Shown: positions 1 to 64,000 of the stretch, piece by piece | Layout of the letters: each line of letters starts with the position of its first letter | Position numbering within the stretch: position 1 is the stretch's first letter | Source of the DNA: a virus | Virus record (IMG/VR): IMGVR_UViG_3300021181_000006 | Coordinates: 120,467 to 184,466 of that record | DNA length: 64,000 nucleotides | Reading direction: 5' to 3' (one strand) | Translations under genes and position numbers: made by a program | The notes under the pieces: generated by a model | What the model was told of the DNA's origin: nothing | The model's database searches: none | What the model saw: the letters and a program-made list of their open reading frames with translations, nothing else

Positions 1-53
1 CAACACGAAAATGTTATTAGCTTAAAGAAATACAACGCAAAGGCCATACAGGC

Positions 54-374
54 ATGGATATCGGATCTGTAGACATAGATAAGAAATATGTCACCAATAG
101 ATCATTGAGCGAACTGATTTTCGATAATCTTGAACAGCGCACTAAGGATCAATGGAGCCTGAATCGTGATCTTGGATTACCCTATGAGGTACTCGTAGGT
201 GATGGTATATTCTTTGGAATCAATGCCAATGGATGGGTGTTAGGCGTGTCACATCCATGGGAATACAAAGGTTATTACGTGAATAATTGTCCATCAAAGA
301 ATGCGTTTATAACACAGCTTTCTGTGAGCAATGTTCGCTCTATCTATAGAAATTTATTCCCACAATTCCGGTAG
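54..374 (+). CDS. hypothetical phage protein
   Basis: 106-aa ORF from the track; no recognisable motif. Confidence 0.55.
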   Translation: MDIGSVDIDKKYVTNRSLSELIFDNLEQRTKDQWSLNRDLGLPYEVLVGDGIFFGINANGWVLGVSHPWEYKGYYVNNCPSKNAFITQLSVSNVRSIYRNLFPQFR

Positions 375-637
375 AAGGTTAATGCCCTGGGAAGTGGAGC
401 TTAAGAATCTGAAGGTTTCCAGTCCAGCCAGAACGATAATTGATATAAGTATATATCTATATGCACTAGCAATGCATATATATCTATATGAAGGTCATCC
501 CATCTTTCGCAGCTGGTGGTAGTGATGCTAACATATTTTGACGCTTATGCTTTACCTTTAAATATTCTGCCGAGAGATTCAGATGGGCGAGAACACTCGT
601 AAAGAGTTGCACTCTTTCAGTATTGGTATATATAAAA

Positions 638-853
638 TCATGTATATACACGATCAAACTGATAGTAGCTTTTCATTGCTACACTCGTGTAGCAATGGTT
701 TTCTAGAGTTAGTTTCTGGCTTGTCTCATACATCCAGAAGTCACTAGAATAACAATAGACATTAAATTCTATACCCGCAAGGGAGAGCCACGAGAACGTC
801 GCATCGTGGTTAGTATGAGCGTGGCTCGGTTCAGTGGGGTCATGGTTTATCAA
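638..853 (-). CDS. hypothetical protein
   Basis: 71-aa ORF that ends near the hairpin AAAGAG-TTGCA-CTCTTT (~602-618); could be spurious. Confidence 0.35.
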   Translation of the reverse strand: MINHDPTEPSHAHTNHDATFSWLSLAGIEFNVYCYSSDFWMYETSQKLTLENHCYTSVAMKSYYQFDRVYT

Positions 854-1071
854 AGCTTTCCATACGGTTTAACTGAGATCGTATGGCGCAAACTTACCTT
901 CCTGTCGGTGGTGAGCGATAGAGTCCCTTGGTGGTGATCCCATTAAGAATTCTCACAGTTGCAGGGTATATGGATGTCTAGGCTCCTTGGAGTTCCGACC
1001 ACACACATATATCTGAGTGACCAGACAGGAATTTTTTCCCGCTGCTTTCCGTAGGCAGGCTCAACGGGTTG

Positions 1072-1127
1072 TGGGGAGTATCTCGGTGAGCGAGATACTC
1101 CCCAATACGGAGTTTTTTAGGTATAAA
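1072..1127 (+). promoter_or_regulatory. 14-bp hairpin followed by T-run and AGGTATAAA early-promoter motif
   Basis: TGGGGAGTATCTCG-GTGAG-CGAGATACTCCCCA, then TTTTTT-AGGTATAAA (1119-1127); same architecture as the 40.9-45.0 kb cassettes. Confidence 0.7.
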
Positions 1128-1130
1128 ATA

Positions 1131-1478
1131 ATGAGAACGATCACGCAGTTTGTTAATATCCTTTGGGATGAATTTTACGTTCCATATACTATGGGAATAT
1201 CGAGTGTTACTATTTTTCCTCATTACGTGCATCAACCATTGATGTGTGGGTTTGCATTCAATAACTCATTACTTCCTCATAAAAGTATAAAATCATATGT
1301 CACTCGTTGTGAGATTCGATTTGGACACAATGGGTGGGGATCTATCTGCTATGACTTTCAAACATTTATCCATAGTGTAGAAAATCACGAATACATCAAC
1401 TCACACCTAGCACGGATGAGAGCCTATGTTAAAAAACACCATGCCGAGCTATGTTCCAACCAAGGAAAGGATAGCTAA
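1131..1478 (+). CDS. hypothetical early protein (start uncertain)
   Basis: 3' part of track ORF 1017..1478, downstream of the promoter motif. Confidence 0.5.
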   Translation: MRTITQFVNILWDEFYVPYTMGISSVTIFPHYVHQPLMCGFAFNNSLLPHKSIKSYVTRCEIRFGHNGWGSICYDFQTFIHSVENHEYINSHLARMRAYVKKHHAELCSNQGKDS

Positions 1479-1845
1479 AAATATACTCGATCAGTTATTC
1501 CGAGAGTTCGGAGTGCAGATTGTTATGCGCATTGCCTTTGAGTGTATGCTCAAACCAGGAGTGAGATTTTACTATGAAAGTTATCCATACGATGATCGTA
1601 ACGAATTCTGTTATCGGTTAGACTTTCAACTGGATGGTCGAGCTGGTATCGTAAAGCATCGATGGATGCCTATTGGCATGACGAAGAAAGCACTGCTGAA
1701 ATCAATGGTCGGCTTTCTCAACACACGCCATGGCGATGAGTTCTTCATGGACATGCTCTCATTACCAGAGATATATACACAGTTGGATAAATATGGTTAC
1801 AACTGGTTCACTATCACGGATCGGATACGTGATGAAAGACTTTAA
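1426..1845 (+). CDS. hypothetical protein
   Basis: 139-aa ORF tiling the plus-strand operon. Confidence 0.55.
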   Translation: MLKNTMPSYVPTKERIAKNILDQLFREFGVQIVMRIAFECMLKPGVRFYYESYPYDDRNEFCYRLDFQLDGRAGIVKHRWMPIGMTKKALLKSMVGFLNTRHGDEFFMDMLSLPEIYTQLDKYGYNWFTITDRIRDERL

Positions 1846-2176
1846 TGCTAGCGAAAAACGAGATATCCATACGATAAACACTATCGTTGATTCATTTTGT
1901 AATGAATATGCGATACAAATAAATATGAATATTCCGTGTGATCGGGAGATGATCGGCAATGTGATATTTGGTTATGATGGCCTCGTACTCTATTGCAGCA
2001 GCCCATCTGATATACGTCTCTGCAGCGCAGAGTATAAAGAAGTATTTAAGACACAGATTTTTTTTATGAAAAAATATGAAACCATTAGACATATGATAAA
2101 TATATACAGGATGCTGTACACACTCAACCTAGAAAGACCTTATGACATCCGACGACCATCTGAAACAATGCATTGA
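1730..2176 (+). CDS. hypothetical protein (true start probably near 1830)
   Basis: ORF tiles between its neighbours; 5' part overlaps the previous gene. Confidence 0.5.
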   Translation: MAMSSSWTCSHYQRYIHSWINMVTTGSLSRIGYVMKDFNASEKRDIHTINTIVDSFCNEYAIQINMNIPCDREMIGNVIFGYDGLVLYCSSPSDIRLCSAEYKEVFKTQIFFMKKYETIRHMINIYRMLYTLNLERPYDIRRPSETMH

Positions 2177-2501
2177 TGATTTAATCGAGGATATCAAGAA
2201 TAATCCTAATGGATGGCAGATGATCAGCAATAATACCACCTTATATAATGTTCACGAAAGTATAACAATATCCTGGAACTCTCATTGGTTCAGAAAGTTC
2301 TATAATCAACGTATTGAGATTGAGGATACGCATCTGAACGCAACATCATATACCATACCAAAATCCATATTCATACCGATGTATGCAGCTATCCAGTCAT
2401 GGAAAATACAGGAGGAAGATAAACAGCGTATAAGAAATATGAATATGTTAATAGATCGTACTGCGGGATTAAAAATCAAGTCTGAGATGAACATTACATG
2501 A
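2142..2501 (+). CDS. paralog family A, copy 1 (C-terminus AGLKIKSEMNIT)
   Basis: clear similarity to the next three ORFs; stop overlaps next ATG (ACATGA). Confidence 0.85.
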   Translation: MTSDDHLKQCIDDLIEDIKNNPNGWQMISNNTTLYNVHESITISWNSHWFRKFYNQRIEIEDTHLNATSYTIPKSIFIPMYAAIQSWKIQEEDKQRIRNMNMLIDRTAGLKIKSEMNIT

Positions 2502-2896
2502 CGAGCATACGTACCACATCAGATGAACATATAAAACGATGCATTGAACAGATTATAGAGAATATAAATCATTTTCCAAATAACTGGAAACAAAAGGTAG
2601 ATAGTGATGATGAACATCATCTGAAAACATTAGATGATATGTTAGGCCTTCGTTGGTATCCACGTAAAGCAGGATGGTTTAATAAGAGTACCACAGAACG
2701 ATGGAGACTCTCTTATAGAGATCATGATTTTAATCATCATAGCTATGATCTGAAGAGTATCTATTGGAAGGATCTTGAAGCCATTATAAAGAAATGGATG
2801 GAAACACATGAAGACAGTGAACTGGTAAAACGTATGGAACATCTCATAGAAACAACTGCAGCACTAAAAATTAAAGCAGAGATGAACATTACATGA
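2498..2896 (+). CDS. paralog family A, copy 2 (C-terminus AALKIKAEMNIT)
   Basis: shared N-terminal DEHI..CI..II.N...P..W and C-terminal tail. Confidence 0.85.
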   Translation: MTSIRTTSDEHIKRCIEQIIENINHFPNNWKQKVDSDDEHHLKTLDDMLGLRWYPRKAGWFNKSTTERWRLSYRDHDFNHHSYDLKSIYWKDLEAIIKKWMETHEDSELVKRMEHLIETTAALKIKAEMNIT

Positions 2897-3282
2897 AAAA
2901 ATGCACTATGACCCCTGATGAACATATCATGCGATGCGTAAACCAGATTATCGATAATCTGAATCAATTTCCAAAATACTGGGACATACGTATTGATAAT
3001 GATAAAGAACATCACCTCAAGTCTAAAGATGGTAAAATGCGTTTGCACTGGTATCCATCTTGGTTCAGAAAATCAAAAACCTGTAAGTGGAGGCTATCCT
3101 ATATAGGTCGTGGGATGGATGAGCACACGTATATACTAACGAAGAGGTTCTGGAAACCATTAGCGGATGCATCTAAGGCTTGGATGAAAAATCATGAGGA
3201 TGAGTTCCTTATTGCACATATGGAAGAACTCATTGATCATACGGCAGGATTAAAAATAAAAGCAGAAATGAATATTACATGA
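2893..3282 (+). CDS. paralog family A, copy 3 (C-terminus AGLKIKAEMNIT)
   Basis: aligns along its length with copy 2. Confidence 0.85.
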   Translation: MKKCTMTPDEHIMRCVNQIIDNLNQFPKYWDIRIDNDKEHHLKSKDGKMRLHWYPSWFRKSKTCKWRLSYIGRGMDEHTYILTKRFWKPLADASKAWMKNHEDEFLIAHMEELIDHTAGLKIKAEMNIT

Positions 3283-3635
3283 AGCATGTCTGTGGTGTTG
3301 AGACGATCATGAATATAGCTAATAATATGAGATCACATCCAGATCATTGGAAGTACAATGAGCGTGATGATGATATTACTGTATATAATAAAAATGAGCA
3401 GTTTACTATCAGGTATGAGAAGCATTGGTATGGATATATCGATAAAAGATTAGAATTTAGAGATAATTCAGGCCAGTATAGGGTTATGCTCGGTAGAGTT
3501 GCATTTAAACCATTAATTTCTGCGATACGCTTTATGCAGGATTGGCATGAGAATAAGCAGAGTCGTGATATAGCAGAAAGGGTGTTATTAGCTACTCGTG
3601 ATCTCACGATCAAATCTGATATGAATATCACATGA
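3279..3635 (+). CDS. paralog family A, copy 4 (C-terminus DLTIKSDMNIT)
   Basis: divergent body with P..W motif; conserved tail; ACATGA junction. Confidence 0.8.
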   Translation: MKHVCGVETIMNIANNMRSHPDHWKYNERDDDITVYNKNEQFTIRYEKHWYGYIDKRLEFRDNSGQYRVMLGRVAFKPLISAIRFMQDWHENKQSRDIAERVLLATRDLTIKSDMNIT

Positions 3636-4015
3636 GAAAACTCCCTCAGATAGATAACTATACCTATCTTCTTCCTATTCGTGAGAAAACTCTCATGGAG
3701 TATCGTGATAAGCTCGCCATAGCTGTATTTGCTGATAATATCATCGAGATCGAGATGGGTATAGATTTAGATTACTATATTAATAAGAAACTCTTGTTTT
3801 CTAAACGCGGCGATAAAGGTATGCTCAGCACTCCACATGGAGGAATTGAGTTTAACTTTGATATCAACGAGTTTAAGAAAGCATTGATGATCTATTATGT
3901 ATTCAGTAAAGATTATCCAGGATGCCGTATCAAACGTCAAAGAACACGCAGGTTTCGCATCTTTCTACGAAAAATACGAAACCTATTCTTTGGGTATAAG
4001 AGGAATACTCACTAA
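3632..4015 (+). CDS. hypothetical protein with basic C-terminus
   Basis: 127-aa ORF translationally coupled to upstream gene. Confidence 0.6.
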   Translation: MRKLPQIDNYTYLLPIREKTLMEYRDKLAIAVFADNIIEIEMGIDLDYYINKKLLFSKRGDKGMLSTPHGGIEFNFDINEFKKALMIYYVFSKDYPGCRIKRQRTRRFRIFLRKIRNLFFGYKRNTH

Positions 4016-4029
4016 CAAGGATTCTTCTT

Positions 4030-4293
4030 ATGCCAACGACGGATAGGATTCGTAAGTCTCTGCTCGCTGAAAAGCAGCCTCCTCGTGTCTATTATGAACC
4101 AACAAAAGAGAAGGCGAATCAAAAATCAACTCAGTTTTTTAAAAATGCCAAGAAGGTTCCTACGGTTGAAACAGCTGCAGAAGCGATGGCTATCTTACGT
4201 ACAGGATCTTCGGTGATTCTCTGTAACCAAGATATATACGATCTCTTCTCAGGTGAAGACCGTGAGCACCATTTGAACCGATGGGATTTATAA
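4030..4293 (+). CDS. hypothetical protein
   Basis: 87-aa ORF followed by a hairpin. Confidence 0.6.
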   Translation: MPTTDRIRKSLLAEKQPPRVYYEPTKEKANQKSTQFFKNAKKVPTVETAAEAMAILRTGSSVILCNQDIYDLFSGEDREHHLNRWDL

Positions 4294-4303
4294 TCTATAC
4301 ACG

Positions 4304-4332
4304 AAAGTAGGCTCGGCCTACTTTATTAGCTA
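4304..4332 (+). terminator. intrinsic terminator followed by TTAGCTA
   Basis: AAAGTAGGC-TCG-GCCTACTTT then ATTAGCTA. Confidence 0.65.
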
Positions 4333-4338
4333 GGATAT

Positions 4339-4614
4339 ATGGATATCAAAGACATCGATACCTTAATCGATTATATTGTCGGTAAAGAAATACGTTTACT
4401 GATGAATCTTGAACAAAAAGCTACTGTTACTATTAAAGATAGTACCTATTCATTACTGGAAGATACGGGTAGATTTACACTCTATATGACGTGTAATAGT
4501 CGTACTCATTGTCTGTATAGCGGAGGTACATTCAATCAGATGATTGATACGCTCAAAACAGAGTCATTCAGACAATCTATTATTACCAATACTAAGATCT
4601 ATTCCAGAAAATGA
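4339..4614 (+). CDS. hypothetical protein
   Basis: 91-aa ORF with AGGA upstream. Confidence 0.6.
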   Translation: MDIKDIDTLIDYIVGKEIRLLMNLEQKATVTIKDSTYSLLEDTGRFTLYMTCNSRTHCLYSGGTFNQMIDTLKTESFRQSIITNTKIYSRK

Positions 4615-5078
4615 GCACTATCTATGATCTCGTCCAAAATCATATGCAAATCCAGCACTATCTTGGGCTAAAAGTATCTCTCTATATTCAACTCGGGTGT
4701 GATTATTTTCTTATACGTAATGAAAGCGCAGATCTATTCGCGTTTATAAAAATTACGTATTCGATAAGAAAATATGAAGGCCATAAAATATTACTGTTGA
4801 CCGGTAAATATGCATGGTATACCAGTCATCTCAAGAACATCGATCTCTATATCAAAGGTCATGCACCATGCAGTATTGTGCATCAAAACGATATGTGCTT
4901 AGATTTTGTACATCGTGTAATACCGAACATACAAAAGGTATCGCATCTCCACTCTGCTGTCCCATTTAATTTCTATGGATATCCATGTGAATCTCTATTT
5001 GTGGCAGTCCACGCCGATAGTGGATATACAGCTATACATATGGTAGATATGACCAATGACATACCTGCAAAACCGTGA
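4611..5078 (+). CDS. hypothetical protein
   Basis: 155-aa ORF, ATGA overlap with upstream gene. Confidence 0.6.
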   Translation: MSTIYDLVQNHMQIQHYLGLKVSLYIQLGCDYFLIRNESADLFAFIKITYSIRKYEGHKILLLTGKYAWYTSHLKNIDLYIKGHAPCSIVHQNDMCLDFVHRVIPNIQKVSHLHSAVPFNFYGYPCESLFVAVHADSGYTAIHMVDMTNDIPAKP

Positions 5079-5496
5079 TGTATTTGAGATGCATAAACAT
5101 CTCAATTTACCATATAAAGTATATATTATCGACAATTCTTCAGTACATAGCGTCGAAATACGCGGTGACTTATATGTACTGAGTGTCTATAGCCATGAAA
5201 TCAACAAAACGGTAGATGGCCAGATTGAGATCATCGTTCATCAAATATTTCATAGTAGTCATCATGAACTCGCTCAGTATTGCCATATTTTTATTGGCAG
5301 CCATGCTACTGATAATATACATGATATCTATACCTTCTTCGTGAGGAAACATATACCAGAAGCGGTCTGTATATGGCATGATTTTTACAAAAAGGACTGT
5401 AATCCTTCTAACTTCCAACATACGTCTAGAACGAGGTGTGTTCTCAACATACCAGGTTATCGTATGAATATACTAGTCATAGGGCATATAACATGA
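5056..5496 (+). CDS. hypothetical protein
   Basis: 146-aa ORF ending in ACATGA junction. Confidence 0.6.
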   Translation: MTYLQNRDVFEMHKHLNLPYKVYIIDNSSVHSVEIRGDLYVLSVYSHEINKTVDGQIEIIVHQIFHSSHHELAQYCHIFIGSHATDNIHDIYTFFVRKHIPEAVCIWHDFYKKDCNPSNFQHTSRTRCVLNIPGYRMNILVIGHIT

Positions 5497-5696
5497 GCAT
5501 TAAACGCGATATGAACATCCCATTGGTATGGGTCTGTGTTGAATGTGGCAAGAAAGCACGCGCTACATCGGAGCACGGACCCATGACATTTACCTCTACT
5601 TTCCATAATGGCATCTGTGATTGCTGTAGTAAGCCAAAAGCAGTATGCCCAGTACGTGATTTTGGATATCCAAGCTTCGATAAAGTTCAGGTATAA
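5493..5696 (+). CDS. small Cys-rich (Zn-binding) phage protein
   Basis: CVEC ... HNGICDCC ... RDFGYP; start reassigned to ATG 5493. Confidence 0.6.
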   Translation: MSIKRDMNIPLVWVCVECGKKARATSEHGPMTFTSTFHNGICDCCSKPKAVCPVRDFGYPSFDKVQV

Positions 5697-5705
5697 TATC
5701 TATAC

Positions 5706-6128
5706 ATGAACGTAATCGATCTACCATCTCCTTTTACGAAAAAAGAAGATGATCTGTATACCTGCCTCGGTATAGAGCGGGAAAGATTTTTCCTAGTGTG
5801 GCCGTATGGATATCTGATATCACGAGCTACGAGTTTTGATCCGATCCTCCAGACTGATACGCTAGAATATACCATCACTCGTATTCTAGGAATTAGAGAC
5901 TATAAGTCTTATTTCAACTTAGTGATGAATAGAGTTTTGGATAGCGAACAGAAACTCTTGTCAGAACAGTTCCTGCATCCAACGGAAAGATTCAGAGAGT
6001 TCATTGACAGTTCTGAATTTTATAATTATTGCATAATATATCCACGTAAATCATACCTCGATGTCTACTCTGACGATATGAGCGATAAAGATGTAGGCAT
6101 GACACTTAAAATAAGATTTCCAACATGA
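5706..6128 (+). CDS. hypothetical protein, possibly leaderless
   Basis: AGGTATAAT at 5689-5697, 8 nt before the ATG. Confidence 0.6.
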   Translation: MNVIDLPSPFTKKEDDLYTCLGIERERFFLVWPYGYLISRATSFDPILQTDTLEYTITRILGIRDYKSYFNLVMNRVLDSEQKLLSEQFLHPTERFREFIDSSEFYNYCIIYPRKSYLDVYSDDMSDKDVGMTLKIRFPT

Positions 6129-6826
6129 AAACCATTCACGAAGTCAGTACGGAACTCCATATGGAGATCAGCGATCTTGGATCGTTGATCTCCAATGGTC
6201 GTATAGCTCGACCTACCAGAGCCAATAACCAATGGTTGTTCTCTGAAGACAATATTAAAGAAATCAGAAGCATCGCTCCAGATCTTCTTCCTTCCTATCA
6301 ACGTTTATTCCGTCAGAAAGCCTTCTGGGCTCATAAAGTGGATGGCGTGACCATCCATCCCACAGTGATTGCTCTGGCACGAGCAGCCTGTGAAAATAGT
6401 ACTCTCTTTGAGAATAATAAAACTATTCTTGTCAGGGACTATCCAGACCAGTTCGTTGCTTACGCGAGAAGCGTGAATCCTGCTGACATCAGCGTCGAAG
6501 AGCGACGTGTCTTTAGGGCTATCCAGCTTGCCTGTGAAGGAGCTGTTGAATTTAATAACGCTTTAGGGCTTGTTCATGAAGATAAGCTCATTTCTACCCA
6601 TCAACTCGCTGTACTCTGTGGCACGCATGATAGTACCATCCGTAATTTGTGGAAAGAGCGTCGCGTAGCCCCTACTACCATGTCTCAATCCAATGCTCTG
6701 CTCTGGCGTGTTGACAACACACTTATTACTGCTATAAAGCGATTCCTTGCACGCGAAGGAGATCTACCTCCCCAGCAATTTAGTGCACGGAAGGATATCG
6801 TTCATTTTCACATCGAATCAACCTGA
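6125..6826 (+). CDS. DNA-binding protein with two MerR/excisionase-like HTH modules
   Basis: N-terminal TIHEVSTEL..ISDL...GRI..P...NNQWLFSEDNI and C-terminal ISTHQLAVLCG...TIRNLWKERRV.P....LLW. Confidence 0.6.
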   Translation: MKTIHEVSTELHMEISDLGSLISNGRIARPTRANNQWLFSEDNIKEIRSIAPDLLPSYQRLFRQKAFWAHKVDGVTIHPTVIALARAACENSTLFENNKTILVRDYPDQFVAYARSVNPADISVEERRVFRAIQLACEGAVEFNNALGLVHEDKLISTHQLAVLCGTHDSTIRNLWKERRVAPTTMSQSNALLWRVDNTLITAIKRFLAREGDLPPQQFSARKDIVHFHIEST

Positions 6827-6837
6827 AGGAGTCAACT

Positions 6838-7341
6838 ATGACCACCCCACTCGTTAAGTATGTTTATCATAATATGATCACTGGCCATAATCTGGCCTAT
6901 GGCTTTACCGTTCCAGACGACAAGTCTAAAGGCGGAACAATCGCTGTTGGTTTCGCTTTTGGTTCGCCAAAAGACTCTTTCAGCCGTAAAAAGGCGAGAG
7001 CTATTATCGCTTCTTTCATGGTATCTCGTCCTATTGTCCTGGTGCAGCAACCTGGCCGTCACATCCTGGATGTTATTGGTGACTACATCAATAGCATTGA
7101 TTTCCACCAGATCATGCCTCCATCATGGCAGGGTAAGTTCAAGGGCGGATTACGTCAGCGCAAGGTCATTGTTCTGACTGAGGTCAGTGAGGGTTATCCC
7201 CGTGTCGATGGATCGGCACAGCGTCTCATGGAATGGCCTATTACCGATGTTCCTATCCGTATCCATCGTGATGACTGGGTAGCTGCTACCAAGGTAGACG
7301 CTGCTGGCAATGTCATTCCAGAGGCGGTAGCATCGCAATGA
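6838..7341 (+). CDS. conserved-type phage hypothetical protein
   Basis: 167-aa ORF with AAGGAG SD; motif GFAFGSPKDSFSRKKAR. Confidence 0.7.
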   Translation: MTTPLVKYVYHNMITGHNLAYGFTVPDDKSKGGTIAVGFAFGSPKDSFSRKKARAIIASFMVSRPIVLVQQPGRHILDVIGDYINSIDFHQIMPPSWQGKFKGGLRQRKVIVLTEVSEGYPRVDGSAQRLMEWPITDVPIRIHRDDWVAATKVDAAGNVIPEAVASQ

Positions 7342-7913
7342 TATACCCACGCCTAATGGCGGTGGTTATACTCATTTTGGTTTATTTGCCACCAGCAACT
7401 TCGTTTTCTAATGAAGATGAGTTCATATCGGTAACACCACGTGCTCAACATGTGGCGTTACCGGTACAGATTCAGATTCCTAAGATTACACCTATTATAT
7501 ATACAGTTTTTGATGGAGAAACATTTGCAGTCTTACCAAACGGTATACTCAGTGATGCCAACGGATACCACTGGAAGCTATTGGAAGTCATTACCACCGC
7601 TTATACCTATCGCAGTGGCATTGAAAATGAAACAACGGCAACTCTTCAAGATGCTATTGCCAGCTACGGGATCGCTTCTTGCCCTGGAGCCCTACCTTAT
7701 GGCACATTGGTACACGTACCCAATTACGGTACCTATATCGTCGATGATTGTGGGCGTATTCCTAACGAGCAATTTGCTCGCGGAAATATTCTCCTAGATC
7801 TCAGAATACCACATCGTCGTTATGATGGCGTATGGCGTTCTGAAGCAGAATGTGTCAATATCTGTAATAAGCATGGTGTACAACATACTGTTGTGTTAGT
7901 TCAAGTTAATTGA
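7338..7913 (+). CDS. 3D-domain (MltA-like) cell-wall enzyme with N-terminal signal/TM segment
   Basis: TAY...TAT...GIASCPGALPYGTLVHVPNYGTYIVDDCG...LDL is the 3D-domain pattern. Confidence 0.75.
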   Translation: MIYPRLMAVVILILVYLPPATSFSNEDEFISVTPRAQHVALPVQIQIPKITPIIYTVFDGETFAVLPNGILSDANGYHWKLLEVITTAYTYRSGIENETTATLQDAIASYGIASCPGALPYGTLVHVPNYGTYIVDDCGRIPNEQFARGNILLDLRIPHRRYDGVWRSEAECVNICNKHGVQHTVVLVQVN

Positions 7914-8614
7914 GGATATGCATGGCGTTTAGGTAAAACAATACCTAAACGCTTAGCATATTTCTTAATTGCATTATCACTTACTCCAAGTATTTTTCCT
8001 ATAGATACATAGGATTTATGAGCAATAAGTATTTCTAAATCTTCTTTCGATATATGTATCTTGCGTTTTAATCTACGAATAGCTAAAAAATCATCTGAAT
8101 TATTATAACAAGATCTACATAAACCTGACTTTGTATCTTGCGATAGAATATTTTTGCAATTGATACAATGTATTACTTTTTTTGTCTTAATATAATAAGA
8201 ATAGTCTACTTTAGACAGATTGTAATCAGACTTTATCTTTTCTATTAATAACTTTATAAAATGCTCATCATACATTAGTGAATAATGATATTCATATAAA
8301 GACCATCCATGTGATAAAATTAAATTTCTTCTGTTTTGATAATAATCTTTCAATGTACCATCAGAGTTATAATGTTGATTGCCATTGATTTCGATACCAA
8401 CCTTTTTATCAGGGAAAGCAATATCTATAGAAAAAAATCTTTCTGGAAAGAGCGGCTGAAACTCAGGAACGTATGATATATTATTATCGATTAGTATATT
8501 TTTCAGTATTTCACATGGAACAGATGTAAATTTTTTGCTAGATTTCCATGGATGCTTTTCAGGGTTATTACGAAGATACATCCTACGAGCTTGTGATTTT
8601 AACGGATATTTCAT
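7901..8614 (-). CDS. free-standing Vsr/DUF559-like (PD-(D/E)xK) endonuclease with Zn ribbon and C-terminal HTH; putative homing endonuclease
   Basis: IDIAFPDKKVGIEINGNQHY; CINC...CRSC; SYVSIGKILGVSDNAIKK; AT-rich and antisense to the operon. Confidence 0.75.
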   Translation of the reverse strand: MKYPLKSQARRMYLRNNPEKHPWKSSKKFTSVPCEILKNILIDNNISYVPEFQPLFPERFFSIDIAFPDKKVGIEINGNQHYNSDGTLKDYYQNRRNLILSHGWSLYEYHYSLMYDEHFIKLLIEKIKSDYNLSKVDYSYYIKTKKVIHCINCKNILSQDTKSGLCRSCYNNSDDFLAIRRLKRKIHISKEDLEILIAHKSYVSIGKILGVSDNAIKKYAKRLGIVLPKRHAYPQLT

Positions 8615-8641
8615 AAGCGAACCTAATAAATATTGTTATAT

Positions 8642-8650
8642 TGGTATAAT
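8642..8650 (+). promoter_or_regulatory. extended -10 promoter (TGnTATAAT) upstream of the tRNA
   Basis: TGGTATAAT, 31 nt upstream of the tRNA 5' end. Confidence 0.6.
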
Positions 8651-8681
8651 ATTATTGTTGGTTCGATTGAGAAGTCAACTT

Positions 8682-8760
8682 GCCATTGTATCGGAACCGC
8701 CTTCTAAGCGGTAGCCCCGTAACTGGATCAATGTAGGTTCAACTCCTACCGATGGCGCCA
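8682..8760 (+). tRNA. non-canonical tRNA-Arg(UCU)-like RNA lacking a normal D-arm
   Basis: acceptor GCCATTG/CGATGGC + G + CCA; anticodon arm ACCGC-CTTCTAA-GCGGT; T-arm GTAGG-TTCAACT-CCTAC; only 7 nt at the D-arm position; 20-nt variable region. Confidence 0.8.
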
Positions 8761-8764
8761 AACG

Positions 8765-8896
8765 ATGAAACTTATCATACAGATCATCATTATACTTTTG
8801 ATCGCTCAGGCTTCTGAGCAGAATAAAGATGTTACTATGCTCGTGATATTACTTATAGCCACATTCATCATAAACGATAGAGACGATCACCGATGA
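8765..8896 (+). CDS. small hydrophobic membrane protein (43 aa, below track cutoff)
   Basis: MKLIIQIIIILLIAQ...MLVILLIATFII; ATGA-coupled to the next ORF. Confidence 0.45.
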   Translation: MKLIIQIIIILLIAQASEQNKDVTMLVILLIATFIINDRDDHR

Positions 8897-9060
8897 CCAT
8901 TTTCTGGTCTGTAGCCGCGCATATCTTCTATGCCATCATTATCATGTATATTGTGATGTGCGCATTTATTATTCTTATTGCCTGTATCGCTACAGGCTTT
9001 TATATCCATGACACTATAAAGGGTTTTTATGAGTCCAGAAAAAACAAAGTATCTACTTGA
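8893..9060 (+). CDS. small membrane protein (55 aa, below track cutoff)
   Basis: long hydrophobic stretch IFYAIIIMYIVMCAFIILIACIATG. Confidence 0.45.
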   Translation: MTIFWSVAAHIFYAIIIMYIVMCAFIILIACIATGFYIHDTIKGFYESRKNKVST

Positions 9061-9430
9061 ATCGTTTCCTAAGCTCTATGCTAGCCATATGCTGCCCATG
9101 AGTGAAAGTCTTATGTGTTTTGGTTTTGAGCACAGTGATGGTTGGTACGATATTATTCATACGCTCTCTTCGGAGCTAGAGACGCTCAATAACAATGGCG
9201 CTACGATTACCGCTGAACAGGTGAAAGAAAAGTATGGTACGCTACGTTTCTATATCAGCTATAATGATGAGACTACTAAAGAGCAAGTAAATCAGGCCAA
9301 TATTTTTATTGGAGAGGCTGAATTCAGATCAGCAAAAACCTGTGAGGGATGCGGCAAACCTGGAAAGATACAAGGTACAGGTTGGATCTATACCGCATGC
9401 GATGAGTGTTTTAAACCGAAAAGAGTGTAG
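9029..9430 (+). CDS. widespread phage protein of unknown function (QVKEKYGTLRFY + CxxC)
   Basis: GWYDII ... QVKEKYGTLRFY ... CEGCGKPG ... CDEC. Confidence 0.8.
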   Translation: MSPEKTKYLLESFPKLYASHMLPMSESLMCFGFEHSDGWYDIIHTLSSELETLNNNGATITAEQVKEKYGTLRFYISYNDETTKEQVNQANIFIGEAEFRSAKTCEGCGKPGKIQGTGWIYTACDECFKPKRV

Positions 9431-9475
9431 CTCTTTTCTTCTGAGGCTCAGTGCACTATACTACCAGGAGTATCC

Positions 9476-9655
9476 ATGGACGATGACACTAAATTCAGAA
9501 TACAAATTGCTTCAACCATCTTAAGTGGGAAAATTGGACATATTAATCTACACCCCGATGACCCAGCTATTGAGAATTATGCACTGGTAGCCTTACATAT
9601 AGCTGATCGACTCATAGCTTTATCAACATCAAATAAGAATCAAGAACACGCATAA
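9476..9655 (+). CDS. small helical protein (59 aa, below track cutoff)
   Basis: AGGAG SD at 9466-9470; IASTILSG...YALVALHIADRLI. Confidence 0.6.
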   Translation: MDDDTKFRIQIASTILSGKIGHINLHPDDPAIENYALVALHIADRLIALSTSNKNQEHA

Positions 9656-9656
9656 T

Positions 9657-10688
9657 ATGACACAATACATCAAGCCACATCCTCCTGGAATGACTGATAA
9701 CGCAGCTATTGGCTTTGTTATTGGGGATACGTGGCTTGATGTATCGGTGCAGCCATCTGATCTTTATGTTTTAGTTAATATATCTCGTATTGATGCAGTA
9801 TGGCGTAAGACATCATTCTCTGATAGCGGTGGTGGTGGAGGCGGCGGCTCGACTAACGTTCCTATTGGCGCTCTTGCCTTTGGTGACGGATTAGAGCCAG
9901 CTGGTGTTACTGGTGATCCTGATGGTATCATCTACGATGACGAAGATCAGGCCCTCGTATTTCCTAACTTATGGTCTATCGACTTTACTGATTCTATTGG
10001 TGGTTCTGCAGGGTTTATAGCTGATGTTGATGAGTTAACGTTTGTTACTACAAATACCGCTAGCGAGCCTGTACTTGCCATTCAGATTGATATGAATAAT
10101 GCTTCACCAGCGGTGAATGTATTAATACCATTGGATATGACAGCCGCATTTGGAGATAGTGCATTTATTTACTTCCCAGCTCCAGATGGCACTACTGGTG
10201 GATTTAACTTCGAATACGATGCAGACGCTCAGGGAACGCTCACGCTCAATGATGATCTTGGCAATACATATTTTAGATTCAATACATTAGATACGACTAT
10301 TACGCCAAATGGTCCAACTATTTCGATGGGTGTGCCGCTGAATTGTCTTCTTGGAGATCCTATTTTTGGATTAACAACAGAAGATAATCGATATTTTCCA
10401 ACAGTAACAACGCAAACGTATACTATTATACAATTTGCCAATACGACACGACAGTTCTCTGAACTGGTAATTCAGCTTGCCTCAGGTACCTGTACCGTGA
10501 CATTCAAGATTAATAGTGTTTCTATTACTGGTATGACCAATATAGCAGTTACTAGCGTTCAAGGATTCCATGCAGGAGTCAACGGAGTAGATAATGTTTT
10601 ATCTGCTGGTGATAAACTGACCATGGTAGTTACTGCGGCTTCAACTCCAGTGGACCTGAGCTTTTCTCTGCCTGGTTTAACTCAGTAA
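9657..10688 (+). CDS. virion fibre/appendage protein 1
   Basis: N-terminal QYIKPHPPG..DN...GF..GD.W.D module shared with 10983 and 15175; Gly linker; beta-rich body. Confidence 0.7.
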   Translation: MTQYIKPHPPGMTDNAAIGFVIGDTWLDVSVQPSDLYVLVNISRIDAVWRKTSFSDSGGGGGGGSTNVPIGALAFGDGLEPAGVTGDPDGIIYDDEDQALVFPNLWSIDFTDSIGGSAGFIADVDELTFVTTNTASEPVLAIQIDMNNASPAVNVLIPLDMTAAFGDSAFIYFPAPDGTTGGFNFEYDADAQGTLTLNDDLGNTYFRFNTLDTTITPNGPTISMGVPLNCLLGDPIFGLTTEDNRYFPTVTTQTYTIIQFANTTRQFSELVIQLASGTCTVTFKINSVSITGMTNIAVTSVQGFHAGVNGVDNVLSAGDKLTMVVTAASTPVDLSFSLPGLTQ

Positions 10689-10696
10689 GGTGACAT

Positions 10697-10972
10697 ATGA
10701 AACATAAGAAAATTCAATTACCTACGCCTAAGGAAGCACCTACACCTGCAGTAGTAGCAGCTCGGCGTACTCAATGGCTCATGGAACATCAGACTAAAAC
10801 CAATACAAAGCTAGCCAGTAATAATGCTCCTGTAGTCTGTGTCGTGCATACCGAGCCAGACCTTGGACAAATGAATATCGATGGCACTATCATGAATTTC
10901 ACCAAAGGCGCACAAATAACTTTAAAGCGTAAGTATGCATCCAGACTCCATCGCTTTGTGACTATTAAGTAA
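10697..10972 (+). CDS. hypothetical protein in fibre cluster
   Basis: 91-aa ORF with AAGG SD. Confidence 0.5.
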   Translation: MKHKKIQLPTPKEAPTPAVVAARRTQWLMEHQTKTNTKLASNNAPVVCVVHTEPDLGQMNIDGTIMNFTKGAQITLKRKYASRLHRFVTIK

Positions 10973-10982
10973 AGAAATACCA

Positions 10983-12263
10983 ATGACACAATACGTTAAA
11001 CCGCATCCTCCTGGTAAAACAGATAACACCGTTCTCGGCTTTATTGTTGGAGATGAATGGCTTGACGTATCCGTACAGCCAGCTGACCAGTATGTCCTGG
11101 TGAATACCTCACGGGTCGATGGGGTATGGCGTAAAGTGTCATTTACTGATGGCGTTTCTGGCGTTGCATCGCTGAATGCATTAACTGGCGCTCTTACATT
11201 AGTAGCCGGTAGTAATATTACTATTACTCCATCTGGAACTAATATCACTATTGCTTCTTCTGGTGGAGGAAGTGGTGGTAGTACCAATGTTCCTGCCAAT
11301 GCTTTAGCATTTGGCGATGGATTAAGTACTCCGGGAGTCACAGGTGATCCTAATATCGCCTATACCGGTGAAGGCTTTAGTTTAGCTAACGGATATACGA
11401 TTGGTTTCGATGATACCGTAGGTGGTGTTTCTGGTATCGGAACTAGTAGTGATGCATTAATTCTTTATACGACAAACACAACACAAGTAGCCTCAGCAGC
11501 GCTGACTATTGATCTTAATAATGATACGCCTAACGCTACATTCTCTATTCCAGTAAAATCTTCGCTTATCACACTGAATGGTGGCTCCGCTACGGTGGTG
11601 TGGAATGATATCGATGGTAGAGATCCATCGTATACAGCATTTGTATCTGGCGCATGGACGATTTTCTCAACCCAAAGTTCCATGAATGTCATGACTGTTG
11701 ACTTTGATGGTAGACTAAACCTTTTTGGCCCAACTGGACTTCAGGGTCTGTACGCTTCACAAGGAAATTTAATACTGGATGCCTCTGGTGCTAGAGTCAA
11801 TATTAGTGGTACTGGAAACGTTACTGTCACTGGTATTTTACAAGCCTCATCCGATGCCACCTATGATATAGGAACATCTGGGGCTAATAGATTTAATAAT
11901 CTCTGGCTGGCTGGTAATATTAGCATTGATGGCGGTGGCATTACTGGCCTTATCGAGCAGATCCCAGGTCTTATTGAGAGTCCTGTCGCTAAAACTTACT
12001 TTATTATTCTCTCGAATGTTGTTCCTTTAGCTATTAATAATATCACTATTCAAGCGGTTTCTGGCGGAACATGCACAGCATCACTGCAAATTAACAGCAC
12101 GAGCATTACTGGACTCGATTCTATGGCGGTATCCGTAACGCCTCAGACCATTACTGCAACAGGCTTAAATACTATGGTAGCTGGCGATATCCTTTCATTA
12201 GTAGTAACGTCGCCTTCGAGTCCTCAGGATATGGCTTTCGTCATTCAGACTACGAGAAGCTAA
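10983..12263 (+). CDS. virion fibre/appendage protein 2
   Basis: same N-terminal module; LNALTGALTLVAGSNITIT repeat; C-terminal ~85 aa paralogous to 9657. Confidence 0.75.
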   Translation: MTQYVKPHPPGKTDNTVLGFIVGDEWLDVSVQPADQYVLVNTSRVDGVWRKVSFTDGVSGVASLNALTGALTLVAGSNITITPSGTNITIASSGGGSGGSTNVPANALAFGDGLSTPGVTGDPNIAYTGEGFSLANGYTIGFDDTVGGVSGIGTSSDALILYTTNTTQVASAALTIDLNNDTPNATFSIPVKSSLITLNGGSATVVWNDIDGRDPSYTAFVSGAWTIFSTQSSMNVMTVDFDGRLNLFGPTGLQGLYASQGNLILDASGARVNISGTGNVTVTGILQASSDATYDIGTSGANRFNNLWLAGNISIDGGGITGLIEQIPGLIESPVAKTYFIILSNVVPLAINNITIQAVSGGTCTASLQINSTSITGLDSMAVSVTPQTITATGLNTMVAGDILSLVVTSPSSPQDMAFVIQTTRS

Positions 12264-15148
12264 TGGCCTGGATTCATCAAAAACCTGATGCGAATGGGCT
12301 TCAGCGTGATGCGAGCTTTCACGACTTAGCGCAGATGCCTATTACGAATGCACATGGTCGCATGACCTCTGCGTTTGATCCATCCAGTAATACTATTACT
12401 CCTTGCGGAACTCTTCGCCAGAGAGTGATGCATATTGGCGTTGAATCGCATGAATTATTTCTTATTGAGTCTGTTTCACAGAATATTATGGCTGCTGGAT
12501 CCAGTGATAGCTGGGTAAATCCTTGCTGGAATACTGTCAATAACTGTACCTGCGCTCAGGATGGAACTGATCCGGGTGGTCTGCCTACATTTATTCTGAC
12601 TCCTACGACCACGAATGGAACGCATTATTACGGACAGACTATTCCATTCCCAGCTGGTGCCAATGTTATCTCATTCTACGTAAAAGCGAATGGTTATACA
12701 GGTGTAGCCATCGGTATGTGGGATAATAACAATAGCACTTATCAACAAGGTTTTCTTGATCTGACGACAGGTCAAGATACAGGCGCTGGTACCGCTATGT
12801 ATGCAGAAAGCCTGGATGGTGGATGGTATCGTGTCTGGTGCTCACGTACCTGGGCATCTGGGGCAAGTAATGACAGTAATTTTAGTATTAATATAGGACA
12901 AAATGCCGGTACATATACGTATGCTGGAGATGGTATTTCTGGCATCCTCGTAACACAACCGGCGGTTGAGACCGGGTTAACGAAACCGACATCATGGATT
13001 AGTGGGCGCAATGCAGTCATCCATAGTACTGATGTGAGTGATGCTTCATGGGGTCCGAGTAATCTCACGGTTACGGCTAACCAAGCAGTGGATCCTATCA
13101 GTGGATTGATGACAGCAGCATTGTTGACAGAGAATACTGCTTCTGCTGCTCATTTTATGACTCAATCTATTACTACTATCAATGGTCTCTATATTTGTCA
13201 TAGTGCTTATTATAAGCCAACCGGCAGAACATGGTTACTGCTGAATAATGGTCCAACATCGAATGGATGTTGGTTTAATTGTACTGGGGCAGGTACTGTC
13301 GGTAGCCCGAATGGGATTATTAGTTCATCTGGTATTGTAGCGCTCACAGGACCATTAGCTGGCTGGTATCGTTGTTGGTTTGTATCACAAGCTGGATCGT
13401 CAAATAATGCCCAGGTGTACACTTCCACTGGAGATACGGTCTATACCTATCTTGGTACTGGTATATCATGTGGGTATTTAGCGAATATCCAGGTAGAGCC
13501 AGTTGGTCTGAATATTACTCCATATCCTGATTCGGCTAACTTAATCCTTGATGCGGCGAATCTTGCAGATGCGACCCATTGGAATGGTGGAGCTATTATT
13601 GGAGTCTCATCATTCGTTACCGATCCACGTGGTGGAACCGATGCTTTTACGATTACGAATGGTGCTGGTGGTATTTATGATGCTTTATTTCAATCTATTA
13701 CGACATTACCGAATAATGGTCCAGTTTTAATATCATTTTATATTAAGCATGGTAATACGACGGCATCTGCTATACAAATTTATGATACAACAGCGAATAC
13801 TGGTCGTGGCATATTAGAGGTCGTATGGACAGGCAATCTTATTACTGCTATTAATACATTAGGCAGTAATCTTGTCCCATTAGGATGTGGATATATTGCG
13901 TTGCAAAATGGCTGGTATCGGGTCATGGCGTTGTCTGCTAATGGGATTATTGCTAGCAATGCCAATGGTATTTATATTTATCCTGGTCAACCTGGCGTAC
14001 AGAGCGCTGGAAACTTCTGTTACGGTTATGGTCCTCAGGTTACAGCACTAGCTCCTACTGCCTATTGGGGAGTAAATGGTACGGTAGGCGGTAGGGATAC
14101 TGAAGATGTATACGCTGATATTAGCTCGATTTCAGATACACGTGTGAATTATTTAGGATGTTCTGAGCAGTTCGATAATGGTGGTAACTGGATCTATAAC
14201 AATACGAGTATAAGTGCTAACGCTGGTACGGATCCTAATGGCAATATGTATGCTGATGATCTGGTCGAAACGGGAACCAGCGTACTCCAATACTATGTGG
14301 CAACTTCTGCTCCGGTTGGATCTGCTGGTAACTGGGTATTTTTGTGTCGTATCAAGCCTACGGGTCGAACATGGTGTACACTACAGATGTATGATACTGG
14401 TATTAACCAGACAGTTGGTAACTACTTCGGTTTGACTGGTAGTGGAATTGTCGGAGTACCTGCAGGTAATACACCAAATAATGCCACTATTACTGGTCCA
14501 GACAGCGAGGGATACTATCGCTGTGCCCTGTTCGTGACTTTAATCGGCTCCGCTTACGCGCTCATTGTTACTGCCATATCAAACGGTGTGCAAAACGCGA
14601 CTGGATTAAACGCATCAGCCCTTCGTCTGTTCGGCGCTCAGCTCGTTCCTGGTACGGTGGATCCTGGTAACGCTGGATACTTACCGACACAAAGTGCAGT
14701 GACCTCACCTCAAACGGGCCTGAGTACTACTGGTGGCAGTATGGTTGCCGTAGGTATTCCATATACAGGATATGCTAATAGTGGCAATTACTATAGTCAT
14801 GTTGGTAATGCCAATTTCGTCATGGATGGATCTGGTGGTGGTCAGATGTACCGTAATGTCAACGCCGGTTCTCCTATTAGCCAGACGGTTGATGTCATCA
14901 ATATGGCTATTCTGACATGGAGCGTGAAAGATGATATTGTCATATTATACGCTGGCGGTTTACATATTAATTCAGCAGTAGTAGGACAGGCAAACTGTCC
15001 TCTGAGCGCCAATGTTCAGGGAATCCCTATTGGATCACTCTTTGGAGCGAGTAATTATAATGGATGGGTATGGCTTGGTTATTTCCATAACCGGGTGCTC
15101 TATCCATCCGAATGTATCACCCTTGCCAAAGCCTTAGAAAACGCGTAA
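12263..15148 (+). CDS. head-spike/fibre protein with four tandem carbohydrate-binding-like beta-sandwich modules
   Basis: four ~170-aa repeats, each with N....S....W and G(W/Y)YR(V/C); lectin-like C-terminus. Confidence 0.7.
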   Translation: MAWIHQKPDANGLQRDASFHDLAQMPITNAHGRMTSAFDPSSNTITPCGTLRQRVMHIGVESHELFLIESVSQNIMAAGSSDSWVNPCWNTVNNCTCAQDGTDPGGLPTFILTPTTTNGTHYYGQTIPFPAGANVISFYVKANGYTGVAIGMWDNNNSTYQQGFLDLTTGQDTGAGTAMYAESLDGGWYRVWCSRTWASGASNDSNFSINIGQNAGTYTYAGDGISGILVTQPAVETGLTKPTSWISGRNAVIHSTDVSDASWGPSNLTVTANQAVDPISGLMTAALLTENTASAAHFMTQSITTINGLYICHSAYYKPTGRTWLLLNNGPTSNGCWFNCTGAGTVGSPNGIISSSGIVALTGPLAGWYRCWFVSQAGSSNNAQVYTSTGDTVYTYLGTGISCGYLANIQVEPVGLNITPYPDSANLILDAANLADATHWNGGAIIGVSSFVTDPRGGTDAFTITNGAGGIYDALFQSITTLPNNGPVLISFYIKHGNTTASAIQIYDTTANTGRGILEVVWTGNLITAINTLGSNLVPLGCGYIALQNGWYRVMALSANGIIASNANGIYIYPGQPGVQSAGNFCYGYGPQVTALAPTAYWGVNGTVGGRDTEDVYADISSISDTRVNYLGCSEQFDNGGNWIYNNTSISANAGTDPNGNMYADDLVETGTSVLQYYVATSAPVGSAGNWVFLCRIKPTGRTWCTLQMYDTGINQTVGNYFGLTGSGIVGVPAGNTPNNATITGPDSEGYYRCALFVTLIGSAYALIVTAISNGVQNATGLNASALRLFGAQLVPGTVDPGNAGYLPTQSAVTSPQTGLSTTGGSMVAVGIPYTGYANSGNYYSHVGNANFVMDGSGGGQMYRNVNAGSPISQTVDVINMAILTWSVKDDIVILYAGGLHINSAVVGQANCPLSANVQGIPIGSLFGASNYNGWVWLGYFHNRVLYPSECITLAKALENA

Positions 15149-15174
15149 TATAATCAACCATCCTAGGAAAATAT

Positions 15175-15759
15175 ATGGCCCAATACATTAAAAATCATCC
15201 TCCCGGTGCGGCAGATAATGCGAAGCTTGGCTTCGTTGCTGGCGACCAGTGGATGGATACATCAGTAACTCCTGCTGATCTGTATCAGCTGAGTAATACT
15301 TCACAGAATGCGGCCTCATGGCGCAAAGATTCCTTTTCTGATAATCTGATCGTTGCCACAGCTGATTCAGCGGTAGTAGGTACTTCAGCTCCAGTGGCTG
15401 ATGCCATCCTTGTGCTGAATGCTCCTGCTAGTAAGCATGTTGATATTCAGATTCTGGCATGGTTTAAGGGTTCTGCTGCAGGAAACGTCCTCTTGAACTT
15501 TGGCCTGCCTTCAGGCGCTACAGTGCGCTTCAGCTCAGAGGCAGTTCTGACTGGTAGTACCTATGCTGCTGCACTGTCAACTGGTGGTAATGCGACTCTG
15601 ACTGTTCCAGCTGCTTCTGCGTATACGCTGTATCGTATCTTTGCCAGCGTAACGATGTCTACGACATCTGGCACCGTGAGTTTCGAATGGGGTTCTGATG
15701 GAAGCTCAGCTACCATTACTCGTGGTGCTGGTTCGCGTATGACTTACGATATCGCCTAA
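15175..15759 (+). CDS. virion fibre/appendage protein 3
   Basis: same N-terminal module plus one beta-sandwich domain. Confidence 0.7.
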   Translation: MAQYIKNHPPGAADNAKLGFVAGDQWMDTSVTPADLYQLSNTSQNAASWRKDSFSDNLIVATADSAVVGTSAPVADAILVLNAPASKHVDIQILAWFKGSAAGNVLLNFGLPSGATVRFSSEAVLTGSTYAAALSTGGNATLTVPAASAYTLYRIFASVTMSTTSGTVSFEWGSDGSSATITRGAGSRMTYDIA

Positions 15760-15778
15760 TAGTAGTAGTAAATAAATA

Positions 15779-15816
15779 ATAACCTGTCATGGTATAAAGC
15801 TATGACAGGTTATTTC
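15779..15816 (+). terminator. hairpin terminator after the fibre cluster
   Basis: ATAACCTGTCAT-GGTATAAAGCT-ATGACAGGTTAT-TT. Confidence 0.6.
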
Positions 15817-15834
15817 GTATCATAATGGAATTAT

Positions 15835-16080
15835 ATGCCATCTTTGCCTCCTAAGAAAGTTATTAAACTTTCTGGTGATCTTTCCCTACGGACTCCTGAT
15901 ATCACACCAAATACGCTATATGACATGCGTGACGTGACTCATGTGAGTTCGTTTACTATTGGTAAGTTCGTTCCACACATGGATTCGGTTCGTATCACGA
16001 ATGTTTCAAGAAACATTCGTGATATCTTTCATGTTCTGAGAATGGATCACATAATTACTGTTGAACCAAGCGCCTTCTAG
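15835..16080 (+). CDS. minimal STAS-domain (anti-sigma-factor antagonist-like) protein
   Basis: VIKLSGDL ... YDMRDVTHVSSFTIG ... ITNVSRNIRDIFHVLRMDHII follows the SpoIIAA/RsbV pattern. Confidence 0.65.
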   Translation: MPSLPPKKVIKLSGDLSLRTPDITPNTLYDMRDVTHVSSFTIGKFVPHMDSVRITNVSRNIRDIFHVLRMDHIITVEPSAF

Positions 16081-16112
16081 CGTATCATTGCGCTCCTCAG
16101 CAGGAGCGAATT

Positions 16113-16391
16113 ATGATATGTTTTACGTGCTTAAAAGCTATTACTAACGGCGAAGTCTACTACACAGCAACGGCACAATGTGCGTTGCCAGAGAGTATTC
16201 CCGATAAACATAAAGCCTATTCACAGGGACTCCTCGTGAATCGCCTGAAAGACTATCGTCCTTTTCATATCTGCCTCGGCTGTAGTAAAGCTACTAAAAA
16301 AGAATTTGTGAAGCCGAAGCCTGTAAAACGTTTCTTAGGTAAAAATGAAGATATCACCGCATGCACGATTGCGACTGCGGCAAAGGTTTAA
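16113..16391 (+). CDS. small Zn-finger-like protein
   Basis: CFTC ... HICLGC. Confidence 0.5.
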   Translation: MICFTCLKAITNGEVYYTATAQCALPESIPDKHKAYSQGLLVNRLKDYRPFHICLGCSKATKKEFVKPKPVKRFLGKNEDITACTIATAAKV

Positions 16392-16596
16392 TCTCCATGA
16401 ACATGTAGATCAAACCATTGTCTACAGAGTCGCCCACTCTCATTTATTAAAAGCTAAAGATCTTTATGAGATAGGCTCACAGTATCGTATGGGATACACC
16501 TATCTCGCTTATGAAGACATGATTCTCATATGTAAAAACGACACCCTAACCAGCGTACTCTATAATAAAAGGATGCCATATGGCTCAAAAGATTAA
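16345..16596 (+). CDS. small protein with HA..R...R motif (DUF4258/BECR-like)
   Basis: ISPHARLRLRQRF ... ILICKNDTLTSVL. Confidence 0.5.
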   Translation: MKISPHARLRLRQRFNLHEHVDQTIVYRVAHSHLLKAKDLYEIGSQYRMGYTYLAYEDMILICKNDTLTSVLYNKRMPYGSKD

Positions 16597-16789
16597 GATC
16601 TTCACCAAGGAACTCGGAACTCAAGGACAGAGTCTTGAAGATCAGTTTAACAACTGGACTGAAACCGTAGATATACAAGTATTATCAACGCAATTTCTAT
16701 CATTTAATAAGCTGAATACAGACAATTCTATCGACAAGCAGTACATTTCGCTTACGGTGTTGTATTTTCCCGTTGCTCAACCTGCATGA
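16580..16789 (+). CDS. Cse60-like small protein
   Basis: KIKIF.....LEDQFNNW......VLS.Q.....ISLTVLY pattern. Confidence 0.45.
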   Translation: MAQKIKIFTKELGTQGQSLEDQFNNWTETVDIQVLSTQFLSFNKLNTDNSIDKQYISLTVLYFPVAQPA

Positions 16790-16991
16790 GATGATCCAAG
16801 ATGCTCCAGCATCATGGATCATCTCAGACGCGTTAATCGAACTTTATGGATTCCCATCACTCGCTAGATGGGGTATTCATACGATAGCCGATCTCAAAAA
16901 ATATCACCAACATGAGTTGAAAACATTAACTGGCATGCCAAAGCAGACCTATCAACAGATCATTGTAGGACTCAAAAGACTCTATGGATGA
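16773..16991 (+). CDS. stand-alone RNA polymerase alpha-CTD-like protein
   Basis: SLARWGIHTIADLKKYHQHELKTLTGMPKQTYQQIIVGL aligns with alpha-CTD [39 protein letters not shown]. Confidence 0.65.
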   Translation: MLNLHEMIQDAPASWIISDALIELYGFPSLARWGIHTIADLKKYHQHELKTLTGMPKQTYQQIIVGLKRLYG

Positions 16992-17499
16992 GCTACATGT
17001 AGCGATTGAAAGCAGCTTTACTATTCCGTCATATATGCGCCAATTGATGGTACAGTATGCTGATGAAATTTTATATAAAGATAACTGGTATTATCTCAAA
17101 TTCATGAATGCGAGTGTCTATCCAGTAGATGTAACGATTATGGAATTTATTAAGATACATAATTATTCATACCAGCTCAAAGCCATACGCGTGAAGCGTA
17201 CTTATAATAATGTCAATAATACTACGATGACTATTGATGAAATAGGTCCATATGGTAGTTTTCCAGTGCCACTGACAGTAAATATGCCGAGTATACAGAT
17301 GGATGGTGCGAGGTATGATCTTATGACAGGCTCATTAGCATCAGAGACCAAAGAACTGATCCATATGAAAGAGAAAATGAATATACCTTTAAAAGATGAC
17401 GAATATCTTTCATGCCGTATCATGCGAATACAATCCATGAAAAATGGATCCTATACTCATTCAGAATCTCCTTGTTATTTCGATTTTATTAACCCATAA
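16984..17499 (+). CDS. hypothetical protein
   Basis: 171-aa ORF in operon. Confidence 0.6.
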   Translation: MDELHVAIESSFTIPSYMRQLMVQYADEILYKDNWYYLKFMNASVYPVDVTIMEFIKIHNYSYQLKAIRVKRTYNNVNNTTMTIDEIGPYGSFPVPLTVNMPSIQMDGARYDLMTGSLASETKELIHMKEKMNIPLKDDEYLSCRIMRIQSMKNGSYTHSESPCYFDFINP

Positions 17500-17671
17500 T
17501 CGTGTCAACACCACACGATATTATTCTCTCCCAATGGCCCAGGCAACGCCTCAGATCGAAAAAGAAATCACGGCCACCACCAAGTATATCAGTACCATTA
17601 AATGGTCACCACGAGCCTAGGATTGACATCATTCCCATTGTGCTCAAGGTATACACACCTAGGAAATAAGT

Positions 17672-18223
17672 ATGTTAAACAATGTAGATATTAATGACTG
17701 GATTGAACAGAATGCCTATAAGCAAGAGCACTCTCTCTCTAGTAATAGTAATGTAGGTGCTCTTAGCTCGTACCAAGTGACTCATACTTGGAGTACTCAG
17801 AATAATCCTAATCTTCTTCAGGGTCCGCAACAGCAGCTCATGACTCTTTTGGGTCAGCCATGGGGTCAGCCAGGACTCGGATTGCCGTATGGTGGAGTAT
17901 ACCCAAGTGGAGTATATCCAACTACTAATTTCCCAGTTACTACTCAGGAGCATCGTGATCAGTCTCAGGATGAATTCAAAGAGCCTTTAGAAGCTTTCTA
18001 TCAAGAATCCATCGATGCTATCTTCAAACTTCAGGATCTTCTGACCAAGATGGAAGATGAGTTACAACTCCATGCAGTCATGAGAACCATACCGAAGTTC
18101 GATCTCTTTATTCGTATTGAAGCTATTAAAGCCATGATTGAAGATAGGCGCGAGCAGCTCCTATTACATTATAACTCTCAGTTAATCGCCGCTAAAGAAT
18201 TCTACGAAGGAAAAATTAAGTGA
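17672..18223 (+). CDS. hypothetical protein with Q/G/P-rich N-terminus and helical C-terminus
   Basis: AGGAA SD; AGGTATAC promoter-like motif at 17647. Confidence 0.6.
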
Positions 18224-19059
18224 AGGCGTATAAAGATCTTTTACAACACATTATTACTCACGGAACCCCATCTGATGATCGTACTGGAACCGGTACGATC
18301 TCGGTGTTTGGGTACCAGAATCGCTATAATCTCGCTGATGGTTTCCCGTTACTCACAACAAAAAAAGTACCGTTTAGACTGGTGATTTCAGAGTTACTCT
18401 GGTTCTTGAGTGGTAATACTGACGCTCAATCTCTTCAAGAACAAGATAATCATATATGGGATGAATGGGCTACTAAAGAACAGTGCGCTAAATTTGGTAG
18501 GGAAGCAGGAGATTTAGGCCCTATCTATGGACACCAATGGCGTAACTTTGCACAAACCTATGACGAGGAAGGTGTAGATCAGATACAATGGCTCATTCAT
18601 GAGATTCATAAGAATCCTAATAGCCGTCGTCTTATTGTGACGGGATGGAATCCCAAGGAACAAGATCAAGTGGCTCTTCCTCCATGCCATACCATGTTCC
18701 AGTTTTATGTTCGTAACGGCAAAATCAGTTGTCAGCTCTATCAACGTTCTGCAGATAGCTTCTTAGGAGTACCGTTTAATATCGCTAGTTACGCTCTCCT
18801 CACGCACATGATCGCTCATGTCTGTAACCTCGAAGTTGGTGAATTCATCCATAGCTTTGGAGATCTTCACATCTACAATAACCATAGAACACAGGTTGAT
18901 CTGCTTTTAAGCAGAGAGCCGATGAAGTTACCGACTATTGTGCTGAATCATGCTCTCAAAGGCAGCGGATTCGATGGTCTTATGCGATTTAAACCAGAGG
19001 ATGTGATTCTATGCAACTATCTCAGCCATCCAGCCATCAAAGCGCCGGTATCAGTATAG
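18220..19059 (+). CDS. thyA: thymidylate synthase
   Basis: [16 protein letters not shown], catalytic [28 protein letters not shown]; GTG start. Confidence 0.97.
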
Positions 19060-19583
19060 GTAGTAGATTTTTTCTTGATACAAATACTGCACTTGTGGAT
19101 GATATTTTAGAGTACATTCTAGAAGCCGGTGAAGAAAACTATCAAGAATTTATGCTGAGTCAGTATAAATCACAACATACTGATATAGTATTACTCATAG
19201 AAGAGCATCACTTCTTTAATAATTGTCACCCATATCAATCAGCTTTACTGTTACGCGCACAACGTGATCAAGAATATTGTCGCGGTCATAAAAAATTACA
19301 TATCCACATTCACGATGATAAAGATGAGATATGTACTACTCTCAGAAGAAAACCATTAGTAACTTTATTTCCAGCATTCATAGAAATGGTTAAAAGTAAT
19401 ATTTCGCTCAAAAAGACTCTTGGCTTAGATGATACTATTAAACTCATACATCGTTTTGAGTATGTGAAGTTTGCAGCCATCGCAGATACCTGTGGAGAAT
19501 GCTATATCATGTTTAATGCTAATTGCGAACATCCATGCAAGGATACTGAGATTATCTATATCAGAGATATATGTCAAATATGA
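19011..19583 (+). CDS. paralog family B, copy 1 (probable start GTG 19095)
   Basis: aligns with the next ORF (FAAI..T.G..YI.F......DT...YI..IC). Confidence 0.7.
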
Positions 19584-20128
19584 TCTCAATAGATTGCTCT
19601 CTCGATGCTAAAAGCGATCTTTGCACAGAAATATTAGACCACGTCATTGATACTGAACGTCTCAGCTACATAAAATATTTGCATGAAGAACTCCATGTGG
19701 AGCCTCAATATGCTGATGATCTCGTCTATCTTGTAGAAAATCATCATCTTGAAAAGATACGGCATATCTACTTAACGGCATGGCTATGTAAGGCGATGCA
19801 TCAGCAAGTATTTACTTTAGAAGCTGACTTTAGCATCGTCATATGGAATAGCCCAGGTGGTTATGTTCAGGTGAGCGTGAATGACAAAAAGTTCAGGGAT
19901 TCTCTCTTTATCTTTCTTCGATATATGAAAGAACAGATTCAGGTGAAGTATGAGATGCGTATTATGGATACCGTGTCAATAACTATGCATGAACCAATGA
20001 GCCAGATCTATTTCGCCGCTATTGTCAATACGTCTGGTAGAGGGTATATCTTCTTTAGTGGAAGAGTATATACCGCGCAAAGAGACACCCAAGTACTTTA
20101 TATAGAGAATCTATGCTCACTGGTATAG
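19571..20128 (+). CDS. paralog family B, copy 2
   Basis: aligns with the previous ORF. Confidence 0.7.
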   Translation: MSNMISIDCSLDAKSDLCTEILDHVIDTERLSYIKYLHEELHVEPQYADDLVYLVENHHLEKIRHIYLTAWLCKAMHQQVFTLEADFSIVIWNSPGGYVQVSVNDKKFRDSLFIFLRYMKEQIQVKYEMRIMDTVSITMHEPMSQIYFAAIVNTSGRGYIFFSGRVYTAQRDTQVLYIENLCSLV

Positions 20129-20592
20129 TAACTATATCACAGGATGGCGTGATCGGACACCATGGTAAAATACCATGGCATATACCAGAAGATTTACAAT
20201 TTTTTAAAGAGACTACCTACGGTTCCGCAGTGATTATGGGTCGTAAGACTTACGAATCACTGCGGCATCCATTGGATTATCGTCTGAATGTAGTCCTCTC
20301 AAAAGAGGGATCAATTACTGGAGTAGTAACACGTATTACAAAGCCAGAAGAAGCAAAGCCCATCATTGACCAAATGAAGTCATTTGTCATTGGTGGGACT
20401 GCTGTCTATACCGAGTTTTCTCGTCAGATTACTGACTGGATTATTACCAGAGTACCCACTGAGTGTGGATTATCGGATACCTACTTCCCAGAAGTGCTCC
20501 TCGATCATTTTTCTTTAGCTCATACTCACGACATCCCATGTAAAAATGGCATGACGCTCACGGTTCAACATATGGTTCGGGTGGAAGAATGA
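20113..20592 (+). CDS. folA: dihydrofolate reductase
   Basis: GVIGHHGKIPWHIPEDLQFFKETT, VIMGRKTYESL, PL..RLNVVLS, VIGGTAVY, DTYFP. Confidence 0.95.
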   Translation: MLTGIVTISQDGVIGHHGKIPWHIPEDLQFFKETTYGSAVIMGRKTYESLRHPLDYRLNVVLSKEGSITGVVTRITKPEEAKPIIDQMKSFVIGGTAVYTEFSRQITDWIITRVPTECGLSDTYFPEVLLDHFSLAHTHDIPCKNGMTLTVQHMVRVEE

Positions 20593-20888
20593 TACCTCTC
20601 TCAAAGCGTTTTGAGATACTACAACGTACTGGTAAATATAGCGAGGCTAAGGAGTTAGTAAAAAATTCCCGTTGGTATCAGTGCGGTAAGCTCTACTACC
20701 GTCCATTTGATGATATGACGATTGATAAGGGAAGAGTTTTTAAGCAGATACAGGATATCTCGCAGTGTACAGAGGTGCCATTCGAGCAGATTGACCAACT
20801 AGATTCTCTTGCAGGGATCGCACTCGCAGCTACAGTGACGCATGTCAGTCAACCTCAATTACCTAGAAAACGCTGCTGTGGTGCATGA
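20589..20888 (+). CDS. hypothetical protein ending KRCCGA
   Basis: 99-aa ORF, ATGA-coupled. Confidence 0.55.
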   Translation: MIPLSKRFEILQRTGKYSEAKELVKNSRWYQCGKLYYRPFDDMTIDKGRVFKQIQDISQCTEVPFEQIDQLDSLAGIALAATVTHVSQPQLPRKRCCGA

Positions 20889-21397
20889 ATAAGCTAGAAA
20901 AGCATTTATGGCAGATAGTGAGCAGTTCTATTCTTCAGGACCAGCGTTATAAGTTTCTGAAGATTATTGAGCGCCAATACTCTACATTACTTGGCTTTAG
21001 CGAAAACACGATATTTGTTTACCTATTAAAAAATAAAATCATCTCTCTCGATCATTTAGAAATTGAATCAGCTTTCGTCAACCCGAATAACGTATCTAAG
21101 AATATCTTGATACAATATTTTAGCTTCTCATTACTGCAATCACGAGCCTTTAAGTTTCTCTGGAAAGGGAAACTAGAAAACCTCGTAGCGCGTACTGTAG
21201 CTAATGAGACGTCGGTGAAGAAGATGCTTGGTATGAAAGAGTGGCGTCTCCACTTCACGAGAAGCAATGAATGCTATGCGTTACATACGTCTGGCGATGG
21301 GTTTATCATCACTAAAAATGGTTTATTCGCTTTTTTCTGGGACTTCGAGAAGAACAAATTTAAAGAACCACATCCCGCAGTTGCCAGTACCACATGA
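20885..21397 (+). CDS. hypothetical protein
   Basis: 170-aa ORF, ATGA-coupled. Confidence 0.6.
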   Translation: MNKLEKHLWQIVSSSILQDQRYKFLKIIERQYSTLLGFSENTIFVYLLKNKIISLDHLEIESAFVNPNNVSKNILIQYFSFSLLQSRAFKFLWKGKLENLVARTVANETSVKKMLGMKEWRLHFTRSNECYALHTSGDGFIITKNGLFAFFWDFEKNKFKEPHPAVASTT

Positions 21398-21413
21398 GTT
21401 ACTAAAGTGACGC

Positions 21414-21653
21414 ATGCTCTACTTATATGAATACGAAATTCTTGGTGGTTTCTTTGCTCCCAGTAAGTTATTTGTCTCTCATAGAATCCTGACTGAAGCT
21501 GAAGTAGTTCAGGGCATCAATCGTGTTGCTTCCAGCCATAAAGTGGTTATGACTAGCGTTCCATTCGAGTTTGTACTCAATGGCCGTAAAGTCAGAATCA
21601 CCTGTAAGGAAGTACCAAGTGCCGACATTAACAGTAGGAAACGCCAACATTGA
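21414..21653 (+). CDS. hypothetical protein
   Basis: 79-aa ORF. Confidence 0.45.
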   Translation: MLYLYEYEILGGFFAPSKLFVSHRILTEAEVVQGINRVASSHKVVMTSVPFEFVLNGRKVRITCKEVPSADINSRKRQH

Positions 21654-22452
21654 GTTAGAGGATTGGCAGTATCAACGAGTCATTGCTCATCAGCTCAGCC
21701 CATATCTCATATTTTTAATTCAGTATAAACTCTCTCAAGTTGATGATACTGAACTATTAGCTGCATTACTTTATGCTGAGTATCGCGGTCCAGCCATGCT
21801 CTCGATTGCGGCTGAGATGCATTGGCTCAGACTCCATATGCTCGTAGGTCTTCCTTTGGAAGACGCTATCAAATACGCAGGTTCTTTAGCTCCTACTGCG
21901 GCTGAGCTTGAAGATTATAAGATTAAACTGGTTCATAAGTTGGACTTCGATGCCAGCCGTACTTGGATGGGTATCACTGTCTTAGATGAAATAGGTCCAA
22001 ATGGTCTCTATTTATATACGCTCTTTGCTATGGGAGCCCCAAGAGTCTGTGTAAAAGATATAAGAGATCCGTTGTTCGCGGCCATACATTTAAATCCAAG
22101 ACATATTTCGACTGGTTTCGATGACCTTGATATCGTAAAGCTGACTGGGAATATTGCTTTTACTTACTACATACCCGATCATCTGTATCAGAAGATATTC
22201 CGTATGCGTAAGTTTTTATTAGCAGAAGCTGGCTTAGTGAAGCCTCGTGATATTCGTCACTGGCATCCAAAGATTCAATTTGGCTTCACTAAAGTGCAGT
22301 TAGATGCGCTGAGACAGCTCAATGATTTCTATCAGAATGTGCTAGATGATACGAATGATCATTTTATTGTGGACGTACCTGACCACGTAAAGCATGCGAG
22401 ATGTGTCATGATCGTAGATAAGGATGGCGTCGAGAGGATTATAACATCCTAG
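21571..22452 (+). CDS. hypothetical protein (start uncertain)
   Basis: long ORF ending just before a bidirectional terminator. Confidence 0.65.
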   Translation: MYSMAVKSESPVRKYQVPTLTVGNANIELEDWQYQRVIAHQLSPYLIFLIQYKLSQVDDTELLAALLYAEYRGPAMLSIAAEMHWLRLHMLVGLPLEDAIKYAGSLAPTAAELEDYKIKLVHKLDFDASRTWMGITVLDEIGPNGLYLYTLFAMGAPRVCVKDIRDPLFAAIHLNPRHISTGFDDLDIVKLTGNIAFTYYIPDHLYQKIFRMRKFLLAEAGLVKPRDIRHWHPKIQFGFTKVQLDALRQLNDFYQNVLDDTNDHFIVDVPDHVKHARCVMIVDKDGVERIITS

Positions 22453-22460
22453 CCAATAGA

Positions 22461-22509
22461 AAGACCTAGGCTTTGGCCTAGGTCTTAGTTTTGGTAGCTT
22501 TATTAGCTA
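22461..22509. terminator. bidirectional terminator between convergent operons, followed by TTAGCTA
   Basis: AAGACCTAGGC-TTTG-GCCTAGGTCTT; TTAGCTA at 22503-22509 abuts the tail-tube stop codon. Confidence 0.8.
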
Positions 22510-23265
22510 TCAAGCACCATCTATGCTCACGGGCACGAGCTGATCGTATTGACAAGAGATTCCCTCGGCAACAAGCACAGAACTAGCATTTACATTCAGC
22601 GAATGACTCTGGATGAATACGTCTTCCAGATAGAATGCTGAGTAAACCTGGTCTCTTACGTCCTTCATGTACACCAACAGGCCAAGAGGCTGGTTAAACA
22701 GATCTGAAGCCAGATTCATGTAGAACGCACCCTTTTGGTCAGCAGGCAATCCAGCGCCAGCTGAAGTACCAGGAGCTACCTCAATGAATGGCAGGCTAGG
22801 ATCAGCAGTACCAGACAGTTGAATGGCGTCATCATTGCTTGAGTCGCTCATCAGAGCGCCGTTAGCCATGGTGATAAGGCTTTCAGGGTAGTAAGCGTAC
22901 ATCACGCGCATGAGTGATGGACCCCAGAAAAGTACACGCCCCATAGAGAACGAACCGATGTTACGTCCTGGGATGAAGTAGGAACGCTTCGAACCGATTT
23001 CGAATAAGCGCTGGAGCTGCTTATTTTGGCTCAGACCGAAGTTTTCCACCATTCCGATAGGATACACTGCGCCAGATTGAGTTCCTGTAGGAATATCTGC
23101 ACCTGATGCGGCTGAACTAGCCACATTCTGGAACGATACATCGCTAAAGCTGGGAGGACCAGCTGCGATCAGTACCGACTCTGCTGAGACATACTCACCC
23201 TGTTGGAGACGAGACTCCACATGTTGAGTCTGCCATGCCCAGTTGCTGAAATTAGTCGTAGCCAT
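22510..23265 (-). CDS. tail tube protein
   Basis: immediately downstream of sheath; LQRLFEIGSKRSYFIPG motif; size. Confidence 0.75.
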   Translation of the reverse strand: MATTNFSNWAWQTQHVESRLQQGEYVSAESVLIAAGPPSFSDVSFQNVASSAASGADIPTGTQSGAVYPIGMVENFGLSQNKQLQRLFEIGSKRSYFIPGRNIGSFSMGRVLFWGPSLMRVMYAYYPESLITMANGALMSDSSNDDAIQLSGTADPSLPFIEVAPGTSAGAGLPADQKGAFYMNLASDLFNQPLGLLVYMKDVRDQVYSAFYLEDVFIQSHSLNVNASSVLVAEGISCQYDQLVPVSIDGA

Positions 23266-23274
23266 TCATTATCC

Positions 23275-26229
23275 TTAGATGAGGAGAGTAACACGGATGT
23301 AGTTAGCTGGGAAGGGCACTTTAACATTTACATCGAGAATCACCTGGTCAGGAGTCGTTGGATCCTGAATCAGCGAAGCAATCGTAGTGCCAGATACGCA
23401 CTGTCCTGCTGCTAACAGATTCTTGATGATCGACTGAGCTGCGGTACGAACCTGGCTCAGGTAATTACCAGTGATGTTAAAGCGGCCAATGTAAGGACGG
23501 AGATTATTGCGGAAGTATTTCGCAATATAGTCTACATCTTTCACGATGCTCAGCTCTTGGCTCTCAATCGTTGTAGGATCGGTAGTCAGCTGATGACGTG
23601 TATAAGGTAAGCTGTCCACAGTAGCCTGGACGCAGATATACACTCCACCAGCGGCCATGACATCAAGCTGAGATCCACGGAAGTAGCGGTTGCTATCAAA
23701 CAACTGCGTAATGCCCTGGATAGGCAGATTGGTGAATGGTTGCTGAGGATCCTGCTGGTTAATCATGCCACCGATGGCGCATGAGAGGTAATAACCAGGA
23801 ACCGTAGCTGTCACATTCGCACCAGTACCTGGCGAAAACAAGTCAGCGTAGGTCAGCGAGATCTGATCAGGCCATACCAGAACAGCACGGCGATTCAGGA
23901 TCGACTCTGCGTAGGTGGCGATATAAGCCGCTTGCGCATCTTTGCTCAGAGCATGAGTCTGGACCAAGAATTTCACGGCTGAAGCACTCGCAGGTGCCGC
24001 AGACAGCAAGACTAAGGTCGTCTGGTTGGTTACTGATGCCACACGATATGTAGCAAGAACATGATTGCCAGAATCAAGATATACCAGGTCATCACCTTGA
24101 GATACACCGACAGTCTGAAACTGTGCTGATGCCGAGGTAAAGATAAGTCCGGTGACATCCGTCGCGCCATCCACAGGGTAGCTGGTGCTGTTATTTTCAG
24201 GCCATTCCTGGCTCTGAATGAATAACTGACGATTCAGTAAGCAGATACGCTCTTTCTTCTCAACTGGTGTTGAAAGAGCAGTCACATGAGCAGGATACAG
24301 TGAGAGATTGGTCAGATCCTGAGTCAGAGGCACTAAGGTATAGACCTCCTCGGATTCGAGGAACTCAAGAGCATTTTGATGCTCTACCACGCTATCGGCA
24401 TTTAATCCGATAACGAAGATGCTGTTTACTGTGGTATTCAGTGCTACTGAAGCAGCTAATGCCAGAGGATTCTGAGGCACTGGGAACCCAAGCAGAGTGG
24501 TCACATCAGTGATGCTGTCAATCTGCGTCAGAACACCAGTCAGATCCTGTCGCAGGGCCTGGTAGGTAATAAGCACGGTGGCTGAGTACGGTCCAGAGTT
24601 CGTTTGCTGAATCTGATAGCTATTGCTGATGCTATTGAAAGGCAGACCTCTGAGATACGAATAGGTATCGCTATTAGCGGTAGCCCCTAAGAGGGGCGTC
24701 AGGAGGGTTAACAGATCAGGAGTCGCAGAAGCAACCTGGTAATTCCCAACTGCAGCACCAGAGGTAACAACGAGGTAATCGCCAGCAGTATTCAGGAACG
24801 TATTCGCTCCACGAGCAACGCGATCAACCTTGAAGGTATCTACGGTGGTTGAATTTACATCTTGCAGAGTCGCTAAAGAAGGTCCGCTAGTTTCGCTGGT
24901 AGTCAGAGTCTTTGTCAGCCACAGAGTAGAACCTGAGAGAGCAGGACTTGCAGCAATGGTATACGTTCCATCGTTAGCTGGATTCGTAGCATTTGAGATG
25001 ATAATGAAATCACCAGCGACGATTGAGCCGGGAATCGCGGTAGAAAGAATGATCTTTGCCTGTGTTGGATGTCCACCACCAACGTCTGATGCTAAGATAG
25101 ATGAAATCGAGGCATTGATGAGTACATAGTCCGTACCATCGACCTTACCCAGTAATCCAGGGCTAGCGATCTGAATGGTATTTGCATTTAATACAGCAGT
25201 GATGAGATAATCACCAGCGGCAGCAGGATCGCCATCGCCACCAGCGTTCACATCTTGGACATTCGCTGTACCGGCTGCTGAACCCTGATTAGCACCACCA
25301 AGTAATCCAGATACGTCTACATTCGCACCAGAAACTGCAATAATGGTATAGGTTCCATCATTACCGCTATCAGTAGCGCCAACAATAGTAATTTTATCAC
25401 CAGCGATGATGCCAACAGGTGCTGATGCCGAAAGAACGATACGACCATTACCGGAAGAGCCTTGGTTCTTAGTTAACGAAGCAATAGACAGACCCTGCCA
25501 AGGAGTTGGCATAACTGGAGCAGAATGAGTGACACGCAGGTAATCGCCAACTTGAACATTAGTACCAATCCCAGCCTGAGTAATCGACTGCGAACCAGTC
25601 GCATAGTCATTATCGAGATTGGTGACTGTAGTCACGTGAGCAATAACGCCGATATCATCCTCTGCGATCACTGATCCAGTGAAAGTTCCACCGAATGATC
25701 CAGTAGCCAGGGCACCAGAAACTTCCTCATGGACTCTGAGAGTATTAGGATCAATCAGTTGATCGATAATGTAGGTAGCAACGTTACCTGCAGGAGAAGT
25801 AACAAGCAGTTTCGAAGATCCACCACTTGTAACGCCTAAATCAAGGAAATCGACATTAGGATCTGAGAAGATAATGCCGTTAGAGGCTCCGGTCACCGAG
25901 TTATTGTCATTCAGCTGAACAGTCAGATCTACATCACCAGGAATAGATACTGTCGAAGATCCAGCTGTAACTAAGTTGGTAATTTCGAATAAACCGAGAG
26001 AATTCTGTAAGAAGGTCCGCACTGTAGCCTGATTCACTACCGCACCCTGAATCAATTCAGGATAAGGAATGGTAGCAGGTGTTCCACGTGAGTAAGAACC
26101 AGCGTTGCCTTGAGCGACCAGCTGGTTACAGACACCAATGATGCACAATGGGAGGTCAGGAGCATTTAAGACAGGACTTGTCGTAGTAAAGTCTTGCTCA
26201 ACTGTCACATCTGGTACTTCGTAAGCCAT
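23275..26229 (-). CDS. contractile tail sheath protein with inserted beta-domains
   Basis: N-terminal YEVPDVTVEQ...IIG; C-terminal RHQLTTD...ELSIVKDVDY...YIG..NIT...DPTTPDQVILDVNVKVPFPANYIRVTL. Confidence 0.88.
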   Translation of the reverse strand: MAYEVPDVTVEQDFTTTSPVLNAPDLPLCIIGVCNQLVAQGNAGSYSRGTPATIPYPELIQGAVVNQATVRTFLQNSLGLFEITNLVTAGSSTVSIPGDVDLTVQLNDNNSVTGASNGIIFSDPNVDFLDLGVTSGGSSKLLVTSPAGNVATYIIDQLIDPNTLRVHEEVSGALATGSFGGTFTGSVIAEDDIGVIAHVTTVTNLDNDYATGSQSITQAGIGTNVQVGDYLRVTHSAPVMPTPWQGLSIASLTKNQGSSGNGRIVLSASAPVGIIAGDKITIVGATDSGNDGTYTIIAVSGANVDVSGLLGGANQGSAAGTANVQDVNAGGDGDPAAAGDYLITAVLNANTIQIASPGLLGKVDGTDYVLINASISSILASDVGGGHPTQAKIILSTAIPGSIVAGDFIIISNATNPANDGTYTIAASPALSGSTLWLTKTLTTSETSGPSLATLQDVNSTTVDTFKVDRVARGANTFLNTAGDYLVVTSGAAVGNYQVASATPDLLTLLTPLLGATANSDTYSYLRGLPFNSISNSYQIQQTNSGPYSATVLITYQALRQDLTGVLTQIDSITDVTTLLGFPVPQNPLALAASVALNTTVNSIFVIGLNADSVVEHQNALEFLESEEVYTLVPLTQDLTNLSLYPAHVTALSTPVEKKERICLLNRQLFIQSQEWPENNSTSYPVDGATDVTGLIFTSASAQFQTVGVSQGDDLVYLDSGNHVLATYRVASVTNQTTLVLLSAAPASASAVKFLVQTHALSKDAQAAYIATYAESILNRRAVLVWPDQISLTYADLFSPGTGANVTATVPGYYLSCAIGGMINQQDPQQPFTNLPIQGITQLFDSNRYFRGSQLDVMAAGGVYICVQATVDSLPYTRHQLTTDPTTIESQELSIVKDVDYIAKYFRNNLRPYIGRFNITGNYLSQVRTAAQSIIKNLLAAGQCVSGTTIASLIQDPTTPDQVILDVNVKVPFPANYIRVTLLI

Positions 26230-27171
26230 TTAATTCCCCGTAATATCTGGTCGTTGCTGAGGTGGTGTGCTATCGTTAGTCAGTATATCTTGGACTTGGT
26301 CGTTGCCCACTGTCAATCCGCCTGGAACGGTTATTTGAACATGTGCGCCTGATCCAGATTCATTAGCAGAGCCGTTTAATGGTGATAAGAGAAGGATAAC
26401 ATCACCAGTTATTGTTGCTATGCGATAGATCCCGTCGTTTCCGTTTACTGATCCTACTATACTAAACTGACTTGCTTGTTTCAAGTTAGGGTTCGTAGAA
26501 GCACCAGTTACCGTAATAGTGCCATTAGCAACATTTATCGAAGCAATGGCATACATAATAAATGTATCCGGCAATGTAGCATGTGTTGGAGATAGAGTTT
26601 CAGAAATACTCAGTTTATTGAGCTGGAGATACTCTTGGCTAAACTTCCATTCTTCCTTCCATGCTAACTTTAAGAAGACTGGCACCACGGTGAGTTCTAT
26701 CTTAGAATCGGCTGAAACAATCGTCTCCGCACCAATACCTGCGATATCGAGTTTATGGATGCCATAAATGGTACGAATAGACTGTTTGAAGAATGTAAAT
26801 AACTGGAATACGAGACTTGCCAAGAATTCAGCTTCGAGACCTTCTCTAGAAAAGCAGTTAATCGTCATATCAACTTGAATAAGATCTTGATAAGTCTTAT
26901 TCTCAGCGAAACGACTATTAGTCTTAAAGTTATCATTCGAAGTATTCATCCACTGGATCTGTCCACGAGAGATAACTAACGAAGGACGGGTCTCTACTGT
27001 TTGCAGATTCTCTACATTCGTATCTATGATCTGTATCTTGGACACCTTTTCATCTGGTGACCATATGAAATCATTCTTATCGGAATACAGTTTCTGACGA
27101 GAAAAAACATCTTTAAGGAAGTGTAATAACACATCCTTAGCTTTAGATGGATAATTTGTCTCAGAGATCAT
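26230..27171 (-). CDS. tail terminator/completion protein with C-terminal extra domain
   Basis: position upstream of sheath; RPSLVISRG ... INCFSREGLEAEFLASLV. Confidence 0.6.
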   Translation of the reverse strand: MISETNYPSKAKDVLLHFLKDVFSRQKLYSDKNDFIWSPDEKVSKIQIIDTNVENLQTVETRPSLVISRGQIQWMNTSNDNFKTNSRFAENKTYQDLIQVDMTINCFSREGLEAEFLASLVFQLFTFFKQSIRTIYGIHKLDIAGIGAETIVSADSKIELTVVPVFLKLAWKEEWKFSQEYLQLNKLSISETLSPTHATLPDTFIMYAIASINVANGTITVTGASTNPNLKQASQFSIVGSVNGNDGIYRIATITGDVILLLSPLNGSANESGSGAHVQITVPGGLTVGNDQVQDILTNDSTPPQQRPDITGN

Positions 27172-27419
27172 GCATCTCTTGGGACGTAATGATCACGACG
27201 AGTGAGTACTGGCTCGAACTCTGGTACATGATCATTGGTTACATCACGATTAATATGCTTATAGTAAGCTAAAGCACCCATAGCTAAGAGTCCACCTAAG
27301 ATAGCACGGTTTACTGGATCTTTCGATTTCAATACTTTTTCACTGGATAAACTACCAACTAAAGCACCTAAAGTGCCAGTAGCAATGTATTCCATCTCAG
27401 CTGTCTTAGTAATCTGCAT
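27168..27419 (-). CDS. small KxA-motif glycine-zipper protein
   Basis: ITKTAE then GTLGALVGSL and ILGGLLAMGALAYY. Confidence 0.6.
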   Translation of the reverse strand: MQITKTAEMEYIATGTLGALVGSLSSEKVLKSKDPVNRAILGGLLAMGALAYYKHINRDVTNDHVPEFEPVLTRRDHYVPRDA

Positions 27420-27432
27420 GGTCTATAGTACC

Positions 27433-27837
27433 TTACTGGCGACTAAATCTCAACATGGGATACGATTCGTTCATAGCTCGTAAGGCAACATCGATATAAT
27501 GCACACCTTCATAGCCTTTATAGTGCCACTTACCTTCGTTGATAGATTTTATGGTGCATCGACGGAAGACACCGTTAATTGGGATAGTTTTTCCTAAAAG
27601 GTACCACATAATATGTGGTTTACGACCTGTATCGATGAATTGAGCGTAGTCTTTATCTGAATAAATAAAGATGATATTATCGATGACATACCCACGCATG
27701 CTTGCAGCTAATTGGCCAGTCGGATGCTTTAAAACACCTGAATACAAATATTCTTTGATCGAAGTAACCATGTCCTCTTTAATGCGAGACATGCCTTCAA
27801 AATCAACATCGCCATCAACAGCGATTTTGGTGATCAC
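27433..27837 (-). CDS. neck/head-tail joining protein (HK97 gp10-like)
   Basis: TGQLAASM....YAQFIDTGRKPH ... G.H.I..AL; position. Confidence 0.5.
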   Translation of the reverse strand: MITKIAVDGDVDFEGMSRIKEDMVTSIKEYLYSGVLKHPTGQLAASMRGYVIDNIIFIYSDKDYAQFIDTGRKPHIMWYLLGKTIPINGVFRRCTIKSINEGKWHYKGYEGVHYIDVALRAMNESYPMLRFSRQ

Positions 27838-28595
27838 TTGTGTCTACCTACCATATACTCAATGTCATTGGGATTAATCTGAGTAGACTGAATAATCTGT
27901 GAAATAGTCGCACCCATACGAGTGGTCTGAGTCACTTTAATAATACGATAACGCTTTCCAGTCTGTGGATAGAGAAAGAAATCTCCATCCTTCAGCTGTG
28001 GATAGTTAGATGTCTCTACAATGAAGTTATCTGGATTACGTGCAGGACCTAAAGTAGCTACGATATCATTCGGCACATTGGTATTCAAGAATCCTGAAAT
28101 AGGATTCCAATACCCACCAGCAAAGTTTGTTCCATAACAGACTTCGCAGTTTGCTTTGCTTTTGCGCTGTTTCAGCGCATCCCAGCAATTAGGGCAATAC
28201 TGACCAAAGGTCTTTTTACTGTAGAAAATGGCAGGAATACCCGTATAGCGCTGAAGATAGACATTCTTTTTACGTATTAACTCTAATGCCACAGCATCTG
28301 GTTGCCAAAGATTGTAGTAGACTCCGTAGTCCTTAAAGTCCTTGGTTACGATATTTGTGATACGAATCGTATAGAAGTACTTACGGCTATTCGAGAAATT
28401 ATTAACTGTCGTATCAATATACTCGAATGGCGTCACATTCTCAGCTATAAGAGCAAAGGGACCTTCCTCTGCACCTGAACGCAGGATACTGAAAGCATAG
28501 TCACTCAGTAACTCAGCAGTGGGCTCAATGGTCCAAAAGAGGCGTAGAGCCTCAATTTCGATCATCATGACACGAACTTCATTCATCACTAACAT
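27834..28595 (-). CDS. neck/head-closure protein with CxxC...CxxC insertion
   Basis: CPNCWD...CEVCYGTNFAGGY; C-terminal beta-barrel RYRIIKV; position. Confidence 0.55.
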   Translation of the reverse strand: MLVMNEVRVMMIEIEALRLFWTIEPTAELLSDYAFSILRSGAEEGPFALIAENVTPFEYIDTTVNNFSNSRKYFYTIRITNIVTKDFKDYGVYYNLWQPDAVALELIRKKNVYLQRYTGIPAIFYSKKTFGQYCPNCWDALKQRKSKANCEVCYGTNFAGGYWNPISGFLNTNVPNDIVATLGPARNPDNFIVETSNYPQLKDGDFFLYPQTGKRYRIIKVTQTTRMGATISQIIQSTQINPNDIEYMVGRHK

Positions 28596-29479
28596 TATGA
28601 TCTACCTAGATTTGCGGATGAGACGTATTTCTCATCCTTCCCTGCTATCAGTTTATGATAGAGATCAGAATTTTCAGTAACAGCATCTAGCGTCAGAGTC
28701 TTAAAGGTAACAAATGCATTTTCAGCAGAGTTATTCAGCTTATCAATGGCTTTATCTATACGTTCTTCTAAGTTGAATTGATCACCTGTATAAAAAGGTA
28801 CGAGATCCTGCCAGAGCTTACGAGCTAAGTTTGATGAGCCATCAGTATCTTTAGCAAAAAGCATAGAGATATCGAGTGTCAACTTGTAGTTATGAGCTAA
28901 TGATGTCTCGATAGAGATGAGCGACTCTGTCAGTTGCGATATGACTTTAGCCCGAATCTTATTAGGCGTCTTGCTATAGTGATTCTCAGTGAGACTCTTC
29001 GTTACAATATTAATAATGGCTGAGTGAAACACGTACTTAATCTTATCCTCTAAGATTACTAATGATTGATCCGTGCTAATAAATCCACGTTGTTCAGCGG
29101 CTAATATGAGAAGACGATTACCGATAGTATTTCCCATATTATTCACTGAGCTAGTAATCTGCTTAGTCTGCTCAGTAATAGCATTCTTGAGATTTTCACT
29201 ATCTTCATGGATAGCTTCAGTGTGTTCAGAAATGACCATAGACTGCTGATGAAGCATCTCCTTCATACCAGTCATAGCGTCCACAAACTTGGCAGTACGT
29301 TCATTCTTAGAGGCGAGTTCTTTTTCCTTGAACTCAAGCTCTTTTACTTTGAGCCTATTTTTCTCTTTCAGAGTGCGAGCCTGCCAAATAAAGTATGCTA
29401 AAATACCTAAAAATAATAATACTACTGAGTACCACTTGAAGCTTACTAACGCATGCAAAATATCAGCGATATATTCCAT
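28595..29479 (-). CDS. single-pass membrane protein with coiled coil (holin candidate)
   Basis: N-terminal TM YSVVLLFLGILAYFIW, then KEKELAS coiled coil and soluble domain. Confidence 0.45.
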   Translation of the reverse strand: MEYIADILHALVSFKWYSVVLLFLGILAYFIWQARTLKEKNRLKVKELEFKEKELASKNERTAKFVDAMTGMKEMLHQQSMVISEHTEAIHEDSENLKNAITEQTKQITSSVNNMGNTIGNRLLILAAEQRGFISTDQSLVILEDKIKYVFHSAIINIVTKSLTENHYSKTPNKIRAKVISQLTESLISIETSLAHNYKLTLDISMLFAKDTDGSSNLARKLWQDLVPFYTGDQFNLEERIDKAIDKLNNSAENAFVTFKTLTLDAVTENSDLYHKLIAGKDEKYVSSANLGRS

Positions 29480-29532
29480 TTAAGATACTCTCCAACTGAT
29501 ACCCAGTATACCGAATAAACAAACACGAACCA

Positions 29533-29985
29533 TTACTTCTTCGTAGGTAAGGCTGCCTCTAAAGCATCGATAATACGAGAGTATAGAATGGATTCCTGTT
29601 GAGTCAGTTCAGTCTGACATTCATCATCGAGCATGATTTCGAGAACAGCCTGTAATGATTGGCTCTTGGCAGCATCTGCAGAAGCGTCAATAATGACAGT
29701 GACTTCTTTTTGTAAATCTGCAAATGCGCTATTAAATCCGTCTTGATCTTTAAATACAAATGAATTACCTTTAGTCTTTCGCGCACCCTGATCATCAAAC
29801 TCCACAAACTTATCTACCAGCTGCAGACGAGCCTTCTCGAAATCACTCATCTGTTCACTGAGATATCGCAATACACGACTCTTTTGTACGTTTCTTCCAC
29901 CACCTTTGACGACAGTCTTCAGGAGGATATCGTAAAAAGTTTTAGCTACAGCAAAAGTAACTGAAAAAATACCAGCATCGGTCAT
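29533..29985 (-). CDS. hypothetical phage protein
   Basis: 150-aa ORF with AAGGAA SD. Confidence 0.65.
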   Translation of the reverse strand: MTDAGIFSVTFAVAKTFYDILLKTVVKGGGRNVQKSRVLRYLSEQMSDFEKARLQLVDKFVEFDDQGARKTKGNSFVFKDQDGFNSAFADLQKEVTVIIDASADAAKSQSLQAVLEIMLDDECQTELTQQESILYSRIIDALEAALPTKK

Positions 29986-30043
29986 AGAGTTTCCTTCTAA
30001 GGTTTGAATGATAGAATATCACCCAAACCTTAGAGTCAAGTCT

Positions 30044-30316
30044 TTACCAGAGTGCAATTAAGAGCGTTGCTGTAGTATTTGTGCTATAAACTTGCTGTGC
30101 ACGAACATACAGCACAGTTCCAACTGGTACTGCAGTAAATAATACAGGAGCCTTATCATTAACGAGCTGCATACTGATATTACCAGCGCCACCTACATAG
30201 ATAGCACGAGTGACAAATGGCAGTGCTACTGTATCACTTTTGGTGATAAGAGCACTATTGCCAGCTGGTGAATTGAGTTGAGGCTGCTGAGAAGAGAAGA
30301 TATCAGTCATAATCAT
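30044..30316 (-). CDS. head spike base protein (RcGTA Rcc01079-like)
   Basis: SDTVALPFVTRAIYVGGAGNISM...LFTAVPVGTVLYVRAQQVYSTNTTATLLIALW. Confidence 0.85.
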   Translation of the reverse strand: MIMTDIFSSQQPQLNSPAGNSALITKSDTVALPFVTRAIYVGGAGNISMQLVNDKAPVLFTAVPVGTVLYVRAQQVYSTNTTATLLIALW

Positions 30317-30319
30317 TCC

Positions 30320-31216
30320 TTAGGTAGGGACACCGTATGAGATAACGATACTACCGCTACCTTGTGTGGATCCATCAGATGTGAGATAAGCAAAGACAAG
30401 AGTTTGTGCTGATACATTTGCATCAAGATTCGTAATATAATTACCTGCAACTTTAAGATTCGCTGCTCCAGTACCTAAGAATGCAGCAGTATCAGATACA
30501 TCGCCGATGCTTAAGGTTGGAGCCGATCCATTTAATGGTGTAGTCACGAGTACACGAATCTCAAAGATCAGGTTACCACCGGCTACAATGAGAATAGGGC
30601 GAGACGATGGATCTGAGTAAGAAAATGGAATAATAAACTGTTGTACTGGATCCTGTGGATTACCACCGTCTCCACCAATACCACCTATAGATGGAACATC
30701 TGCGATAGTATCTTCTTCTGGAGCAGGCGCAGTAATAGGTAAATCAGAGTTAAAGATACCCCAGCCGGAGTCATAATCGTATTCTGATCCAACGCCGCCA
30801 TAAGAGTCTTGGATGTTAATAGAAACCTTTAAATCAGTTTTCTTACGCTCATAATCAGCATCTAAGTATTGGAGCCATTGCGAATATTCACCAATTTTAG
30901 CATGATCGTCAGCAGAAGTACCACCATCTTGGCTTGGTAAATGCTCACGTGAATGCCAGATACCGGCGCTCTTCAGCAACTCAATAGCTGCTTTTCTGAT
31001 TAATAGATGAGGAGCAGGATGCGTTTGAAGTAGTACAGAAGCAATCGGCGGATTACTAATATTCCAATCCCAGAGAGCATCCATAATCGCCTGGCGCACA
31101 GACTGATCATCGCTTTCATATTTACCACCAAGTAGCTTATTCAGCTCCTTCGTATCACGAATATAGAGTCTCGTTCTACGGACAGCTATTTCCATGATCT
31201 TTGGGTTATTTTGCAT
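30320..31216 (-). CDS. head-tail adaptor/neck protein with C-terminal beta-sandwich
   Basis: helical N-terminus RLYIRD..ELNKLL...WDWN..PP; position downstream of capsid. Confidence 0.55.
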   Translation of the reverse strand: MQNNPKIMEIAVRRTRLYIRDTKELNKLLGGKYESDDQSVRQAIMDALWDWNISNPPIASVLLQTHPAPHLLIRKAAIELLKSAGIWHSREHLPSQDGGTSADDHAKIGEYSQWLQYLDADYERKKTDLKVSINIQDSYGGVGSEYDYDSGWGIFNSDLPITAPAPEEDTIADVPSIGGIGGDGGNPQDPVQQFIIPFSYSDPSSRPILIVAGGNLIFEIRVLVTTPLNGSAPTLSIGDVSDTAAFLGTGAANLKVAGNYITNLDANVSAQTLVFAYLTSDGSTQGSGSIVISYGVPT

Positions 31217-31250
31217 GAGCGATTTCCCTGCTACATTCTAGCACAAAGCT

Positions 31251-31310
31251 GAGCTAAAAAAAGACCCTTGTAGACTACCCGTCTCTTGGACGGACCTACA
31301 AGGGCATCAA
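31251..31310 (-). terminator. long stem-loop terminator after the capsid operon
   Basis: CCCTTGTAG...CCGTC-TCTTG-GACGG...CTACAAGGG; minus strand continues TCTTTTTTTAGCTC. Confidence 0.7.
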
Positions 31311-31333
31311 TCTAAAACCAATTATCAATGAAA

Positions 31334-31855
31334 TCAAACAGTAACGGTTGATTCCGTTGTCTTCGTCGCAGGTGGTGCTGCAGGAGCAGTAACTTTTGGA
31401 GTCTTTGGAGTCTTTGGAGTCTTCACTTCAGGAGTTGGCTTCTCTACAAGAGTAGCCGCATCAACATGATGATGCTCAGGAGCATGCGCTACAGGATGCT
31501 TCTCAGCATCAGTGACAGTCGTAGCAACAACATCCTTAACTTCTGGTGCTGGTGTTGGTTTAGGCGCAGGAACCGTAGAGGGTGCTGACTTAGGCTTTGT
31601 TACATCACCAAGTAGTACTGACTGATTCTGAACAATAATTTTATCGACCAAAGGAGGCTTCACAAAGGTAGGGGTACGGAGTGCTGGATTAGAGTTATTA
31701 TCAACTGTAAAAATATCTGGCTTACCATTAAAATAGGTTAAAAGCTTCGCAAGATCCTTACCAATAGCATGATAAGATTTTACGGCATTAGGACTGAATT
31801 GACCGAAAGGTGACGAAAAGGAACTATTAGTCTTGTTTGTTACGATTAATGTCAT
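31334..31855 (-). CDS. hypothetical late protein with P/A/K/T-rich tail (start reassigned to 31855)
   Basis: GGAG SD before MTLIVTNKT; low-complexity C-terminus. Confidence 0.6.
   Translation of the reverse strand: MTLIVTNKTNSSFSSPFGQFSPNAVKSYHAIGKDLAKLLTYFNGKPDIFTVDNNSNPALRTPTFVKPPLVDKIIVQNQSVLLGDVTKPKSAPSTVPAPKPTPAPEVKDVVATTVTDAEKHPVAHAPEHHHVDAATLVEKPTPEVKTPKTPKTPKVTAPAAPPATKTTESTVTV
31395..31423. repeat. 9-bp tandem repeat x3 encoding KTP repeats
   Basis: TTTGGAGTC x3. Confidence 0.8.
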
Positions 31856-31954
31856 TATATTCTCCGAAGAGTAGTTTATATAGTTATGGTCAGAGTCAAT
31901 GGAAAAGCCCAGGAATTTCTTCCTGGGCTTCCCTCCGACTACCAAAAGGACTTA

Positions 31955-33112
31955 TTAGGTCCCAAGGGTAACGGCTGCGGCAGCGTTCAGATTGCCGATT
32001 CCGATTGCAATATCTTCCCATGCACGCCATGAGATGATATTGAAGTCCTTCTTGATCACAAACTTCGTCTGATTCAGGATGTAGAACTGTCCCAGGAAGC
32101 GAGGAGCGGTGAAGGCGTACACAACCTTCAGGCTTGCTGCTGTGACAGTGAACGTCTCTGCGAGAGATGAGTTTGAGATGGCTTCATTTACCACGATGGA
32201 GTTGGCACCAACCGACGCAACCGTCACAGTCAGTCCGTTATTCTCATGTCCACCTGAGATCACAATCGAGTCACCGCGACCAATTGGCACCAGGTTTGCA
32301 CCTGAGAAGCTAAAGGTCTTGGTGCTGGCTACTGCGCCAGTGGTTGTGAGCGTGGTGACTGTTCCGCCTGGAACGTATGCAGCATTCTTGAAGAACATCG
32401 AGGTCTTAATCGAGGTGATAACCTTGCGACCCAGGAAGGTAGCGTAGGTGTATCCGTCGATAGTGACCTTCTCGATCAGATCGTCACCGAGGACGGTATG
32501 ATCGAATTCCAGGATATCATTCCAGGTTGTGGTTGACATCAGGAATGTCTCAGCCTTGAGGCGCTGATTCTCAATCAGATTGATAAGGACCTTCAGGGCG
32601 CCCTTGCTCAGATCTGGAGTGCTTCCGATGTAGTTAACCCACATATCGTTGCTCAGAATACCTGCATCGACGTTGGCCAGGAAGCCTGCGTCTTCGATAC
32701 CCTGAATATCCTTGACCGAGTTCTCTTCAATCACCTTGGTGATAGGATAGTCGTAGGCCAGGAGTTCGGTCTCATCCTTCGAGAAGTCCTCGGAGGCGAT
32801 ACGATAGAAAGGCACTGCGTATCTCTTGCCCACAACGTAACGACCATCGGGCTCGCCTTGGAAGTTCATTGCCATAGCCTTCGAATCAGGCTCGATGTCA
32901 ACGATCTTGACGAAACCGTCATTGGTCACGCTGCGTGTAACGTCAGAACGAGTGACATTCACTGGAGGAAGGATCTGACGAGCAAACGATGTCTCGCGCA
33001 GGATCTTTTGGATGTAGGCGCCGCCTACTTCGGCCAACTTCTCCAGACCTTCGTTGTTGCTAAGAGCATCAACGAATAATCCGTTTAAGATGGAGGCATT
33101 ATTATCACTCAT
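31955..33112 (-). CDS. major capsid protein (HK97 fold) with an inserted beta-domain
   Basis: SFARQILPP, P-loop-like PFYRIASEDFSKDETELLAYDY, C-terminal WEDIAIGIGN; C/G-ending codon bias; position. Confidence 0.88.
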   Translation of the reverse strand: MSDNNASILNGLFVDALSNNEGLEKLAEVGGAYIQKILRETSFARQILPPVNVTRSDVTRSVTNDGFVKIVDIEPDSKAMAMNFQGEPDGRYVVGKRYAVPFYRIASEDFSKDETELLAYDYPITKVIEENSVKDIQGIEDAGFLANVDAGILSNDMWVNYIGSTPDLSKGALKVLINLIENQRLKAETFLMSTTTWNDILEFDHTVLGDDLIEKVTIDGYTYATFLGRKVITSIKTSMFFKNAAYVPGGTVTTLTTTGAVASTKTFSFSGANLVPIGRGDSIVISGGHENNGLTVTVASVGANSIVVNEAISNSSLAETFTVTAASLKVVYAFTAPRFLGQFYILNQTKFVIKKDFNIISWRAWEDIAIGIGNLNAAAAVTLGT

Positions 33113-33154
33113 TTGATGTTATCCTTGTTTAAGTTTTTGTAGGTAGGTTAGTTA

Positions 33155-33568
33155 TTACTGTAAGGTACGGAACTGAAGGCGTCCAGCAACAAACTGCTCA
33201 CAGATAGCGACATTGATATCACTACCGGAAGCAACGCGAAGACGGAAGCCAACTTGGCCAGCTGCGGCTGAGTCTACTGCGAGGTAATTACCTACTACAG
33301 GAGTTCCAACGTAGCCTTCGGTTCCAACGGCGAAACGATTCTGTCCGTACTGAACGGTGATAGTCTCTGAACCAACGCTATCAGGACGAGCATTCTCATT
33401 ACCGAGAACGATGAGCTGAACGGGGCCTACGCCACCAGCAGAAGGGGCAATCGCGTTGCCATTAGCATCGCGTGAAACCCAGGTTCCAGATTGTGCGATT
33501 GAGGTGCCAGAATATCCAAGGACATTGCGGCGGATCTCGTCATAACGTGTTAATACTTCTAAAGCCAT
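33155..33568 (-). CDS. capsid decoration/cement protein
   Basis: 137-aa beta-rich ORF directly upstream of capsid gene. Confidence 0.55.
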   Translation of the reverse strand: MALEVLTRYDEIRRNVLGYSGTSIAQSGTWVSRDANGNAIAPSAGGVGPVQLIVLGNENARPDSVGSETITVQYGQNRFAVGTEGYVGTPVVGNYLAVDSAAAGQVGFRLRVASGSDINVAICEQFVAGRLQFRTLQ

Positions 33569-33572
33569 GTGA

Positions 33573-34448
33573 TTAAACTCCTCTACTGAGTAGATATTCT
33601 TCTATTAGGTTTGTGGATTCGACTGATGCAGTCTTGATTGTTCCAAAAGATGTGTAAGTAGCTGGTTCCAAGAGAGATTGACCACGTTCAGGGCTTGTTT
33701 TAAGTTCGGCTATCTTTTCGTCTAATTGGTCGATATCGATGATACCTTCCTTTAAGAGTTGGATGGCTAAGTCTTGTGCGTGTGCGGTCTTTTCCTGGTC
33801 TTCTAACTTGATTTGAAGTGCTATCTTATCTTGTTCTAGATTACGGATGAAGCTTGCGGTTTTCAAGAGGACATTTTTATCAACAGCCACTTTAGTCTGC
33901 TGCTTATCATGTTCCGTCATTTTCTTATCTCCCGCTAAAGCTTGCGCCCCTTGATTTAATGCTACTGTAGCAGCAATGGGCACCACAATCTTACCAGCCT
34001 TGCGGATGGGTTCAGTAGCTCTATGAGTATCGTGTCCTTTAGTTGCGAATTCAACCCTGTGTTTATCTTCTTCAGTTAAAGGATGGTTATTCTTGATTTT
34101 ATCAAGAACTTTATCATCTACAGCGTGTGCATGCTGTTCGTTTACTTTAAAAGCTTTCCCAACTCCTGGGACCTTACCAAGATGCTTACCAAGATATTCA
34201 TCGGCTTTATCGATATGCTTGCCAACGTGGTTGTATACAGCCCCGCGAACTGTATCAGAGACTACTTTTTTATTCTCTGCATACGTTCTCGCATCTTTCT
34301 TACCAGTAGCTTTATGAAAAATCTTCCTAGCTCCAGCAGCTAAACGACTACCTACACCAATAGCTGCATCAGCAACTAAAGATCCAGTGCCAGCATCTAC
34401 TGACTGCGCTCTACGGAGCTTATGAAGAAGTTCAATCTTAGACGACAT
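33573..34448 (-). CDS. KxA-motif internal head/scaffold-like protein
   Basis: basic N-half, hydrophobic helix, acidic coiled coil with KTAS/KIAL/KTAH/KIAE/KTAS. Confidence 0.65.
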   Translation of the reverse strand: MSSKIELLHKLRRAQSVDAGTGSLVADAAIGVGSRLAAGARKIFHKATGKKDARTYAENKKVVSDTVRGAVYNHVGKHIDKADEYLGKHLGKVPGVGKAFKVNEQHAHAVDDKVLDKIKNNHPLTEEDKHRVEFATKGHDTHRATEPIRKAGKIVVPIAATVALNQGAQALAGDKKMTEHDKQQTKVAVDKNVLLKTASFIRNLEQDKIALQIKLEDQEKTAHAQDLAIQLLKEGIIDIDQLDEKIAELKTSPERGQSLLEPATYTSFGTIKTASVESTNLIEEYLLSRGV

Positions 34449-34695
34449 GAGTAATAGCGTCCAGTAATGCCTTCATTTCGGCAATCTTGGCTTGTTTGCT
34501 ATCACCAGCGGATTTGAACTGCTCCGCTTCTTTATCAGCATTACCATTGAAGGCCAATGCTTCTAATAAAGATGCGATCTTACCTGATTCAGTCTCTTCT
34601 TTTACTGGAGTAGCTACAGTAGCTACCTTTTCCATATCAAGCTTGTGAGACTGCTTCAGAATGGACTCTACGATATCATCGGGAGTTAATTGCAT
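34438..34695 (-). CDS. small KxA-motif head protein
   Basis: MEKVAT, SGKIAS, QAKIAE. Confidence 0.6.
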   Translation of the reverse strand: MQLTPDDIVESILKQSHKLDMEKVATVATPVKEETESGKIASLLEALAFNGNADKEAEQFKSAGDSKQAKIAEMKALLDAITHVV

Positions 34696-34744
34696 GGGAA
34701 CCTCTATCAGATTTTAATCTGTCTATGAGTTATTACAAGGTCAA

Positions 34745-34777
34745 GAAAAAAGGGATGTACATAGCGTACATCCCTTT
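34745..34777 (-). terminator. intrinsic terminator
   Basis: AAAGGGATGTAC-ATAGC-GTACATCCCTTT, with T-run on the minus strand. Confidence 0.75.
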
Positions 34778-34803
34778 CGGACAGTCAGGTCCCTGTAAGA
34801 AGA

Positions 34804-35292
34804 TTACTTCTTATTTTTCTTCATCTTGTATGCTGCGAGTCCACCGACTACTGCTCCAGCACCAGCGGCTGCAGCTGCGGTTGACTTAGGATGAGTCTTA
34901 GCAAATTCCTTAGCCTTCTCAGCCCCAGAACGTGCATGAGCCATACCAGCCGAAGCGCCCTTTGAGGCCTTAGCTTTAGCAGCCATTGCCATCTCTCTGA
35001 CTCTCTTCAGTCCAGCGCCAGTCTTTTCCTTAAGTCCAGCCTGCTTCTCCACGGCTTCCTCATAACCTTCAACGATCATGAGAGCAGCAGCAATCTTCTC
35101 GTCTTCTGAATCAAATGCGATCTCATCGGCATCGAATTGGTCAGCGACAGCAGAGATGGCCTCAGCCTTTTCATCAGAGATCTCGACTTCAGCCTCTGAA
35201 GTAGTCTCTTCAGCTTCTGCAGTCTTCTCGGTTAATCCGGCAGTCTTGACTACTTCAGCGTAGTAAGAAGCTAAATTGAGTTCTTCAGTCAT
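34804..35292 (-). CDS. KxA-motif protein: acidic pro-region plus basic glycine-zipper tail
   Basis: KTAG, KTAE, KIAA, KQAG; tail AAAAGAGAVVGGLAAYKMKKNKK. Confidence 0.7.
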   Translation of the reverse strand: MTEELNLASYYAEVVKTAGLTEKTAEAEETTSEAEVEISDEKAEAISAVADQFDADEIAFDSEDEKIAAALMIVEGYEEAVEKQAGLKEKTGAGLKRVREMAMAAKAKASKGASAGMAHARSGAEKAKEFAKTHPKSTAAAAAGAGAVVGGLAAYKMKKNKK

Positions 35293-35321
35293 TTTAGTAG
35301 TTCCTTGTATAAGTTGTTAAA

Positions 35322-35957
35322 TTAGCCGTTAGTAGGAAGGTCGGTCTTATTAGTACGGACTTTCTTAAGAGCATTGGCAACAGCTGACATGCCCTTCAGC
35401 TCAGTAGTAGCAGGTCCACCCGCATGGGTAGCATTGAGCGCTACATCGCGCTTACCAGCACCTGAGTTGTTCTTAGCCTCAGTATAAGCTGCATCCTGAG
35501 CGTCAGCGATCTTCTCGCCCATCAGCTCATCAAGAGTCATACCAAGAGCGGCGGCAGTCTTCTCGACAGCAGCTTCATCGATCTGATCAGCCAGATAAGC
35601 GATCTTGGTCTGCTCGGCCACGAGGCCACGTGCAAACAGACGACCTTGGAATTCGAGTTCCTCAGCGAGCTTCTCAGCCTCTGCGGTCTTCTCTTCCTGC
35701 TCACTCATATCCATCAGAGCCTTGAGGGCTTCTGGATTAGCGGTAAGAGCCTCGGCAACCTTCATCGCCTCAGGCGAGAACTTAGGAGCTTCGGATGTCT
35801 TAGCTGCAGCTTCAGCGGCAGTCTTCTCAGCTTCGGCTTTCTTATCAGCCTCTGCTTTAGCGGCAACAGCGACAGCTGTGGCAGCAGTCTTCTCTGACTC
35901 GGCAGGTGTAGTACCAGCAGCGAGCTGAGCGAGAACTTGTTCGATAGTCATGGTCAT
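35322..35957 (-). CDS. scaffold-like protein with 8 KxA motifs
   Basis: A/E/K-rich helix; EKTA x4, KVA, KLA, KIA x2. Confidence 0.75.
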   Translation of the reverse strand: MTMTIEQVLAQLAAGTTPAESEKTAATAVAVAAKAEADKKAEAEKTAAEAAAKTSEAPKFSPEAMKVAEALTANPEALKALMDMSEQEEKTAEAEKLAEELEFQGRLFARGLVAEQTKIAYLADQIDEAAVEKTAAALGMTLDELMGEKIADAQDAAYTEAKNNSGAGKRDVALNATHAGGPATTELKGMSAVANALKKVRTNKTDLPTNG

Positions 35958-37762
35958 TTGTTTTCTCCGTGTTTATTAGAGTTAATTTTTTTTAGGGCTT
36001 TATTGATGGCCCACGAGTCGAGAGCGCCACCAACGATTGAATGAGGAATGCTGCCTGATAGCGATGTCATAGGTCCAATAACAAAGTTATTTATCAAATC
36101 CATCTTACCAAGCTCGGCAGTTTTTTTCAAGCCCAAGACTGCGGCATTCGCTGCTAACGCCAAAGCACCAGGGTGATCCTTGATCACCTTCTCGATTCCA
36201 TTGAGATCACGATGTTTTTCTCGCTCAGTAGCGTAACCGTGTCCAATATAGGGAATAGCAGTTGCTAATAGCATCTTATTTACCATAGACGCATTCGCAT
36301 GTTTTTCAAATGCTGATTGTGCTACTGATGCCATAGCCGTACCGCCTGCAATCGCTGCAGGCAGTGCAATAGGATTTTTATCGATCAGCTTAAAGAATTG
36401 ATCGATAGTTCCATTGCGAATCGAGGTGCGATACTTAGCATACAAGATCGCTAAGAGAGCGCCTAAGGTAATGCCAGCAGGCAACATCTTATTAAATTTT
36501 TCATACGAAGAAGCTGCCAGAGATTTCTTGGCCTTAGCCTGTAACTCATCTGATGGTAAGGCAGCAAGCTTCTCCATACGATTAATGGCGTACAATCCAT
36601 AGTAAGCGCGCTTCTCAGCATATTTACGTAAATCACGTGAAATATCCATATCAATAGAAGCATCCCAGTTAATATCTGAGGCTTCCTTATGGAAATCAGG
36701 TGAACGACCCATACGTAATATAATGAGCTTACCCATTTCATGGGGCTTAGCGAGAATACCAGATGCTAAAAGATTACTGAGTGCGTTATGTAGAGGTAAA
36801 TTACCAAGATTATCAAGAGTACTATCTGACAGATCATCCTCAAAGCATTCCATCTCTGGACACCCAATAGAATCAGATACTTCTCCGATGGATTTACCAC
36901 CGGGTATGACTTTCTTGATCTCCGACTTCTTAGCAAGATCTGCTTCTTTCTCATTATCAATCATGCCATATTCTGCGGCTTTTTCAGCAGAAAACAAGGC
37001 TATAACTGAAGCGACTTTCTGGATGCTCCAGCCAAGAGGATCGGCAGGAATAGTTACCTTTGAGATATCGAAGAAACGAGGCTTTTTATTGATAGCATAG
37101 ACGCGTCTTCCATCAGGAAGAATCTTACCCATCATATTCTTGAGATAGAATCCGTACTCGTTTACAGTTTTATTGAACTTGCCAGTAATCGAGCAGTAGT
37201 CGCCAGGAACCTTACATCCCATGCTAAAAGCAATAGGAAGTCCTTTTTCAGCACGCATACAGGTATCTGGATCTCCCAGATACTGGATACCATTGATGGT
37301 CTCATTAGTGCGATAGACCTCAATAATGAGTTCTACACGATGCATAATGAAGTTATATTCAGCTATAATTACTTTACCGAAACGAGGATGACCTTGATCA
37401 GGCTTATTCTTATGATGATGATAGAATGAAGCGTATAAGAATGTCTTATAACGCTGCATAGCAGGTACACCACCAGGATTCTTAGCGGCCTCTTCCTGAT
37501 CCTGCATTCCTAAGAGATCTTGCTCTGAGAAATAATCTCCATTACGGTTGGGACCATAATAGTCACCAGCCGTCATAGCGATCATATGCAGATATACACA
37601 ATTCTTATTGAGCTTCGCTGTCTTAGCAAAGTTCAGAATCGATTCAGGTACATACTTTCCTAAACAAGCAGCGACCTTTTCATTGCTATCTTGGCTCGTT
37701 AACTGCCGAATAGCAACTTCACCTTCCGGGGTAAATGACTCAATATCTATGACTTTAAACAT
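35954..37762 (-). CDS. prohead (maturation) protease, HK97/assemblin (clan SH) fold, with KxA-rich C-terminal extension
   Basis: NRNGDYF, FYHHHKNK (His), FSMGC (Ser), FFDISKVTIPADP; upstream of scaffold and capsid genes. Confidence 0.8.
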   Translation of the reverse strand: MFKVIDIESFTPEGEVAIRQLTSQDSNEKVAACLGKYVPESILNFAKTAKLNKNCVYLHMIAMTAGDYYGPNRNGDYFSEQDLLGMQDQEEAAKNPGGVPAMQRYKTFLYASFYHHHKNKPDQGHPRFGKVIIAEYNFIMHRVELIIEVYRTNETINGIQYLGDPDTCMRAEKGLPIAFSMGCKVPGDYCSITGKFNKTVNEYGFYLKNMMGKILPDGRRVYAINKKPRFFDISKVTIPADPLGWSIQKVASVIALFSAEKAAEYGMIDNEKEADLAKKSEIKKVIPGGKSIGEVSDSIGCPEMECFEDDLSDSTLDNLGNLPLHNALSNLLASGILAKPHEMGKLIILRMGRSPDFHKEASDINWDASIDMDISRDLRKYAEKRAYYGLYAINRMEKLAALPSDELQAKAKKSLAASSYEKFNKMLPAGITLGALLAILYAKYRTSIRNGTIDQFFKLIDKNPIALPAAIAGGTAMASVAQSAFEKHANASMVNKMLLATAIPYIGHGYATEREKHRDLNGIEKVIKDHPGALALAANAAVLGLKKTAELGKMDLINNFVIGPMTSLSGSIPHSIVGGALDSWAINKALKKINSNKHGENK

Positions 37763-38102
37763 TATCGCCCTTTAAAGTCAGTTTCTTACCCTTACGCACC
37801 ATCTCATGACGGCGAGCCTCTTCACGATCCTGCACATCGCCATTGATCTCAACTCGATCTGGTTGATCTTGAAAATCCATACTACCGGCTTGTTTCATGG
37901 TTTCGTTGACTTGACCCTTAAGAAATCCTGGTTCTTTGACAGAACCTGGCTTCTTTTTCGGAACGAAAGCATGAGTTGGAACATCGATAGCATTAATCTT
38001 ATCATAATCTAAAGTCGTGTCATCTTTTTCGTCTCTGGTATAACCAGGAGCGCCATCTGCTAACTTCACGATAGCCTGCTCAATAAGTGACATTATCGAC
38101 AT
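37755..38102 (-). CDS. small KxA-motif head protein
   Basis: IVKLAD, MKQAG. Confidence 0.6.
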   Translation of the reverse strand: MSIMSLIEQAIVKLADGAPGYTRDEKDDTTLDYDKINAIDVPTHAFVPKKKPGSVKEPGFLKGQVNETMKQAGSMDFQDQPDRVEINGDVQDREEARRHEMVRKGKKLTLKGDNV

Positions 38103-38355
38103 ATTTAAATGATTGATCCGTATGGCCGATCTTAAGATAGTATGGGGAATGTATCTTATTCTTCAAGCGTACCAATACCGCTTCGTCACCAGAGACTGGT
38201 AATTTATGATCACCAGCACGTAACTTAATATCGCATTGTAATGCAATATTAACCATCTTTATGAGAACAGGATCATTGGATTCAATGTTACCATTGTAAT
38301 ATCCAACTACACGCTCTTCAGTACCTTTTCGCTTATAAAAGACGATCATGGACAA
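38080..38355 (-). CDS. hypothetical late protein
   Basis: 91-aa ORF tiling the operon. Confidence 0.55.
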   Translation of the reverse strand: MSMIVFYKRKGTEERVVGYYNGNIESNDPVLIKMVNIALQCDIKLRAGDHKLPVSGDEAVLVRLKNKIHSPYYLKIGHTDQSFKYVDNVTY

Positions 38356-38791
38356 TACTGCCTAAAATGAGATGGGCTTTCTTCTCATTTGGCATTAGCT
38401 TATCTGTGGCATGGAATGCTGCAAGACCAATAGCAGATCCAGCAATAGTGCCTAAAATAGTGGAGTTACGTTTATCCACGATATACTTTTTAACCATGTC
38501 AGCAAATTTAGCATTCGGTATCGATGCTGTAGCGAATGCCTCTCCATTCGATAATTTAGCCTTTTGATATGCCTCAGCATATTCCTTGATAACCTCTGGA
38601 TGTTCTTTTAATAACTTTGAGGTAACCTTTCCACTAGCAAACTGACTACCAGCAGCTATTCCACCTATAATGGAACCTTTTAAAAAACCCTTTGATCGTC
38701 CTTTTAATGAACGATCACTGGTAGTAGAAGCACCAACAGCGCCACCAATACCCATAAATGGAAAGAGTTTATTAACGAAAAACGTATGCAT
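38333..38791 (-). CDS. glycine-zipper head-region protein
   Basis: GIGGAVGA, GSIIGGIAAG, GTIAGSAIGLAA. Confidence 0.6.
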   Translation of the reverse strand: MHTFFVNKLFPFMGIGGAVGASTTSDRSLKGRSKGFLKGSIIGGIAAGSQFASGKVTSKLLKEHPEVIKEYAEAYQKAKLSNGEAFATASIPNAKFADMVKKYIVDKRNSTILGTIAGSAIGLAAFHATDKLMPNEKKAHLILGSIVHDRLL

Positions 38792-39393
38792 TAGACATTC
38801 ATCATATCTAAGATACTATTCGTCGCTTTAGCCGTATCTCCAATAGACTTAATCGCGGTATTACCCACTGACTTCAGACGAGAATCATTCATATTTTTGT
38901 CCGCTTCGATCAGTTTAGCCAACATGGTATGATCGATCATATCGTATTGCGACAACTGCTCTAAAATAGAACCAGCAATGATATGATTCGTCATCAGATT
39001 AGGCGCAATATGAAATAACATATTAAAGTGCTCAGTAGTACGCTTCAGATTCGACTTCAGATCAGGCTTATCTTTCAGAACCTGTTCTAATGACTGCTTT
39101 TTCTGTACATGCTTGAGCAGGTATCCACCAACAATAACGCTAGGGATAACTCCTAATGCAGCTGCGCCAATCATATTACGCATATTCGTAACATGCGGTA
39201 GCGATACTTTGGGAGTAGCGGCTTCCTTCTCCATCTCATCGGCTTTTTCTTCTACGAGATTGCAGAACGTAGTAAAATCATCAATAGTTTCGATACCAAG
39301 AGCAGCGATCTTCTCCTGAAGAACATCAGCTAATGAGTTATCTGCTTTCGCTTCAATCAGTTCATTAATAAGATCAAGATTGTCCGTGCTCAT
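38791..39393 (-). CDS. KxA-motif head protein
   Basis: QEKIAA, MEKEAA then IGAAALGVIPSVIVGG. Confidence 0.65.
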   Translation of the reverse strand: MSTDNLDLINELIEAKADNSLADVLQEKIAALGIETIDDFTTFCNLVEEKADEMEKEAATPKVSLPHVTNMRNMIGAAALGVIPSVIVGGYLLKHVQKKQSLEQVLKDKPDLKSNLKRTTEHFNMLFHIAPNLMTNHIIAGSILEQLSQYDMIDHTMLAKLIEADKNMNDSRLKSVGNTAIKSIGDTAKATNSILDMMNV

Positions 39394-39719
39394 TTGCCTG
39401 CTCCGAAAGTGGGATTCATGCCTGTTGGATGTCGATTTTCGCCGTAATTTCTTGAAAGTTTACCCTGATAGTCAGAGTTTGCTTTGATAGCTCGTACACC
39501 TAAGTAACCAGCTGCTCCAACGCCTGCAGCTCTCGTCAGGCTTAGGCGACTACCACCCTTACCATTCGGAACATACAGAGCCTTATGAGCCACATCAGCA
39601 CCGACTTCCAGTGCTTTACCGGTACCAGTCACGGCTGCACGTCCAACCTTTTTAGCTCCAGTAGCTAATAGATCGAAAGCCGAAGCTGTTTTGATCATTG
39701 ATTCGAAAAATGGGTTCAT
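39390..39719 (-). CDS. KxA-leader cationic glycine-zipper protein
   Basis: MNPFFESMIKTAS leader, then basic amphipathic region and AAGVGAAGYLG. Confidence 0.65.
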   Translation of the reverse strand: MNPFFESMIKTASAFDLLATGAKKVGRAAVTGTGKALEVGADVAHKALYVPNGKGGSRLSLTRAAGVGAAGYLGVRAIKANSDYQGKLSRNYGENRHPTGMNPTFGAGK

Positions 39720-40552
39720 TTTTTAATACAGTTTTTGAGTTCTTGGATCTTCTTACCAATCCACTGAGTTCCGCCTTCAACAGCTAAACGCTCATCGGCC
39801 TTACTGAAGAAGTCTCTAATGACTAAATATAAAGGATGTTGGCCGTTTACAACTCGAACACCATAGTTACCAAGTAACTTGCTAATATATTGCTCATCTA
39901 CTGGCTCAGAAGCAGAAGCTACTTTAACGCCGTCTTCAACCAGTTTCTTAGTGATATCAGCAAACATCGTCATAAGCTCAATTTTACGCTCTGGAAAGCT
40001 GATAAGCATCGCTGCAAAGAGATCGTCACGGGTATAACCATCAAGAATCAGGTTCTTAACTGTGGAATACAGGTCTTTGAGATATCCAGAAGCTGCAGCC
40101 TCAGCAACAATCAGCTTATTCATCAACAGAGTCTCAGCAGAAGCCATCTTCTCCAACACGATAGTGACTCGCTGATTATGTTCTCTCGGGGCCATATCCA
40201 TGACTTCAGGAGATCCGAACATATCCATAATACGATCAGTATCAACTGAACGTGGAATCGAAGGCTGAGCATTAAAAGTTGTATCCACAGGTGGCTGCCT
40301 TAAGTCTTTAAGTTCTTCAAGAACCTCAGAAAGGTCCGTTGTTGGGAAGGTGAATGTCTTATCAGAGACCTTGTTAAACAGTCTAGTGTATGTCAGCTGA
40401 TTCGCCAGTTCACAAATACGTTGGATCTGGTTCTGGTTTAGATCATGCTTATGTGCGATAGTAGCTACCGACTTCTTAATAGGTACTTCTTTCTCTATAA
40501 AAGAGTCAGAAGCTATTTTAGCCCAGGTAGAAGCAAGAGTAGCATCGAACAT
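39716..40552 (-). CDS. first gene of the head operon, KxA-motif protein
   Basis: LNQNQIQRICELAN helix; AKIAS, EKMAS, VKVAS. Confidence 0.7.
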   Translation of the reverse strand: MFDATLASTWAKIASDSFIEKEVPIKKSVATIAHKHDLNQNQIQRICELANQLTYTRLFNKVSDKTFTFPTTDLSEVLEELKDLRQPPVDTTFNAQPSIPRSVDTDRIMDMFGSPEVMDMAPREHNQRVTIVLEKMASAETLLMNKLIVAEAAASGYLKDLYSTVKNLILDGYTRDDLFAAMLISFPERKIELMTMFADITKKLVEDGVKVASASEPVDEQYISKLLGNYGVRVVNGQHPLYLVIRDFFSKADERLAVEGGTQWIGKKIQELKNCIKK

Positions 40553-40610
40553 GTATTACCTTCGTATTACCCAATAGGGTACGGTGTTTTACCCTATCTT
40601 CAAGAGATAA

Positions 40611-40632
40611 GGGAGGGGAGGGGGGTATAGGG
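40611..40632 (+). other. G-quadruplex-forming motif at the divergent late/early junction
   Basis: GGG-A-GGGG-A-GGGGGG-TATA-GGG. Confidence 0.55.
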
Positions 40633-40711
40633 AAAAATAGGCACCTTTTGGTATAAGCTATATACACACCCATTGAAGAACTACACTTCTTCATACAACA
40701 AGGAATATACC

Positions 40712-40915
40712 ATGCTCTTCGGAATCCCCACTCAGACCATCGTTGTCGGAGTCGTCTGCGCCGCTGCCGGTGCCATCGGTGGTGCCATGTACGCCAAGAG
40801 TGCCGCCGCTGCTGACATCAAGGCGCTCACCGATCTCAACGCCAAGCACAAGGTGGAGATCGAGAGCCTCACCAAGCTGCTCGACCAGGCCACCTCGACC
40901 AAGCGCGCTGCGTGA
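40712..40915 (+). CDS. small membrane-anchored coiled-coil early protein
   Basis: AACAAGGAA SD; TM IVVGVVCAAAGAIGGAMYA; GC-rich codons. Confidence 0.75.
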   Translation: MLFGIPTQTIVVGVVCAAAGAIGGAMYAKSAAAADIKALTDLNAKHKVEIESLTKLLDQATSTKRAA

Positions 40916-40920
40916 TCTGT

Positions 40921-40960
40921 TGATCATACAAACCGCAAGGTTTGTATGATCACTTAGCTA
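40921..40960 (+). terminator. 14-bp GCAA-tetraloop hairpin followed by TTAGCTA
   Basis: TGATCATACAAACC-GCAA-GGTTTGTATGATCA. Confidence 0.8.
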
Positions 40961-41004
40961 TGTTTTTTAGGTATAAGTTAAATACACCACCAACAAGGAA
41001 CCCT

Positions 41005-41304
41005 ATGTACTCTCAGACTCCAGAAGAGATTGCTCATAGTATCAGTCTCCTCAAAGATGATATCCAAATCCGTATGCGTGCCATGCATTACTATCTCATG
41101 CAGCAAGGCTCTGCGATTCTGGAACGGTTTGTTCGTGAAATTCCTCCTCCAGCAACCCATGAGATGAATCAAGAACTCATCAATCTGGCTCTGCAGAGCA
41201 AGATGCATTGGGATGACATTGAGGACAAGATTTGCTTTCCGATGTCAGTCGTGCATAGGAAATACAAGGAGATCGATAGACTCATGCGAGTTAAGACACC
41301 TTAA
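41005..41304 (+). CDS. hypothetical early protein (start reassigned)
   Basis: AACAAGGAA SD after AGGTATAAG. Confidence 0.7.
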   Translation: MYSQTPEEIAHSISLLKDDIQIRMRAMHYYLMQQGSAILERFVREIPPPATHEMNQELINLALQSKMHWDDIEDKICFPMSVVHRKYKEIDRLMRVKTP

Positions 41305-41353
41305 TGGTGTCTTTTAGGTATAAGATTAATACACCCTTTCTCTAGGAACTATT

Positions 41354-41710
41354 ATGCTAATCTATTATTTTGGATGCTGGGATTCCATTGGCCATCACCT
41401 CTATACACCCGGTGGTCGGTATGCAGATGATAATATTAAGAATTTATTACCATGCAAATGGGAAAATCTCGACGGTGGTTTTTCTCCAGAGGAAACCAAC
41501 ACCCAAGGGATAGCAAAGCTCACCCATATTGAAGACTGGACTATTGTTTCATTTTGGGATTATAGCGTAGATACTCGACACGGTTCCCATAGCACATTCA
41601 TTATTGATGAAATACTGGATATAGATAAAGCTTTAATGTCTGCTCGTAATGTATATCCAGACATCTTTGCTCGTTATAAGTTCCAGATCTCAGGGACCAC
41701 ACAGACGTAA
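41354..41710 (+). CDS. hypothetical early protein
   Basis: AGGAA SD; YYFGCW...GHHL...LDGGF...WT..SFWD.SVD.R. Confidence 0.75.
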   Translation: MLIYYFGCWDSIGHHLYTPGGRYADDNIKNLLPCKWENLDGGFSPEETNTQGIAKLTHIEDWTIVSFWDYSVDTRHGSHSTFIIDEILDIDKALMSARNVYPDIFARYKFQISGTTQT

Positions 41711-41810
41711 ATATTAGTATTTTTTCAGATATAAGAACATTAGAGACATATTGTCTCTACTACAGATTCATCTTAATTGATGATATCTGATAAATATATA
41801 GGAGTTTCCC

Positions 41811-41984
41811 ATGAATGACCGTAACGACAATGATCAGAATACGGCTGGGGTTCTAGGGATTCAGTCTGAAGAAAGCATCTCGCACATGTGGGGCGATACT
41901 GACGATGATGAAGACATAGAAGATGATGAAGATGATGAAAGCGACGATGACGACTCAGACGACGGTGACGATAACGATACATAA
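41811..41984 (+). CDS. 57-aa hyperacidic protein (below track cutoff)
   Basis: AGGAG SD; 22 of the last 29 residues are D/E. Confidence 0.7.
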   Translation: MNDRNDNDQNTAGVLGIQSEESISHMWGDTDDDEDIEDDEDDESDDDDSDDGDDNDT

Positions 41985-42117
41985 TCACACACTTTCCAAG
42001 ACTAGAAAGATAGGTTTCCCAATGTGAACATTATTACAACTCATGCGTGAACCAGCTGCAATTATGCTGGTCACGTTTTTTTAGGTATAAGATTATGAAC
42101 CCCAACAAGGAAACCAT

Positions 42118-42486
42118 ATGAACCTTATTATCTCGTCGTTATCCGACGTTAATCATCGTCATGCTGAAGATACCATCGTCATGAACCAGCATATCATGGC
42201 AGAATGCCATCTCACGCTCAAGGTCGCTAGAGATCCACGTGATCGATACGCAGCAACTGCAGCATTGAATGCGGCTTTCAAGCGTATTCAACTGGCTCAT
42301 AGCCTCAAACTCTTGAAAGATGATCCCATCCGTTCATCACAGATCTGCCAACAGATCGTTGAGACCCAACCAGAGGAATATCCATGTCAGATCAGAGGCC
42401 AGGTTACGTCATCGTCAGTGGTCATTCAACCGAACAGCTCAAAAAGCATGTTCTTGAAGCTCTTAAAGATGGCTACGTTCCAATAG
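42118..42486 (+). CDS. hypothetical early protein
   Basis: AACAAGGAA SD after promoter motif. Confidence 0.7.
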   Translation: MNLIISSLSDVNHRHAEDTIVMNQHIMAECHLTLKVARDPRDRYAATAALNAAFKRIQLAHSLKLLKDDPIRSSQICQQIVETQPEEYPCQIRGQVTSSSVVIQPNSSKSMFLKLLKMATFQ

Positions 42487-42575
42487 GAGGTATAGCCGTG
42501 CTAGAATATGATCATGGATATGGACATAGCCCTGAATACGTCCAATCCATGGTCTTAAAAGAAGTCCTTCGCTAG
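42384..42575 (+). CDS. DUF1737-like small protein
   Basis: YVIVSG....LKKHVLEALKDGYVPIGG.....YVQSMV. Confidence 0.6.
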   Translation: MSDQRPGYVIVSGHSTEQLKKHVLEALKDGYVPIGGIAVLEYDHGYGHSPEYVQSMVLKEVLR

Positions 42576-42647
42576 GTCTGCTCTATGCAGATCGAATCCC
42601 CCTACTAAGGGGATTCTTTAGGTATAAGAACATTAAGGAGATTTATT

Positions 42648-43010
42648 ATGTTAACAGAGATTTCCGATAACTATGTTCATTGCAGTAGTCACTCTATAAG
42701 GCGACTCAGAGAAAGATTTGATTTCTTTGCCCTCAAAAGCAATTACTTCTGTATGAGATTCCTGGAGCAGAATGTAGATAAATCAGAAATAGTGATAGAA
42801 TCACGTGAAAAGCATCATCGATGGTATGGACGCACAGCTCGCTATTATCGGCATACCTATCAAGGAACTCCATTAGAGATGTTTTTCATAGTCAGCCCAG
42901 ATAATATTGTCGTCACAGTACTCACGAAAATACAGTTCCTGGCCTTAATGGAAGATACTCTTCATCTCAAAAGATATCATGCGTTGCTCTATAAGATAGC
43001 GAATGCATGA
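42648..43010 (+). CDS. H..RR..ER-motif protein (DUF4258/BECR-like)
   Basis: SSHSIRRLRERF ... FFIVSPDNIVVTVL; AAGGAG SD. Confidence 0.65.
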   Translation: MLTEISDNYVHCSSHSIRRLRERFDFFALKSNYFCMRFLEQNVDKSEIVIESREKHHRWYGRTARYYRHTYQGTPLEMFFIVSPDNIVVTVLTKIQFLALMEDTLHLKRYHALLYKIANA

Positions 43011-43071
43011 TCTCACTAAGAAGTCCCACTAGGACTTCTTTTAGGTATAAGGACATTACAAGGAATAACCT

Positions 43072-43257
43072 ATGCTCATTATATTCTGTATCCTCATCAA
43101 TTGGATGCTGATAGGCTCTTTGGGAGCAATAACATCTATTAGTCAGTTTAAGCAAGATATGTCTCTAAAAGACTATTTCATGATTTGGACTATTGCTTTC
43201 ACTATAGGACCTATTCTGTTAACAAACGTTCTTATTCAGCATATACGTAGAAAATGA
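43072..43257 (+). CDS. small two-TM membrane protein
   Basis: two hydrophobic segments; AAGGAA SD. Confidence 0.6.
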   Translation: MLIIFCILINWMLIGSLGAITSISQFKQDMSLKDYFMIWTIAFTIGPILLTNVLIQHIRRK

Positions 43258-43472
43258 TATGGTGCATCATCTCCTATGTGATCTTTGGAATGTGGATATC
43301 ATTCCAATGTATTATATTGGATAAATATACTGATATTGAAAGTACCGTCAAAAATAAAAAACTAATCGTTGATTACACATTCATTATTCTAGTTGTGTCT
43401 ATCTTATGGTTCCCGTTAGGGATCTTTATGGTTGGATCTGTTATCTGGGAGTTATATCACGAGAAGTCCTGA
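43254..43472 (+). CDS. small two-TM membrane protein
   Basis: YVIFG....; ILVVSILWFPLGIF; ATGA-coupled. Confidence 0.6.
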   Translation: MIWCIISYVIFGMWISFQCIILDKYTDIESTVKNKKLIVDYTFIILVVSILWFPLGIFMVGSVIWELYHEKS

Positions 43473-43571
43473 ATAGGCTTCTTTTAGGTATAAGATTACT
43501 AGCGCTGCCCGATACGCAGTGTCATCTTTATCCATGTTGGATAGAGATAATCTATCGCCAAGGAGTTACCC

Positions 43572-44048
43572 ATGGCTCGTCAATATTCAAATGAAAAATC
43601 TTGCGCTGAACTGCGTGGGATCCAAATCTTTCATATCCTTCAAGGTTGTGCGTTTAACCGCATGACGAAGAATTATGAATGGCTTTCAGGCAAACTCGGC
43701 TACCCAGGCACGACTGATCTTCAGACCTCACAAGGACTTGGAGTAGGTAGAGTACTCGCATGGCCGTTAGGTCGTCTCATGTCGTGGTGCATCGATAATA
43801 AACTACCTCCCATTACCGTCCTTGTCGTGAACAAGAAGACCGGTAAGCCTGGAGTTGGTCTCGTCGGTACCACTGACTTCGATGCTGCCAGGGAAGCGGT
43901 ATTCGCTTACAACTGGTACGATATTATCGATCCAACCTTCGAGGAGTTGGCTAAGTATCGTAAAGGTAGTGAGGAGGATGTTCCTCAAGTGACCATTAAA
44001 GAGCAGTTGGGAGAATATTTCGTAGATGGTCAAACACGACGTGCCTAG
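43572..44048 (+). CDS. winged-helix-like protein
   Basis: NYEWLSGKLG ... LGRLMSWCIDNKLPPITVLVVNKKTGKPGVG; AAGGAG SD. Confidence 0.65.
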   Translation: MARQYSNEKSCAELRGIQIFHILQGCAFNRMTKNYEWLSGKLGYPGTTDLQTSQGLGVGRVLAWPLGRLMSWCIDNKLPPITVLVVNKKTGKPGVGLVGTTDFDAAREAVFAYNWYDIIDPTFEELAKYRKGSEEDVPQVTIKEQLGEYFVDGQTRRA

Positions 44049-44124
44049 ATGAATAAAGAAGAGTCTTAAATGACTCTTCTTTTAGGTATAAGATAGTTAC
44101 ACCATCAACAAGGAACTAACTATT

Positions 44125-44967
44125 ATGACTTCATATGCCGAACATCGCATGACGAAAAGCGTTCATGCCAAGCAGTACCTACTCAAGCAACACCCAAAAC
44201 AAAGACCAGATTCTGATACTCATATCGAAGATCTAGCCAATTTAATGCTGAAAGGTAACTTTTGCCAAGATATGAATGATGCCATTTGTATCAATACTCG
44301 CGGTGAATTATGCAATGGACAGAACCGGCTCTACGCTTTGATCAAAGCATCAGAAATAAACCCTGATATCACCATCAGAATGCTCTTCTTGCTGGATCAA
44401 GATCCTGATGCTTTCCCCTATATGGACGGCAATGGATTGGCTCGTCGCATGGAAATGCGCCTATCTTTCTTCAGATCTGAGCCTAAGTCTGTACTCAAGA
44501 AATATACTAGTCTGATCAGATTCGCCATGCGCGAACTGTATCACTTGAATCCCAAGGTCGAAATCGATGAAATCAACAAATATGCCGATAAGCATAAAGC
44601 GATCTTGGATTGGGCGACTGCTCGTGATCCTGAAGATAATAAGGCATTCGTCGGCACAGAATTCGTGATGTCCATGATAGAGATGCATCTGATGAATCCT
44701 GCGAAAGCAAGAGAATTCAGAAGGCATGTTCTGAGTGGTGCTAGTCTACCAGAGAAACATCCTGCGTTGGTTCTCCGAACATTCCTGATGGCAAACGAGG
44801 CGTCACGCCTCATGCCAAGAAGGAAAGAGATCTACTACAAGTGTATCCGGGCAGTAAAGGAATATTTGTCAGCTGGTGAAGCTGGCCAGATTCGTGGCAA
44901 CAAACTCACCATCGATGAATGGGAGGAAGAAACCTACGAAATGCTCAAGTCGATGTTTGCTGATTAA
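44125..44967 (+). CDS. ParB/Srx-like N-terminal domain protein
   Basis: MLKGNF....DAICINTRGELCNGQNRLYALI (DGQHRL-type motif). Confidence 0.7.
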   Translation: MTSYAEHRMTKSVHAKQYLLKQHPKQRPDSDTHIEDLANLMLKGNFCQDMNDAICINTRGELCNGQNRLYALIKASEINPDITIRMLFLLDQDPDAFPYMDGNGLARRMEMRLSFFRSEPKSVLKKYTSLIRFAMRELYHLNPKVEIDEINKYADKHKAILDWATARDPEDNKAFVGTEFVMSMIEMHLMNPAKAREFRRHVLSGASLPEKHPALVLRTFLMANEASRLMPRRKEIYYKCIRAVKEYLSAGEAGQIRGNKLTIDEWEEETYEMLKSMFAD

Positions 44968-45040
44968 TAGCAACGAGAGGGCTCACCACCCTCTCGTTTT
45001 TTTAGGTATAAGTACTATACACCCCTCAAGGAAACATCCC

Positions 45041-45223
45041 ATCACTCATATCGAAGCGATTAAGAAAAATAATAAAGAAATCGAGCAAACTGAGATTGCA
45101 TTTAAAAAGGCATGGAGAGCGCGTGATTCCATGAAGATGGCTCGCATGGAGGCATCGTTGAAGATTCTTCGGAAACGACATGAGCATCTCATGGCACAGC
45201 CAGAAGAGGCGAAAGCGTCATGA
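45041..45223 (+). CDS. small basic early protein with apparent ATC start
   Basis: AAGGA SD 8 nt upstream of an in-frame ATC; ORF runs to a terminator. Confidence 0.45.
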   Translation: MTHIEAIKKNNKEIEQTEIAFKKAWRARDSMKMARMEASLKILRKRHEHLMAQPEEAKAS

Positions 45224-45244
45224 CTAGTAGGGCGGAATAGGAGG

Positions 45245-45276
45245 AATAGGCCATGACTGGCCTGTTTCTTTAGCTA
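45245..45276. terminator. bidirectional terminator plus TTAGCTA closing the early island
   Basis: AATAGGCCA-TGAC-TGGCCTGTT-TCT-TTAGCTA, abutting the terminase stop codon. Confidence 0.75.
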
Positions 45277-46815
45277 TCAAGGACGACCCGTGTAGAATAA
45301 CTCACCTGCTAGCATGCAGTACATGGTACTATGAACTGCATCATCTGGAGTAGCAGGAGAATGATCATAATACATGATATTATCACGATTATACTCAATA
45401 TTAATAGCCAAGAAATCATCAGCAAACTTCTGATAGAGATTCCAGCTCGGAAATTCGATACGTCGCTTCTCGATGAGATTAAAGAGATCAGTCATCACGG
45501 TAGTACGCCCAATCGTGAACATCAGGCGTTCTTGGTTCCAGTTCACACGATTTTTCTGACTTCCTGAGTTATAGAACTGGCATACACGTTCTGTGCCATA
45601 ATGATCCATGAGCTTCAGATTATTATGTAATCCAGCACCCCAGTCACAACCGATGAGCTGACAGTTATACTGCTCACAGATAATCTTGATATCTTCTAAC
45701 TGGAGATTTACGTCGGCTAATTGACCTTCATATTTCTTTTGGAATAAGATCATGAACTTATCTGGATACGGCATCCATGCGCCAATAGTCAGAATAGTGA
45801 ATGACACTTCACCAGTGAGACCCCAGTCGATTCCAGCTACAGTTGGAGTAGGTAACTGAGGATCATCATGGGCATACCAGTCAGTACGATTCGGATTGCA
45901 ACAGGCACGCATGAGAGCAGTGGTAAGAGGCTTTGATCCACTATCGTATGAAAGGCCTAAAACTTCGTTATAAAATCTGTGCTGTGGATAGTTGTTAAGT
46001 TTAAAAAGAATATCACTCTTCCAATCCATCCACGATGTCTGGAGTTGGCACAGGTGAAATCCTTCAATATCTGATCCAGGATTGGTTTTAATCCATTGGC
46101 CTAGAGCAGGATAAAGACGGCATATCTGACATCTCGCGCATACTAGATAATCTTTACCGATATTCTTGAGACCCATCTCCAAATTCCAATGACCACACCC
46201 AGAACATTTATTGGCCCATTCACGTTGTGTGCTGCGAGACCAATAAAATTCTATAGCATTATTAGTGGTTTTAGGCGTGCCGCTATAAACAAATGATTTA
46301 TAAGGATGAGATTTCTCTGCTCGTGGACTATGAGAAGCAGCTTCTTCTATGACACTAAGATTAGATACCAAGATATCCTGAAGCTCGTCTACGCATATTT
46401 GATCTGCTGACAAACCGCGAGTTCTGTCAGCATTCAAGAATGCGTAGCGAATATAGATATTAGAGCCGTTTAACAGAGTTTTTTGATCGATACGATCTGT
46501 ACATGTCGAATCAAATAGATTATCTGCTATATAAGGAGAGTTTTTTAAAAAATCATTTAATCTATCGGAGCTAAAATCTTTTGATTGAGATGCAGAAGGA
46601 CTAACAAACAATGTATTAAAATATGGGATACATGCACTATTGACTGAAATACGCGCAGATAGCGATGTAGACTTTTCTGACTGACGAGCAAACTTGAGAA
46701 TTAGTCTCTGTGCTGGCGATTCGTAGATAGCCTTTAAATATGGTCTATTACTCAGATCTAAAGGTTTACCTTTTAAAAATAACATCTTACTAGCTAAAGA
46801 AAAAGGTGAAATCAT
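45277..46815 (-). CDS. terL: terminase large subunit
   Basis: Walker A-like KFARQSEKST, Walker B ICVDELQD, YSGTPKT, CSGC/CARC Zn insert, nuclease VAGIDWG ... DDAVHS. Confidence 0.9.
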   Translation of the reverse strand: MISPFSLASKMLFLKGKPLDLSNRPYLKAIYESPAQRLILKFARQSEKSTSLSARISVNSACIPYFNTLFVSPSASQSKDFSSDRLNDFLKNSPYIADNLFDSTCTDRIDQKTLLNGSNIYIRYAFLNADRTRGLSADQICVDELQDILVSNLSVIEEAASHSPRAEKSHPYKSFVYSGTPKTTNNAIEFYWSRSTQREWANKCSGCGHWNLEMGLKNIGKDYLVCARCQICRLYPALGQWIKTNPGSDIEGFHLCQLQTSWMDWKSDILFKLNNYPQHRFYNEVLGLSYDSGSKPLTTALMRACCNPNRTDWYAHDDPQLPTPTVAGIDWGLTGEVSFTILTIGAWMPYPDKFMILFQKKYEGQLADVNLQLEDIKIICEQYNCQLIGCDWGAGLHNNLKLMDHYGTERVCQFYNSGSQKNRVNWNQERLMFTIGRTTVMTDLFNLIEKRRIEFPSWNLYQKFADDFLAINIEYNRDNIMYYDHSPATPDDAVHSTMYCMLAGELFYTGRP

Positions 46816-47489
46816 TATTTCTTTACTTTACTTAATAAAGTAAAGCCCTTTGTGCGACCACTAGACAATAAATTACCATGAGATAAAGAGTATTCTTCGC
46901 AAAATGGGTTGATAGCATCAGTCGGAATAATTTCGCCATCAGGCATCTTAATAGTATAAAGATTTTTTCGCATATTCTTCTTCATATCATCTGAATATAC
47001 TCTACCTTTATTCTTGCCCATCATAGAATTTCTAGCTTTTTCTCTAGTAGATTCCGATCTAACTGTTCCAAGTTTAGACAAACCAATATTCTTACAATGC
47101 TCTTCTGAACACTTTTTACCTAATTTAGTCACTCGACATTTTTCTATAGACTCTGGTCTATGTTTGCCATGTCCACCTCCAGTACGAAGATTATATCCAT
47201 TGTCTATGGAATTATATTGTTTAATTAAACAAATTTCTGCTCTATCAAGACCATCTTTAGACCAAGAAGATGCCAGTATGGTCACAATAAAATTGTTGAA
47301 CCCGTATTTCTTGATTGCATCACGTATTTTAGGCCGATCTTTACCTTTATAATATTCATATACATTCTGTATATAATATTGAGGATTTCTAGTCGTCTGG
47401 CCAATATAAAATTTACCACTAGGTGACTCTAGTGAGTAAATCACACCATATGGCTTCTTATCCATACCAGTCATACTACCAAACACCAA
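46815..47489 (-). CDS. GIY-YIG homing endonuclease with NUMOD3 repeats
   Basis: YGVIYSLESPSGKFYIGQT, GYNL..GG, KHRPESIEK / KCSEEHCKNIG / RSESTREK. Confidence 0.9.
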   Translation of the reverse strand: MVFGSMTGMDKKPYGVIYSLESPSGKFYIGQTTRNPQYYIQNVYEYYKGKDRPKIRDAIKKYGFNNFIVTILASSWSKDGLDRAEICLIKQYNSIDNGYNLRTGGGHGKHRPESIEKCRVTKLGKKCSEEHCKNIGLSKLGTVRSESTREKARNSMMGKNKGRVYSDDMKKNMRKNLYTIKMPDGEIIPTDAINPFCEEYSLSHGNLLSSGRTKGFTLLSKVKK

Positions 47490-47502
47490 TTACAACGCAA
47501 GT

Positions 47503-47922
47503 TTATCTTACGTGGTAATCCTTAATCGGCTTCAATCCATCGCCATTATGAATAATAGCCTTAGACGTAGTCTTAGCTGTCTGCCCTACAATGCTCTTAG
47601 CGGCAGGTAATCTCGCCGCAATACGTCCAGCTCTAATACCACCAGTTAATGCTGCACCACCAATGGCTCCCTTGAGCGCACCACCAATAGCTGATCCATT
47701 ATCACTAGATCCACCCGCTACAGCTCCACCAGCTGCACCAATAGCCGCACCAGGTAAAGCAGCTTTACCAATACGTTTTAACATACCACTCTTACCAGCT
47801 ACAGCGGATACCAGAGAGGCGGTCTTCATGAGATAGGCGAGTTTAGCTGTCATGGGCTTTATGGCAATAGCTTTGCCATTCCTAATATAAGGTGAGATCT
47901 TAGGAATCTGATTTGGATTCAT
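47503..47922 (-). CDS. KxA-leader cationic glycine-zipper protein
   Basis: AKLAY, MKTAS then GAAIGAAGGAVAGG, GGALKGAIGGAALTGG. Confidence 0.65.
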   Translation of the reverse strand: MNPNQIPKISPYIRNGKAIAIKPMTAKLAYLMKTASLVSAVAGKSGMLKRIGKAALPGAAIGAAGGAVAGGSSDNGSAIGGALKGAIGGAALTGGIRAGRIAARLPAAKSIVGQTAKTTSKAIIHNGDGLKPIKDYHVR

Positions 47923-48748
47923 GGTCTATCCCAAGGTCATCGATGGTAGATGCATTATCTTCGCTGAAGCTTAAGAGTAAAGCGTTGAAGTTCTTAGAAC
48001 GCTGAGGTGACTTCTGGATAGACTCTAACTTCACCATACGATCAATCGACTTAAATGCGAGATCAGCAAGACGACGTGTGGTCTCAAGCCCAGCAGAACT
48101 ACTATCTATTAAGCTTTCTTTATATTTAAAGAACGAGTCTGTGGCAATTTGCTTAATAGCTAACTGAGGATCGATATGGACCGCAACGCCGAGTTTCCAC
48201 CTGACATAATCCTGAGGCTGCACAATGATAGCATTCCGAAAGACTTGCTCGTCCTTCGGATAACAACGCATGGTGGCAAACCAGTCTTTTTGATCTCTGA
48301 CAAACGTCAGATCAGCAAAGAGATGCCGGTAATCGATAATAACTTCTAATGGAACAATAATATTGTAAGTAACATGTAGATCATCATAAATCATCTCAGG
48401 TGTGAGCCTGCCGATAAAAGAGCATTCAATATGACGCTGAATAAGTCTATTACGGATAATATTATCGAATTTATCTATATTGAGCTTATTATTAATAAAA
48501 TACTGATTAATTCCAAGTAATGCTGTGACTGACTTTAAGATTGATGGATGCAGACTGTGCATGCCAGCGGTCATAAAATGACTGCGCAGATTCTCAGGAA
48601 CTGCTATAAGGAAGTATTGATCGTAATATGCAGTTAATAACTCAGTAGATGCGCTAATGCCAGCAGATCGGAGAACTGTACTGATCTTCGTAAAGTCACG
48701 ATTATATGCCACATAGAGGCATCGCAAAAATCGAGTAAAAGGGAACAT
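47900..48748 (-). CDS. hypothetical protein (terminase small-subunit candidate by position only)
   Basis: 282-aa helical ORF upstream of terL; no motif recognised. Confidence 0.55.
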   Translation of the reverse strand: MFPFTRFLRCLYVAYNRDFTKISTVLRSAGISASTELLTAYYDQYFLIAVPENLRSHFMTAGMHSLHPSILKSVTALLGINQYFINNKLNIDKFDNIIRNRLIQRHIECSFIGRLTPEMIYDDLHVTYNIIVPLEVIIDYRHLFADLTFVRDQKDWFATMRCYPKDEQVFRNAIIVQPQDYVRWKLGVAVHIDPQLAIKQIATDSFFKYKESLIDSSSAGLETTRRLADLAFKSIDRMVKLESIQKSPQRSKNFNALLLSFSEDNASTIDDLGIDHESKSDS

Positions 48749-48760
48749 ATCTACATCATC

Positions 48761-49498
48761 TTAATGATGCTTAGACATGCCTTCAATAGCCATAGCGACT
48801 TTTTCGCTTGGCGTGTAATACGTAATCACTTTTCCGGTACGGCTAAGAACTAATATATTACCTTCAGGATCTCGTAACTTCTTTGATCCATCGAGTGATT
48901 GCTTGATGAGCTTAAGCTTTGATGTCTTCGCATCAATAGCCTTCTTAATATAAGCACGCTCAGTGAGTCCCATATCTACTGAGTGCTTCTTAGCATGGCT
49001 ATGAGCGTTACTAGGACTAGTCCATGCCAACTTCGTCATCTCTGCTTCAGTAGTGACGTATCTCACACCGTCTTCCTGATGTTCTAACGCGGGAATAGGG
49101 CCAACCTGCACAACAAGATGCTTTTCAGGCAATACAAACTTATTACCGGAAATAAGCCATGACTTACCATTAATGACTTTTGTCTTGTAGTGGTAGCTAC
49201 CACGAGATAATCGATCTTGTGCATTAGATCCTCTATCGCCAACAGCGAGATTATCTAACGAGACATTACTGCGTGTATTGTCTAAATGGCGAACCTCATG
49301 TTTATCTGGATTAAATCCATCTAAATACGTACTAGCAACTAAACGATGTACTTTGAGATTCTTCAGGCCAGTAGGTGTCGTTAAACGAACTCTTGGATAT
49401 CCATCCACGGTATCCCTACGAACAATCTCCTTATCGCCACGAAAGATTTTACCTTCGGGTGTAATGGAATAATTTTCGTATCCTGGGATAGGTCTCAT
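48761..49498 (-). CDS. NUMOD4-HNH endonuclease fused to a toxin-like RNase domain flanked by KxA sites
   Basis: PIPGYENYSITPEGKIF; VHRLVA..Y; VRHLDNTRSN.SLDNL; then TKLA | HAKKH..MGLT...Y...A...NILVLSRTGKVITYYTP | EKVA. Confidence 0.75.
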   Translation of the reverse strand: MRPIPGYENYSITPEGKIFRGDKEIVRRDTVDGYPRVRLTTPTGLKNLKVHRLVASTYLDGFNPDKHEVRHLDNTRSNVSLDNLAVGDRGSNAQDRLSRGSYHYKTKVINGKSWLISGNKFVLPEKHLVVQVGPIPALEHQEDGVRYVTTEAEMTKLAWTSPSNAHSHAKKHSVDMGLTERAYIKKAIDAKTSKLKLIKQSLDGSKKLRDPEGNILVLSRTGKVITYYTPSEKVAMAIEGMSKHH

Positions 49499-49689
49499 TG
49501 GAGTGATGCTATAGCCTGTGCGATTTTATCTAGCGATTCTGTCTGATCTTTATTACCCTTATTACGAAATGCTGAAACGAGGATAGCAAAGTTTGGATCT
49601 TCGTTATAGCGCTTCTTAGCCAGCGGTATAGCCATATCCTCAGCATTGGTAATTTGGATACCTTTATCAGGCGAGACTTCCATGCTCAT
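49495..49689 (-). CDS. small protein with C-terminal LDKIAQAI motif
   Basis: ATGA-coupled; KxA motif. Confidence 0.6.
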   Translation of the reverse strand: MSMEVSPDKGIQITNAEDMAIPLAKKRYNEDPNFAILVSAFRNKGNKDQTESLDKIAQAIASLQ

Positions 49690-50036
49690 AGATAACCATT
49701 TCCAACACTGATCTCAGCTGCAGGAGTCGCTGAAGCATCTCCAGATGAAGCATTACCACCAACTGAAGCTTCATCAGCACCTACAAGACCGGTAGGACGA
49801 CTATTTCTTGGAAATATATCTTCGTGTAACGAATGGTGAGATCCACTAAAACCTTCGATAGCTTTAGCAATCTTCTCGCAATGCGTCGCTTCGAGTTCTT
49901 TCCAACCCTTTACTTTATTCTTATCTGAAGCCTTAGAGTTCAGGATGAGCTGCTCTTTCGCTTCATGTACAGCATTACTGTCGCAGATTGCTTTTGCTAT
50001 CTTTTCTATAGATGACATCGGTTTCTGCTTTCTCAA
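49686..50036 (-). CDS. small protein with two EKIAKAI motifs
   Basis: SSIEKIAKAI, CEKIAKAI. Confidence 0.6.
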   Translation of the reverse strand: MRKQKPMSSIEKIAKAICDSNAVHEAKEQLILNSKASDKNKVKGWKELEATHCEKIAKAIEGFSGSHHSLHEDIFPRNSRPTGLVGADEASVGGNASSGDASATPAAEISVGNGYL

Positions 50037-50187
50037 TCGCTTTTTTATTAAACTTTTTATTCTTATAAGCCTGAAGCTGTTCTTTTATACTTTTTCCAGA
50101 CTTAGAAGATAACTGATGAGCTTCACCAGCAGCAAAGTTTCGCATCAACTTAGCAGCAGATGCAATCTTACTTAGGTGCTTTGACAT
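49975..50187 (-). CDS. small basic protein with LSKIAS leader
   Basis: MSKHLSKIASAA followed by a K-rich body. Confidence 0.55.
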   Translation of the reverse strand: MSKHLSKIASAAKLMRNFAAGEAHQLSSKSGKSIKEQLQAYKNKKFNKKAIEKAETDVIYRKDSKSNLRQ

Positions 50188-50671
50188 ACTTTAATGTCGG
50201 AGCTTCTTTAGGATTTACAACTGGTTTTCTGATAATCTCAGTGGCTGCAGTAGCCTTATTAATACTAGGATTAATACTAGGAGCAGGAGCTTTCATTTTC
50301 ATGATAGCACTCATCGTACTTGCGCATTTACTCATTACCTTGCGCGACTTAGGACAGTACGTAGCTGAACTGACCAGATTACTGGTAGCCTGTACGTTCT
50401 TATTCTCTTGAGTCGATCCATTCGATGAATAAGGGCTATAATCCTCAGACATCATAGATGCTTCAATCGCAGCCATCTTCAGCATGGCCTGCTTCACGCG
50501 ATACATATTACCGCTATGGGAATCCATATGGAATGTATTAGGACGCTTTCCAAGGGCACCTTGGAACTCTGGCTTCACGAAGTTTTTAGGACCAGATGAG
50601 AGGATCTTTGATCCACCCTTCAGGACGTTGCCAACAGTATTAATGGCGTCAGCGATCTTTTCGAAACTCAT
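50168..50671 (-). CDS. protein with MSFEKIADAI leader
   Basis: leader plus internal RVKQAMLKMAA. Confidence 0.65.
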   Translation of the reverse strand: MSFEKIADAINTVGNVLKGGSKILSSGPKNFVKPEFQGALGKRPNTFHMDSHSGNMYRVKQAMLKMAAIEASMMSEDYSPYSSNGSTQENKNVQATSNLVSSATYCPKSRKVMSKCASTMSAIMKMKAPAPSINPSINKATAATEIIRKPVVNPKEAPTLKYVKAPK

Positions 50672-51018
50672 TAGTCGTCCTTTTTCTTACGCTTGGCAAG
50701 ATGATAAGCTGCGACACCACCTAAGGCAGCACCAGCATAACGTGTAGCTTTCAGAGCACGTATTACATTCTTAGCACGAGGTAGATCTTGATTTGCCGCC
50801 GCCAAATTAAATGCTTTAATAGCATGATCTTTAGCTAAATGATGTGCAAGAGCATGGCCAGCAAGCATACCTGTTTCAACGGCGAAGCCAGTACCAGCTG
50901 AACGTAAAACAGCATGAGTACGACTTTCGCCTTTATCCAGTTTCCTTTGACTGCCAATAACAGCACCAACGATAGCGTTGGCCTGCTTTATAGCATCAGC
51001 AATCTTTTCTAAACTCAT
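50671..51018 (-). CDS. protein with MSLEKIADAIKQA leader and glycine zippers
   Basis: leader; AIVGAVIG, GTGFAVETG, YAGAALGGVAAY. Confidence 0.65.
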   Translation of the reverse strand: MSLEKIADAIKQANAIVGAVIGSQRKLDKGESRTHAVLRSAGTGFAVETGMLAGHALAHHLAKDHAIKAFNLAAANQDLPRAKNVIRALKATRYAGAALGGVAAYHLAKRKKKDD

Positions 51019-52670
51019 TGTAATCCCTTTAATGAGTCGATGACTCGTTGTAAGTATTTCATAGCCATTTTTGTAGCGTTTTCATCGCCTTTAAGACCAA
51101 GTCTGATCATGACCAAGATTTTTGCTAATCCATTAACGCAATCTTGCATATCAGGGAGCATTTGGATGAAGGCTTGGATATTTTCTTCATTCACAAACCC
51201 GAGACCAAGAATGGCATCTACGGAATCTGGATCTGAGAGCGCTGCAGCGAGTTTAATACGATCATTCCAACCGAGTTTCACTGGTGTAGGTACTGATGCC
51301 ACTTTCATGGCCTGACTGTCAGTCACACCAGAAATAATCACACGACCACGATTCTCAGCAGTCTTTACTAACTCTTCAGCATTAGAATAGAATGGCTTTA
51401 GTTTAGCAGTCAACTCTACCGCATTCATGCCATGGAACGAACCAACCTTCTCATTCTCAAACTGGTAATTATCACCAGAAAACTTCAGAAATGTCAGGTT
51501 AGGACTGATCTTCGCCATAGCCATCTTCTGGAGAACATCGTCCTCCTGAAGAGGATGAATACGCTTACCCAGTTTCACAATACCTAATGATTTAGGAATC
51601 AGATAACCGCCAGCGATCTTCTGGATAGAAGCGATCTTTTCTGAGAACTGTAAACGGATAGTCTCACCAAAATGAGTACGAGCTGCGAGCTTAATACCAT
51701 CTGGAGTCGTCATCTTACTGAGGATCTGGATAGGCTCTAAAGCGACACCACTGGTCTTCACGAAGCATATATCATCGCCCATGTCGAATGAACTCGTGGC
51801 TTCAATAGGAGCTGAATAGGACTTACCAGCCATCTTTTCCTGATAGCCATACACATCCTTGCCGATGAATAAGCTATGAGCCAGCTTTTCACCAGCAAGG
51901 GTTTCTACATCGTGAATAAACACACCGGTAACGGCACCTTGCTTACGATCTACGACGATAGCTCCACCAGTCTTGGTCAGAGGCTCAAAACCCATATCAA
52001 TTTTATCGAGAACCATACCTGCAACTTTTGACTGCTGATTCAATGCTTTTGGCGTTGGATCAACCGTCACCAACTTAGCAATTTTTTCTAATGACGTGAC
52101 AGTGCCATTAGCTTTAAAGCCAGCTTGGTATGACATATTTTCTTGTAATGTCTCATGAAACGCAGCCATATCGTCTTTATAAGCGCTAACGATACGCTCA
52201 GCATATTTTCCATAACCTGGAGTACTCTGAGGATCAAGACCCTCATGCGATGCTTGCATGTAATGGTCTACGCGACCTTCAGAACTCTTGCGCTTGAGTT
52301 TTCCCATAGCCTGCTTCTTCTGAAGCAGAGACATGAGATTCTCTTCTGTCAGTGGGAACACATGGTCTTTCCCCACCATGAGAGTATCCAAAGCAGCTAA
52401 CCTACGCTTTTTGATGATTAAAGGCACTGTTGCCTGGACATCAGGGATATTGAGGCGAACACCGCCCTGAGCGTAACCTAATTCTTTATCGAGATTCTTG
52501 AACACGATTTCAAACGGTACTTGAGCTAAAAATGGTATTTCTTCGTTAATGTGAGAGATGATCTCTTCATCCCACTTCGCGCAGTTGTCACTCAGCTTAA
52601 AATCAGCCGTCTTCTCACTGTCAAACGACGGTGGATCGATGAATAACGATTGATGAGCATGAGGCTTCAT
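51015..52670 (-). CDS. large KxA-rich virion protein
   Basis: at least 11 K-x-A motifs in 551 aa; AGGA SD. Confidence 0.75.
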   Translation of the reverse strand: MKPHAHQSLFIDPPSFDSEKTADFKLSDNCAKWDEEIISHINEEIPFLAQVPFEIVFKNLDKELGYAQGGVRLNIPDVQATVPLIIKKRRLAALDTLMVGKDHVFPLTEENLMSLLQKKQAMGKLKRKSSEGRVDHYMQASHEGLDPQSTPGYGKYAERIVSAYKDDMAAFHETLQENMSYQAGFKANGTVTSLEKIAKLVTVDPTPKALNQQSKVAGMVLDKIDMGFEPLTKTGGAIVVDRKQGAVTGVFIHDVETLAGEKLAHSLFIGKDVYGYQEKMAGKSYSAPIEATSSFDMGDDICFVKTSGVALEPIQILSKMTTPDGIKLAARTHFGETIRLQFSEKIASIQKIAGGYLIPKSLGIVKLGKRIHPLQEDDVLQKMAMAKISPNLTFLKFSGDNYQFENEKVGSFHGMNAVELTAKLKPFYSNAEELVKTAENRGRVIISGVTDSQAMKVASVPTPVKLGWNDRIKLAAALSDPDSVDAILGLGFVNEENIQAFIQMLPDMQDCVNGLAKILVMIRLGLKGDENATKMAMKYLQRVIDSLKGLQ

Positions 52671-52711
52671 ATTATCAGTGTCCTATTAGGCTCTACTGGT
52701 ACAGTGTACAT

Positions 52712-53014
52712 TTAGGCAGAGAAAAATCCATTTGTTCCAGCGACGGTACAGAGTCCTAAAGGTGGAGCTGTTGCAACACCCAAGGTTGCCACTGGCTTTC
52801 CATTAATAGTGAAGTGCCCTGATGCAACAATGGTTGTCGGAGACGTATCAAATGGCTCACTTGTCTCCTGGGCTTCTCCAATATCACCAAGCACTAATAC
52901 GAGTATACCTAAGATAGTGAAGTGGCTCTGCCCACTAGCCACAGGAGCTACAATCTGTGCATATGCCGTAGGGGCAAACAATGCTAAGCCAGACTGAGCA
53001 ATGAATCCGCTCAT
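52712..53014 (-). CDS. PAAR-like baseplate spike tip
   Basis: follows spike gene; HFTINGKPVATLG repeat-like motif; ~100 aa. Confidence 0.65.
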   Translation of the reverse strand: MSGFIAQSGLALFAPTAYAQIVAPVASGQSHFTILGILVLVLGDIGEAQETSEPFDTSPTTIVASGHFTINGKPVATLGVATAPPLGLCTVAGTNGFFSA

Positions 53015-54393
53015 GATTCAAACTGATTATCTGGATTAGGCATAAGATTGGCAGGCGTAGGAACAGGATCGGCTGGAGGAGTAATAATCACAGGCGTAGT
53101 CGTTGGCAGTGATGTAACTGATGGAGCGTTCAACGCCAAGGTACCTTCAGACTGAACCGTAGTGCTCGTCGCACCATCTATAGCTACTGTTGGAGCACTA
53201 ACATTGATTGCAGTATTACCGCTAATATTAATAATGTTAGCATTGAGATTGAGTACAGATGCTTTAATATCAACTTCGTTAGATTTGAGTGCGATCTTTG
53301 AGCTAGAGACAATATCGACTTCACCACGTTGGTTCATTTCTATTTGTACAACAGGATTATTACCAGTACCAAGTACCACTTGGAGCAGTCCTGCTGATGT
53401 TTTGGTTACTTTAATGAGGTAGGTAACGCCGCCATCACTCGATCCGACTTCTTCGATGACAGAACCATCATTACGCCATTCCTTTTTATATACTGGCGAC
53501 TTTGAGGTAATCTGTCCATTACTTCCTTGTACACTATATACTTTTCTACGCTTAACCGCAGTAGAGTTTAAAATAGTCTGTGGCTTAGCCCTTACCCGTC
53601 CAATTGGCCCCGAGAGATCGATAGATGATGTCCATCCTGTGCTTTGGAGAGACGTCTGTAAATCAGTAAATCCTTTTTCTTCACGTAAGAGATACGTAGG
53701 AGATATAGGATTATCAGTGACGTTTAATACATCATATAATGCGCTATAGGCATCTTTATCTAACGATGAAATAAATGTCTTACGAAGCTGTTGTAAGCCA
53801 GGAATGCGTTCTTCATCCCATAGAGCATGACGCATCCGATGCGCCGCTTCTGGTATCATATAATCAGTACAAAGGTCACCAGATCGTAATACGATTATTC
53901 CAGATGCTTTAAGCTTTATTTTTCCATGTTGTCCGATGAATCCATGATCGCCTTGATCATGACCAAAGTCAGATAAATATGGGATATTATCGGCAAGTGG
54001 TAAGCCAACGTCGGTGAGGTTAATATATGATTCATAGCCGTTATGAGTTTGCTGATCATCGGTTATCGATCTTCCAGGAATAGGGATTGGACCCCCTAAG
54101 CATCCTAAGATGATCTGTATATTTCCACCGGTGCGAAAGTATACAATTCGACTTCCATTAGTAGGAAGTCCAACAGTGCCTTCTTTTGTCTCTACATTAT
54201 AGAGTGGTGTTAACATGATCCCTACAAGATCTGATTCGCCACTCTGTGTATCATCAAAGGTAATGAGATGTGTTTTAGGATCGGCAGTCTTTACACGTCC
54301 TTGACGTAAAACACGATCCATCGCTGGTTCTACACCAGTAAGTGAAGTCCGCGCATCATGAGTACCAAGCATACGTTTCATAGTGATAATCAT
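53011..54393 (-). CDS. baseplate central spike (gp5/GpV/VgrG-like)
   Basis: N-terminal OB-fold GRVKTAD...LPTNGSRIV...IILG; C-terminal beta-repeat VDIVSSSKIALKSNEVDIKASVLNLNANIINISG. Confidence 0.75.
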   Translation of the reverse strand: MIITMKRMLGTHDARTSLTGVEPAMDRVLRQGRVKTADPKTHLITFDDTQSGESDLVGIMLTPLYNVETKEGTVGLPTNGSRIVYFRTGGNIQIILGCLGGPIPIPGRSITDDQQTHNGYESYINLTDVGLPLADNIPYLSDFGHDQGDHGFIGQHGKIKLKASGIIVLRSGDLCTDYMIPEAAHRMRHALWDEERIPGLQQLRKTFISSLDKDAYSALYDVLNVTDNPISPTYLLREEKGFTDLQTSLQSTGWTSSIDLSGPIGRVRAKPQTILNSTAVKRRKVYSVQGSNGQITSKSPVYKKEWRNDGSVIEEVGSSDGGVTYLIKVTKTSAGLLQVVLGTGNNPVVQIEMNQRGEVDIVSSSKIALKSNEVDIKASVLNLNANIINISGNTAINVSAPTVAIDGATSTTVQSEGTLALNAPSVTSLPTTTPVIITPPADPVPTPANLMPNPDNQFES

Positions 54394-54439
54394 ATCTAAA
54401 AAAATGAAACTGTCTGCATAAAAAACTTATCGCAGATTG

Positions 54440-54448
54440 TGATATAAT
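54440..54448 (+). promoter_or_regulatory. extended -10 promoter (TGnTATAAT)
   Basis: TGATATAAT followed by ATCTATAC, the same flank as at 5692. Confidence 0.6.
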
Positions 54449-54522
54449 ATCTATACACAAGTCACTCCGACTGGTGTATGTAGTGTTGTCATGTTCCTTA
54501 CCTCAAGGGAATACGTAATTCT

Positions 54523-55788
54523 ATGACGTCTATCGCTATCGACCAGGTGAGGGCTTTGGCCTCTCGCTTCGAAACTGCTACTGACCGTAATACGGTCATC
54601 CGTAGCAAAGAAATATGCCTCAGTGAAGATTCTTTCGCCAAGAACATCGTCTTCTTGAATGTCGATGAGAACTTGTACGTTCTCCTCGCCAATCCGGCAG
54701 CGACTGATGAGGATCTCAAGGCGCATTATCGCCTGAATGCTCATACTTGTGCGATTCTGCGGTTCAAACAGAACATGGAAGGTACCGAGCTTCCTTACTC
54801 CGGTAAGCCAGTTCCTGCCAGCCATGCTGAAATTCACCAGTCCGGGTTCAACGATAGCCGTGTGAAAATCAAGCGAATCAGCGACGGGGTAATCCATCTG
54901 GAAGCTCCCGTTTCAGTTCGTGCAGGAGCCGAAGTGCGCCTGATGAAGATCGAAAAAGCCAATACGAAGATCGAAGCGATCTGTAGGGTCTGCGAGACCA
55001 TGCAGTGGCTTCCAGTATTCCATGGCACCAATGGTATCTGCATCGAATGCAATACCAATCTGGTCGTTCCTGCCAAGATCAAGCTTGGCTGCAATCTGCG
55101 CTGGCTGGAACAGGAGGGCATGTTCTTCAAGGAGATCCGCCCCAAATCGCGCCGCTTCAAGGCTGACGAAGTCACCTTCAAGGGGTTCGATCACAATATC
55201 TACACGATCCAACTGCCAAATGGTGAGGAAGTGCGTTGCTTCCAAGACTCAAGCGGCAATTACCGAGAGGAGACGAAACCTCTTTGTTGGCCTTTCAGCA
55301 ACTTCAATCCCGAGTCCATGCAAACGGTGGATGGCGATACACGATACCTGTTCGAGGGGAACTGGTATACAATCGACATGGCACGATGGGCAAAGGGTCT
55401 GAGGACGAAGCTCAAGGACCTACGAACTGATCGCTCAAAGTGGACACCACTCGCTTACGATGGGCTGTTCAACGACGATCCGACATATGGCGATAAGACA
55501 CTCGAACACATGCGTCGGGTCTTTAATATCGCTGTCGGCAAGCGTATCGCCGAGAATCTTCGCCCCAACAAGAAGAACTACGAAGAGTGCGTCGAGCACT
55601 TGAAGATGATCTTCGATCAGCCAGACTGCTCCAGGCAACTGTATGAGATCCTCAAGGAGAAGTTGGACAAGATCTGTCAGGTTGGCAACTTTCATGCCAA
55701 TCTGCATGCGCCTTGGGCTCAGGAAGTGGTCACCATGTATACTGCAATCAACAACATGCAGACCAATACTGCGGTTCAGCACGCATAA
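54523..55788 (+). CDS. stand-alone GC-rich protein with CxxC..CxxC Zn finger, function unknown
   Basis: 421-aa ORF; AAGGGA SD; CRVC...CIEC; own promoter and terminator. Confidence 0.8.
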   Translation: MTSIAIDQVRALASRFETATDRNTVIRSKEICLSEDSFAKNIVFLNVDENLYVLLANPAATDEDLKAHYRLNAHTCAILRFKQNMEGTELPYSGKPVPASHAEIHQSGFNDSRVKIKRISDGVIHLEAPVSVRAGAEVRLMKIEKANTKIEAICRVCETMQWLPVFHGTNGICIECNTNLVVPAKIKLGCNLRWLEQEGMFFKEIRPKSRRFKADEVTFKGFDHNIYTIQLPNGEEVRCFQDSSGNYREETKPLCWPFSNFNPESMQTVDGDTRYLFEGNWYTIDMARWAKGLRTKLKDLRTDRSKWTPLAYDGLFNDDPTYGDKTLEHMRRVFNIAVGKRIAENLRPNKKNYEECVEHLKMIFDQPDCSRQLYEILKEKLDKICQVGNFHANLHAPWAQEVVTMYTAINNMQTNTAVQHA

Positions 55789-55801
55789 TTCTATGTATAC
55801 C

Positions 55802-55837
55802 AAGAACACTTAACCCAGGTTAAGTGTTCTTTAGCTA
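55802..55837 (+). terminator. intrinsic terminator followed by TTAGCTA
   Basis: AAGAACACTTAAC-CCAG-GTTAAGTGTTCTT-TAGCTA. Confidence 0.8.
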
Positions 55838-55891
55838 TTAGGAAATATGGTAGAAGCCCAATACCGACATTTAATATTAATTCTTTCATAA

Positions 55892-56098
55892 GTGAAAACC
55901 ATTATGTCGCAAGACACACATATCAAGTTTCCTCAATCAAACAGTGATGATTTCGATAATGCTGTAGCAGATAGTCATGATACTATCACTATGCGTTTAT
56001 ATACTACCGTACAAATTATTCATGCTGTAACTGGACTCGTTATTGCCGCTAACGATCTATACTGCAATATTAATAATACAGGTAAGAAAACTGTTTAA
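55892..56098 (+). CDS. hypothetical protein
   Basis: 68-aa ORF (GTG start) between two terminators. Confidence 0.4.
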   Translation: MKTIMSQDTHIKFPQSNSDDFDNAVADSHDTITMRLYTTVQIIHAVTGLVIAANDLYCNINNTGKKTV

Positions 56099-56108
56099 TA
56101 ATTATTAT

Positions 56109-56140
56109 GAGACCGGATAATCATCCGGTCTCTTTTTTTA
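56109..56140. terminator. terminator between convergent genes
   Basis: GAGACCGGAT-AATC-ATCCGGTCTC-TTTTTTT. Confidence 0.75.
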
Positions 56141-57292
56141 ACTATCTGATTTTTTATCTATAATCTTTTTATAGACTCTACCCATCAAAGGTATAAATCC
56201 AGGTAATGCACGTGCTAACACGTATGGAACCTGCAGTCCCATTTTACCTTTCAATGAATTTTTATGAGCATTATAAGCACGTGATAAAGACTGCATATCC
56301 TCAATACTACGTGGTATATACGTAGCTGCTTGAGCCAACGCGGTAGTATCTGCTATTCTATTGCTGCCATCAGCTAGAAACGAATAACTACTATTGAGTG
56401 CGCCTAACATCTTCACTGGTGTACTATCCAAATATTTACTGAATACAGGAGCTGACTTGCCTTGACGCAATGCGCCGCGTGATACTTCACGAGCTATAGA
56501 AGTAGGAGAAGTATCTCCTGGATCGATAGATATGGCACCTAATCTCGATCCTACTATATGCTGCTCTGGAGTTACTTGGCCTGGTAAAACTTTTTTAATA
56601 AAATCTTCTGGACCAATATACGAAGTACCTGATCGTGATTTATCACTCAGAATCATAGGCATACCATCTAGTCCTGCTTTACGAGACGCAGCGGCATGAA
56701 TAGGAGGTATTTTACTTACATGAGTTGGAGTTGCTAAATAAGAGAAAACAGTCAGTGGTGCAATAATACCAGTAGCTATTTCTCCAATGGCTTCATCGGT
56801 AGCATCCTGATCTCTCTTTTTACGAATCATTTCTTTATTATATTCGTTTACTTCAGCATTCTTATCGAGATTATCTAATGCAGCTGCTTCATTAGCAGCA
56901 TAATTACCGATTAAACTTCCATTCACAAGACCAGTCCACTTTCTTGTGGCATCTATATACTCTGGAACTTTTGGCTTATGATTTTCTTGAATGACTGCAT
57001 CAAAGGCAGGTTGATCCTGATGACGTAGACGTTCATCTCTACGAATACGCATCTCATTAATAACGGTATTAATAGCTGCGCCCTTTAATGCATTACTCAT
57101 CATCATGCTTTTCAAAGCATCAACATTACGATTTCTCATAAGCGCATACGCAGCGAATGAACTTGTTAAGCCACCAGCAGCACCAATAAGTGCTGATAAG
57201 GCATAGCCTTTAGATACCTTCAGATTACCCTGAGGTGTATCTATGGAGTGATTCAGCAGCCCACGATTAATATCAGGCTGGGGATTCGGCAT
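56138..57292 (-). CDS. virion protein with glycine zippers and a degenerate zincin-like domain
   Basis: LIGAAGG; LDKNAE; ISIDPGDTSPTSIAREVSRG where HExxH is expected. Confidence 0.6.
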   Translation of the reverse strand: MPNPQPDINRGLLNHSIDTPQGNLKVSKGYALSALIGAAGGLTSSFAAYALMRNRNVDALKSMMMSNALKGAAINTVINEMRIRRDERLRHQDQPAFDAVIQENHKPKVPEYIDATRKWTGLVNGSLIGNYAANEAAALDNLDKNAEVNEYNKEMIRKKRDQDATDEAIGEIATGIIAPLTVFSYLATPTHVSKIPPIHAAASRKAGLDGMPMILSDKSRSGTSYIGPEDFIKKVLPGQVTPEQHIVGSRLGAISIDPGDTSPTSIAREVSRGALRQGKSAPVFSKYLDSTPVKMLGALNSSYSFLADGSNRIADTTALAQAATYIPRSIEDMQSLSRAYNAHKNSLKGKMGLQVPYVLARALPGFIPLMGRVYKKIIDKKSDS

Positions 57293-57752
57293 CTAAAGCT
57301 CGCTTGGTAGCTTTGACAGCATGATTCCGATAGTGCTCAACCGCTGCTTGCAGTTTCTCAGCATTATCGCCATGCGCCTGAGCTGTCTGCTCTGCAATCA
57401 TCAGCTTCTCTTTGAGCTTTTTAATGGTATTCTTCAGTTTATCGACATTCGAGATAAGACCAAAATTATCGTTCTCTAAGAGAGCTTTCTCATGATCTAC
57501 AGGAGTAGGCTTGGGAGCCTGTACACCTTTACCATGAAATTGAGTATTAAGCTCTGCGGTTTTATCTGCTGCGAAGTCCATGACTTTAGGATTATAGCCT
57601 TTGTCATAGACCGTGTCCATATCCCAAAGATTAATACGACGGTCACGGTTAGCCCGTGGCTTAAACTCAGTCTCTTTTGTCAGAGAAACAGACATGCCCT
57701 GCGGCACAACCTGCATGTAGTTGACTGCAGCTAATTTACTTACGGAGGGCAT
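57273..57752 (-). CDS. KxA-leader coiled-coil protein
   Basis: MPSVSKLAA; C-terminal coiled coil; overlaps the RNAP stop. Confidence 0.65.
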   Translation of the reverse strand: MPSVSKLAAVNYMQVVPQGMSVSLTKETEFKPRANRDRRINLWDMDTVYDKGYNPKVMDFAADKTAELNTQFHGKGVQAPKPTPVDHEKALLENDNFGLISNVDKLKNTIKKLKEKLMIAEQTAQAHGDNAEKLQAAVEHYRNHAVKATKRALDAESPA

Positions 57753-60700
57753 CGATCATATCCTGCACATGTGATATTTTCTTCATATAAGAAGGCATAT
57801 CAACCCTCTTCATAGTTTTATCAGGCATGGTTGTAGTGGCATTACCAAACTCAGCTCCATAAGCATACCCAGGGATAGGATGAGTTCCATGGAGTTCTGA
57901 CTTCCATGATTGAGCAGCACCCTGAGTAATGGACTTCTGTAAGTGTTGGAAATTCATACGGGCTAAGAAATCGTTACTCATCTCTGGCGACAGCTTTAAT
58001 CCTTTTACAATTTCTTCGTATTGGATTGGTTTCGCCAATTCTTTATTACGGAAATCTAACTCATTGATTGGCATATAATCGCCAATAACAACATTTTTAT
58101 CAGATCCAGTATCAGTGATCTGACCGTACCGTACAATCTGACCAACAGCAGTCTCTACCAGAGGTCTACGTACAATACGGCCAGAAGCCGCATAGCTATC
58201 TACTATAGAATCAACGATATACTTCTTAGCTTCTAATGTATTCTTAAGCGCTGCTAATTCTTGAGGTTTAATATTGCCTTCAGTAAGACGATCACCCTTT
58301 AAGACTTTATCGCCTTCTTTTACAATGGGTTGCATGAGTCCGTAATGCAGTTCTCCACCCACTGATACATAATGTCCACCCTGAGGGGCTGCATTCACCT
58401 TAGTAACAGTTCCATTTACTTCAGATAAAATAGCTTTATCTTGAACGATCTTCGGCATTTCTAAGAGTTGTACCGCCTGATCAAATCCACCAATACTCTT
58501 AGCGCCAACGGATCCACCAGTATGGAATTTCTTCATGGTCAGCTGTACGGATGGCTCTGAAAGAGATTGAGCCGCAATCACGCCAATATTATCACCGATA
58601 CGAGGCAGTTTACCATCTTCACGAAGACCAAAACACATAGCACATGGAGCATTACGAGCTTTGCAGGTGAGTGGTGAACGCACTTTAAGAAAATGAATGC
58701 CTTCTGCTTTCATTCTCTTAACTAAATCTGACTTCACCAGGGTATTCGCTGCAACGCCTGGATTGCCCTTCGCGGTATAGCGATCAATGGCATGAACCAT
58801 CTCGCCATCCAGATTGACATTAATGCCTTCTGTCGTACCGCAGTCGATTTCCGTAATCTTGCCATATAATCCGCTATTAATCATTTGCTTAGAGAATGCG
58901 CCAGAATCTTCAGTAGCTAAAGCACGATCCATCATACCTTTACGCACACCAGCCATAGTGGTCCAGTATTCGCTAGCAGTTAAGCCTTCAGCATATCCAT
59001 GCTTAATCAAGATAGGAACTGGCTGCTCATTATGATCGTTCACGAACATAGGTCCAACCATCATCTGTTCGATCTGGTTTGTTTTCCCAGACAGTGACGA
59101 TTTCATCATTTGATTCAATCCAGAGTCTTTATCAGTGAGATCCTTATGGACTTCCTTGATAATGGCACTTTCCTTCATCTTATTAGCGAATGACTGTACC
59201 CATGCTACTGGATTCTTCGCTACGGCCAACTCTTGCTCCAGTTTCTGGAATTCTTTACGTACCAGAGTAGGATTGGTCAGCTTCAGGTCAGACAGACCAA
59301 AGCTAACGCCTGAACTATACGATGCTGCATTACCTAAGTCTTTGAGTTTACTAACGATAGGACCATAATCCTTCTCGTGAGTCTTAGCAATTTTATCTAA
59401 AAGAATATTGATATTCTTCTTATCGAGAGTGATATCATCATTCCGTAATTCAGTAGGTAATGCATTATTTACAAGAATACGCCCAACCGTATTCACCTTT
59501 TTACCAATAGCGACTACATCACGTACCGATACTTTATGACCTTTATAGGCATTCTCTAACTCATTAACTGAATTATAGAAGGCTACAGGAGCTGCCTTAA
59601 TAGGAGGCAGCGTCATCACATAGAGGCCATTCAACATTTCCATCGCTGGACGATGTTCTAAGGTCAGAGTCTGAGGATTATAGAGATTGCGACTTGGCAA
59701 CATACCAAATGACTCTTTACGAGCATCTTCTGATACTGGTACGTGTACTGACATCGTATCGCCATCAAAGTCAGCGTTAAATCCACCAATAACCAGAGGA
59801 TTCAGTCGGATAGACTTACCTGTAGTCATTTTAGGAATAAAGCTCATCACTGAGAACTTATGAAGCGAAGGCGCTCTGTTGATAAAAACAGGACGCTCTT
59901 TCATCTCGTTCTCAAGAGTACGCTTCGCAATATCCTTATGCTCTTCTACAGCATTACGAGCATCAATAGGATTGTAACCCAGACGTACTAAAGCACGGAT
60001 GACATGAGGACGATAGACTGTCCATGCCATCTCATCTGGAATACCAACCTCATCTAAACTGAGTTCTGGCTCTGGAATAATGGTTGAACGGCCAGAAAAA
60101 TCCTGACGTTTACTTAATACCTTGGACTGGAAGAATCCTTCTTTCGGTGAAGATCCTGCAATCTGTGTAATAAAGCCCTTCGTGTCTCGCGTTCCCTTTT
60201 TCGTCAGAGACACACCGGTACCAATAAGTGCTTTCATAGCATTATAGGTATCGAGACGCAGATTCGCTTTTTCTGAATCAGGTAAATAACTAATCGACTT
60301 CAGCTGATTATTTACTGTAATCAGGTCTTTATACAATGTATTCGCATCAGAAATAATAAGATCGCCACTCTTCTGCTGGATAATAGGACGGAACTTCGGA
60401 GGAATAACTGGAATCTTACTGGTGAGATAATCTGAGAGCTTCATTGAATTATCGCGTAACGCTTTGATATATCTCATCTTACGATTGATTTTATCTAAAC
60501 TCTCTAACTTAGCTGTCTTTGCCTCGCTATTCAGATGGCTGTATTCAGTATCCAGATTAATACGATCCATCATACGCTTGATAGCTAACCCGCCTGAAAC
60601 AGATCCAGGTGTCTCTGTCGTCGATAGTTCACCAGAACGATTAACAAAGGCTTTATGTGAAAGAATATCATTAAATTCTTTCTTATCGATACCTAAGATG

Positions 60701-63700
60701 GTAATAATAGCATCTTCATACATGGGCATCGGCATCGGCTCGGCCAGCTGGATATGAGACCATTTATCCCCAGCTAATCCGCCAGTCAACTTCAAATCAA
60801 AAAGACCACCAGCTTCTGGCTCTAAATCCTTCGATTTTACAGCTTTAGCTTCAGTGACTTCACCATGTGACATCTTCGTGACATCAGCTTCTGTAACTGG
60901 AATCAAATGGATCGCATCATTACGACGCTCCATATTGACGCCTGATGCCGCTAACATGGCACGGAACTTATCAAATACGAATGGCACCTTCGGAGAAGGT
61001 AATGGCAGACCAGACTGATAGGCATTCCAGAAGTCATCCGACTTCTCAGATTTAAAGGTAGCCATTTCCTTCAGATTATGGTTTGCGCCATGGGCTAACA
61101 TCGAGTACAGCGTAAGCTGATCCATACTCTGACCACCTACACCACCACCAGATGATGGCTGCATATTCAGTGTATAACCATCTTGACCACGAGATGAGAA
61201 TTTTTTACGAACTGCATGATCCAGCTTCATGATATACTGCTGACCGGTCTGGATAGGATTATCCAACTTCTTGCCAGTAGTAGGATCAGTCACAAACTCT
61301 TTATCTTGGAGTTTATGTTGTTTTAACTCTCCAATTATTTTATCTAAGTAGTTAGTCGAACTGAAATTATCAGCGATATACGGATGGCCCGTCTTCTCAG
61401 CAATCTTTGATGCACCAAGTTCCAAGTTCTGAGACGGATTAATACGTCCAGGAACCGAATGTGGATTCAGATAGACATCAATTCTACGACCAGAATCAGT
61501 AACCAGTGCTTCATTATCTGGAATAATCTTCGAGATAATCCCCTTGTTTCCATGGCGTCCACTGAGTTTATCGCCCAGCTTCATGACTTCTTCAGTCTGA
61601 ACCTGGACCTCAACTGACTTAGGACCACGAACAATACGAACTACCTTACCACGGTCTTCTTCATTCCACTCAATGGAACGATTCTTCATCGGTCTTACAG
61701 CTGATTTTTTAAAAGCACTCAGGATGATATCGTCCTTCGTCAGCTCTTCTTTATGCAGATGAACAATAAGAGGATCACCGAGTTCAACGGTCTCACCTTG
61801 TTTAATGATGCCTTCTGAGTCTAATTTAGCGAGCTGAGCAGACGTATAAGCGGTAGGATAATTAGCGATGAATTTCTTCTTATCTAAGAAGCTATTCACA
61901 TCTAATTCCAGATTCTCTTTATACATATGCTCTGATGTCAGCTTCTTAGAAGCTGATTCAGTGATAACCACACCATCTTCAAGCCCATGACCCTTATAGG
62001 ATACATAGCCTACATTGAGATTCGTGCCTAAAGCTAACGTATCGCCTTTATTAAAGTTCAGTTCAGCGATAGTTTGGCCAGCTTTGACTTTATCGCCAAC
62101 CTTTACAAGAGCTTTATGATTAAGATACTGCTTAGAACGTAAAGGGAAGTTGTTATACAGATAATGAGGATCATTCCCGATATAAATCTCATCAGGTGTT
62201 ACCTTAGTTACCACGCCAGCGGATTTAGATGATACGTTCTGACCTTTGCCAATATAGTCTTCAAAGGTTGTGTTATTACCGAACATGCTCTGTACGAGAG
62301 GAGCCTCACGATACTTCAGAGGTAATGCCTGCTCCATCTGTTTACCAGCAAAGGCAGCACGATTACCGGAGTTCGATTGTAAGAATGGCGCTAAGTTCGA
62401 AGCGAAGTCAAACATCGCCTTATCTGATGGCAGAATGTATTCCACTGACTTCGCTGGTACTTTATGGAGTACACCACGATCACAGGCTGATACCATCGCA
62501 TGTTTTGGAGTTCCATCTGCATGAAACTCATCAGCAAAGCTAATAATAGCATTGGCTGATTGATCAACGCGCAACTTCTCAAACTTGCCAGTCTTCAAAT
62601 TCTTTAAGTGAGTAAAGAGATCATTACCCTCTTTTAAAGCACCAATAGCCATGTGCTGGGTAACGCCCACATCCTTTTCAGGGGTATGGACAGGATCAAT
62701 AAATCCCAGCTGTGATGGATGAGCCATACGAGCTTCATCAGTAATCGAATGATGGTTCTCAATGCCACCTTCTCCAGAGATCACGACTTTATTTGTCTCA
62801 CCGATCATATTGAGCGGATTAATCTGCTCTGTGGTAGACGATAAGCTACTCTGAGTAAAGAAGCTTTTGATAGGCTTTCCGATGAGTGATGCATTGATGA
62901 TAAGACGTACATTCTCACGTTTATCAACGTTATTACGAATCTTCATCTTAATCTCAGGAAGTTTCTTCATGAAACTATCGTAGACGAAGTCATCAACTGA
63001 TCTGATAATCTTAAACTCTAAAGAGTCACGTTCATCTTGCTGCGATGTACCTCTGTTAATATCGAGTAATCTCTTACTCGACATCAGTAATACTTGAGGT
63101 GATAACGCATCTTGACCCTGTAATGTTTTAGTGGTAACACGAGGATCCAGTTTCAGTTTAGAAAGCCAAAGACTAGCAGTAATAGCGTCTTTACCAGCTT
63201 TACCGAATGATGTCTTATCAAGCTTTGCTAACTCAGCTTCAGGAGATGATTTGCTGTTCTTCAGCGACATCTCATAGGTCTCTTTACCCCAGGCAGTTTG
63301 GATCTCCTGAGGTGTAACACCTAATCCGATGAGTAATGGCAGCAGCTTAATATTCAGAGTTCCCTTTTCCAACTTAAATACAGCTGTCTCAGGATCGAAT
63401 AAGATCTTTGCCTGGAAACCTTTTACGTTGATAAAGGACTCTAATTCACCGTTCTCTTTGACACGATGAAAAATACCAGGACGTAACAGGAGCTGATTTG
63501 CTACCTGATATTCGTTGCCATCAATGATATAGGATCCGCGAGGAGTGATTCGTGGTATATTTCCTAACTTCATCTTTGCGTTACTAATAACCTTTTTAGT
63601 AAGATTATCAGTTAAAGTGGCTGTACCAACGATAGGAGAACCAAAAGTTCCACCCTTGAGTTTGAGATCCATCTGCTCTTTGTAGTTCTCATTTGAGAGA

Positions 63701-63822
63701 TCTTCTACATGGAGATTAGATACTACTAAGGTATGAACCTTGCCTTCAATAGGAAAAATCTGACTAATAGCTTGAAGAGCTTTGCTCTTCATATTCTCAT
63801 ACTGCTGCTGGAAGTTCTGCAT
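57736..63822 (-). CDS. rpoBC: phage DNA-directed RNA polymerase, fused beta/beta-prime subunits
   Basis: beta: HPSQLGFIDPVHTPE, GDKLSGRHGNKG, NPHSVPGRIN, YIMKLDH; beta-prime: KRQDFSGRS, INRAPSLHK, catalytic NADFDGD, GVIAAQSLSEPSVQLTMKKFHTGG. Confidence 0.97.
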   Translation of the reverse strand: MQNFQQQYENMKSKALQAISQIFPIEGKVHTLVVSNLHVEDLSNENYKEQMDLKLKGGTFGSPIVGTATLTDNLTKKVISNAKMKLGNIPRITPRGSYIIDGNEYQVANQLLLRPGIFHRVKENGELESFINVKGFQAKILFDPETAVFKLEKGTLNIKLLPLLIGLGVTPQEIQTAWGKETYEMSLKNSKSSPEAELAKLDKTSFGKAGKDAITASLWLSKLKLDPRVTTKTLQGQDALSPQVLLMSSKRLLDINRGTSQQDERDSLEFKIIRSVDDFVYDSFMKKLPEIKMKIRNNVDKRENVRLIINASLIGKPIKSFFTQSSLSSTTEQINPLNMIGETNKVVISGEGGIENHHSITDEARMAHPSQLGFIDPVHTPEKDVGVTQHMAIGALKEGNDLFTHLKNLKTGKFEKLRVDQSANAIISFADEFHADGTPKHAMVSACDRGVLHKVPAKSVEYILPSDKAMFDFASNLAPFLQSNSGNRAAFAGKQMEQALPLKYREAPLVQSMFGNNTTFEDYIGKGQNVSSKSAGVVTKVTPDEIYIGNDPHYLYNNFPLRSKQYLNHKALVKVGDKVKAGQTIAELNFNKGDTLALGTNLNVGYVSYKGHGLEDGVVITESASKKLTSEHMYKENLELDVNSFLDKKKFIANYPTAYTSAQLAKLDSEGIIKQGETVELGDPLIVHLHKEELTKDDIILSAFKKSAVRPMKNRSIEWNEEDRGKVVRIVRGPKSVEVQVQTEEVMKLGDKLSGRHGNKGIISKIIPDNEALVTDSGRRIDVYLNPHSVPGRINPSQNLELGASKIAEKTGHPYIADNFSSTNYLDKIIGELKQHKLQDKEFVTDPTTGKKLDNPIQTGQQYIMKLDHAVRKKFSSRGQDGYTLNMQPSSGGGVGGQSMDQLTLYSMLAHGANHNLKEMATFKSEKSDDFWNAYQSGLPLPSPKVPFVFDKFRAMLAASGVNMERRNDAIHLIPVTEADVTKMSHGEVTEAKAVKSKDLEPEAGGLFDLKLTGGLAGDKWSHIQLAEPMPMPMYEDAIITILGIDKKEFNDILSHKAFVNRSGELSTTETPGSVSGGLAIKRMMDRINLDTEYSHLNSEAKTAKLESLDKINRKMRYIKALRDNSMKLSDYLTSKIPVIPPKFRPIIQQKSGDLIISDANTLYKDLITVNNQLKSISYLPDSEKANLRLDTYNAMKALIGTGVSLTKKGTRDTKGFITQIAGSSPKEGFFQSKVLSKRQDFSGRSTIIPEPELSLDEVGIPDEMAWTVYRPHVIRALVRLGYNPIDARNAVEEHKDIAKRTLENEMKERPVFINRAPSLHKFSVMSFIPKMTTGKSIRLNPLVIGGFNADFDGDTMSVHVPVSEDARKESFGMLPSRNLYNPQTLTLEHRPAMEMLNGLYVMTLPPIKAAPVAFYNSVNELENAYKGHKVSVRDVVAIGKKVNTVGRILVNNALPTELRNDDITLDKKNINILLDKIAKTHEKDYGPIVSKLKDLGNAASYSSGVSFGLSDLKLTNPTLVRKEFQKLEQELAVAKNPVAWVQSFANKMKESAIIKEVHKDLTDKDSGLNQMMKSSLSGKTNQIEQMMVGPMFVNDHNEQPVPILIKHGYAEGLTASEYWTTMAGVRKGMMDRALATEDSGAFSKQMINSGLYGKITEIDCGTTEGINVNLDGEMVHAIDRYTAKGNPGVAANTLVKSDLVKRMKAEGIHFLKVRSPLTCKARNAPCAMCFGLREDGKLPRIGDNIGVIAAQSLSEPSVQLTMKKFHTGGSVGAKSIGGFDQAVQLLEMPKIVQDKAILSEVNGTVTKVNAAPQGGHYVSVGGELHYGLMQPIVKEGDKVLKGDRLTEGNIKPQELAALKNTLEAKKYIVDSIVDSYAASGRIVRRPLVETAVGQIVRYGQITDTGSDKNVVIGDYMPINELDFRNKELAKPIQYEEIVKGLKLSPEMSNDFLARMNFQHLQKSITQGAAQSWKSELHGTHPIPGYAYGAEFGNATTTMPDKTMKRVDMPSYMKKISHVQDMIDALRK

Positions 63823-64000
63823 GGCTATAGGATAGCCCTGTTAGTACATGAAGCAAGATCTCAGTATCTGTTACTTTTATGATGAGGTGGTAATTTTCCA
63901 CCATGTCAACTTGGCCAAATAAAAAAAAAAAAATGATGCCCAAGGAATTCTAAAAAGGGTTGTGACCCTGAGTCATGGGCAAAGTGCCAGGAATTTTTTC

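What the first reader, a model, noticed from the sequence alone, without database searches (positions are those of the whole stretch)
8682..8760. tRNA-Arg(UCU) with no D-arm and a D-loop-like sequence moved to the variable region
Seen: perfect acceptor, anticodon (UCU) and T arms with encoded CCA. Only 7 nt (TATCGGA) lie where the ~19-nt D-arm belongs. The 20-nt variable region AGCCCCGTAACTGGATCAAT contains AACTGGAT, which resembles a tRNA-Arg D-loop. Established: G18-G19 pair with the T-loop, and A20, C35 and a purine at position 73 are ArgRS identity elements. Inference: ATC/GAT and GG/CC pairings could place this GGA loop at the elbow from the 3' side of the anticodon arm, giving a topologically rearranged but functional tRNA. 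Alternatively it is a tRNA mimic or decoy against anticodon nucleases. It has its own TGnTATAAT promoter, which argues against a dead relic. I cannot check whether this class is already published.
Basis: partly seen in the sequence, partly recalled or inferred. Interest (0 to 1): 0.8.

Follow-up and report, generated by a model that had tools for sequence, protein, structure and literature searches.

The report
Phage arginine tRNA with rewired D-arm
This 79-base phage gene is very probably a working arginine tRNA (anticodon UCU) that has every standard tRNA part, but one D-stem strand and the D-loop lie after the anticodon arm; phages including Felix O1 share this layout and I found no paper describing it.

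Summary
Window 8682-8760 has a perfect 7-bp acceptor stem, a UCU anticodon arm, a normal T arm, G73 and an encoded CCA. Only 7 nt stand where the D-arm belongs, and 20 nt lie between the anticodon and T arms. Rfam calls it tRNA (39.2 bits, cut-off 29). ARAGORN calls nothing.

It is not a one-off. I collected 68 distinct relatives from viral contigs and GenBank phages. BLAST gave 257 GenBank phage records, including Salmonella phage Felix O1, mostly unannotated or labelled 'tRNA-OTHER'.

A 3-bp helix joins the CGG after U8-A9 to the CCG just before a D-loop-like UAA-N-GGA. It covaries in eight complementary variants, and RNAalifold predicts it independently.

Anticodons are Arg in 67 of 68 (UCU, CCU, ACG, UCG). 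In 11 of 12 tRNA-rich loci they do not duplicate the ordinary Arg tRNAs present. This phage has no other Arg tRNA in 13 that ARAGORN found.

Best reading: a functional tRNA-Arg whose core is internally permuted. Expression, charging and the 3D fold are inferred, not shown.

This scan has reported the same family before on other DNA. Nine literature searches found no description.

The parts
8642..8650 (+). Extended -10 promoter-like motif TGGTATAAT, 31 nt upstream of the tRNA 5' end
   Evidence: Read directly from the sequence. Consensus match only; the sigma-70 scan, which requires a -35 element, did not list it.
8682..8760 (+). Whole gene: rewired-core tRNA-Arg(UCU), 79 nt including the encoded CCA
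   Evidence: Rfam tRNA 39.2 bits. Family covariance model R1 93.4 bits. ARAGORN calls nothing.
8682..8688 (+). Acceptor stem, 5' strand (pairs with 8750-8756)
   Evidence: Seven pairs. Across 56 relatives 99% of cells are paired and 6 of 7 pairs show double changes.
8689..8691 (+). U8, A9, then a pyrimidine that faces U at 8720 (taken as position 22 opposite 13)
   Evidence: T8 and A9 are invariant, also in hits from a pattern that did not constrain them. The position assignment is inference.
8692..8694 (+). CGG: 5' strand of the D-like helix (plays the role of D-stem positions 23-25); pairs with 8717-8719
   Evidence: 98.8% paired against 74.5% in shuffles (0 of 500 reach the observed value) and 31-36% when slid. 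Eight complementary variants occur. RNAalifold predicts the helix independently.
8695..8695 (+). A, taken as position 26
   Evidence: A in 51 of 56 sequences. E. coli argU also has a single A between its D stem and the A27-U43, C28-G42 anticodon stem.
8696..8712 (+). Anticodon arm: 5-bp stem and loop CUUCUAA; anticodon UCU at 8703-8705
   Evidence: All 5 pairs covary. U33, C35 and A37 are invariant in A1.
8713..8716 (+). Linker AGCC (A-G conserved; taken as 44, 45 plus two joining nucleotides)
   Evidence: A in 52 of 56 and G in 55 of 56 sequences; the next two positions vary. The linker is 8 nt in the Felix O1 subfamily.
8717..8720 (+). CCG plus U: 3' strand of the D-like helix (plays the role of D-stem positions 10-12, then 13)
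8721..8732 (+). D-loop-like single strand AACUGGAUCAAU, read as A14 A15 C16 U17 G18 G19 A20 ... A21 ... U48
   Evidence: T-A-A, G-G-A and the final A-T are invariant or at least 96% conserved, including in hits whose search pattern left them free. E. coli argU has the D-loop AGUUGGAUA. The tertiary roles are inference.
8733..8749 (+). T arm: 5-bp stem and loop UUCAACU
   Evidence: 100% paired and 4 of 5 pairs covary. The T-loop is canonical, with T54 T55 C56 R57 A58.
8750..8760 (+). Acceptor 3' strand (8750-8756), discriminator G73 (8757) and CCA (8758-8760)
   Evidence: In the family the discriminator is a purine in 61 of 68 and CCA is encoded in 56 of 68.
7901..8614 (-). Neighbouring divergent ORF (237 aa): HNH/homing-endonuclease-like. 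Context only, not part of the tRNA
   Evidence: PHROG HNH endonuclease families, E 6e-9 and 2e-8.

Best explanation
The gene encodes a working elongator tRNA-Arg(UCU) that the phage supplies to read AGA codons. It belongs to a phage-specific class of arginine tRNAs whose core is internally permuted.

After U8-A9 the chain runs straight into what is normally the 3' strand of the D stem (CGG), then A26 and the anticodon arm. Only afterwards, via a short A-G-N-N linker, come the other D-stem strand (CCG-U) and a D-loop (A14 A15 N N G18 G19 A20 ... A21). That loop leads through U48 into the T arm. The order is therefore [8,9][22-45][10-21][48,49...] in place of [8,9][10-21][22-45][46-48][49...].

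Shown here:
- The three classical stems and the extra 3-bp helix exist and covary.
- The universally conserved tertiary nucleotides are present and conserved in the new order.
- The class is Arg-specific and phage-specific.

Inferred:
- The D-like helix stacks on the anticodon stem, and the GG docks on the T-loop, giving a normal-sized L-shape.
- RNase P and 3' trimming mature the RNA.
- The host ArgRS charges it through C35, U36, the A after GG (A20) and the purine at 73.
- EF-Tu and the ribosome use it.

A likely origin, also inferred, is tandem duplication of the 10-48 block followed by loss of the outer pieces.
For: **Structure**
- All 20 pairs are 99.1% paired in 56 sequences, against 64.6% in shuffles.
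- 18 pairs show changes on both sides.
- The D-like helix tested alone is 98.8% paired against 74.5% in shuffles (0 of 500), and 31-36% when slid.
- RNAalifold returns the same structure unaided.
- Eight complementary variants of the helix occur: CGG/CCG, CTC/GAG, CAC/GTG, CAG/CTG, CTG/CAG, CGA/TCG, CCG/CGG and ACC/GGT.
- Within Felixounavirus, Felix O1 and REP9 differ by a compensated G-C to U-A change in the anticodon stem.

**Core nucleotides**
- T8, A9, T-A-A, G-G-A and A-T before the T stem are invariant or nearly so, as is a canonical T-loop.
- This also holds where the search pattern left these positions free.
- The helix count matches a normal tRNA: 5 bp, then A26, then 3 bp plus Y.U.
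- E. coli argU shares A26, A27-U43, C28-G42, the loop CUUCUAA and the D-loop AGUUGGAUA.

**Function**
- Anticodons are UCU 61, CCU 3, ACG 2, UCG 1 and UAU 1 of 68.
- One contig carries UCU, CCU and ACG copies in tandem.
- In 11 of 12 tRNA-rich loci the odd anticodons do not duplicate the ordinary Arg tRNAs. Examples: L033 has odd UCU, CCU and ACG plus ordinary UCG. L061 has odd UCU and CCU plus ordinary CCG and ACG. L087 has 22 ordinary tRNAs, none of them Arg.
- The window's phage has 13 ordinary tRNAs by ARAGORN and none is Arg.
- AGA makes up 21% of Arg codons in this phage. It makes up 46% in Felix O1, whose only ordinary Arg tRNA is ACG.

**Distribution**
- BLAST finds 257 GenBank phage records.
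- Three pattern scans of the viral contigs returned 18, 72 and 49 stretches, most of which score well above ordinary tRNAs with model R1.
- Only 7 pattern hits, 6 of them true, occur in the genomes of 185,579 prokaryote species.
Against: - There is no direct evidence of transcription, processing, aminoacylation or decoding for any member.
- The tertiary-fold model rests on sequence conservation and on reasoning from the known tRNA structure. Most putative tertiary partners are invariant, so they cannot covary, and no RNA 3D tool was available.
- The alignment is ascertained through sequence patterns and BLAST, so conservation percentages are inflated for the pattern positions.
- A few phages carry both an odd and an ordinary tRNA-Arg(UCU) (L050/L071, L093), so the odd form is not always needed.
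- One member is visibly broken (L037).
- A small subfamily (TGG/GCA, TAG/GTA) pairs only in a shifted register with a bulge.
- Later checks of similar claims elsewhere in this scan priced the bold reading at only 30-55%.
Confidence: 0.7

Rival explanations
1. It is a working tRNA-Arg, but the core does not reproduce the canonical fold. The CGG/CCG helix merely lengthens the anticodon arm, and the 3' segment is a flexible connector, as in D-armless mitochondrial tRNAs.
For: At the secondary-structure level the molecule is exactly an extended anticodon arm plus a single strand. No tertiary pair covaries. The best mutual information, between the D-loop alpha position and T-loop position 59, is weak at 0.49 bit.
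Against: Eleven unpaired positions are invariant or nearly so, and they match the universal tertiary nucleotides U8, A14, R15, G18, G19, A21 and U48 together with a fully canonical T-loop. A flexible connector would not need them. Mitochondrial D-armless tRNAs are much shorter, have degenerate T-loops and use adapted factors (review PMC7609411). Here the host is an ordinary bacterium.
Confidence: 0.15
2. It is a tRNA mimic that does not act in translation. It could be a decoy for a host tRNA-Arg-directed nuclease or other defence, or a dedicated arginine donor for a non-ribosomal reaction.
For: The unusual core could escape or trap host factors, and phage tRNAs are known to counter tRNA-targeting defences (general knowledge; not tested here). 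The gene stands alone, about 10 kb from the phage's main tRNA cluster, with its own promoter-like motif.
Against: A decoy or amino-acid donor has no need of four different Arg anticodons, nor of filling exactly the isoacceptors that are missing from the phage's ordinary set. The acceptor and T stems, purine 73 and CCA are kept as in elongator tRNAs. AGA is heavily used by carrier phages.
Confidence: 0.1
3. The rearranged gene is mainly a by-product of selfish DNA. It would be a cleavage-immune tRNA-Arg allele carried with freestanding homing endonucleases that target ordinary tRNA genes. This explains its spread, not its function, and is compatible with the best explanation.
For: An HNH-like ORF lies 67 nt upstream here. 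HNH genes abut the gene in SOVA965, Felix O1 and SSBI34. Up to 28 family matches to HNH or endonuclease VII type nucleases were found among 142 neighbouring ORFs. Ordinary tRNAs in the same loci gave roughly 10-14 of 142.
Against: The enrichment is at most about two-fold. It was measured on crude ORF calls with related contexts counted more than once, and a protein matching two families is counted twice. About three quarters of copies have no nuclease neighbour. No target site was tested.
Confidence: 0.2
4. It is a decaying pseudogene or a chance tRNA-like sequence.
For: ARAGORN rejects it. One relative is truncated (L037).
Against: There is strong covariation in four helices across dozens of unrelated phages, and the structure-only descriptor found no hits in shuffled copies of the loci.
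Confidence: 0.02

Closest known systems
Canonical class I bacterial and phage tRNA-Arg(UCU), e.g. E. coli argU (NC_000913.3 564723-564799; Rfam RF00005)
   Same: - 7-bp acceptor stem, purine 73 and CCA.
- A26, A27-U43, C28-G42 and anticodon loop CUUCUAA.
- A D-loop of the A-R-Y-Y-G-G-A-U type and a canonical T arm.
- Overall length of 77-79 nt.
- The same presumed job: reading AGA, which is rare in enterobacteria (established knowledge) and common in the phage.
   Different: - There is no D hairpin between position 9 and 26.
- One D-stem strand and the D-loop lie after the anticodon arm.
- The D-like helix encloses the anticodon arm.
- The variable loop as such is replaced by a linker plus the relocated block.
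[quoted passage not shown]
   Same: No D hairpin at the usual place; the anticodon helix is effectively extended; some also read AGN codons.
   Different: The mitochondrial forms are much shorter, have a reduced T arm and are described as flexible rather than rigidly L-shaped. From general knowledge, they also lack the G18-G19 to T-loop lock and rely on adapted mitochondrial factors. The phage tRNA is full length, keeps all the conserved core nucleotides and must work with ordinary bacterial enzymes.
Circularly permuted tRNA genes of Cyanidioschyzon merolae and other algae (PMC3728597)
   Same: Parts of a tRNA are encoded in a non-standard order.
   Different: In those genes the 3' half lies upstream of the 5' half, and processing restores a normal cloverleaf tRNA. 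Here the acceptor strands are in normal order and closed, and the permutation is internal (block 10-48). No processing route to a normal tRNA is apparent, so the mature RNA itself would be permuted.
Class II tRNAs (Leu, Ser, Tyr) with a long variable arm
   Same: About 20 nt lie between the anticodon arm and the T arm.
   Different: Class II tRNAs keep a normal D arm, and their extra nucleotides form a hairpin of their own. Here no conserved hairpin forms in that segment, which instead pairs back to the 5' side of the anticodon arm.

Membership tests
tRNA (Rfam RF00005) | Score at or above the curated gathering threshold | tested here: met
   39.2 bits against 29, covering model positions 1-71.
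tRNA (cloverleaf) | D hairpin (3-4 bp stem, 7-11 nt loop) between positions 9 and 26 | tested here: not met
   Only 7 nt lie between the acceptor and anticodon stems. Rfam aligns 2 nt to a 13-position D-arm. ARAGORN rejects the window's gene and all 56 aligned members in their native order.
tRNA (cloverleaf) | 7-bp acceptor stem, 5-bp anticodon stem with a 7-nt loop (U33, purine 37), and a 5-bp T stem with a T-loop of the TTCRA type | tested here: met
tRNA (L-shape core) | Conserved tertiary nucleotides U8, A14, R15, G18, G19, A21, Y48, T54, Psi55, C56 and A58 | tested here: inconclusive
   All are present and conserved, but in permuted order. Whether they form the usual contacts cannot be tested with these tools.
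tRNA-Arg identity set for bacterial ArgRS (A20, C35, U/G36, A/G73; established knowledge, review PMC9976931 listed but not read) | C35 and U36 or G36 | tested here: met
   Anticodon UCU here; 67 of 68 family members have an Arg anticodon.
tRNA-Arg identity set for bacterial ArgRS | A20 in the D-loop | tested here: inconclusive
   An A follows G-G in 54 of 56 sequences, as in argU. It sits in a relocated loop, and its accessibility to ArgRS is unknown.
tRNA-Arg identity set for bacterial ArgRS | Purine at position 73 | tested here: met
   G at 8757; a purine in 61 of 68.
Functional elongator tRNA | Expressed, processed, aminoacylated and used on the ribosome | not testable with these tools
   Only indirect support: isoacceptor complementarity and AGA usage.
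D-armless mitochondrial-type tRNA | Short molecule (about 55-65 nt) with a reduced T arm and, from general knowledge, no G18-G19 lock | tested here: not met
   79 nt, with a canonical T-loop and a conserved GG.
Class II tRNA | Normal D arm plus a self-paired variable arm | tested here: not met
   No D arm, and no conserved hairpin in 8713-8732.
Permuted tRNA gene (C. merolae type) | The 3' half is encoded upstream of the 5' half, with the termini joined by processing | tested here: not met
   The acceptor 5' and 3' strands are in normal order at the two ends of the gene.

The most novel reading that the evidence does not exclude
This is a natural, widespread, non-cloverleaf elongator tRNA that works with an ordinary bacterial translation apparatus. 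An internal circular permutation of the D-arm/anticodon-arm block preserves the L-shape through the same tertiary contacts made in a different chain order. The class may persist because the rearranged gene or RNA escapes something that recognises ordinary tRNA-Arg, such as a homing endonuclease cutting the gene or a host factor acting on the RNA. To my knowledge, and in nine literature searches, it is undescribed.
Probability: 0.4. Interest if true: 0.9.

Novelty: new variant of a known kind. Interest (0 to 1): 0.8.

Why it matters
The cloverleaf is treated as universal outside organelles. A conserved class of tRNAs that keeps every functional part but connects them in another order would carry three lessons:
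- The L-shape can be reached by more than one chain topology.
- It would give a natural test case for how RNase P, ArgRS, EF-Tu, modification enzymes and the ribosome read tRNA shape as opposed to connectivity.
- It would show that standard gene finders systematically miss real tRNAs in phage genomes.

On the last point, Felix O1 and hundreds of coliphage records lack this annotation, so their tRNA repertoires and codon-usage analyses are incomplete.

The class occurs in easily grown phages of E. coli and Salmonella, so every step is directly testable. The topology could also be useful for engineering orthogonal tRNAs.

Tried and rejected
It shows no compensatory change, and 5-6 sequences break each pair. 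Rejected.

2. **In-silico re-ordering of the segments into canonical order.** ARAGORN then of 56 as tRNA-Arg with a clean cloverleaf. It also accepts 68-91% of controls in which the moved block is scrambled or reversed. The test mostly measures spacing and adds little.

3. **Scoring the same constructs with a sequence HMM of 30 ordinary tRNA-Arg.** nhmmer aligned only the 3' two thirds, giving 24.0 bits for re-ordered against 22.9 for shuffled. Uninformative.

4. **Mutual information among unpaired columns.** Only a weak signal appeared, between the D-loop alpha position and T-loop position 59. It is not evidence on its own.

5. **DNA relatives of the window.** None were found in GenBank phages for an 8-kb stretch. 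The family member used as query also found nothing in E. coli complete genomes.

6. **Homing-endonuclease linkage.** Enrichment over ordinary tRNAs is at most about two-fold on crude ORF calls. Kept only as a side hypothesis.

7. **Class II tRNA, mitochondrial-type D-armless tRNA, permuted gene and pseudogene readings.** Each fails a defining feature (see the membership test).

8. **Literature.** Nine full-text searches and the review of non-canonical tRNAs (PMC7609411) gave no description of a phage or bacterial tRNA of this kind. Subscription-only papers are not covered.

Full report
**The thing itself**

Window 8682-8760 (+) reads, in order:
- acceptor strand GCCATTG;
- U-A;
- U-CGG-A;
- anticodon arm ACCGC / CUUCUAA / GCGGU, with anticodon UCU at 8703-8705;
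- AGCC;
- CCG-U;
- AACUGGAUCAAU;
- T arm GUAGG / UUCAACU / CCUAC;
- acceptor strand CGAUGGC;
- G73 and CCA.

Rfam's tRNA model matches at 39.2 bits (gathering score 29). It does so only by deleting the D-arm and inserting 17 nt in the variable region. ARAGORN finds no tRNA in the whole window. A TGGTATAAT extended -10 motif lies at 8642-8650. This is a consensus match only.

**Where it lies**

The window is the last 64 kb of a 184,466-bp viral contig, 94% complete by CheckV and 42% G+C. ARAGORN finds 13 ordinary tRNAs at 96-119 kb of that contig, and none is an arginine tRNA. The odd gene lies about 10 kb further on. It is divergent from an HNH-endonuclease-like ORF at 7901-8614. An 8-kb stretch next to it has no DNA-level relative among GenBank phages.

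**It is a family**

- blastn against GenBank phages found the same architecture, unannotated, in Stenotrophomonas phage SOVA965 and Agrobacterium phage Atu_ph04.
- Three pattern scans of IMG/VR each left a different part of the molecule unconstrained. Together with a covariance model (R1), they gave 96 matches and 68 distinct sequences.
- One member used as a BLAST query hit 257 GenBank phage records. They include Salmonella phage Felix O1 (NC_005282 25951-26032, inside its tRNA cluster), wV8 and many other Felixounavirus records. They also include Klebsiella phages, the jumbo phage PBECO4 and Justusliebigvirus members.
- In these records the gene is mostly unannotated. It is sometimes overlapped by an ORF call, labelled 'tRNA' or 'tRNA-OTHER Nd_NNN', or, in Alishewanella phages, 'tRNA-Ser'.
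- A comparable pattern found only 7 places in one genome each of 185,579 prokaryote species. Six are true members. Five of them lie on MAG contigs, and one lies next to a tRNA-Ser in a Phyllobacterium isolate, which looks like a prophage end.

The class is essentially phage-specific.

**Secondary structure**

On a 56-sequence MAFFT alignment, the acceptor, anticodon and T stems plus one extra helix are 99.1% paired. Shuffles give 64.6% (0 of 500 reach the observed value). Eighteen of 20 pairs show changes on both sides.

The extra helix joins the three nucleotides after U8-A9-Y (CGG here) to the three nucleotides just before the conserved U-A-A (CCG here). Tested alone, it is 98.8% paired against 74.5% in shuffles (0 of 500), and 31-36% when the partner is slid. 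RNAalifold predicts exactly this structure without being told.

Across the 68 distinct sequences the helix occurs in eight fully complementary versions: CGG/CCG, CTC/GAG, CAC/GTG, CAG/CTG, CTG/CAG, CGA/TCG, CCG/CGG and ACC/GGT. Four sequences of one subfamily pair only in a shifted register with a bulged G.

The evidence is not an artefact of the search patterns. The covarying versions came from the pattern that fixed neither strand. The pattern that fixed only the 5' strand returned CCG on the free strand in 20 of its 21 exclusive loci; the exception, L084, is not a family member.

**Reading the core (inference)**

The extra helix encloses the anticodon arm. Its 5' strand runs without a break through a single A into the 5' strand of the anticodon stem. 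In a normal tRNA, D-stem positions 22-25 run through position 26 into 27-31 in just this way.

Its 3' strand is followed by U, A-A, one or two variable nucleotides, G-G-A, and then a few nucleotides ending in A-U before the T stem. This matches 13, A14, R15, 16/17, G18, G19, A20 ... A21 ... U48. E. coli argU has the D-loop AGUUGGAUA. It also has the same A26, A27-U43, C28-G42 and CUUCUAA loop.

U8, A9, U-A-A, G-G-A, the final A-U and a canonical T-loop are invariant or at least 96% conserved. This holds where the patterns left them free.

The stack is 5 bp, then A26, then 3 bp plus a Y.U layer. That is the length of a normal anticodon/D domain.

The simplest description is an internal circular permutation of the block 10-48. 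The old ends (45 and 10) are joined by the A-G-N-N linker, and new ends are opened between 21 and 22. In the known tRNA structure, positions 9 and 22-23, positions 45 and 10, and positions 21 and 48 are neighbours (established knowledge), so the new connections look sterically possible.

I could not test the 3D fold.

**Is it a working arginine tRNA?**

This is indirect evidence only.
- Anticodons in the 68 sequences are UCU 61, CCU 3, ACG 2, UCG 1 and UAU 1. One contig has UCU, CCU and ACG copies in tandem.
- The loci hold 343 distinct ordinary class I tRNAs of all isotypes. Among them, a descriptor that ignores the anticodon found the rearranged form only with UCU (57), CCU (3) and UAU (1), and nothing in shuffles.
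- In 11 of 12 tRNA-rich loci the rearranged tRNAs carry anticodons that the ordinary Arg tRNAs of the same locus lack. In L033 and L061 the two kinds together make a non-redundant set of four. L087 has 22 ordinary tRNAs and no ordinary Arg.
- Felix O1's only ordinary Arg tRNA is ACG. AGA is 46% of Arg codons in its first 50 kb, and 21% in the window's phage. AGA is among the rarest codons in enterobacteria (established knowledge).
- The discriminator is a purine in 61 of 68 and CCA is encoded in 56 of 68.

These points fit an elongator tRNA. They fit a decoy or a non-ribosomal donor poorly.

**Counter-points**

- Three contigs also have an ordinary UCU tRNA.
- One rearranged copy is truncated.
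- Nothing here shows expression or charging.

**Neighbourhood**

Homing-type nuclease genes abut the gene here and in SOVA965, Felix O1 and SSBI34. Over about 100 contexts, up to 28 family matches to such nucleases were found among 142 neighbouring ORFs. The comparable figure for neighbours of ordinary tRNAs is roughly 10-14 of 142. The contrast is weak and crude. I keep 'cleavage-immune allele spread by homing' only as a side hypothesis about origin and spread.

**Comparison with the known**

It works like, and most resembles, an ordinary class I tRNA-Arg(UCU), but it fails the defining cloverleaf feature of a D hairpin between 9 and 26.

It is not one of the following:
- a mitochondrial-type D-armless tRNA, because it is full length with a canonical T-loop and a conserved GG;
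- a class II tRNA, because it has no D arm and no variable hairpin;
- a permuted tRNA gene of the algal kind, because the acceptor strands are in normal order.

**Prior knowledge**

Nine full-text searches and the 2020 review of non-canonical tRNAs gave no description. Coverage excludes most subscription journals.

This scan's own notebook shows the same family reported many times on other DNA, with the same reading. Later checks upheld the observation (93/100) and priced the bold reading at 30-55/100. I reached the reading independently before looking. I use those notes only for calibration and for the endonuclease lead.

**Verdict**

- Observation: confirmed.
- Interpretation: partly supported. 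The rearranged topology is right, and one of the two proposed pairings is wrong.
- Most likely a functional phage tRNA-Arg(UCU) of an undescribed, internally permuted architecture: about 0.8 that it is a working Arg tRNA, and about 0.6 that the core reproduces the canonical fold.
- Novelty class: new variant of a known kind.
- Interest: high.

Noticed in passing
Own genome G000:C1:106773-106852 (outside the window, about 13.6 kb upstream of its start): A second tRNA-like gene that ARAGORN misses at default settings. It has a good acceptor stem, T arm and CCA, anticodon UAU (Ile, AUA), and a 22-nt D region with no convincing stem. It scores 26 bits with model R1 and is not of the rearranged Arg type.
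   Followed up: partly
L044:4648-4744 (-), next to an ordinary family member at L044:4566-4644: A family member with anticodon UAU and a hairpin-like insertion of about 20 nt right after the GG. Both Arg identity nucleotides (C35 and the A after GG) are lost, so this may be an identity switch on the rearranged scaffold.
   Followed up: no
L079:3449-3540 (-) and L085:7535-7626 (-): A 92-nt variant in which AGGC after the anticodon arm can pair with GCCU before the T arm. That pairing would cross the CGG/CCG helix and make the fold a pseudoknot.
   Followed up: no
L033:1175-1539 (-); also L041 and L061: Several rearranged Arg tRNAs occur in one phage: UCU, CCU and ACG in tandem in L033; UCU, CCU and UCG in L041; and UCU and CCU in L061.
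   Followed up: partly
L102:3000-3081 (Felix O1, NC_005282 25951-26032): The RefSeq record has no feature for this tRNA. The annotated start of the 'HNH endonuclease' ORF45 (26003) lies inside the tRNA gene, so that start codon is probably miscalled.
   Followed up: no
window 7901-8614 (-): An HNH/homing-endonuclease-like ORF lies divergent from the tRNA, 67 nt away. Similar nucleases flank the gene in several unrelated phages, at most about twice as often as they flank ordinary tRNAs.
   Followed up: partly
L111:1145-1222 (Phyllobacterium salinisoli NZ_QOZG01000004.1): This is the only hit in an isolate's chromosome. The rearranged tRNA sits about 700 nt from a tRNA-Ser(CGA) on the other strand, which looks like a prophage end at a tRNA integration site.
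   Followed up: no

Follow-up and report, generated by a model that had tools for sequence, protein, structure and literature searches.

Why should one short motif, lysine, any residue, alanine (K-x-A), recur throughout the late proteins of a large phage, and could it mark them for processing? The question arose from a 64,000-nt window of the genome of an uncultured 184-kb phage, whose initial annotation proposed that K-x-A saturates the minus-strand head proteins as the recognition code of a prohead protease. In what follows, a strict site is K-[TIVLQME]-A and an any-x site allows any middle residue. The features discussed are collected in Table 1.

Table 1 Features bearing on the K-x-A motif, in window coordinates
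Feature	Length (aa)	Position	Strand	Detail
Major capsid protein	385	31955..33112	-	PHROG major head protein
Capsid leader site K25-L-A27		33032-33040	-	Predicted propeptide of ~27 residues
291-aa protein	291	33573..34448	-	6 strict sites
85-aa protein	85	34438..34695	-	5 strict sites
Acidic/Ala-rich protein	162	34804..35292	-	4 strict sites
Scaffold-like Ala/Glu-rich protein	211	35322..35957	-	8 strict sites
Predicted prohead protease	602	35954..37762	-	Catalytic domain ~residues 40-250 (37013-37645), long helical C-terminal extension
Protease site K249-V-A251		37010..37018	-	C-terminal edge of catalytic domain; consensus K-V-A-S
Protease Ser180		37223-37225	-	Invariant
Protease His117		37412-37414	-	Invariant
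Protease N-terminal site K29-V-A31		37670..37678	-	Disordered leader adjoining catalytic domain
115-aa protein	115	37755..38102	-	Longer leader MSIMSLIEQAIVKLA-DG; second site at residue 70
200-aa protein	200	38791..39393	-	Sites at residues 28 and 56, preceding a hydrophobic region
Head-module protein	278	39716..40552	-	Sites at residues 12, 135 and 210
HNH homing endonuclease		48761..49498	-	PHROG HNH, E 5e-24
Three small proteins	116, 167, 115	49686..51018	-	Leaders with K-I-A
551-aa protein	551	51015..52670	-	14 strict sites (15 any-x), the most of any protein
159-aa protein	159	57273..57752	-	Leader MPSVSKLA-A; second site at residue 64

Strict sites are in excess in the two head blocks of the minus strand (23 ORFs, 4,891 aa), with 67 observed and 19.0 expected, the blocks being contiguous yet picked with the finding already known. 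The proposed saturation of the head proteins is therefore borne out beyond chance. K-x-A ranks first among 400 gapped dipeptides in these blocks (p = 2e-6), where the mirror motif A-x-K is found 59 times against 50 expected. Elsewhere the motif is at background: 37 against 44 expected in plus-strand genes, and 6 against 5.3 in the capsid-to-tail block of the window. K-x-A is confined to head-module proteins. When sequences were shuffled within their local composition, the z scores were 6 for K-x-A, 11 for the strict motif and 14 for E-K-x-A (31 versus 4), and the control motifs KA, AK, KxxA, AxxK and AxK showed no enrichment.

The flanks are biased as well, at positions that lie outside the selection by which the motif was first noticed. 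Glu precedes the Lys 35 times against 9.2 expected (p = 6e-12) and Ser directly follows the Ala 28 times against 9.6, giving the fuller logo (L/M/I)-E-K-x-A-(S/A/E/G); two residues before the Lys, no significant bias is seen in the lineage of the window itself, and L/M/I is strong there in Salmonella phage Arash and Vibrio phage D69. The head modules of Arash, D69 and the relative L002 are likewise enriched, with a sharper logo, and the pattern is present, weakly, in Bacillus phage G. Orthologues keep K..A pairs at double the rate of the control pairs, in 66 of 125 cases; for A-x-K the figure is 25/92 (p = 1.7e-4), and for K followed at the same spacing by another residue it is 180/729 (p = 9e-10). 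The motif Lys and Ala are more conserved than Lys and Ala elsewhere, and the middle residue falls below average conservation.

These results bear on the simplest rival reading, that K-x-A is a product of chance or of composition in Lys/Ala/Glu-rich helical proteins. The genome-wide excess is only about 2-fold, and many of the ORFs first listed carry just one or two sites, which on this genome alone makes them indistinguishable from chance. Against this stand the local shuffles (z 6-14), the flat mirror and shifted motifs, and conservation both in orthologues and among 47 protease, 42 551-aa-family and 120 capsid homologues. For the core set of proteins the shuffles and the conservation refute chance, and as a general account its probability is close to negligible.

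If K-x-A is a processing site, an enzyme is needed, and the 602-aa product is by its model a prohead protease with the T4 gp21/herpesvirus assemblin fold. AlphaFold2 places residues 40-250 at pLDDT > 90, and VIA-align finds varicella-zoster virus (VZV) protease (1vzv) as the best match (Z 9.5, rmsd 2.6, 113 aligned), followed by T4 gp21 (5jbl; Z 9.3, rmsd 3.1, 134 aligned), before the next unrelated match falls to 5.8. His117 and Ser180 are invariant in 47 homologues; against the assignment, no Pfam protease model matches the family. With tblastn the protease finds Arash gp222, Vibrio phage D69 and phage G gp19. Links of the genome to cultured phages extend to Arash, the Vibrio phages D69, D148 and D181, and phage G gp19.

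The protease had been credited with about nine sites; we count seven strict and 11 any-x. Two of them bracket the catalytic domain. The N-terminal site, with family consensus L-E-K-x-A-S, has K..A in 46 of 47 homologues and lies within a segment (residues 13-35) at pLDDT < 50. The site at K249 is kept in 39/47 homologues and coincides with the end of the modelled domain at residue 251, beyond which residues 251-288 are disordered; phage G gp19 has LEKVAS at 248. An extra site within this linker, at K272, is kept in 24/47.

The scissile bond is probably that after the Ala, K(P3)-x-A(P1)↓S. The same protease could instead cut after the Lys, as (L/M/I)-E-K↓x-A with the Ala as a P2' determinant. 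A hydrophobic residue and Lys at P3 and P1 would also suit a P3-x-P1 rule, the L/M/I preference in Arash and D69 fits this register, and tryptic mass spectrometry would not reveal such cuts. However, the lineage of the window lacks a significant bias two before the Lys and has Ala as the defining residue, the enrichment of Ser, Ala, Gly and Glu right after the Ala fits a P1' preference, and the assemblin fold class to which the protease belongs includes enzymes that cut Ala↓Ser bonds. We consider cleavage after the Lys unlikely.

The major capsid protein carries its motif where a propeptide would end. The N-terminal LEKLAE site noted initially is present at residues 23-28, and K-x-A falls at residues 23-33 in 110 of 120 homologues, within the logo [ED]-G-[LI]-[ED]-K-[VL]-A-[QE]. 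The leader is common to Arash and D69. It is conserved as one block, so its Lys and Ala are not uniquely constrained. Past the leader, the capsid protein has fewer K-x-A than expected (0.81 versus 1.40). Lysine is strikingly scarce in the fibre-like proteins and in a 137-aa protein encoded next to the capsid gene.

Several smaller ORFs carry sites too. The scaffold-like 211-aa protein has the eight sites ascribed to it, at residues 23, 45, 66, 90, 96, 118, 133 and 149 (2.07 expected; shuffle p = 2e-4, Benjamini-Hochberg (BH) q = 0.09), and two relatives each keep 6/9 K-x-A; it is probably cut into small peptides. The 85-aa protein has 5 against 0.65 expected (BH q = 0.05), and in an orthologue of 35% identity its sites persist although K-I-A has become K-L-A. 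All strict sites of the 291-aa protein lie within its C-terminal third, residues 186-274 (1.63 expected; shuffle p = 0.003), 4/7 being kept in a relative at 35% identity. For the 162-aa protein, 1.79 sites are expected, and relative A (44% identity) keeps 2/5. The 278-aa protein keeps 2/3 sites in relative A and 3/3 in relative B; it is weakly homologous by BLAST to Arash gp220 and a 311-aa protein of D69, which have 9 and 10 sites, respectively. The 200-aa protein, with 1/2 sites kept in relative B, is a possible substrate, weak taken alone.

The 551-aa protein had been assigned at least 11 sites; its strict count exceeds this and far exceeds expectation (1.83; BH q = 2.5e-6). Each of the 42 family members aligned carries 8-20 K-x-A, averaging 13.6 where 3.8 are expected; K473 is invariant among them, and 28-41 of them retain the sites near residues 20, 350, 382 and 456. 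By contrast, the D69 homologue is not enriched (6 versus 4.2 expected). The AlphaFold2 model (pLDDT 82) gave no clear match in fold comparison. In confidently modelled domains, several of its sites fall within predicted helices or strands, among them K382 and K473, which are conserved, and K327, which is less so; an endoprotease would have poor access there if the protein is folded, which counts against cleavage. The initial view that sites sit at domain boundaries thus holds for the protease but not for several sites of this model.

As had also been proposed, sites end short N-terminal leaders, here of 5-13 residues, on small proteins. Among minus-strand ORFs, K-x-A falls within residues 1-16 in 14 cases against 6.8 expected. 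Of the three proteins at 49686..51018, two begin M-S-[FL]-E-K-I-A-D-A-I and one S-S-I-E-K-I-A-K-A-I; judged from sequence, these are candidate capsid-targeting leaders with the site at their end. Elsewhere in the genome, at least four more small products of the minus strand carry leaders of the M-S-L-E-K-I-A type, and so do small proteins of the relatives L002, L009 and L011. The LIE.AIEK.A leader of the 37755..38102 product is found in relatives too. The 159-aa protein, for which an orthologue search gave none at E < 1e-5, is a possible substrate.

Two further readings give K-x-A another role. K-x-A could be a recognition or assembly motif kept in mature proteins, as a helix contact for scaffold, shell or protease or as a targeting signal. 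The conserved sites within predicted helices of the 551-aa protein would fit, as would the resemblance of M-S-L-E-K-I-A-D-A-I to an amphipathic helix; this leader recurs as a longer block of 7-9 residues, which suggests binding beside or in place of cutting. Yet sites flank the protease domain on either side, close the capsid leader and run all through the scaffold-like protein, the pattern of processed sites in T4 and phiKZ, and the mature capsid body is below expectation, which makes this reading quite improbable. Alternatively, the Lys could accept a covalent modification, for instance from a phage ubiquitin-like E1-E2-JAB cassette, with x-A in the acceptor consensus. This genome, Arash and D69, all motif-bearing, have a ThiF/E1 gene, and the Lys-poor proteins mentioned above would suit such modification. 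But phage G has protease-border sites and no ThiF, the Ala and the leader geometry would go unexplained, an expelled scaffold would be an odd conjugation target, and nothing links the cassette to the head genes; we regard modification as very improbable.

How many proteins belong to the system? Each remaining ORF named at the outset bears at least one site, but the suggested total of more than 20 genes is not sustained: support, from statistics or from orthologues, extends to about ten ORFs of the window. The protease, 167-aa and 291-aa ORFs reach nominal p < 0.01 after composition correction, and a 304-aa ORF beyond the window (genome 23724-24638) has 8 sites against 0.85 expected. Sites in 48761, 53011, 26230, 30320, the terminase and the RNA polymerase do not exceed chance or are lost in relatives, and for these single sites chance is the best reading. 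The HNH nuclease at 48761, whose homologue in relative A keeps 0/3 K-x-A, was rejected as a member, its sites being most likely chance; those of a 460-aa protein, the terminase and the RNA polymerase also look like chance, and the polymerase, one 2028-aa protein in which beta and beta' are fused, has no site excess.

Several pieces of evidence point to K-x-A as the cleavage code of the phage's own head-maturation protease: (i) the enrichment, (ii) the flanks, (iii) retention in orthologues, (iv) the fold of the protease and the bracketing of its domain, (v) the capsid leader, (vi) the relatives and (vii) the small leaders. We take this as the best reading, with a probability of about 0.75. The interpretation offered initially stands in silico in that K-x-A is head-confined, conserved and brackets the protease domain, though not in the number of genes; its picture of polyprotein-like precursors of internal-head cargo is a conjecture. 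The 602-aa serine protease would recognize and cut (L/M/I)-E-K-x-A followed by S/A/E/G. Within the prohead it would (i) release its own catalytic domain at K29-x-A31 and K249-x-A251, (ii) strip the leader from the capsid protein, (iii) reduce the scaffold-like proteins of 211, 162 and 85 aa, along with the tail of the 291-aa protein, to small peptides that leave the shell, (iv) trim the leaders (M-S-L-E-K-I-A↓D...) from small proteins, which would probably double as capsid-targeting signals for packaging, and (v) perhaps cleave several joints within the 551-aa protein.

We found no paper describing a K-x-A code, and the Arash virion mass spectrometry paper does not report processing, its supplement being without peptide-level data. 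Known systems nevertheless share the layout, the proposed K-x-A↓ paralleling the P3-x-P1 arrangement of T4 L/I-x-E↓ and phiKZ S/A/G-x-E↓. T4 gp21 cuts (L/I)-x-E↓ sites in gp22, gp23, gp24, gp67, gp68, IPI-III, Alt and gp21 itself, which is processed near both its ends, and the internal proteins carry 10-residue capsid-targeting sequences whose processing needs residues 8 (P3) and 10 (P1) (PMC9026906). The present system resembles T4 in protease fold (Z 9.3), in two determinants at that spacing, in a site-riddled scaffold or core protein, in a capsid N-terminal propeptide, in protease sites near both ends and in small-protein leaders ending in a site. It differs in using Lys and Ala rather than Leu/Ile and Glu, in a protease that Pfam protease models miss and that bears a 350-residue helical C-terminal extension, and in that its processing is a prediction. 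phiKZ gp175 and SPN3US gp245 cut many head and inner-body or ejection proteins at S/A/G-x-E↓ (A-x-E↓) sites, with Ser favoured at P1' as here (PMC10052503). Further likenesses are the multiple redundant sites in head-protein propeptide regions, the large size of the phage and its multisubunit RNA polymerase of virion type. The differences are that those sites have Glu at P1, where this phage probably has Ala, and a small residue at P3 instead of Lys; that the polymerase here is one fusion protein; and that the lineage is Arash-like with no DNA similarity.

The closest structural match remains VZV assemblin. Herpesvirus assemblins (VZV 1vzv, HCMV 8j3s) act on maturation and release sites of the (V/L/I)-x-A↓S type. 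Ala followed by Ser, the assemblin bond, recurs at the phage sites; one site, like the release site, marks where the catalytic domain ends on its C-terminal side; and the protease is joined to a long scaffold-like C-terminal part. The second determinant here, in contrast, is Lys at P3, the host is a bacterium, and no sequence similarity is detectable. The Ala↓Ser preference in common with assemblin may be either ancestral or convergent.

The motif K-[TIVLQME]-A (the strict motif; K-x-A allows any middle residue, and each copy is one site) is over-represented in the head genes of the window. With the HNH gene excluded, all minus-strand ORFs of the contiguous blocks at 33.5-40.7 kb and 47.5-57.8 kb together hold 67 strict sites versus 19.0 expected, and K-x-A ranked first among 400 gapped dipeptides for over-representation (p = 2e-6). 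The mirror motif A-x-K was flat in these blocks (59 vs 50), and the strict motif showed no excess in plus-strand genes (37 vs 44) or in the capsid-to-tail block (6 vs 5.3). Measured against each ORF's own composition, the 551-aa protein carries 14 sites versus 1.83 expected (BH q = 2.5e-6), the 85-aa protein 5 versus 0.65, and the scaffold-like 211-aa protein 8 versus 2.07, with nominally significant excesses in the protease, 167-aa and 291-aa ORFs. The initial annotation, which had given 8 sites for the 211-aa ORF, at least 11 for the 551-aa ORF and about 9 for the protease, was correct or conservative; the 602-aa protease ORF has 7 strict sites, or 11 with any middle residue, and the motif noticed in the capsid protein, LEKLAE, occupies residues 23-28.

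The enrichment proposed there also survives control for composition. When sequences were shuffled locally within 10- or 20-residue windows, preserving local richness in Lys, Ala and Glu, the excess persisted for K-x-A (z = 6), the strict motif (z = 11) and E-K-x-A (31 vs 4, z = 14), and the control motifs KA, AK, KxxA, AxxK and AxK were not enriched. Flanking residues that played no part in the selection are also biased, with Glu immediately before Lys in 35 cases versus 9.2 (p = 6e-12) and Ser immediately after Ala in 28 versus 9.6. Chance or composition is excluded for the core set. Over the whole genome the K-x-A excess is only about two-fold, and genome-wide scans of gapped dipeptides and tripeptides did not single the motif out; the signal is visible only with the head genes taken separately and belongs to a subset of genes. 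As with the T4 and phiKZ codes, a short motif is over-represented in head proteins and not elsewhere.

The sites are also retained in evolution. Comparison with the orthologues of two relatives (30-72% identity) showed 66 of 125 K-x-A copies still present as K..A; the control rates were lower, at 25/92 for A-x-K (Fisher p = 1.7e-4) and 180/729 for K followed at the same spacing by another residue (p = 9e-10). Sites survive replacement of the middle residue (K-T-A becoming K-L-A, for example, or K-I-A becoming K-L-A) in proteins only 35% identical, and in the protease and 551-aa families the Lys and Ala of the motif are conserved above other Lys and Ala residues, with the middle residue below average. 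The head modules of the uncultured relative L002, of Salmonella phage Arash and of Vibrio phage D69 show the same enrichment pattern: Arash gp220 has 9 sites versus 1.2 expected and gp223 has 5 versus 1.4, and in D69 a 311-aa protein has 10 versus 1.6 and a 269-aa protein 6 versus 1.3. In both cultured phages the logo sharpens to [LMI]-x-K-x-A-[SA]. Every one of Arash gp218-gp226 was detected in virions by mass spectrometry, in a study that reported coverage per protein (86.6% for the capsid protein), placed its gene table in the supplement and did not have processing as its question (PMC10585845).

The enzyme proposed to read these sites is the 602-aa protein, which we call a predicted prohead serine protease of assemblin/gp21 fold because of its fold matches, an invariant His/Ser pair and its tblastn links. 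The AlphaFold model (AF2, built on 47 homologues) has pLDDT above 90 across residues 40-250 and predicts for the catalytic domain the assemblin-type beta-barrel of MEROPS clan SH. In a VIA-align structural search the top match was the VZV protease (1vzv; Z 9.5, rmsd 2.6, 113 aligned), followed by T4 gp21 (5jbl; Z 9.3, rmsd 3.1, 134 aligned) and the HCMV protease (Z 6.7), with unrelated helical matches from 5.8 down; 5jbl and three herpesvirus proteases were also among the Foldseek matches, weakly. His117 and Ser180, in that order, are invariant in the 47 homologues. The protein falls in none of the curated families tested (Pfam Peptidase_S77, S78, S21 and S80) and has no Pfam or PHROG match; one of the 47 homologues gave a marginal Peptidase_S78 match (E = 0.077), and no protease emerged when a profile was searched against PDB sequences. 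By tblastn the domain is linked to Arash gp222, to Vibrio phages and, weakly (2e-4), to gp19 of Bacillus phage G, the sole sequence link to a named protease: gp19 is termed a head maturation protease in a 2025 paper (PMC12484599). The family is large and unannotated (207 matches among the candidates scored), and the gene lies in the head module beside the scaffold and capsid genes. The fold search ruled out a portal, the role that the protein's size and position had first suggested. The 291-aa protein, for which phmmer against the PDB returned nothing, was dropped as a protease candidate in favour of the 602-aa protein.

Conserved sites flank the catalytic domain. K29-x-A31 (consensus L-E-K-x-A-S) lies in a disordered leader just ahead of it, and 46 of 47 homologues retain this site; K249-V-A251-S falls at the domain's last strand, with 40 disordered residues after it, and is retained by 39. 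Of two additional sites, the one at 272 is retained by 24 of the 47 and the one at 398 by 31. In phage G gp19, LEKVAS occurs at residue 248 and LLKIAS at 274. T4 gp21 is thought to be trimmed near both ends (PMC9026906), a parallel to these border sites. The protease continues in a helical C-terminal extension of 300 residues (290-602) that has hydrophobic stretches and more K-x-A sites. The family conserves this extension, which is reminiscent of herpesvirus protease-scaffold fusions.

The capsid protein is patterned likewise. Among its 120 best homologues, 110 have K-x-A at residues 23-33 (logo [ED]-G-[LI]-[ED]-K-[VL]-A-[QE]), and the remainder of the protein holds fewer copies than expected (0.81 vs 1.40). 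The leader is common to Arash and D69. The clade is large, with public data yielding over 1,000 homologues of the capsid protein. Judged by presence and conservation, the motif appears to end the capsid propeptide as well as to flank the protease domain. In this subclade the capsid protein is 381-385 aa, some 80 residues longer than most homologues (~295-310 aa); the extra segment (roughly residues 250-330) is rich in Thr, Ser, Gly and Val and looks like an inserted surface domain.

Sites also recur near the start of small late proteins. K-x-A occurs within the first 16 residues of 14 minus-strand ORFs versus 6.8 expected, many of them having in common a longer leader block of the form M-S-[FL]-E-K-I-A-D-A-I, M-N-N-I-E-K-I-A-[SK]-A or ...L-I-E-x-A-I-x-K-[LIV]-A, and small proteins in the relatives start with the same block; M-S-L-E-K-I-A recurs on at least eight small late proteins here, as well as in relatives. 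The system extends beyond the window, since a 304-aa late protein with 8 strict sites versus 0.85 expected, the genome's second most enriched ORF, and four small ORFs with the E-K-I-A leader are found elsewhere in the genome. These leaders are laid out like the capsid-targeting sequence of T4, which is 10 residues long and has its processing directed by residues 8 and 10 (P3 and P1) (PMC9026906), and by this analogy they are candidate targeting-plus-cleavage signals.

The 551-aa protein is the most difficult case for cleavage. Its family comprises 1,277 representatives at E <= 0.001, and K-x-A occurs 8-20 times in every one of the 42 aligned members (on average 13.6, against 3.8 expected). All 42 retain K473, and 28-41 of them retain the sites near residues 20, 350, 382 and 456. 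The D69 homologue is not enriched. The model (pLDDT 82) runs from a leader through an N-terminal alpha/beta domain, a 30-residue disordered stretch and a short helical part to two beta-rich domains and a C-terminal helical bundle. It bears out only in part the suggestion that sites sit at domain boundaries: those at 20, 155, 215, 382 and 456 are in or beside low-confidence linkers, and those at 262, 279, 327, 345, 351, 436, 473 and 534 fall within confident secondary structure. Such embedded sites, as modelled, are the strongest argument within these data against reading the motif purely as a cleavage site. Known substrates, T4 gp22 among them, are helical too. The helix-embedded sites would be accounted for if K-x-A were a retained binding or targeting motif. 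We judge this quite improbable; it leaves unexplained the placement of sites at the protease borders, in the capsid leader and in the scaffold. No known fold was recovered for the 551-aa protein, with one uncharacterised phage protein in BFVD and only generic helical-hairpin and weak beta-barrel matches in Foldseek PDB and VIA-wide searches, and a single-protein scan of viral contigs returned nothing.

The best reading is that K-x-A is the site code of the phage's prohead protease (roughly three chances in four). Four considerations favour a cut after Ala, which would place Lys at P3 and Ala at P1: (i) the T4 (L/I-x-E|) and phiKZ/SPN3US (S/A/G-x-E|) codes share the P3-x-P1 spacing; (ii) a small invariant residue suits a P1 pocket; (iii) S, A, G or E is preferred next to Ala, like P1' in SPN3US; and (iv) the herpesvirus assemblins, the best structural match, cleave Ala|Ser. 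The P1' preference of SPN3US protease sites is documented (PMC10052503). The hydrophobic residue two before Lys in Arash and D69 would also yield a P3-x-P1 pattern if the cut instead followed Lys, an arrangement we regard as unlikely. The T4 and phiKZ codes have Glu at P1, whereas here Lys and Ala are the conserved residues, with Glu enriched solely right before Lys; hence the K-x-A code would be a variant outside the cut-after-Glu group.

The lysine could alternatively, or additionally, be an acceptor for a ubiquitin-like conjugation cassette (E1-E2-JAB), with proteins inside the head being tagged or cross-linked at set consensus sites and those exposed on the virion kept poor in Lys to avoid it. 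The cassette's ThiF/E1 gene occurs in this genome and in those of Arash and D69, but phage G has the border sites and no ThiF/E1, and we consider this highly improbable. Lysine content itself is uneven: the 137-aa protein beside the capsid gene has no lysine at all, and several large fibre-like proteins have 0.8-1.6% versus 5-12% in most other ORFs. Such proteins could be evading a protease or conjugation system directed at lysine, or the low content could be mere fibre composition.

For the prohead-protease code, the proposal of more than 20 precursor genes shrinks to about ten supported by statistics or orthologues. The sequences support as candidate substrates the protease, the capsid protein and the 211-, 162-, 85-, 291-, 278- and 551-aa proteins, together with the leader-bearing small proteins at 49686-51018 and 37755. 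ORFs 38791, 39390, 47503, 49495 and 57273 are possible candidates, and no orthologue was found for 27168 and 27433. Sites in 48761 (HNH), 53011, 26230, 30320, the terminase and the RNA polymerase are probably chance: relatives kept 0/3 in the HNH nuclease, 1/4 in the terminase and 3/8 in the polymerase, and for 53011 each of the two relatives kept 0/3.

The polymerase has no site excess (3 vs 5.05) and no N-terminal site. By analogy with Arash it is very likely a virion protein; both Arash polymerase proteins rank among the most abundant in the virion (PMC10585845). The 2028-aa protein fuses the beta and beta' multisubunit RNA polymerase subunits (Rpb2_6, Rpb2_3, Rpb1_1/2/5), with a lipoyl/M23-like barrel match near residues 526-594; Arash and D69 have the same regions on two proteins of ~1525-1545 and ~610-630 aa. 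Relatives' versions are 1848 and 2412 aa, the latter with a faint LAGLIDADG match, possibly an intein.

The window is the final 64 kb of a 184,466-bp record with 94% CheckV completeness. Its head module had no DNA-level match among 50,697 phage records, and PHROGs and Pfam, run on 30 late proteins, named only the capsid, terminase, RNA polymerase, HNH and GIY-YIG proteins. By protein, the nearest cultured relatives are Arash and Vibrio phages D69, D148 and D181 (capsid proteins 32-36% identical); closer, uncultured ones are L002/L009 (a single 100-kb IMG/VR contig) and L011. The head gene order (protease, 211-aa scaffold-like, 162-aa, 85-aa, 291-aa, 137-aa, capsid) recurs in L002 and L011. No portal was identified within the window, and BLAST matched none of the window's proteins to Arash gp204 ('portal'). 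Homing endonuclease genes of the GIY-YIG and HNH types are interspersed among the head genes, and the region around the HNH ORF is variable, since the product is 245 aa here and 464 aa in a relative.

Coordinates of the features discussed (window positions unless a genome or G000:C1 is named)
Feature	Coordinates	Strand	Source of name
Major capsid protein	31955-33112	-	PHROG
137-aa protein, no lysine	33155-33568	-	
291-aa protein	33573-34448	-	
85-aa protein	34438-34695	-	
162-aa protein	34804-35292	-	
211-aa scaffold-like protein	35322-35957	-	
602-aa predicted protease	35954-37762	-	
278-aa protein	39716-40552	-	
Large terminase	45277-46815		Pfam
GIY-YIG homing endonuclease	46815-47489	-	
HNH homing endonuclease	48761-49498	-	
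167-aa protein	within 49686-51018	-	
551-aa protein	51015-52670	-	
RNA polymerase, fused beta-beta', 2028 aa	57736-63822	-	Pfam
Lys-poor locus	9657-15148	+	
Lys-poor locus	22510-26229	-	
Lys-poor locus	52712-53014	-	
304-aa late protein, outside window	G000:C1:23724-24638	-	
E-K-I-A-leader ORFs, outside window	G000:C1 30485-30661, 31319-31546, 34998-35249, 35250-35486		
ThiF/E1 gene, outside window	G000:C1:88152-88847		
ThiF/E1 gene, Arash	176809-177291		
ThiF/E1 gene, D69	173999-174484		

Our literature searches for a Lys/Ala prohead-protease code gave only T4, phiKZ and SPN3US papers, none describing one, and the phiKZ motif is the only one cited in a 2026 jumbo-phage review. This window adds a link to cultured, testable phages, a leader that recurs, a sorting of real sites from chance ones and the caveat of the 551-aa model. 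Cultured Arash (Salmonella) and D69, D148 and D181 (Vibrio) make the code directly testable. Ordinary tryptic proteomics would miss these ends because Lys would sit two residues ahead of the cut, which may be why such ends went unreported. If true, Lys at P3 with Ala at P1 would be a third specificity in the gp21/assemblin superfamily, beside the Glu-P1 phage and Ala|Ser herpesvirus enzymes, and would bear on the relationship between the phage and herpesvirus protease groups. The T4 targeting sequence has already been used to load foreign proteins into capsids, and the M-S-L-E-K-I-A leader would be a candidate tag for the same purpose. Should the code prove correct, sequence would suffice to read off what mature heads contain across a very large phage clade that has hardly been studied, including propeptides, scaffold fragments and the proteins likely carried into the host.
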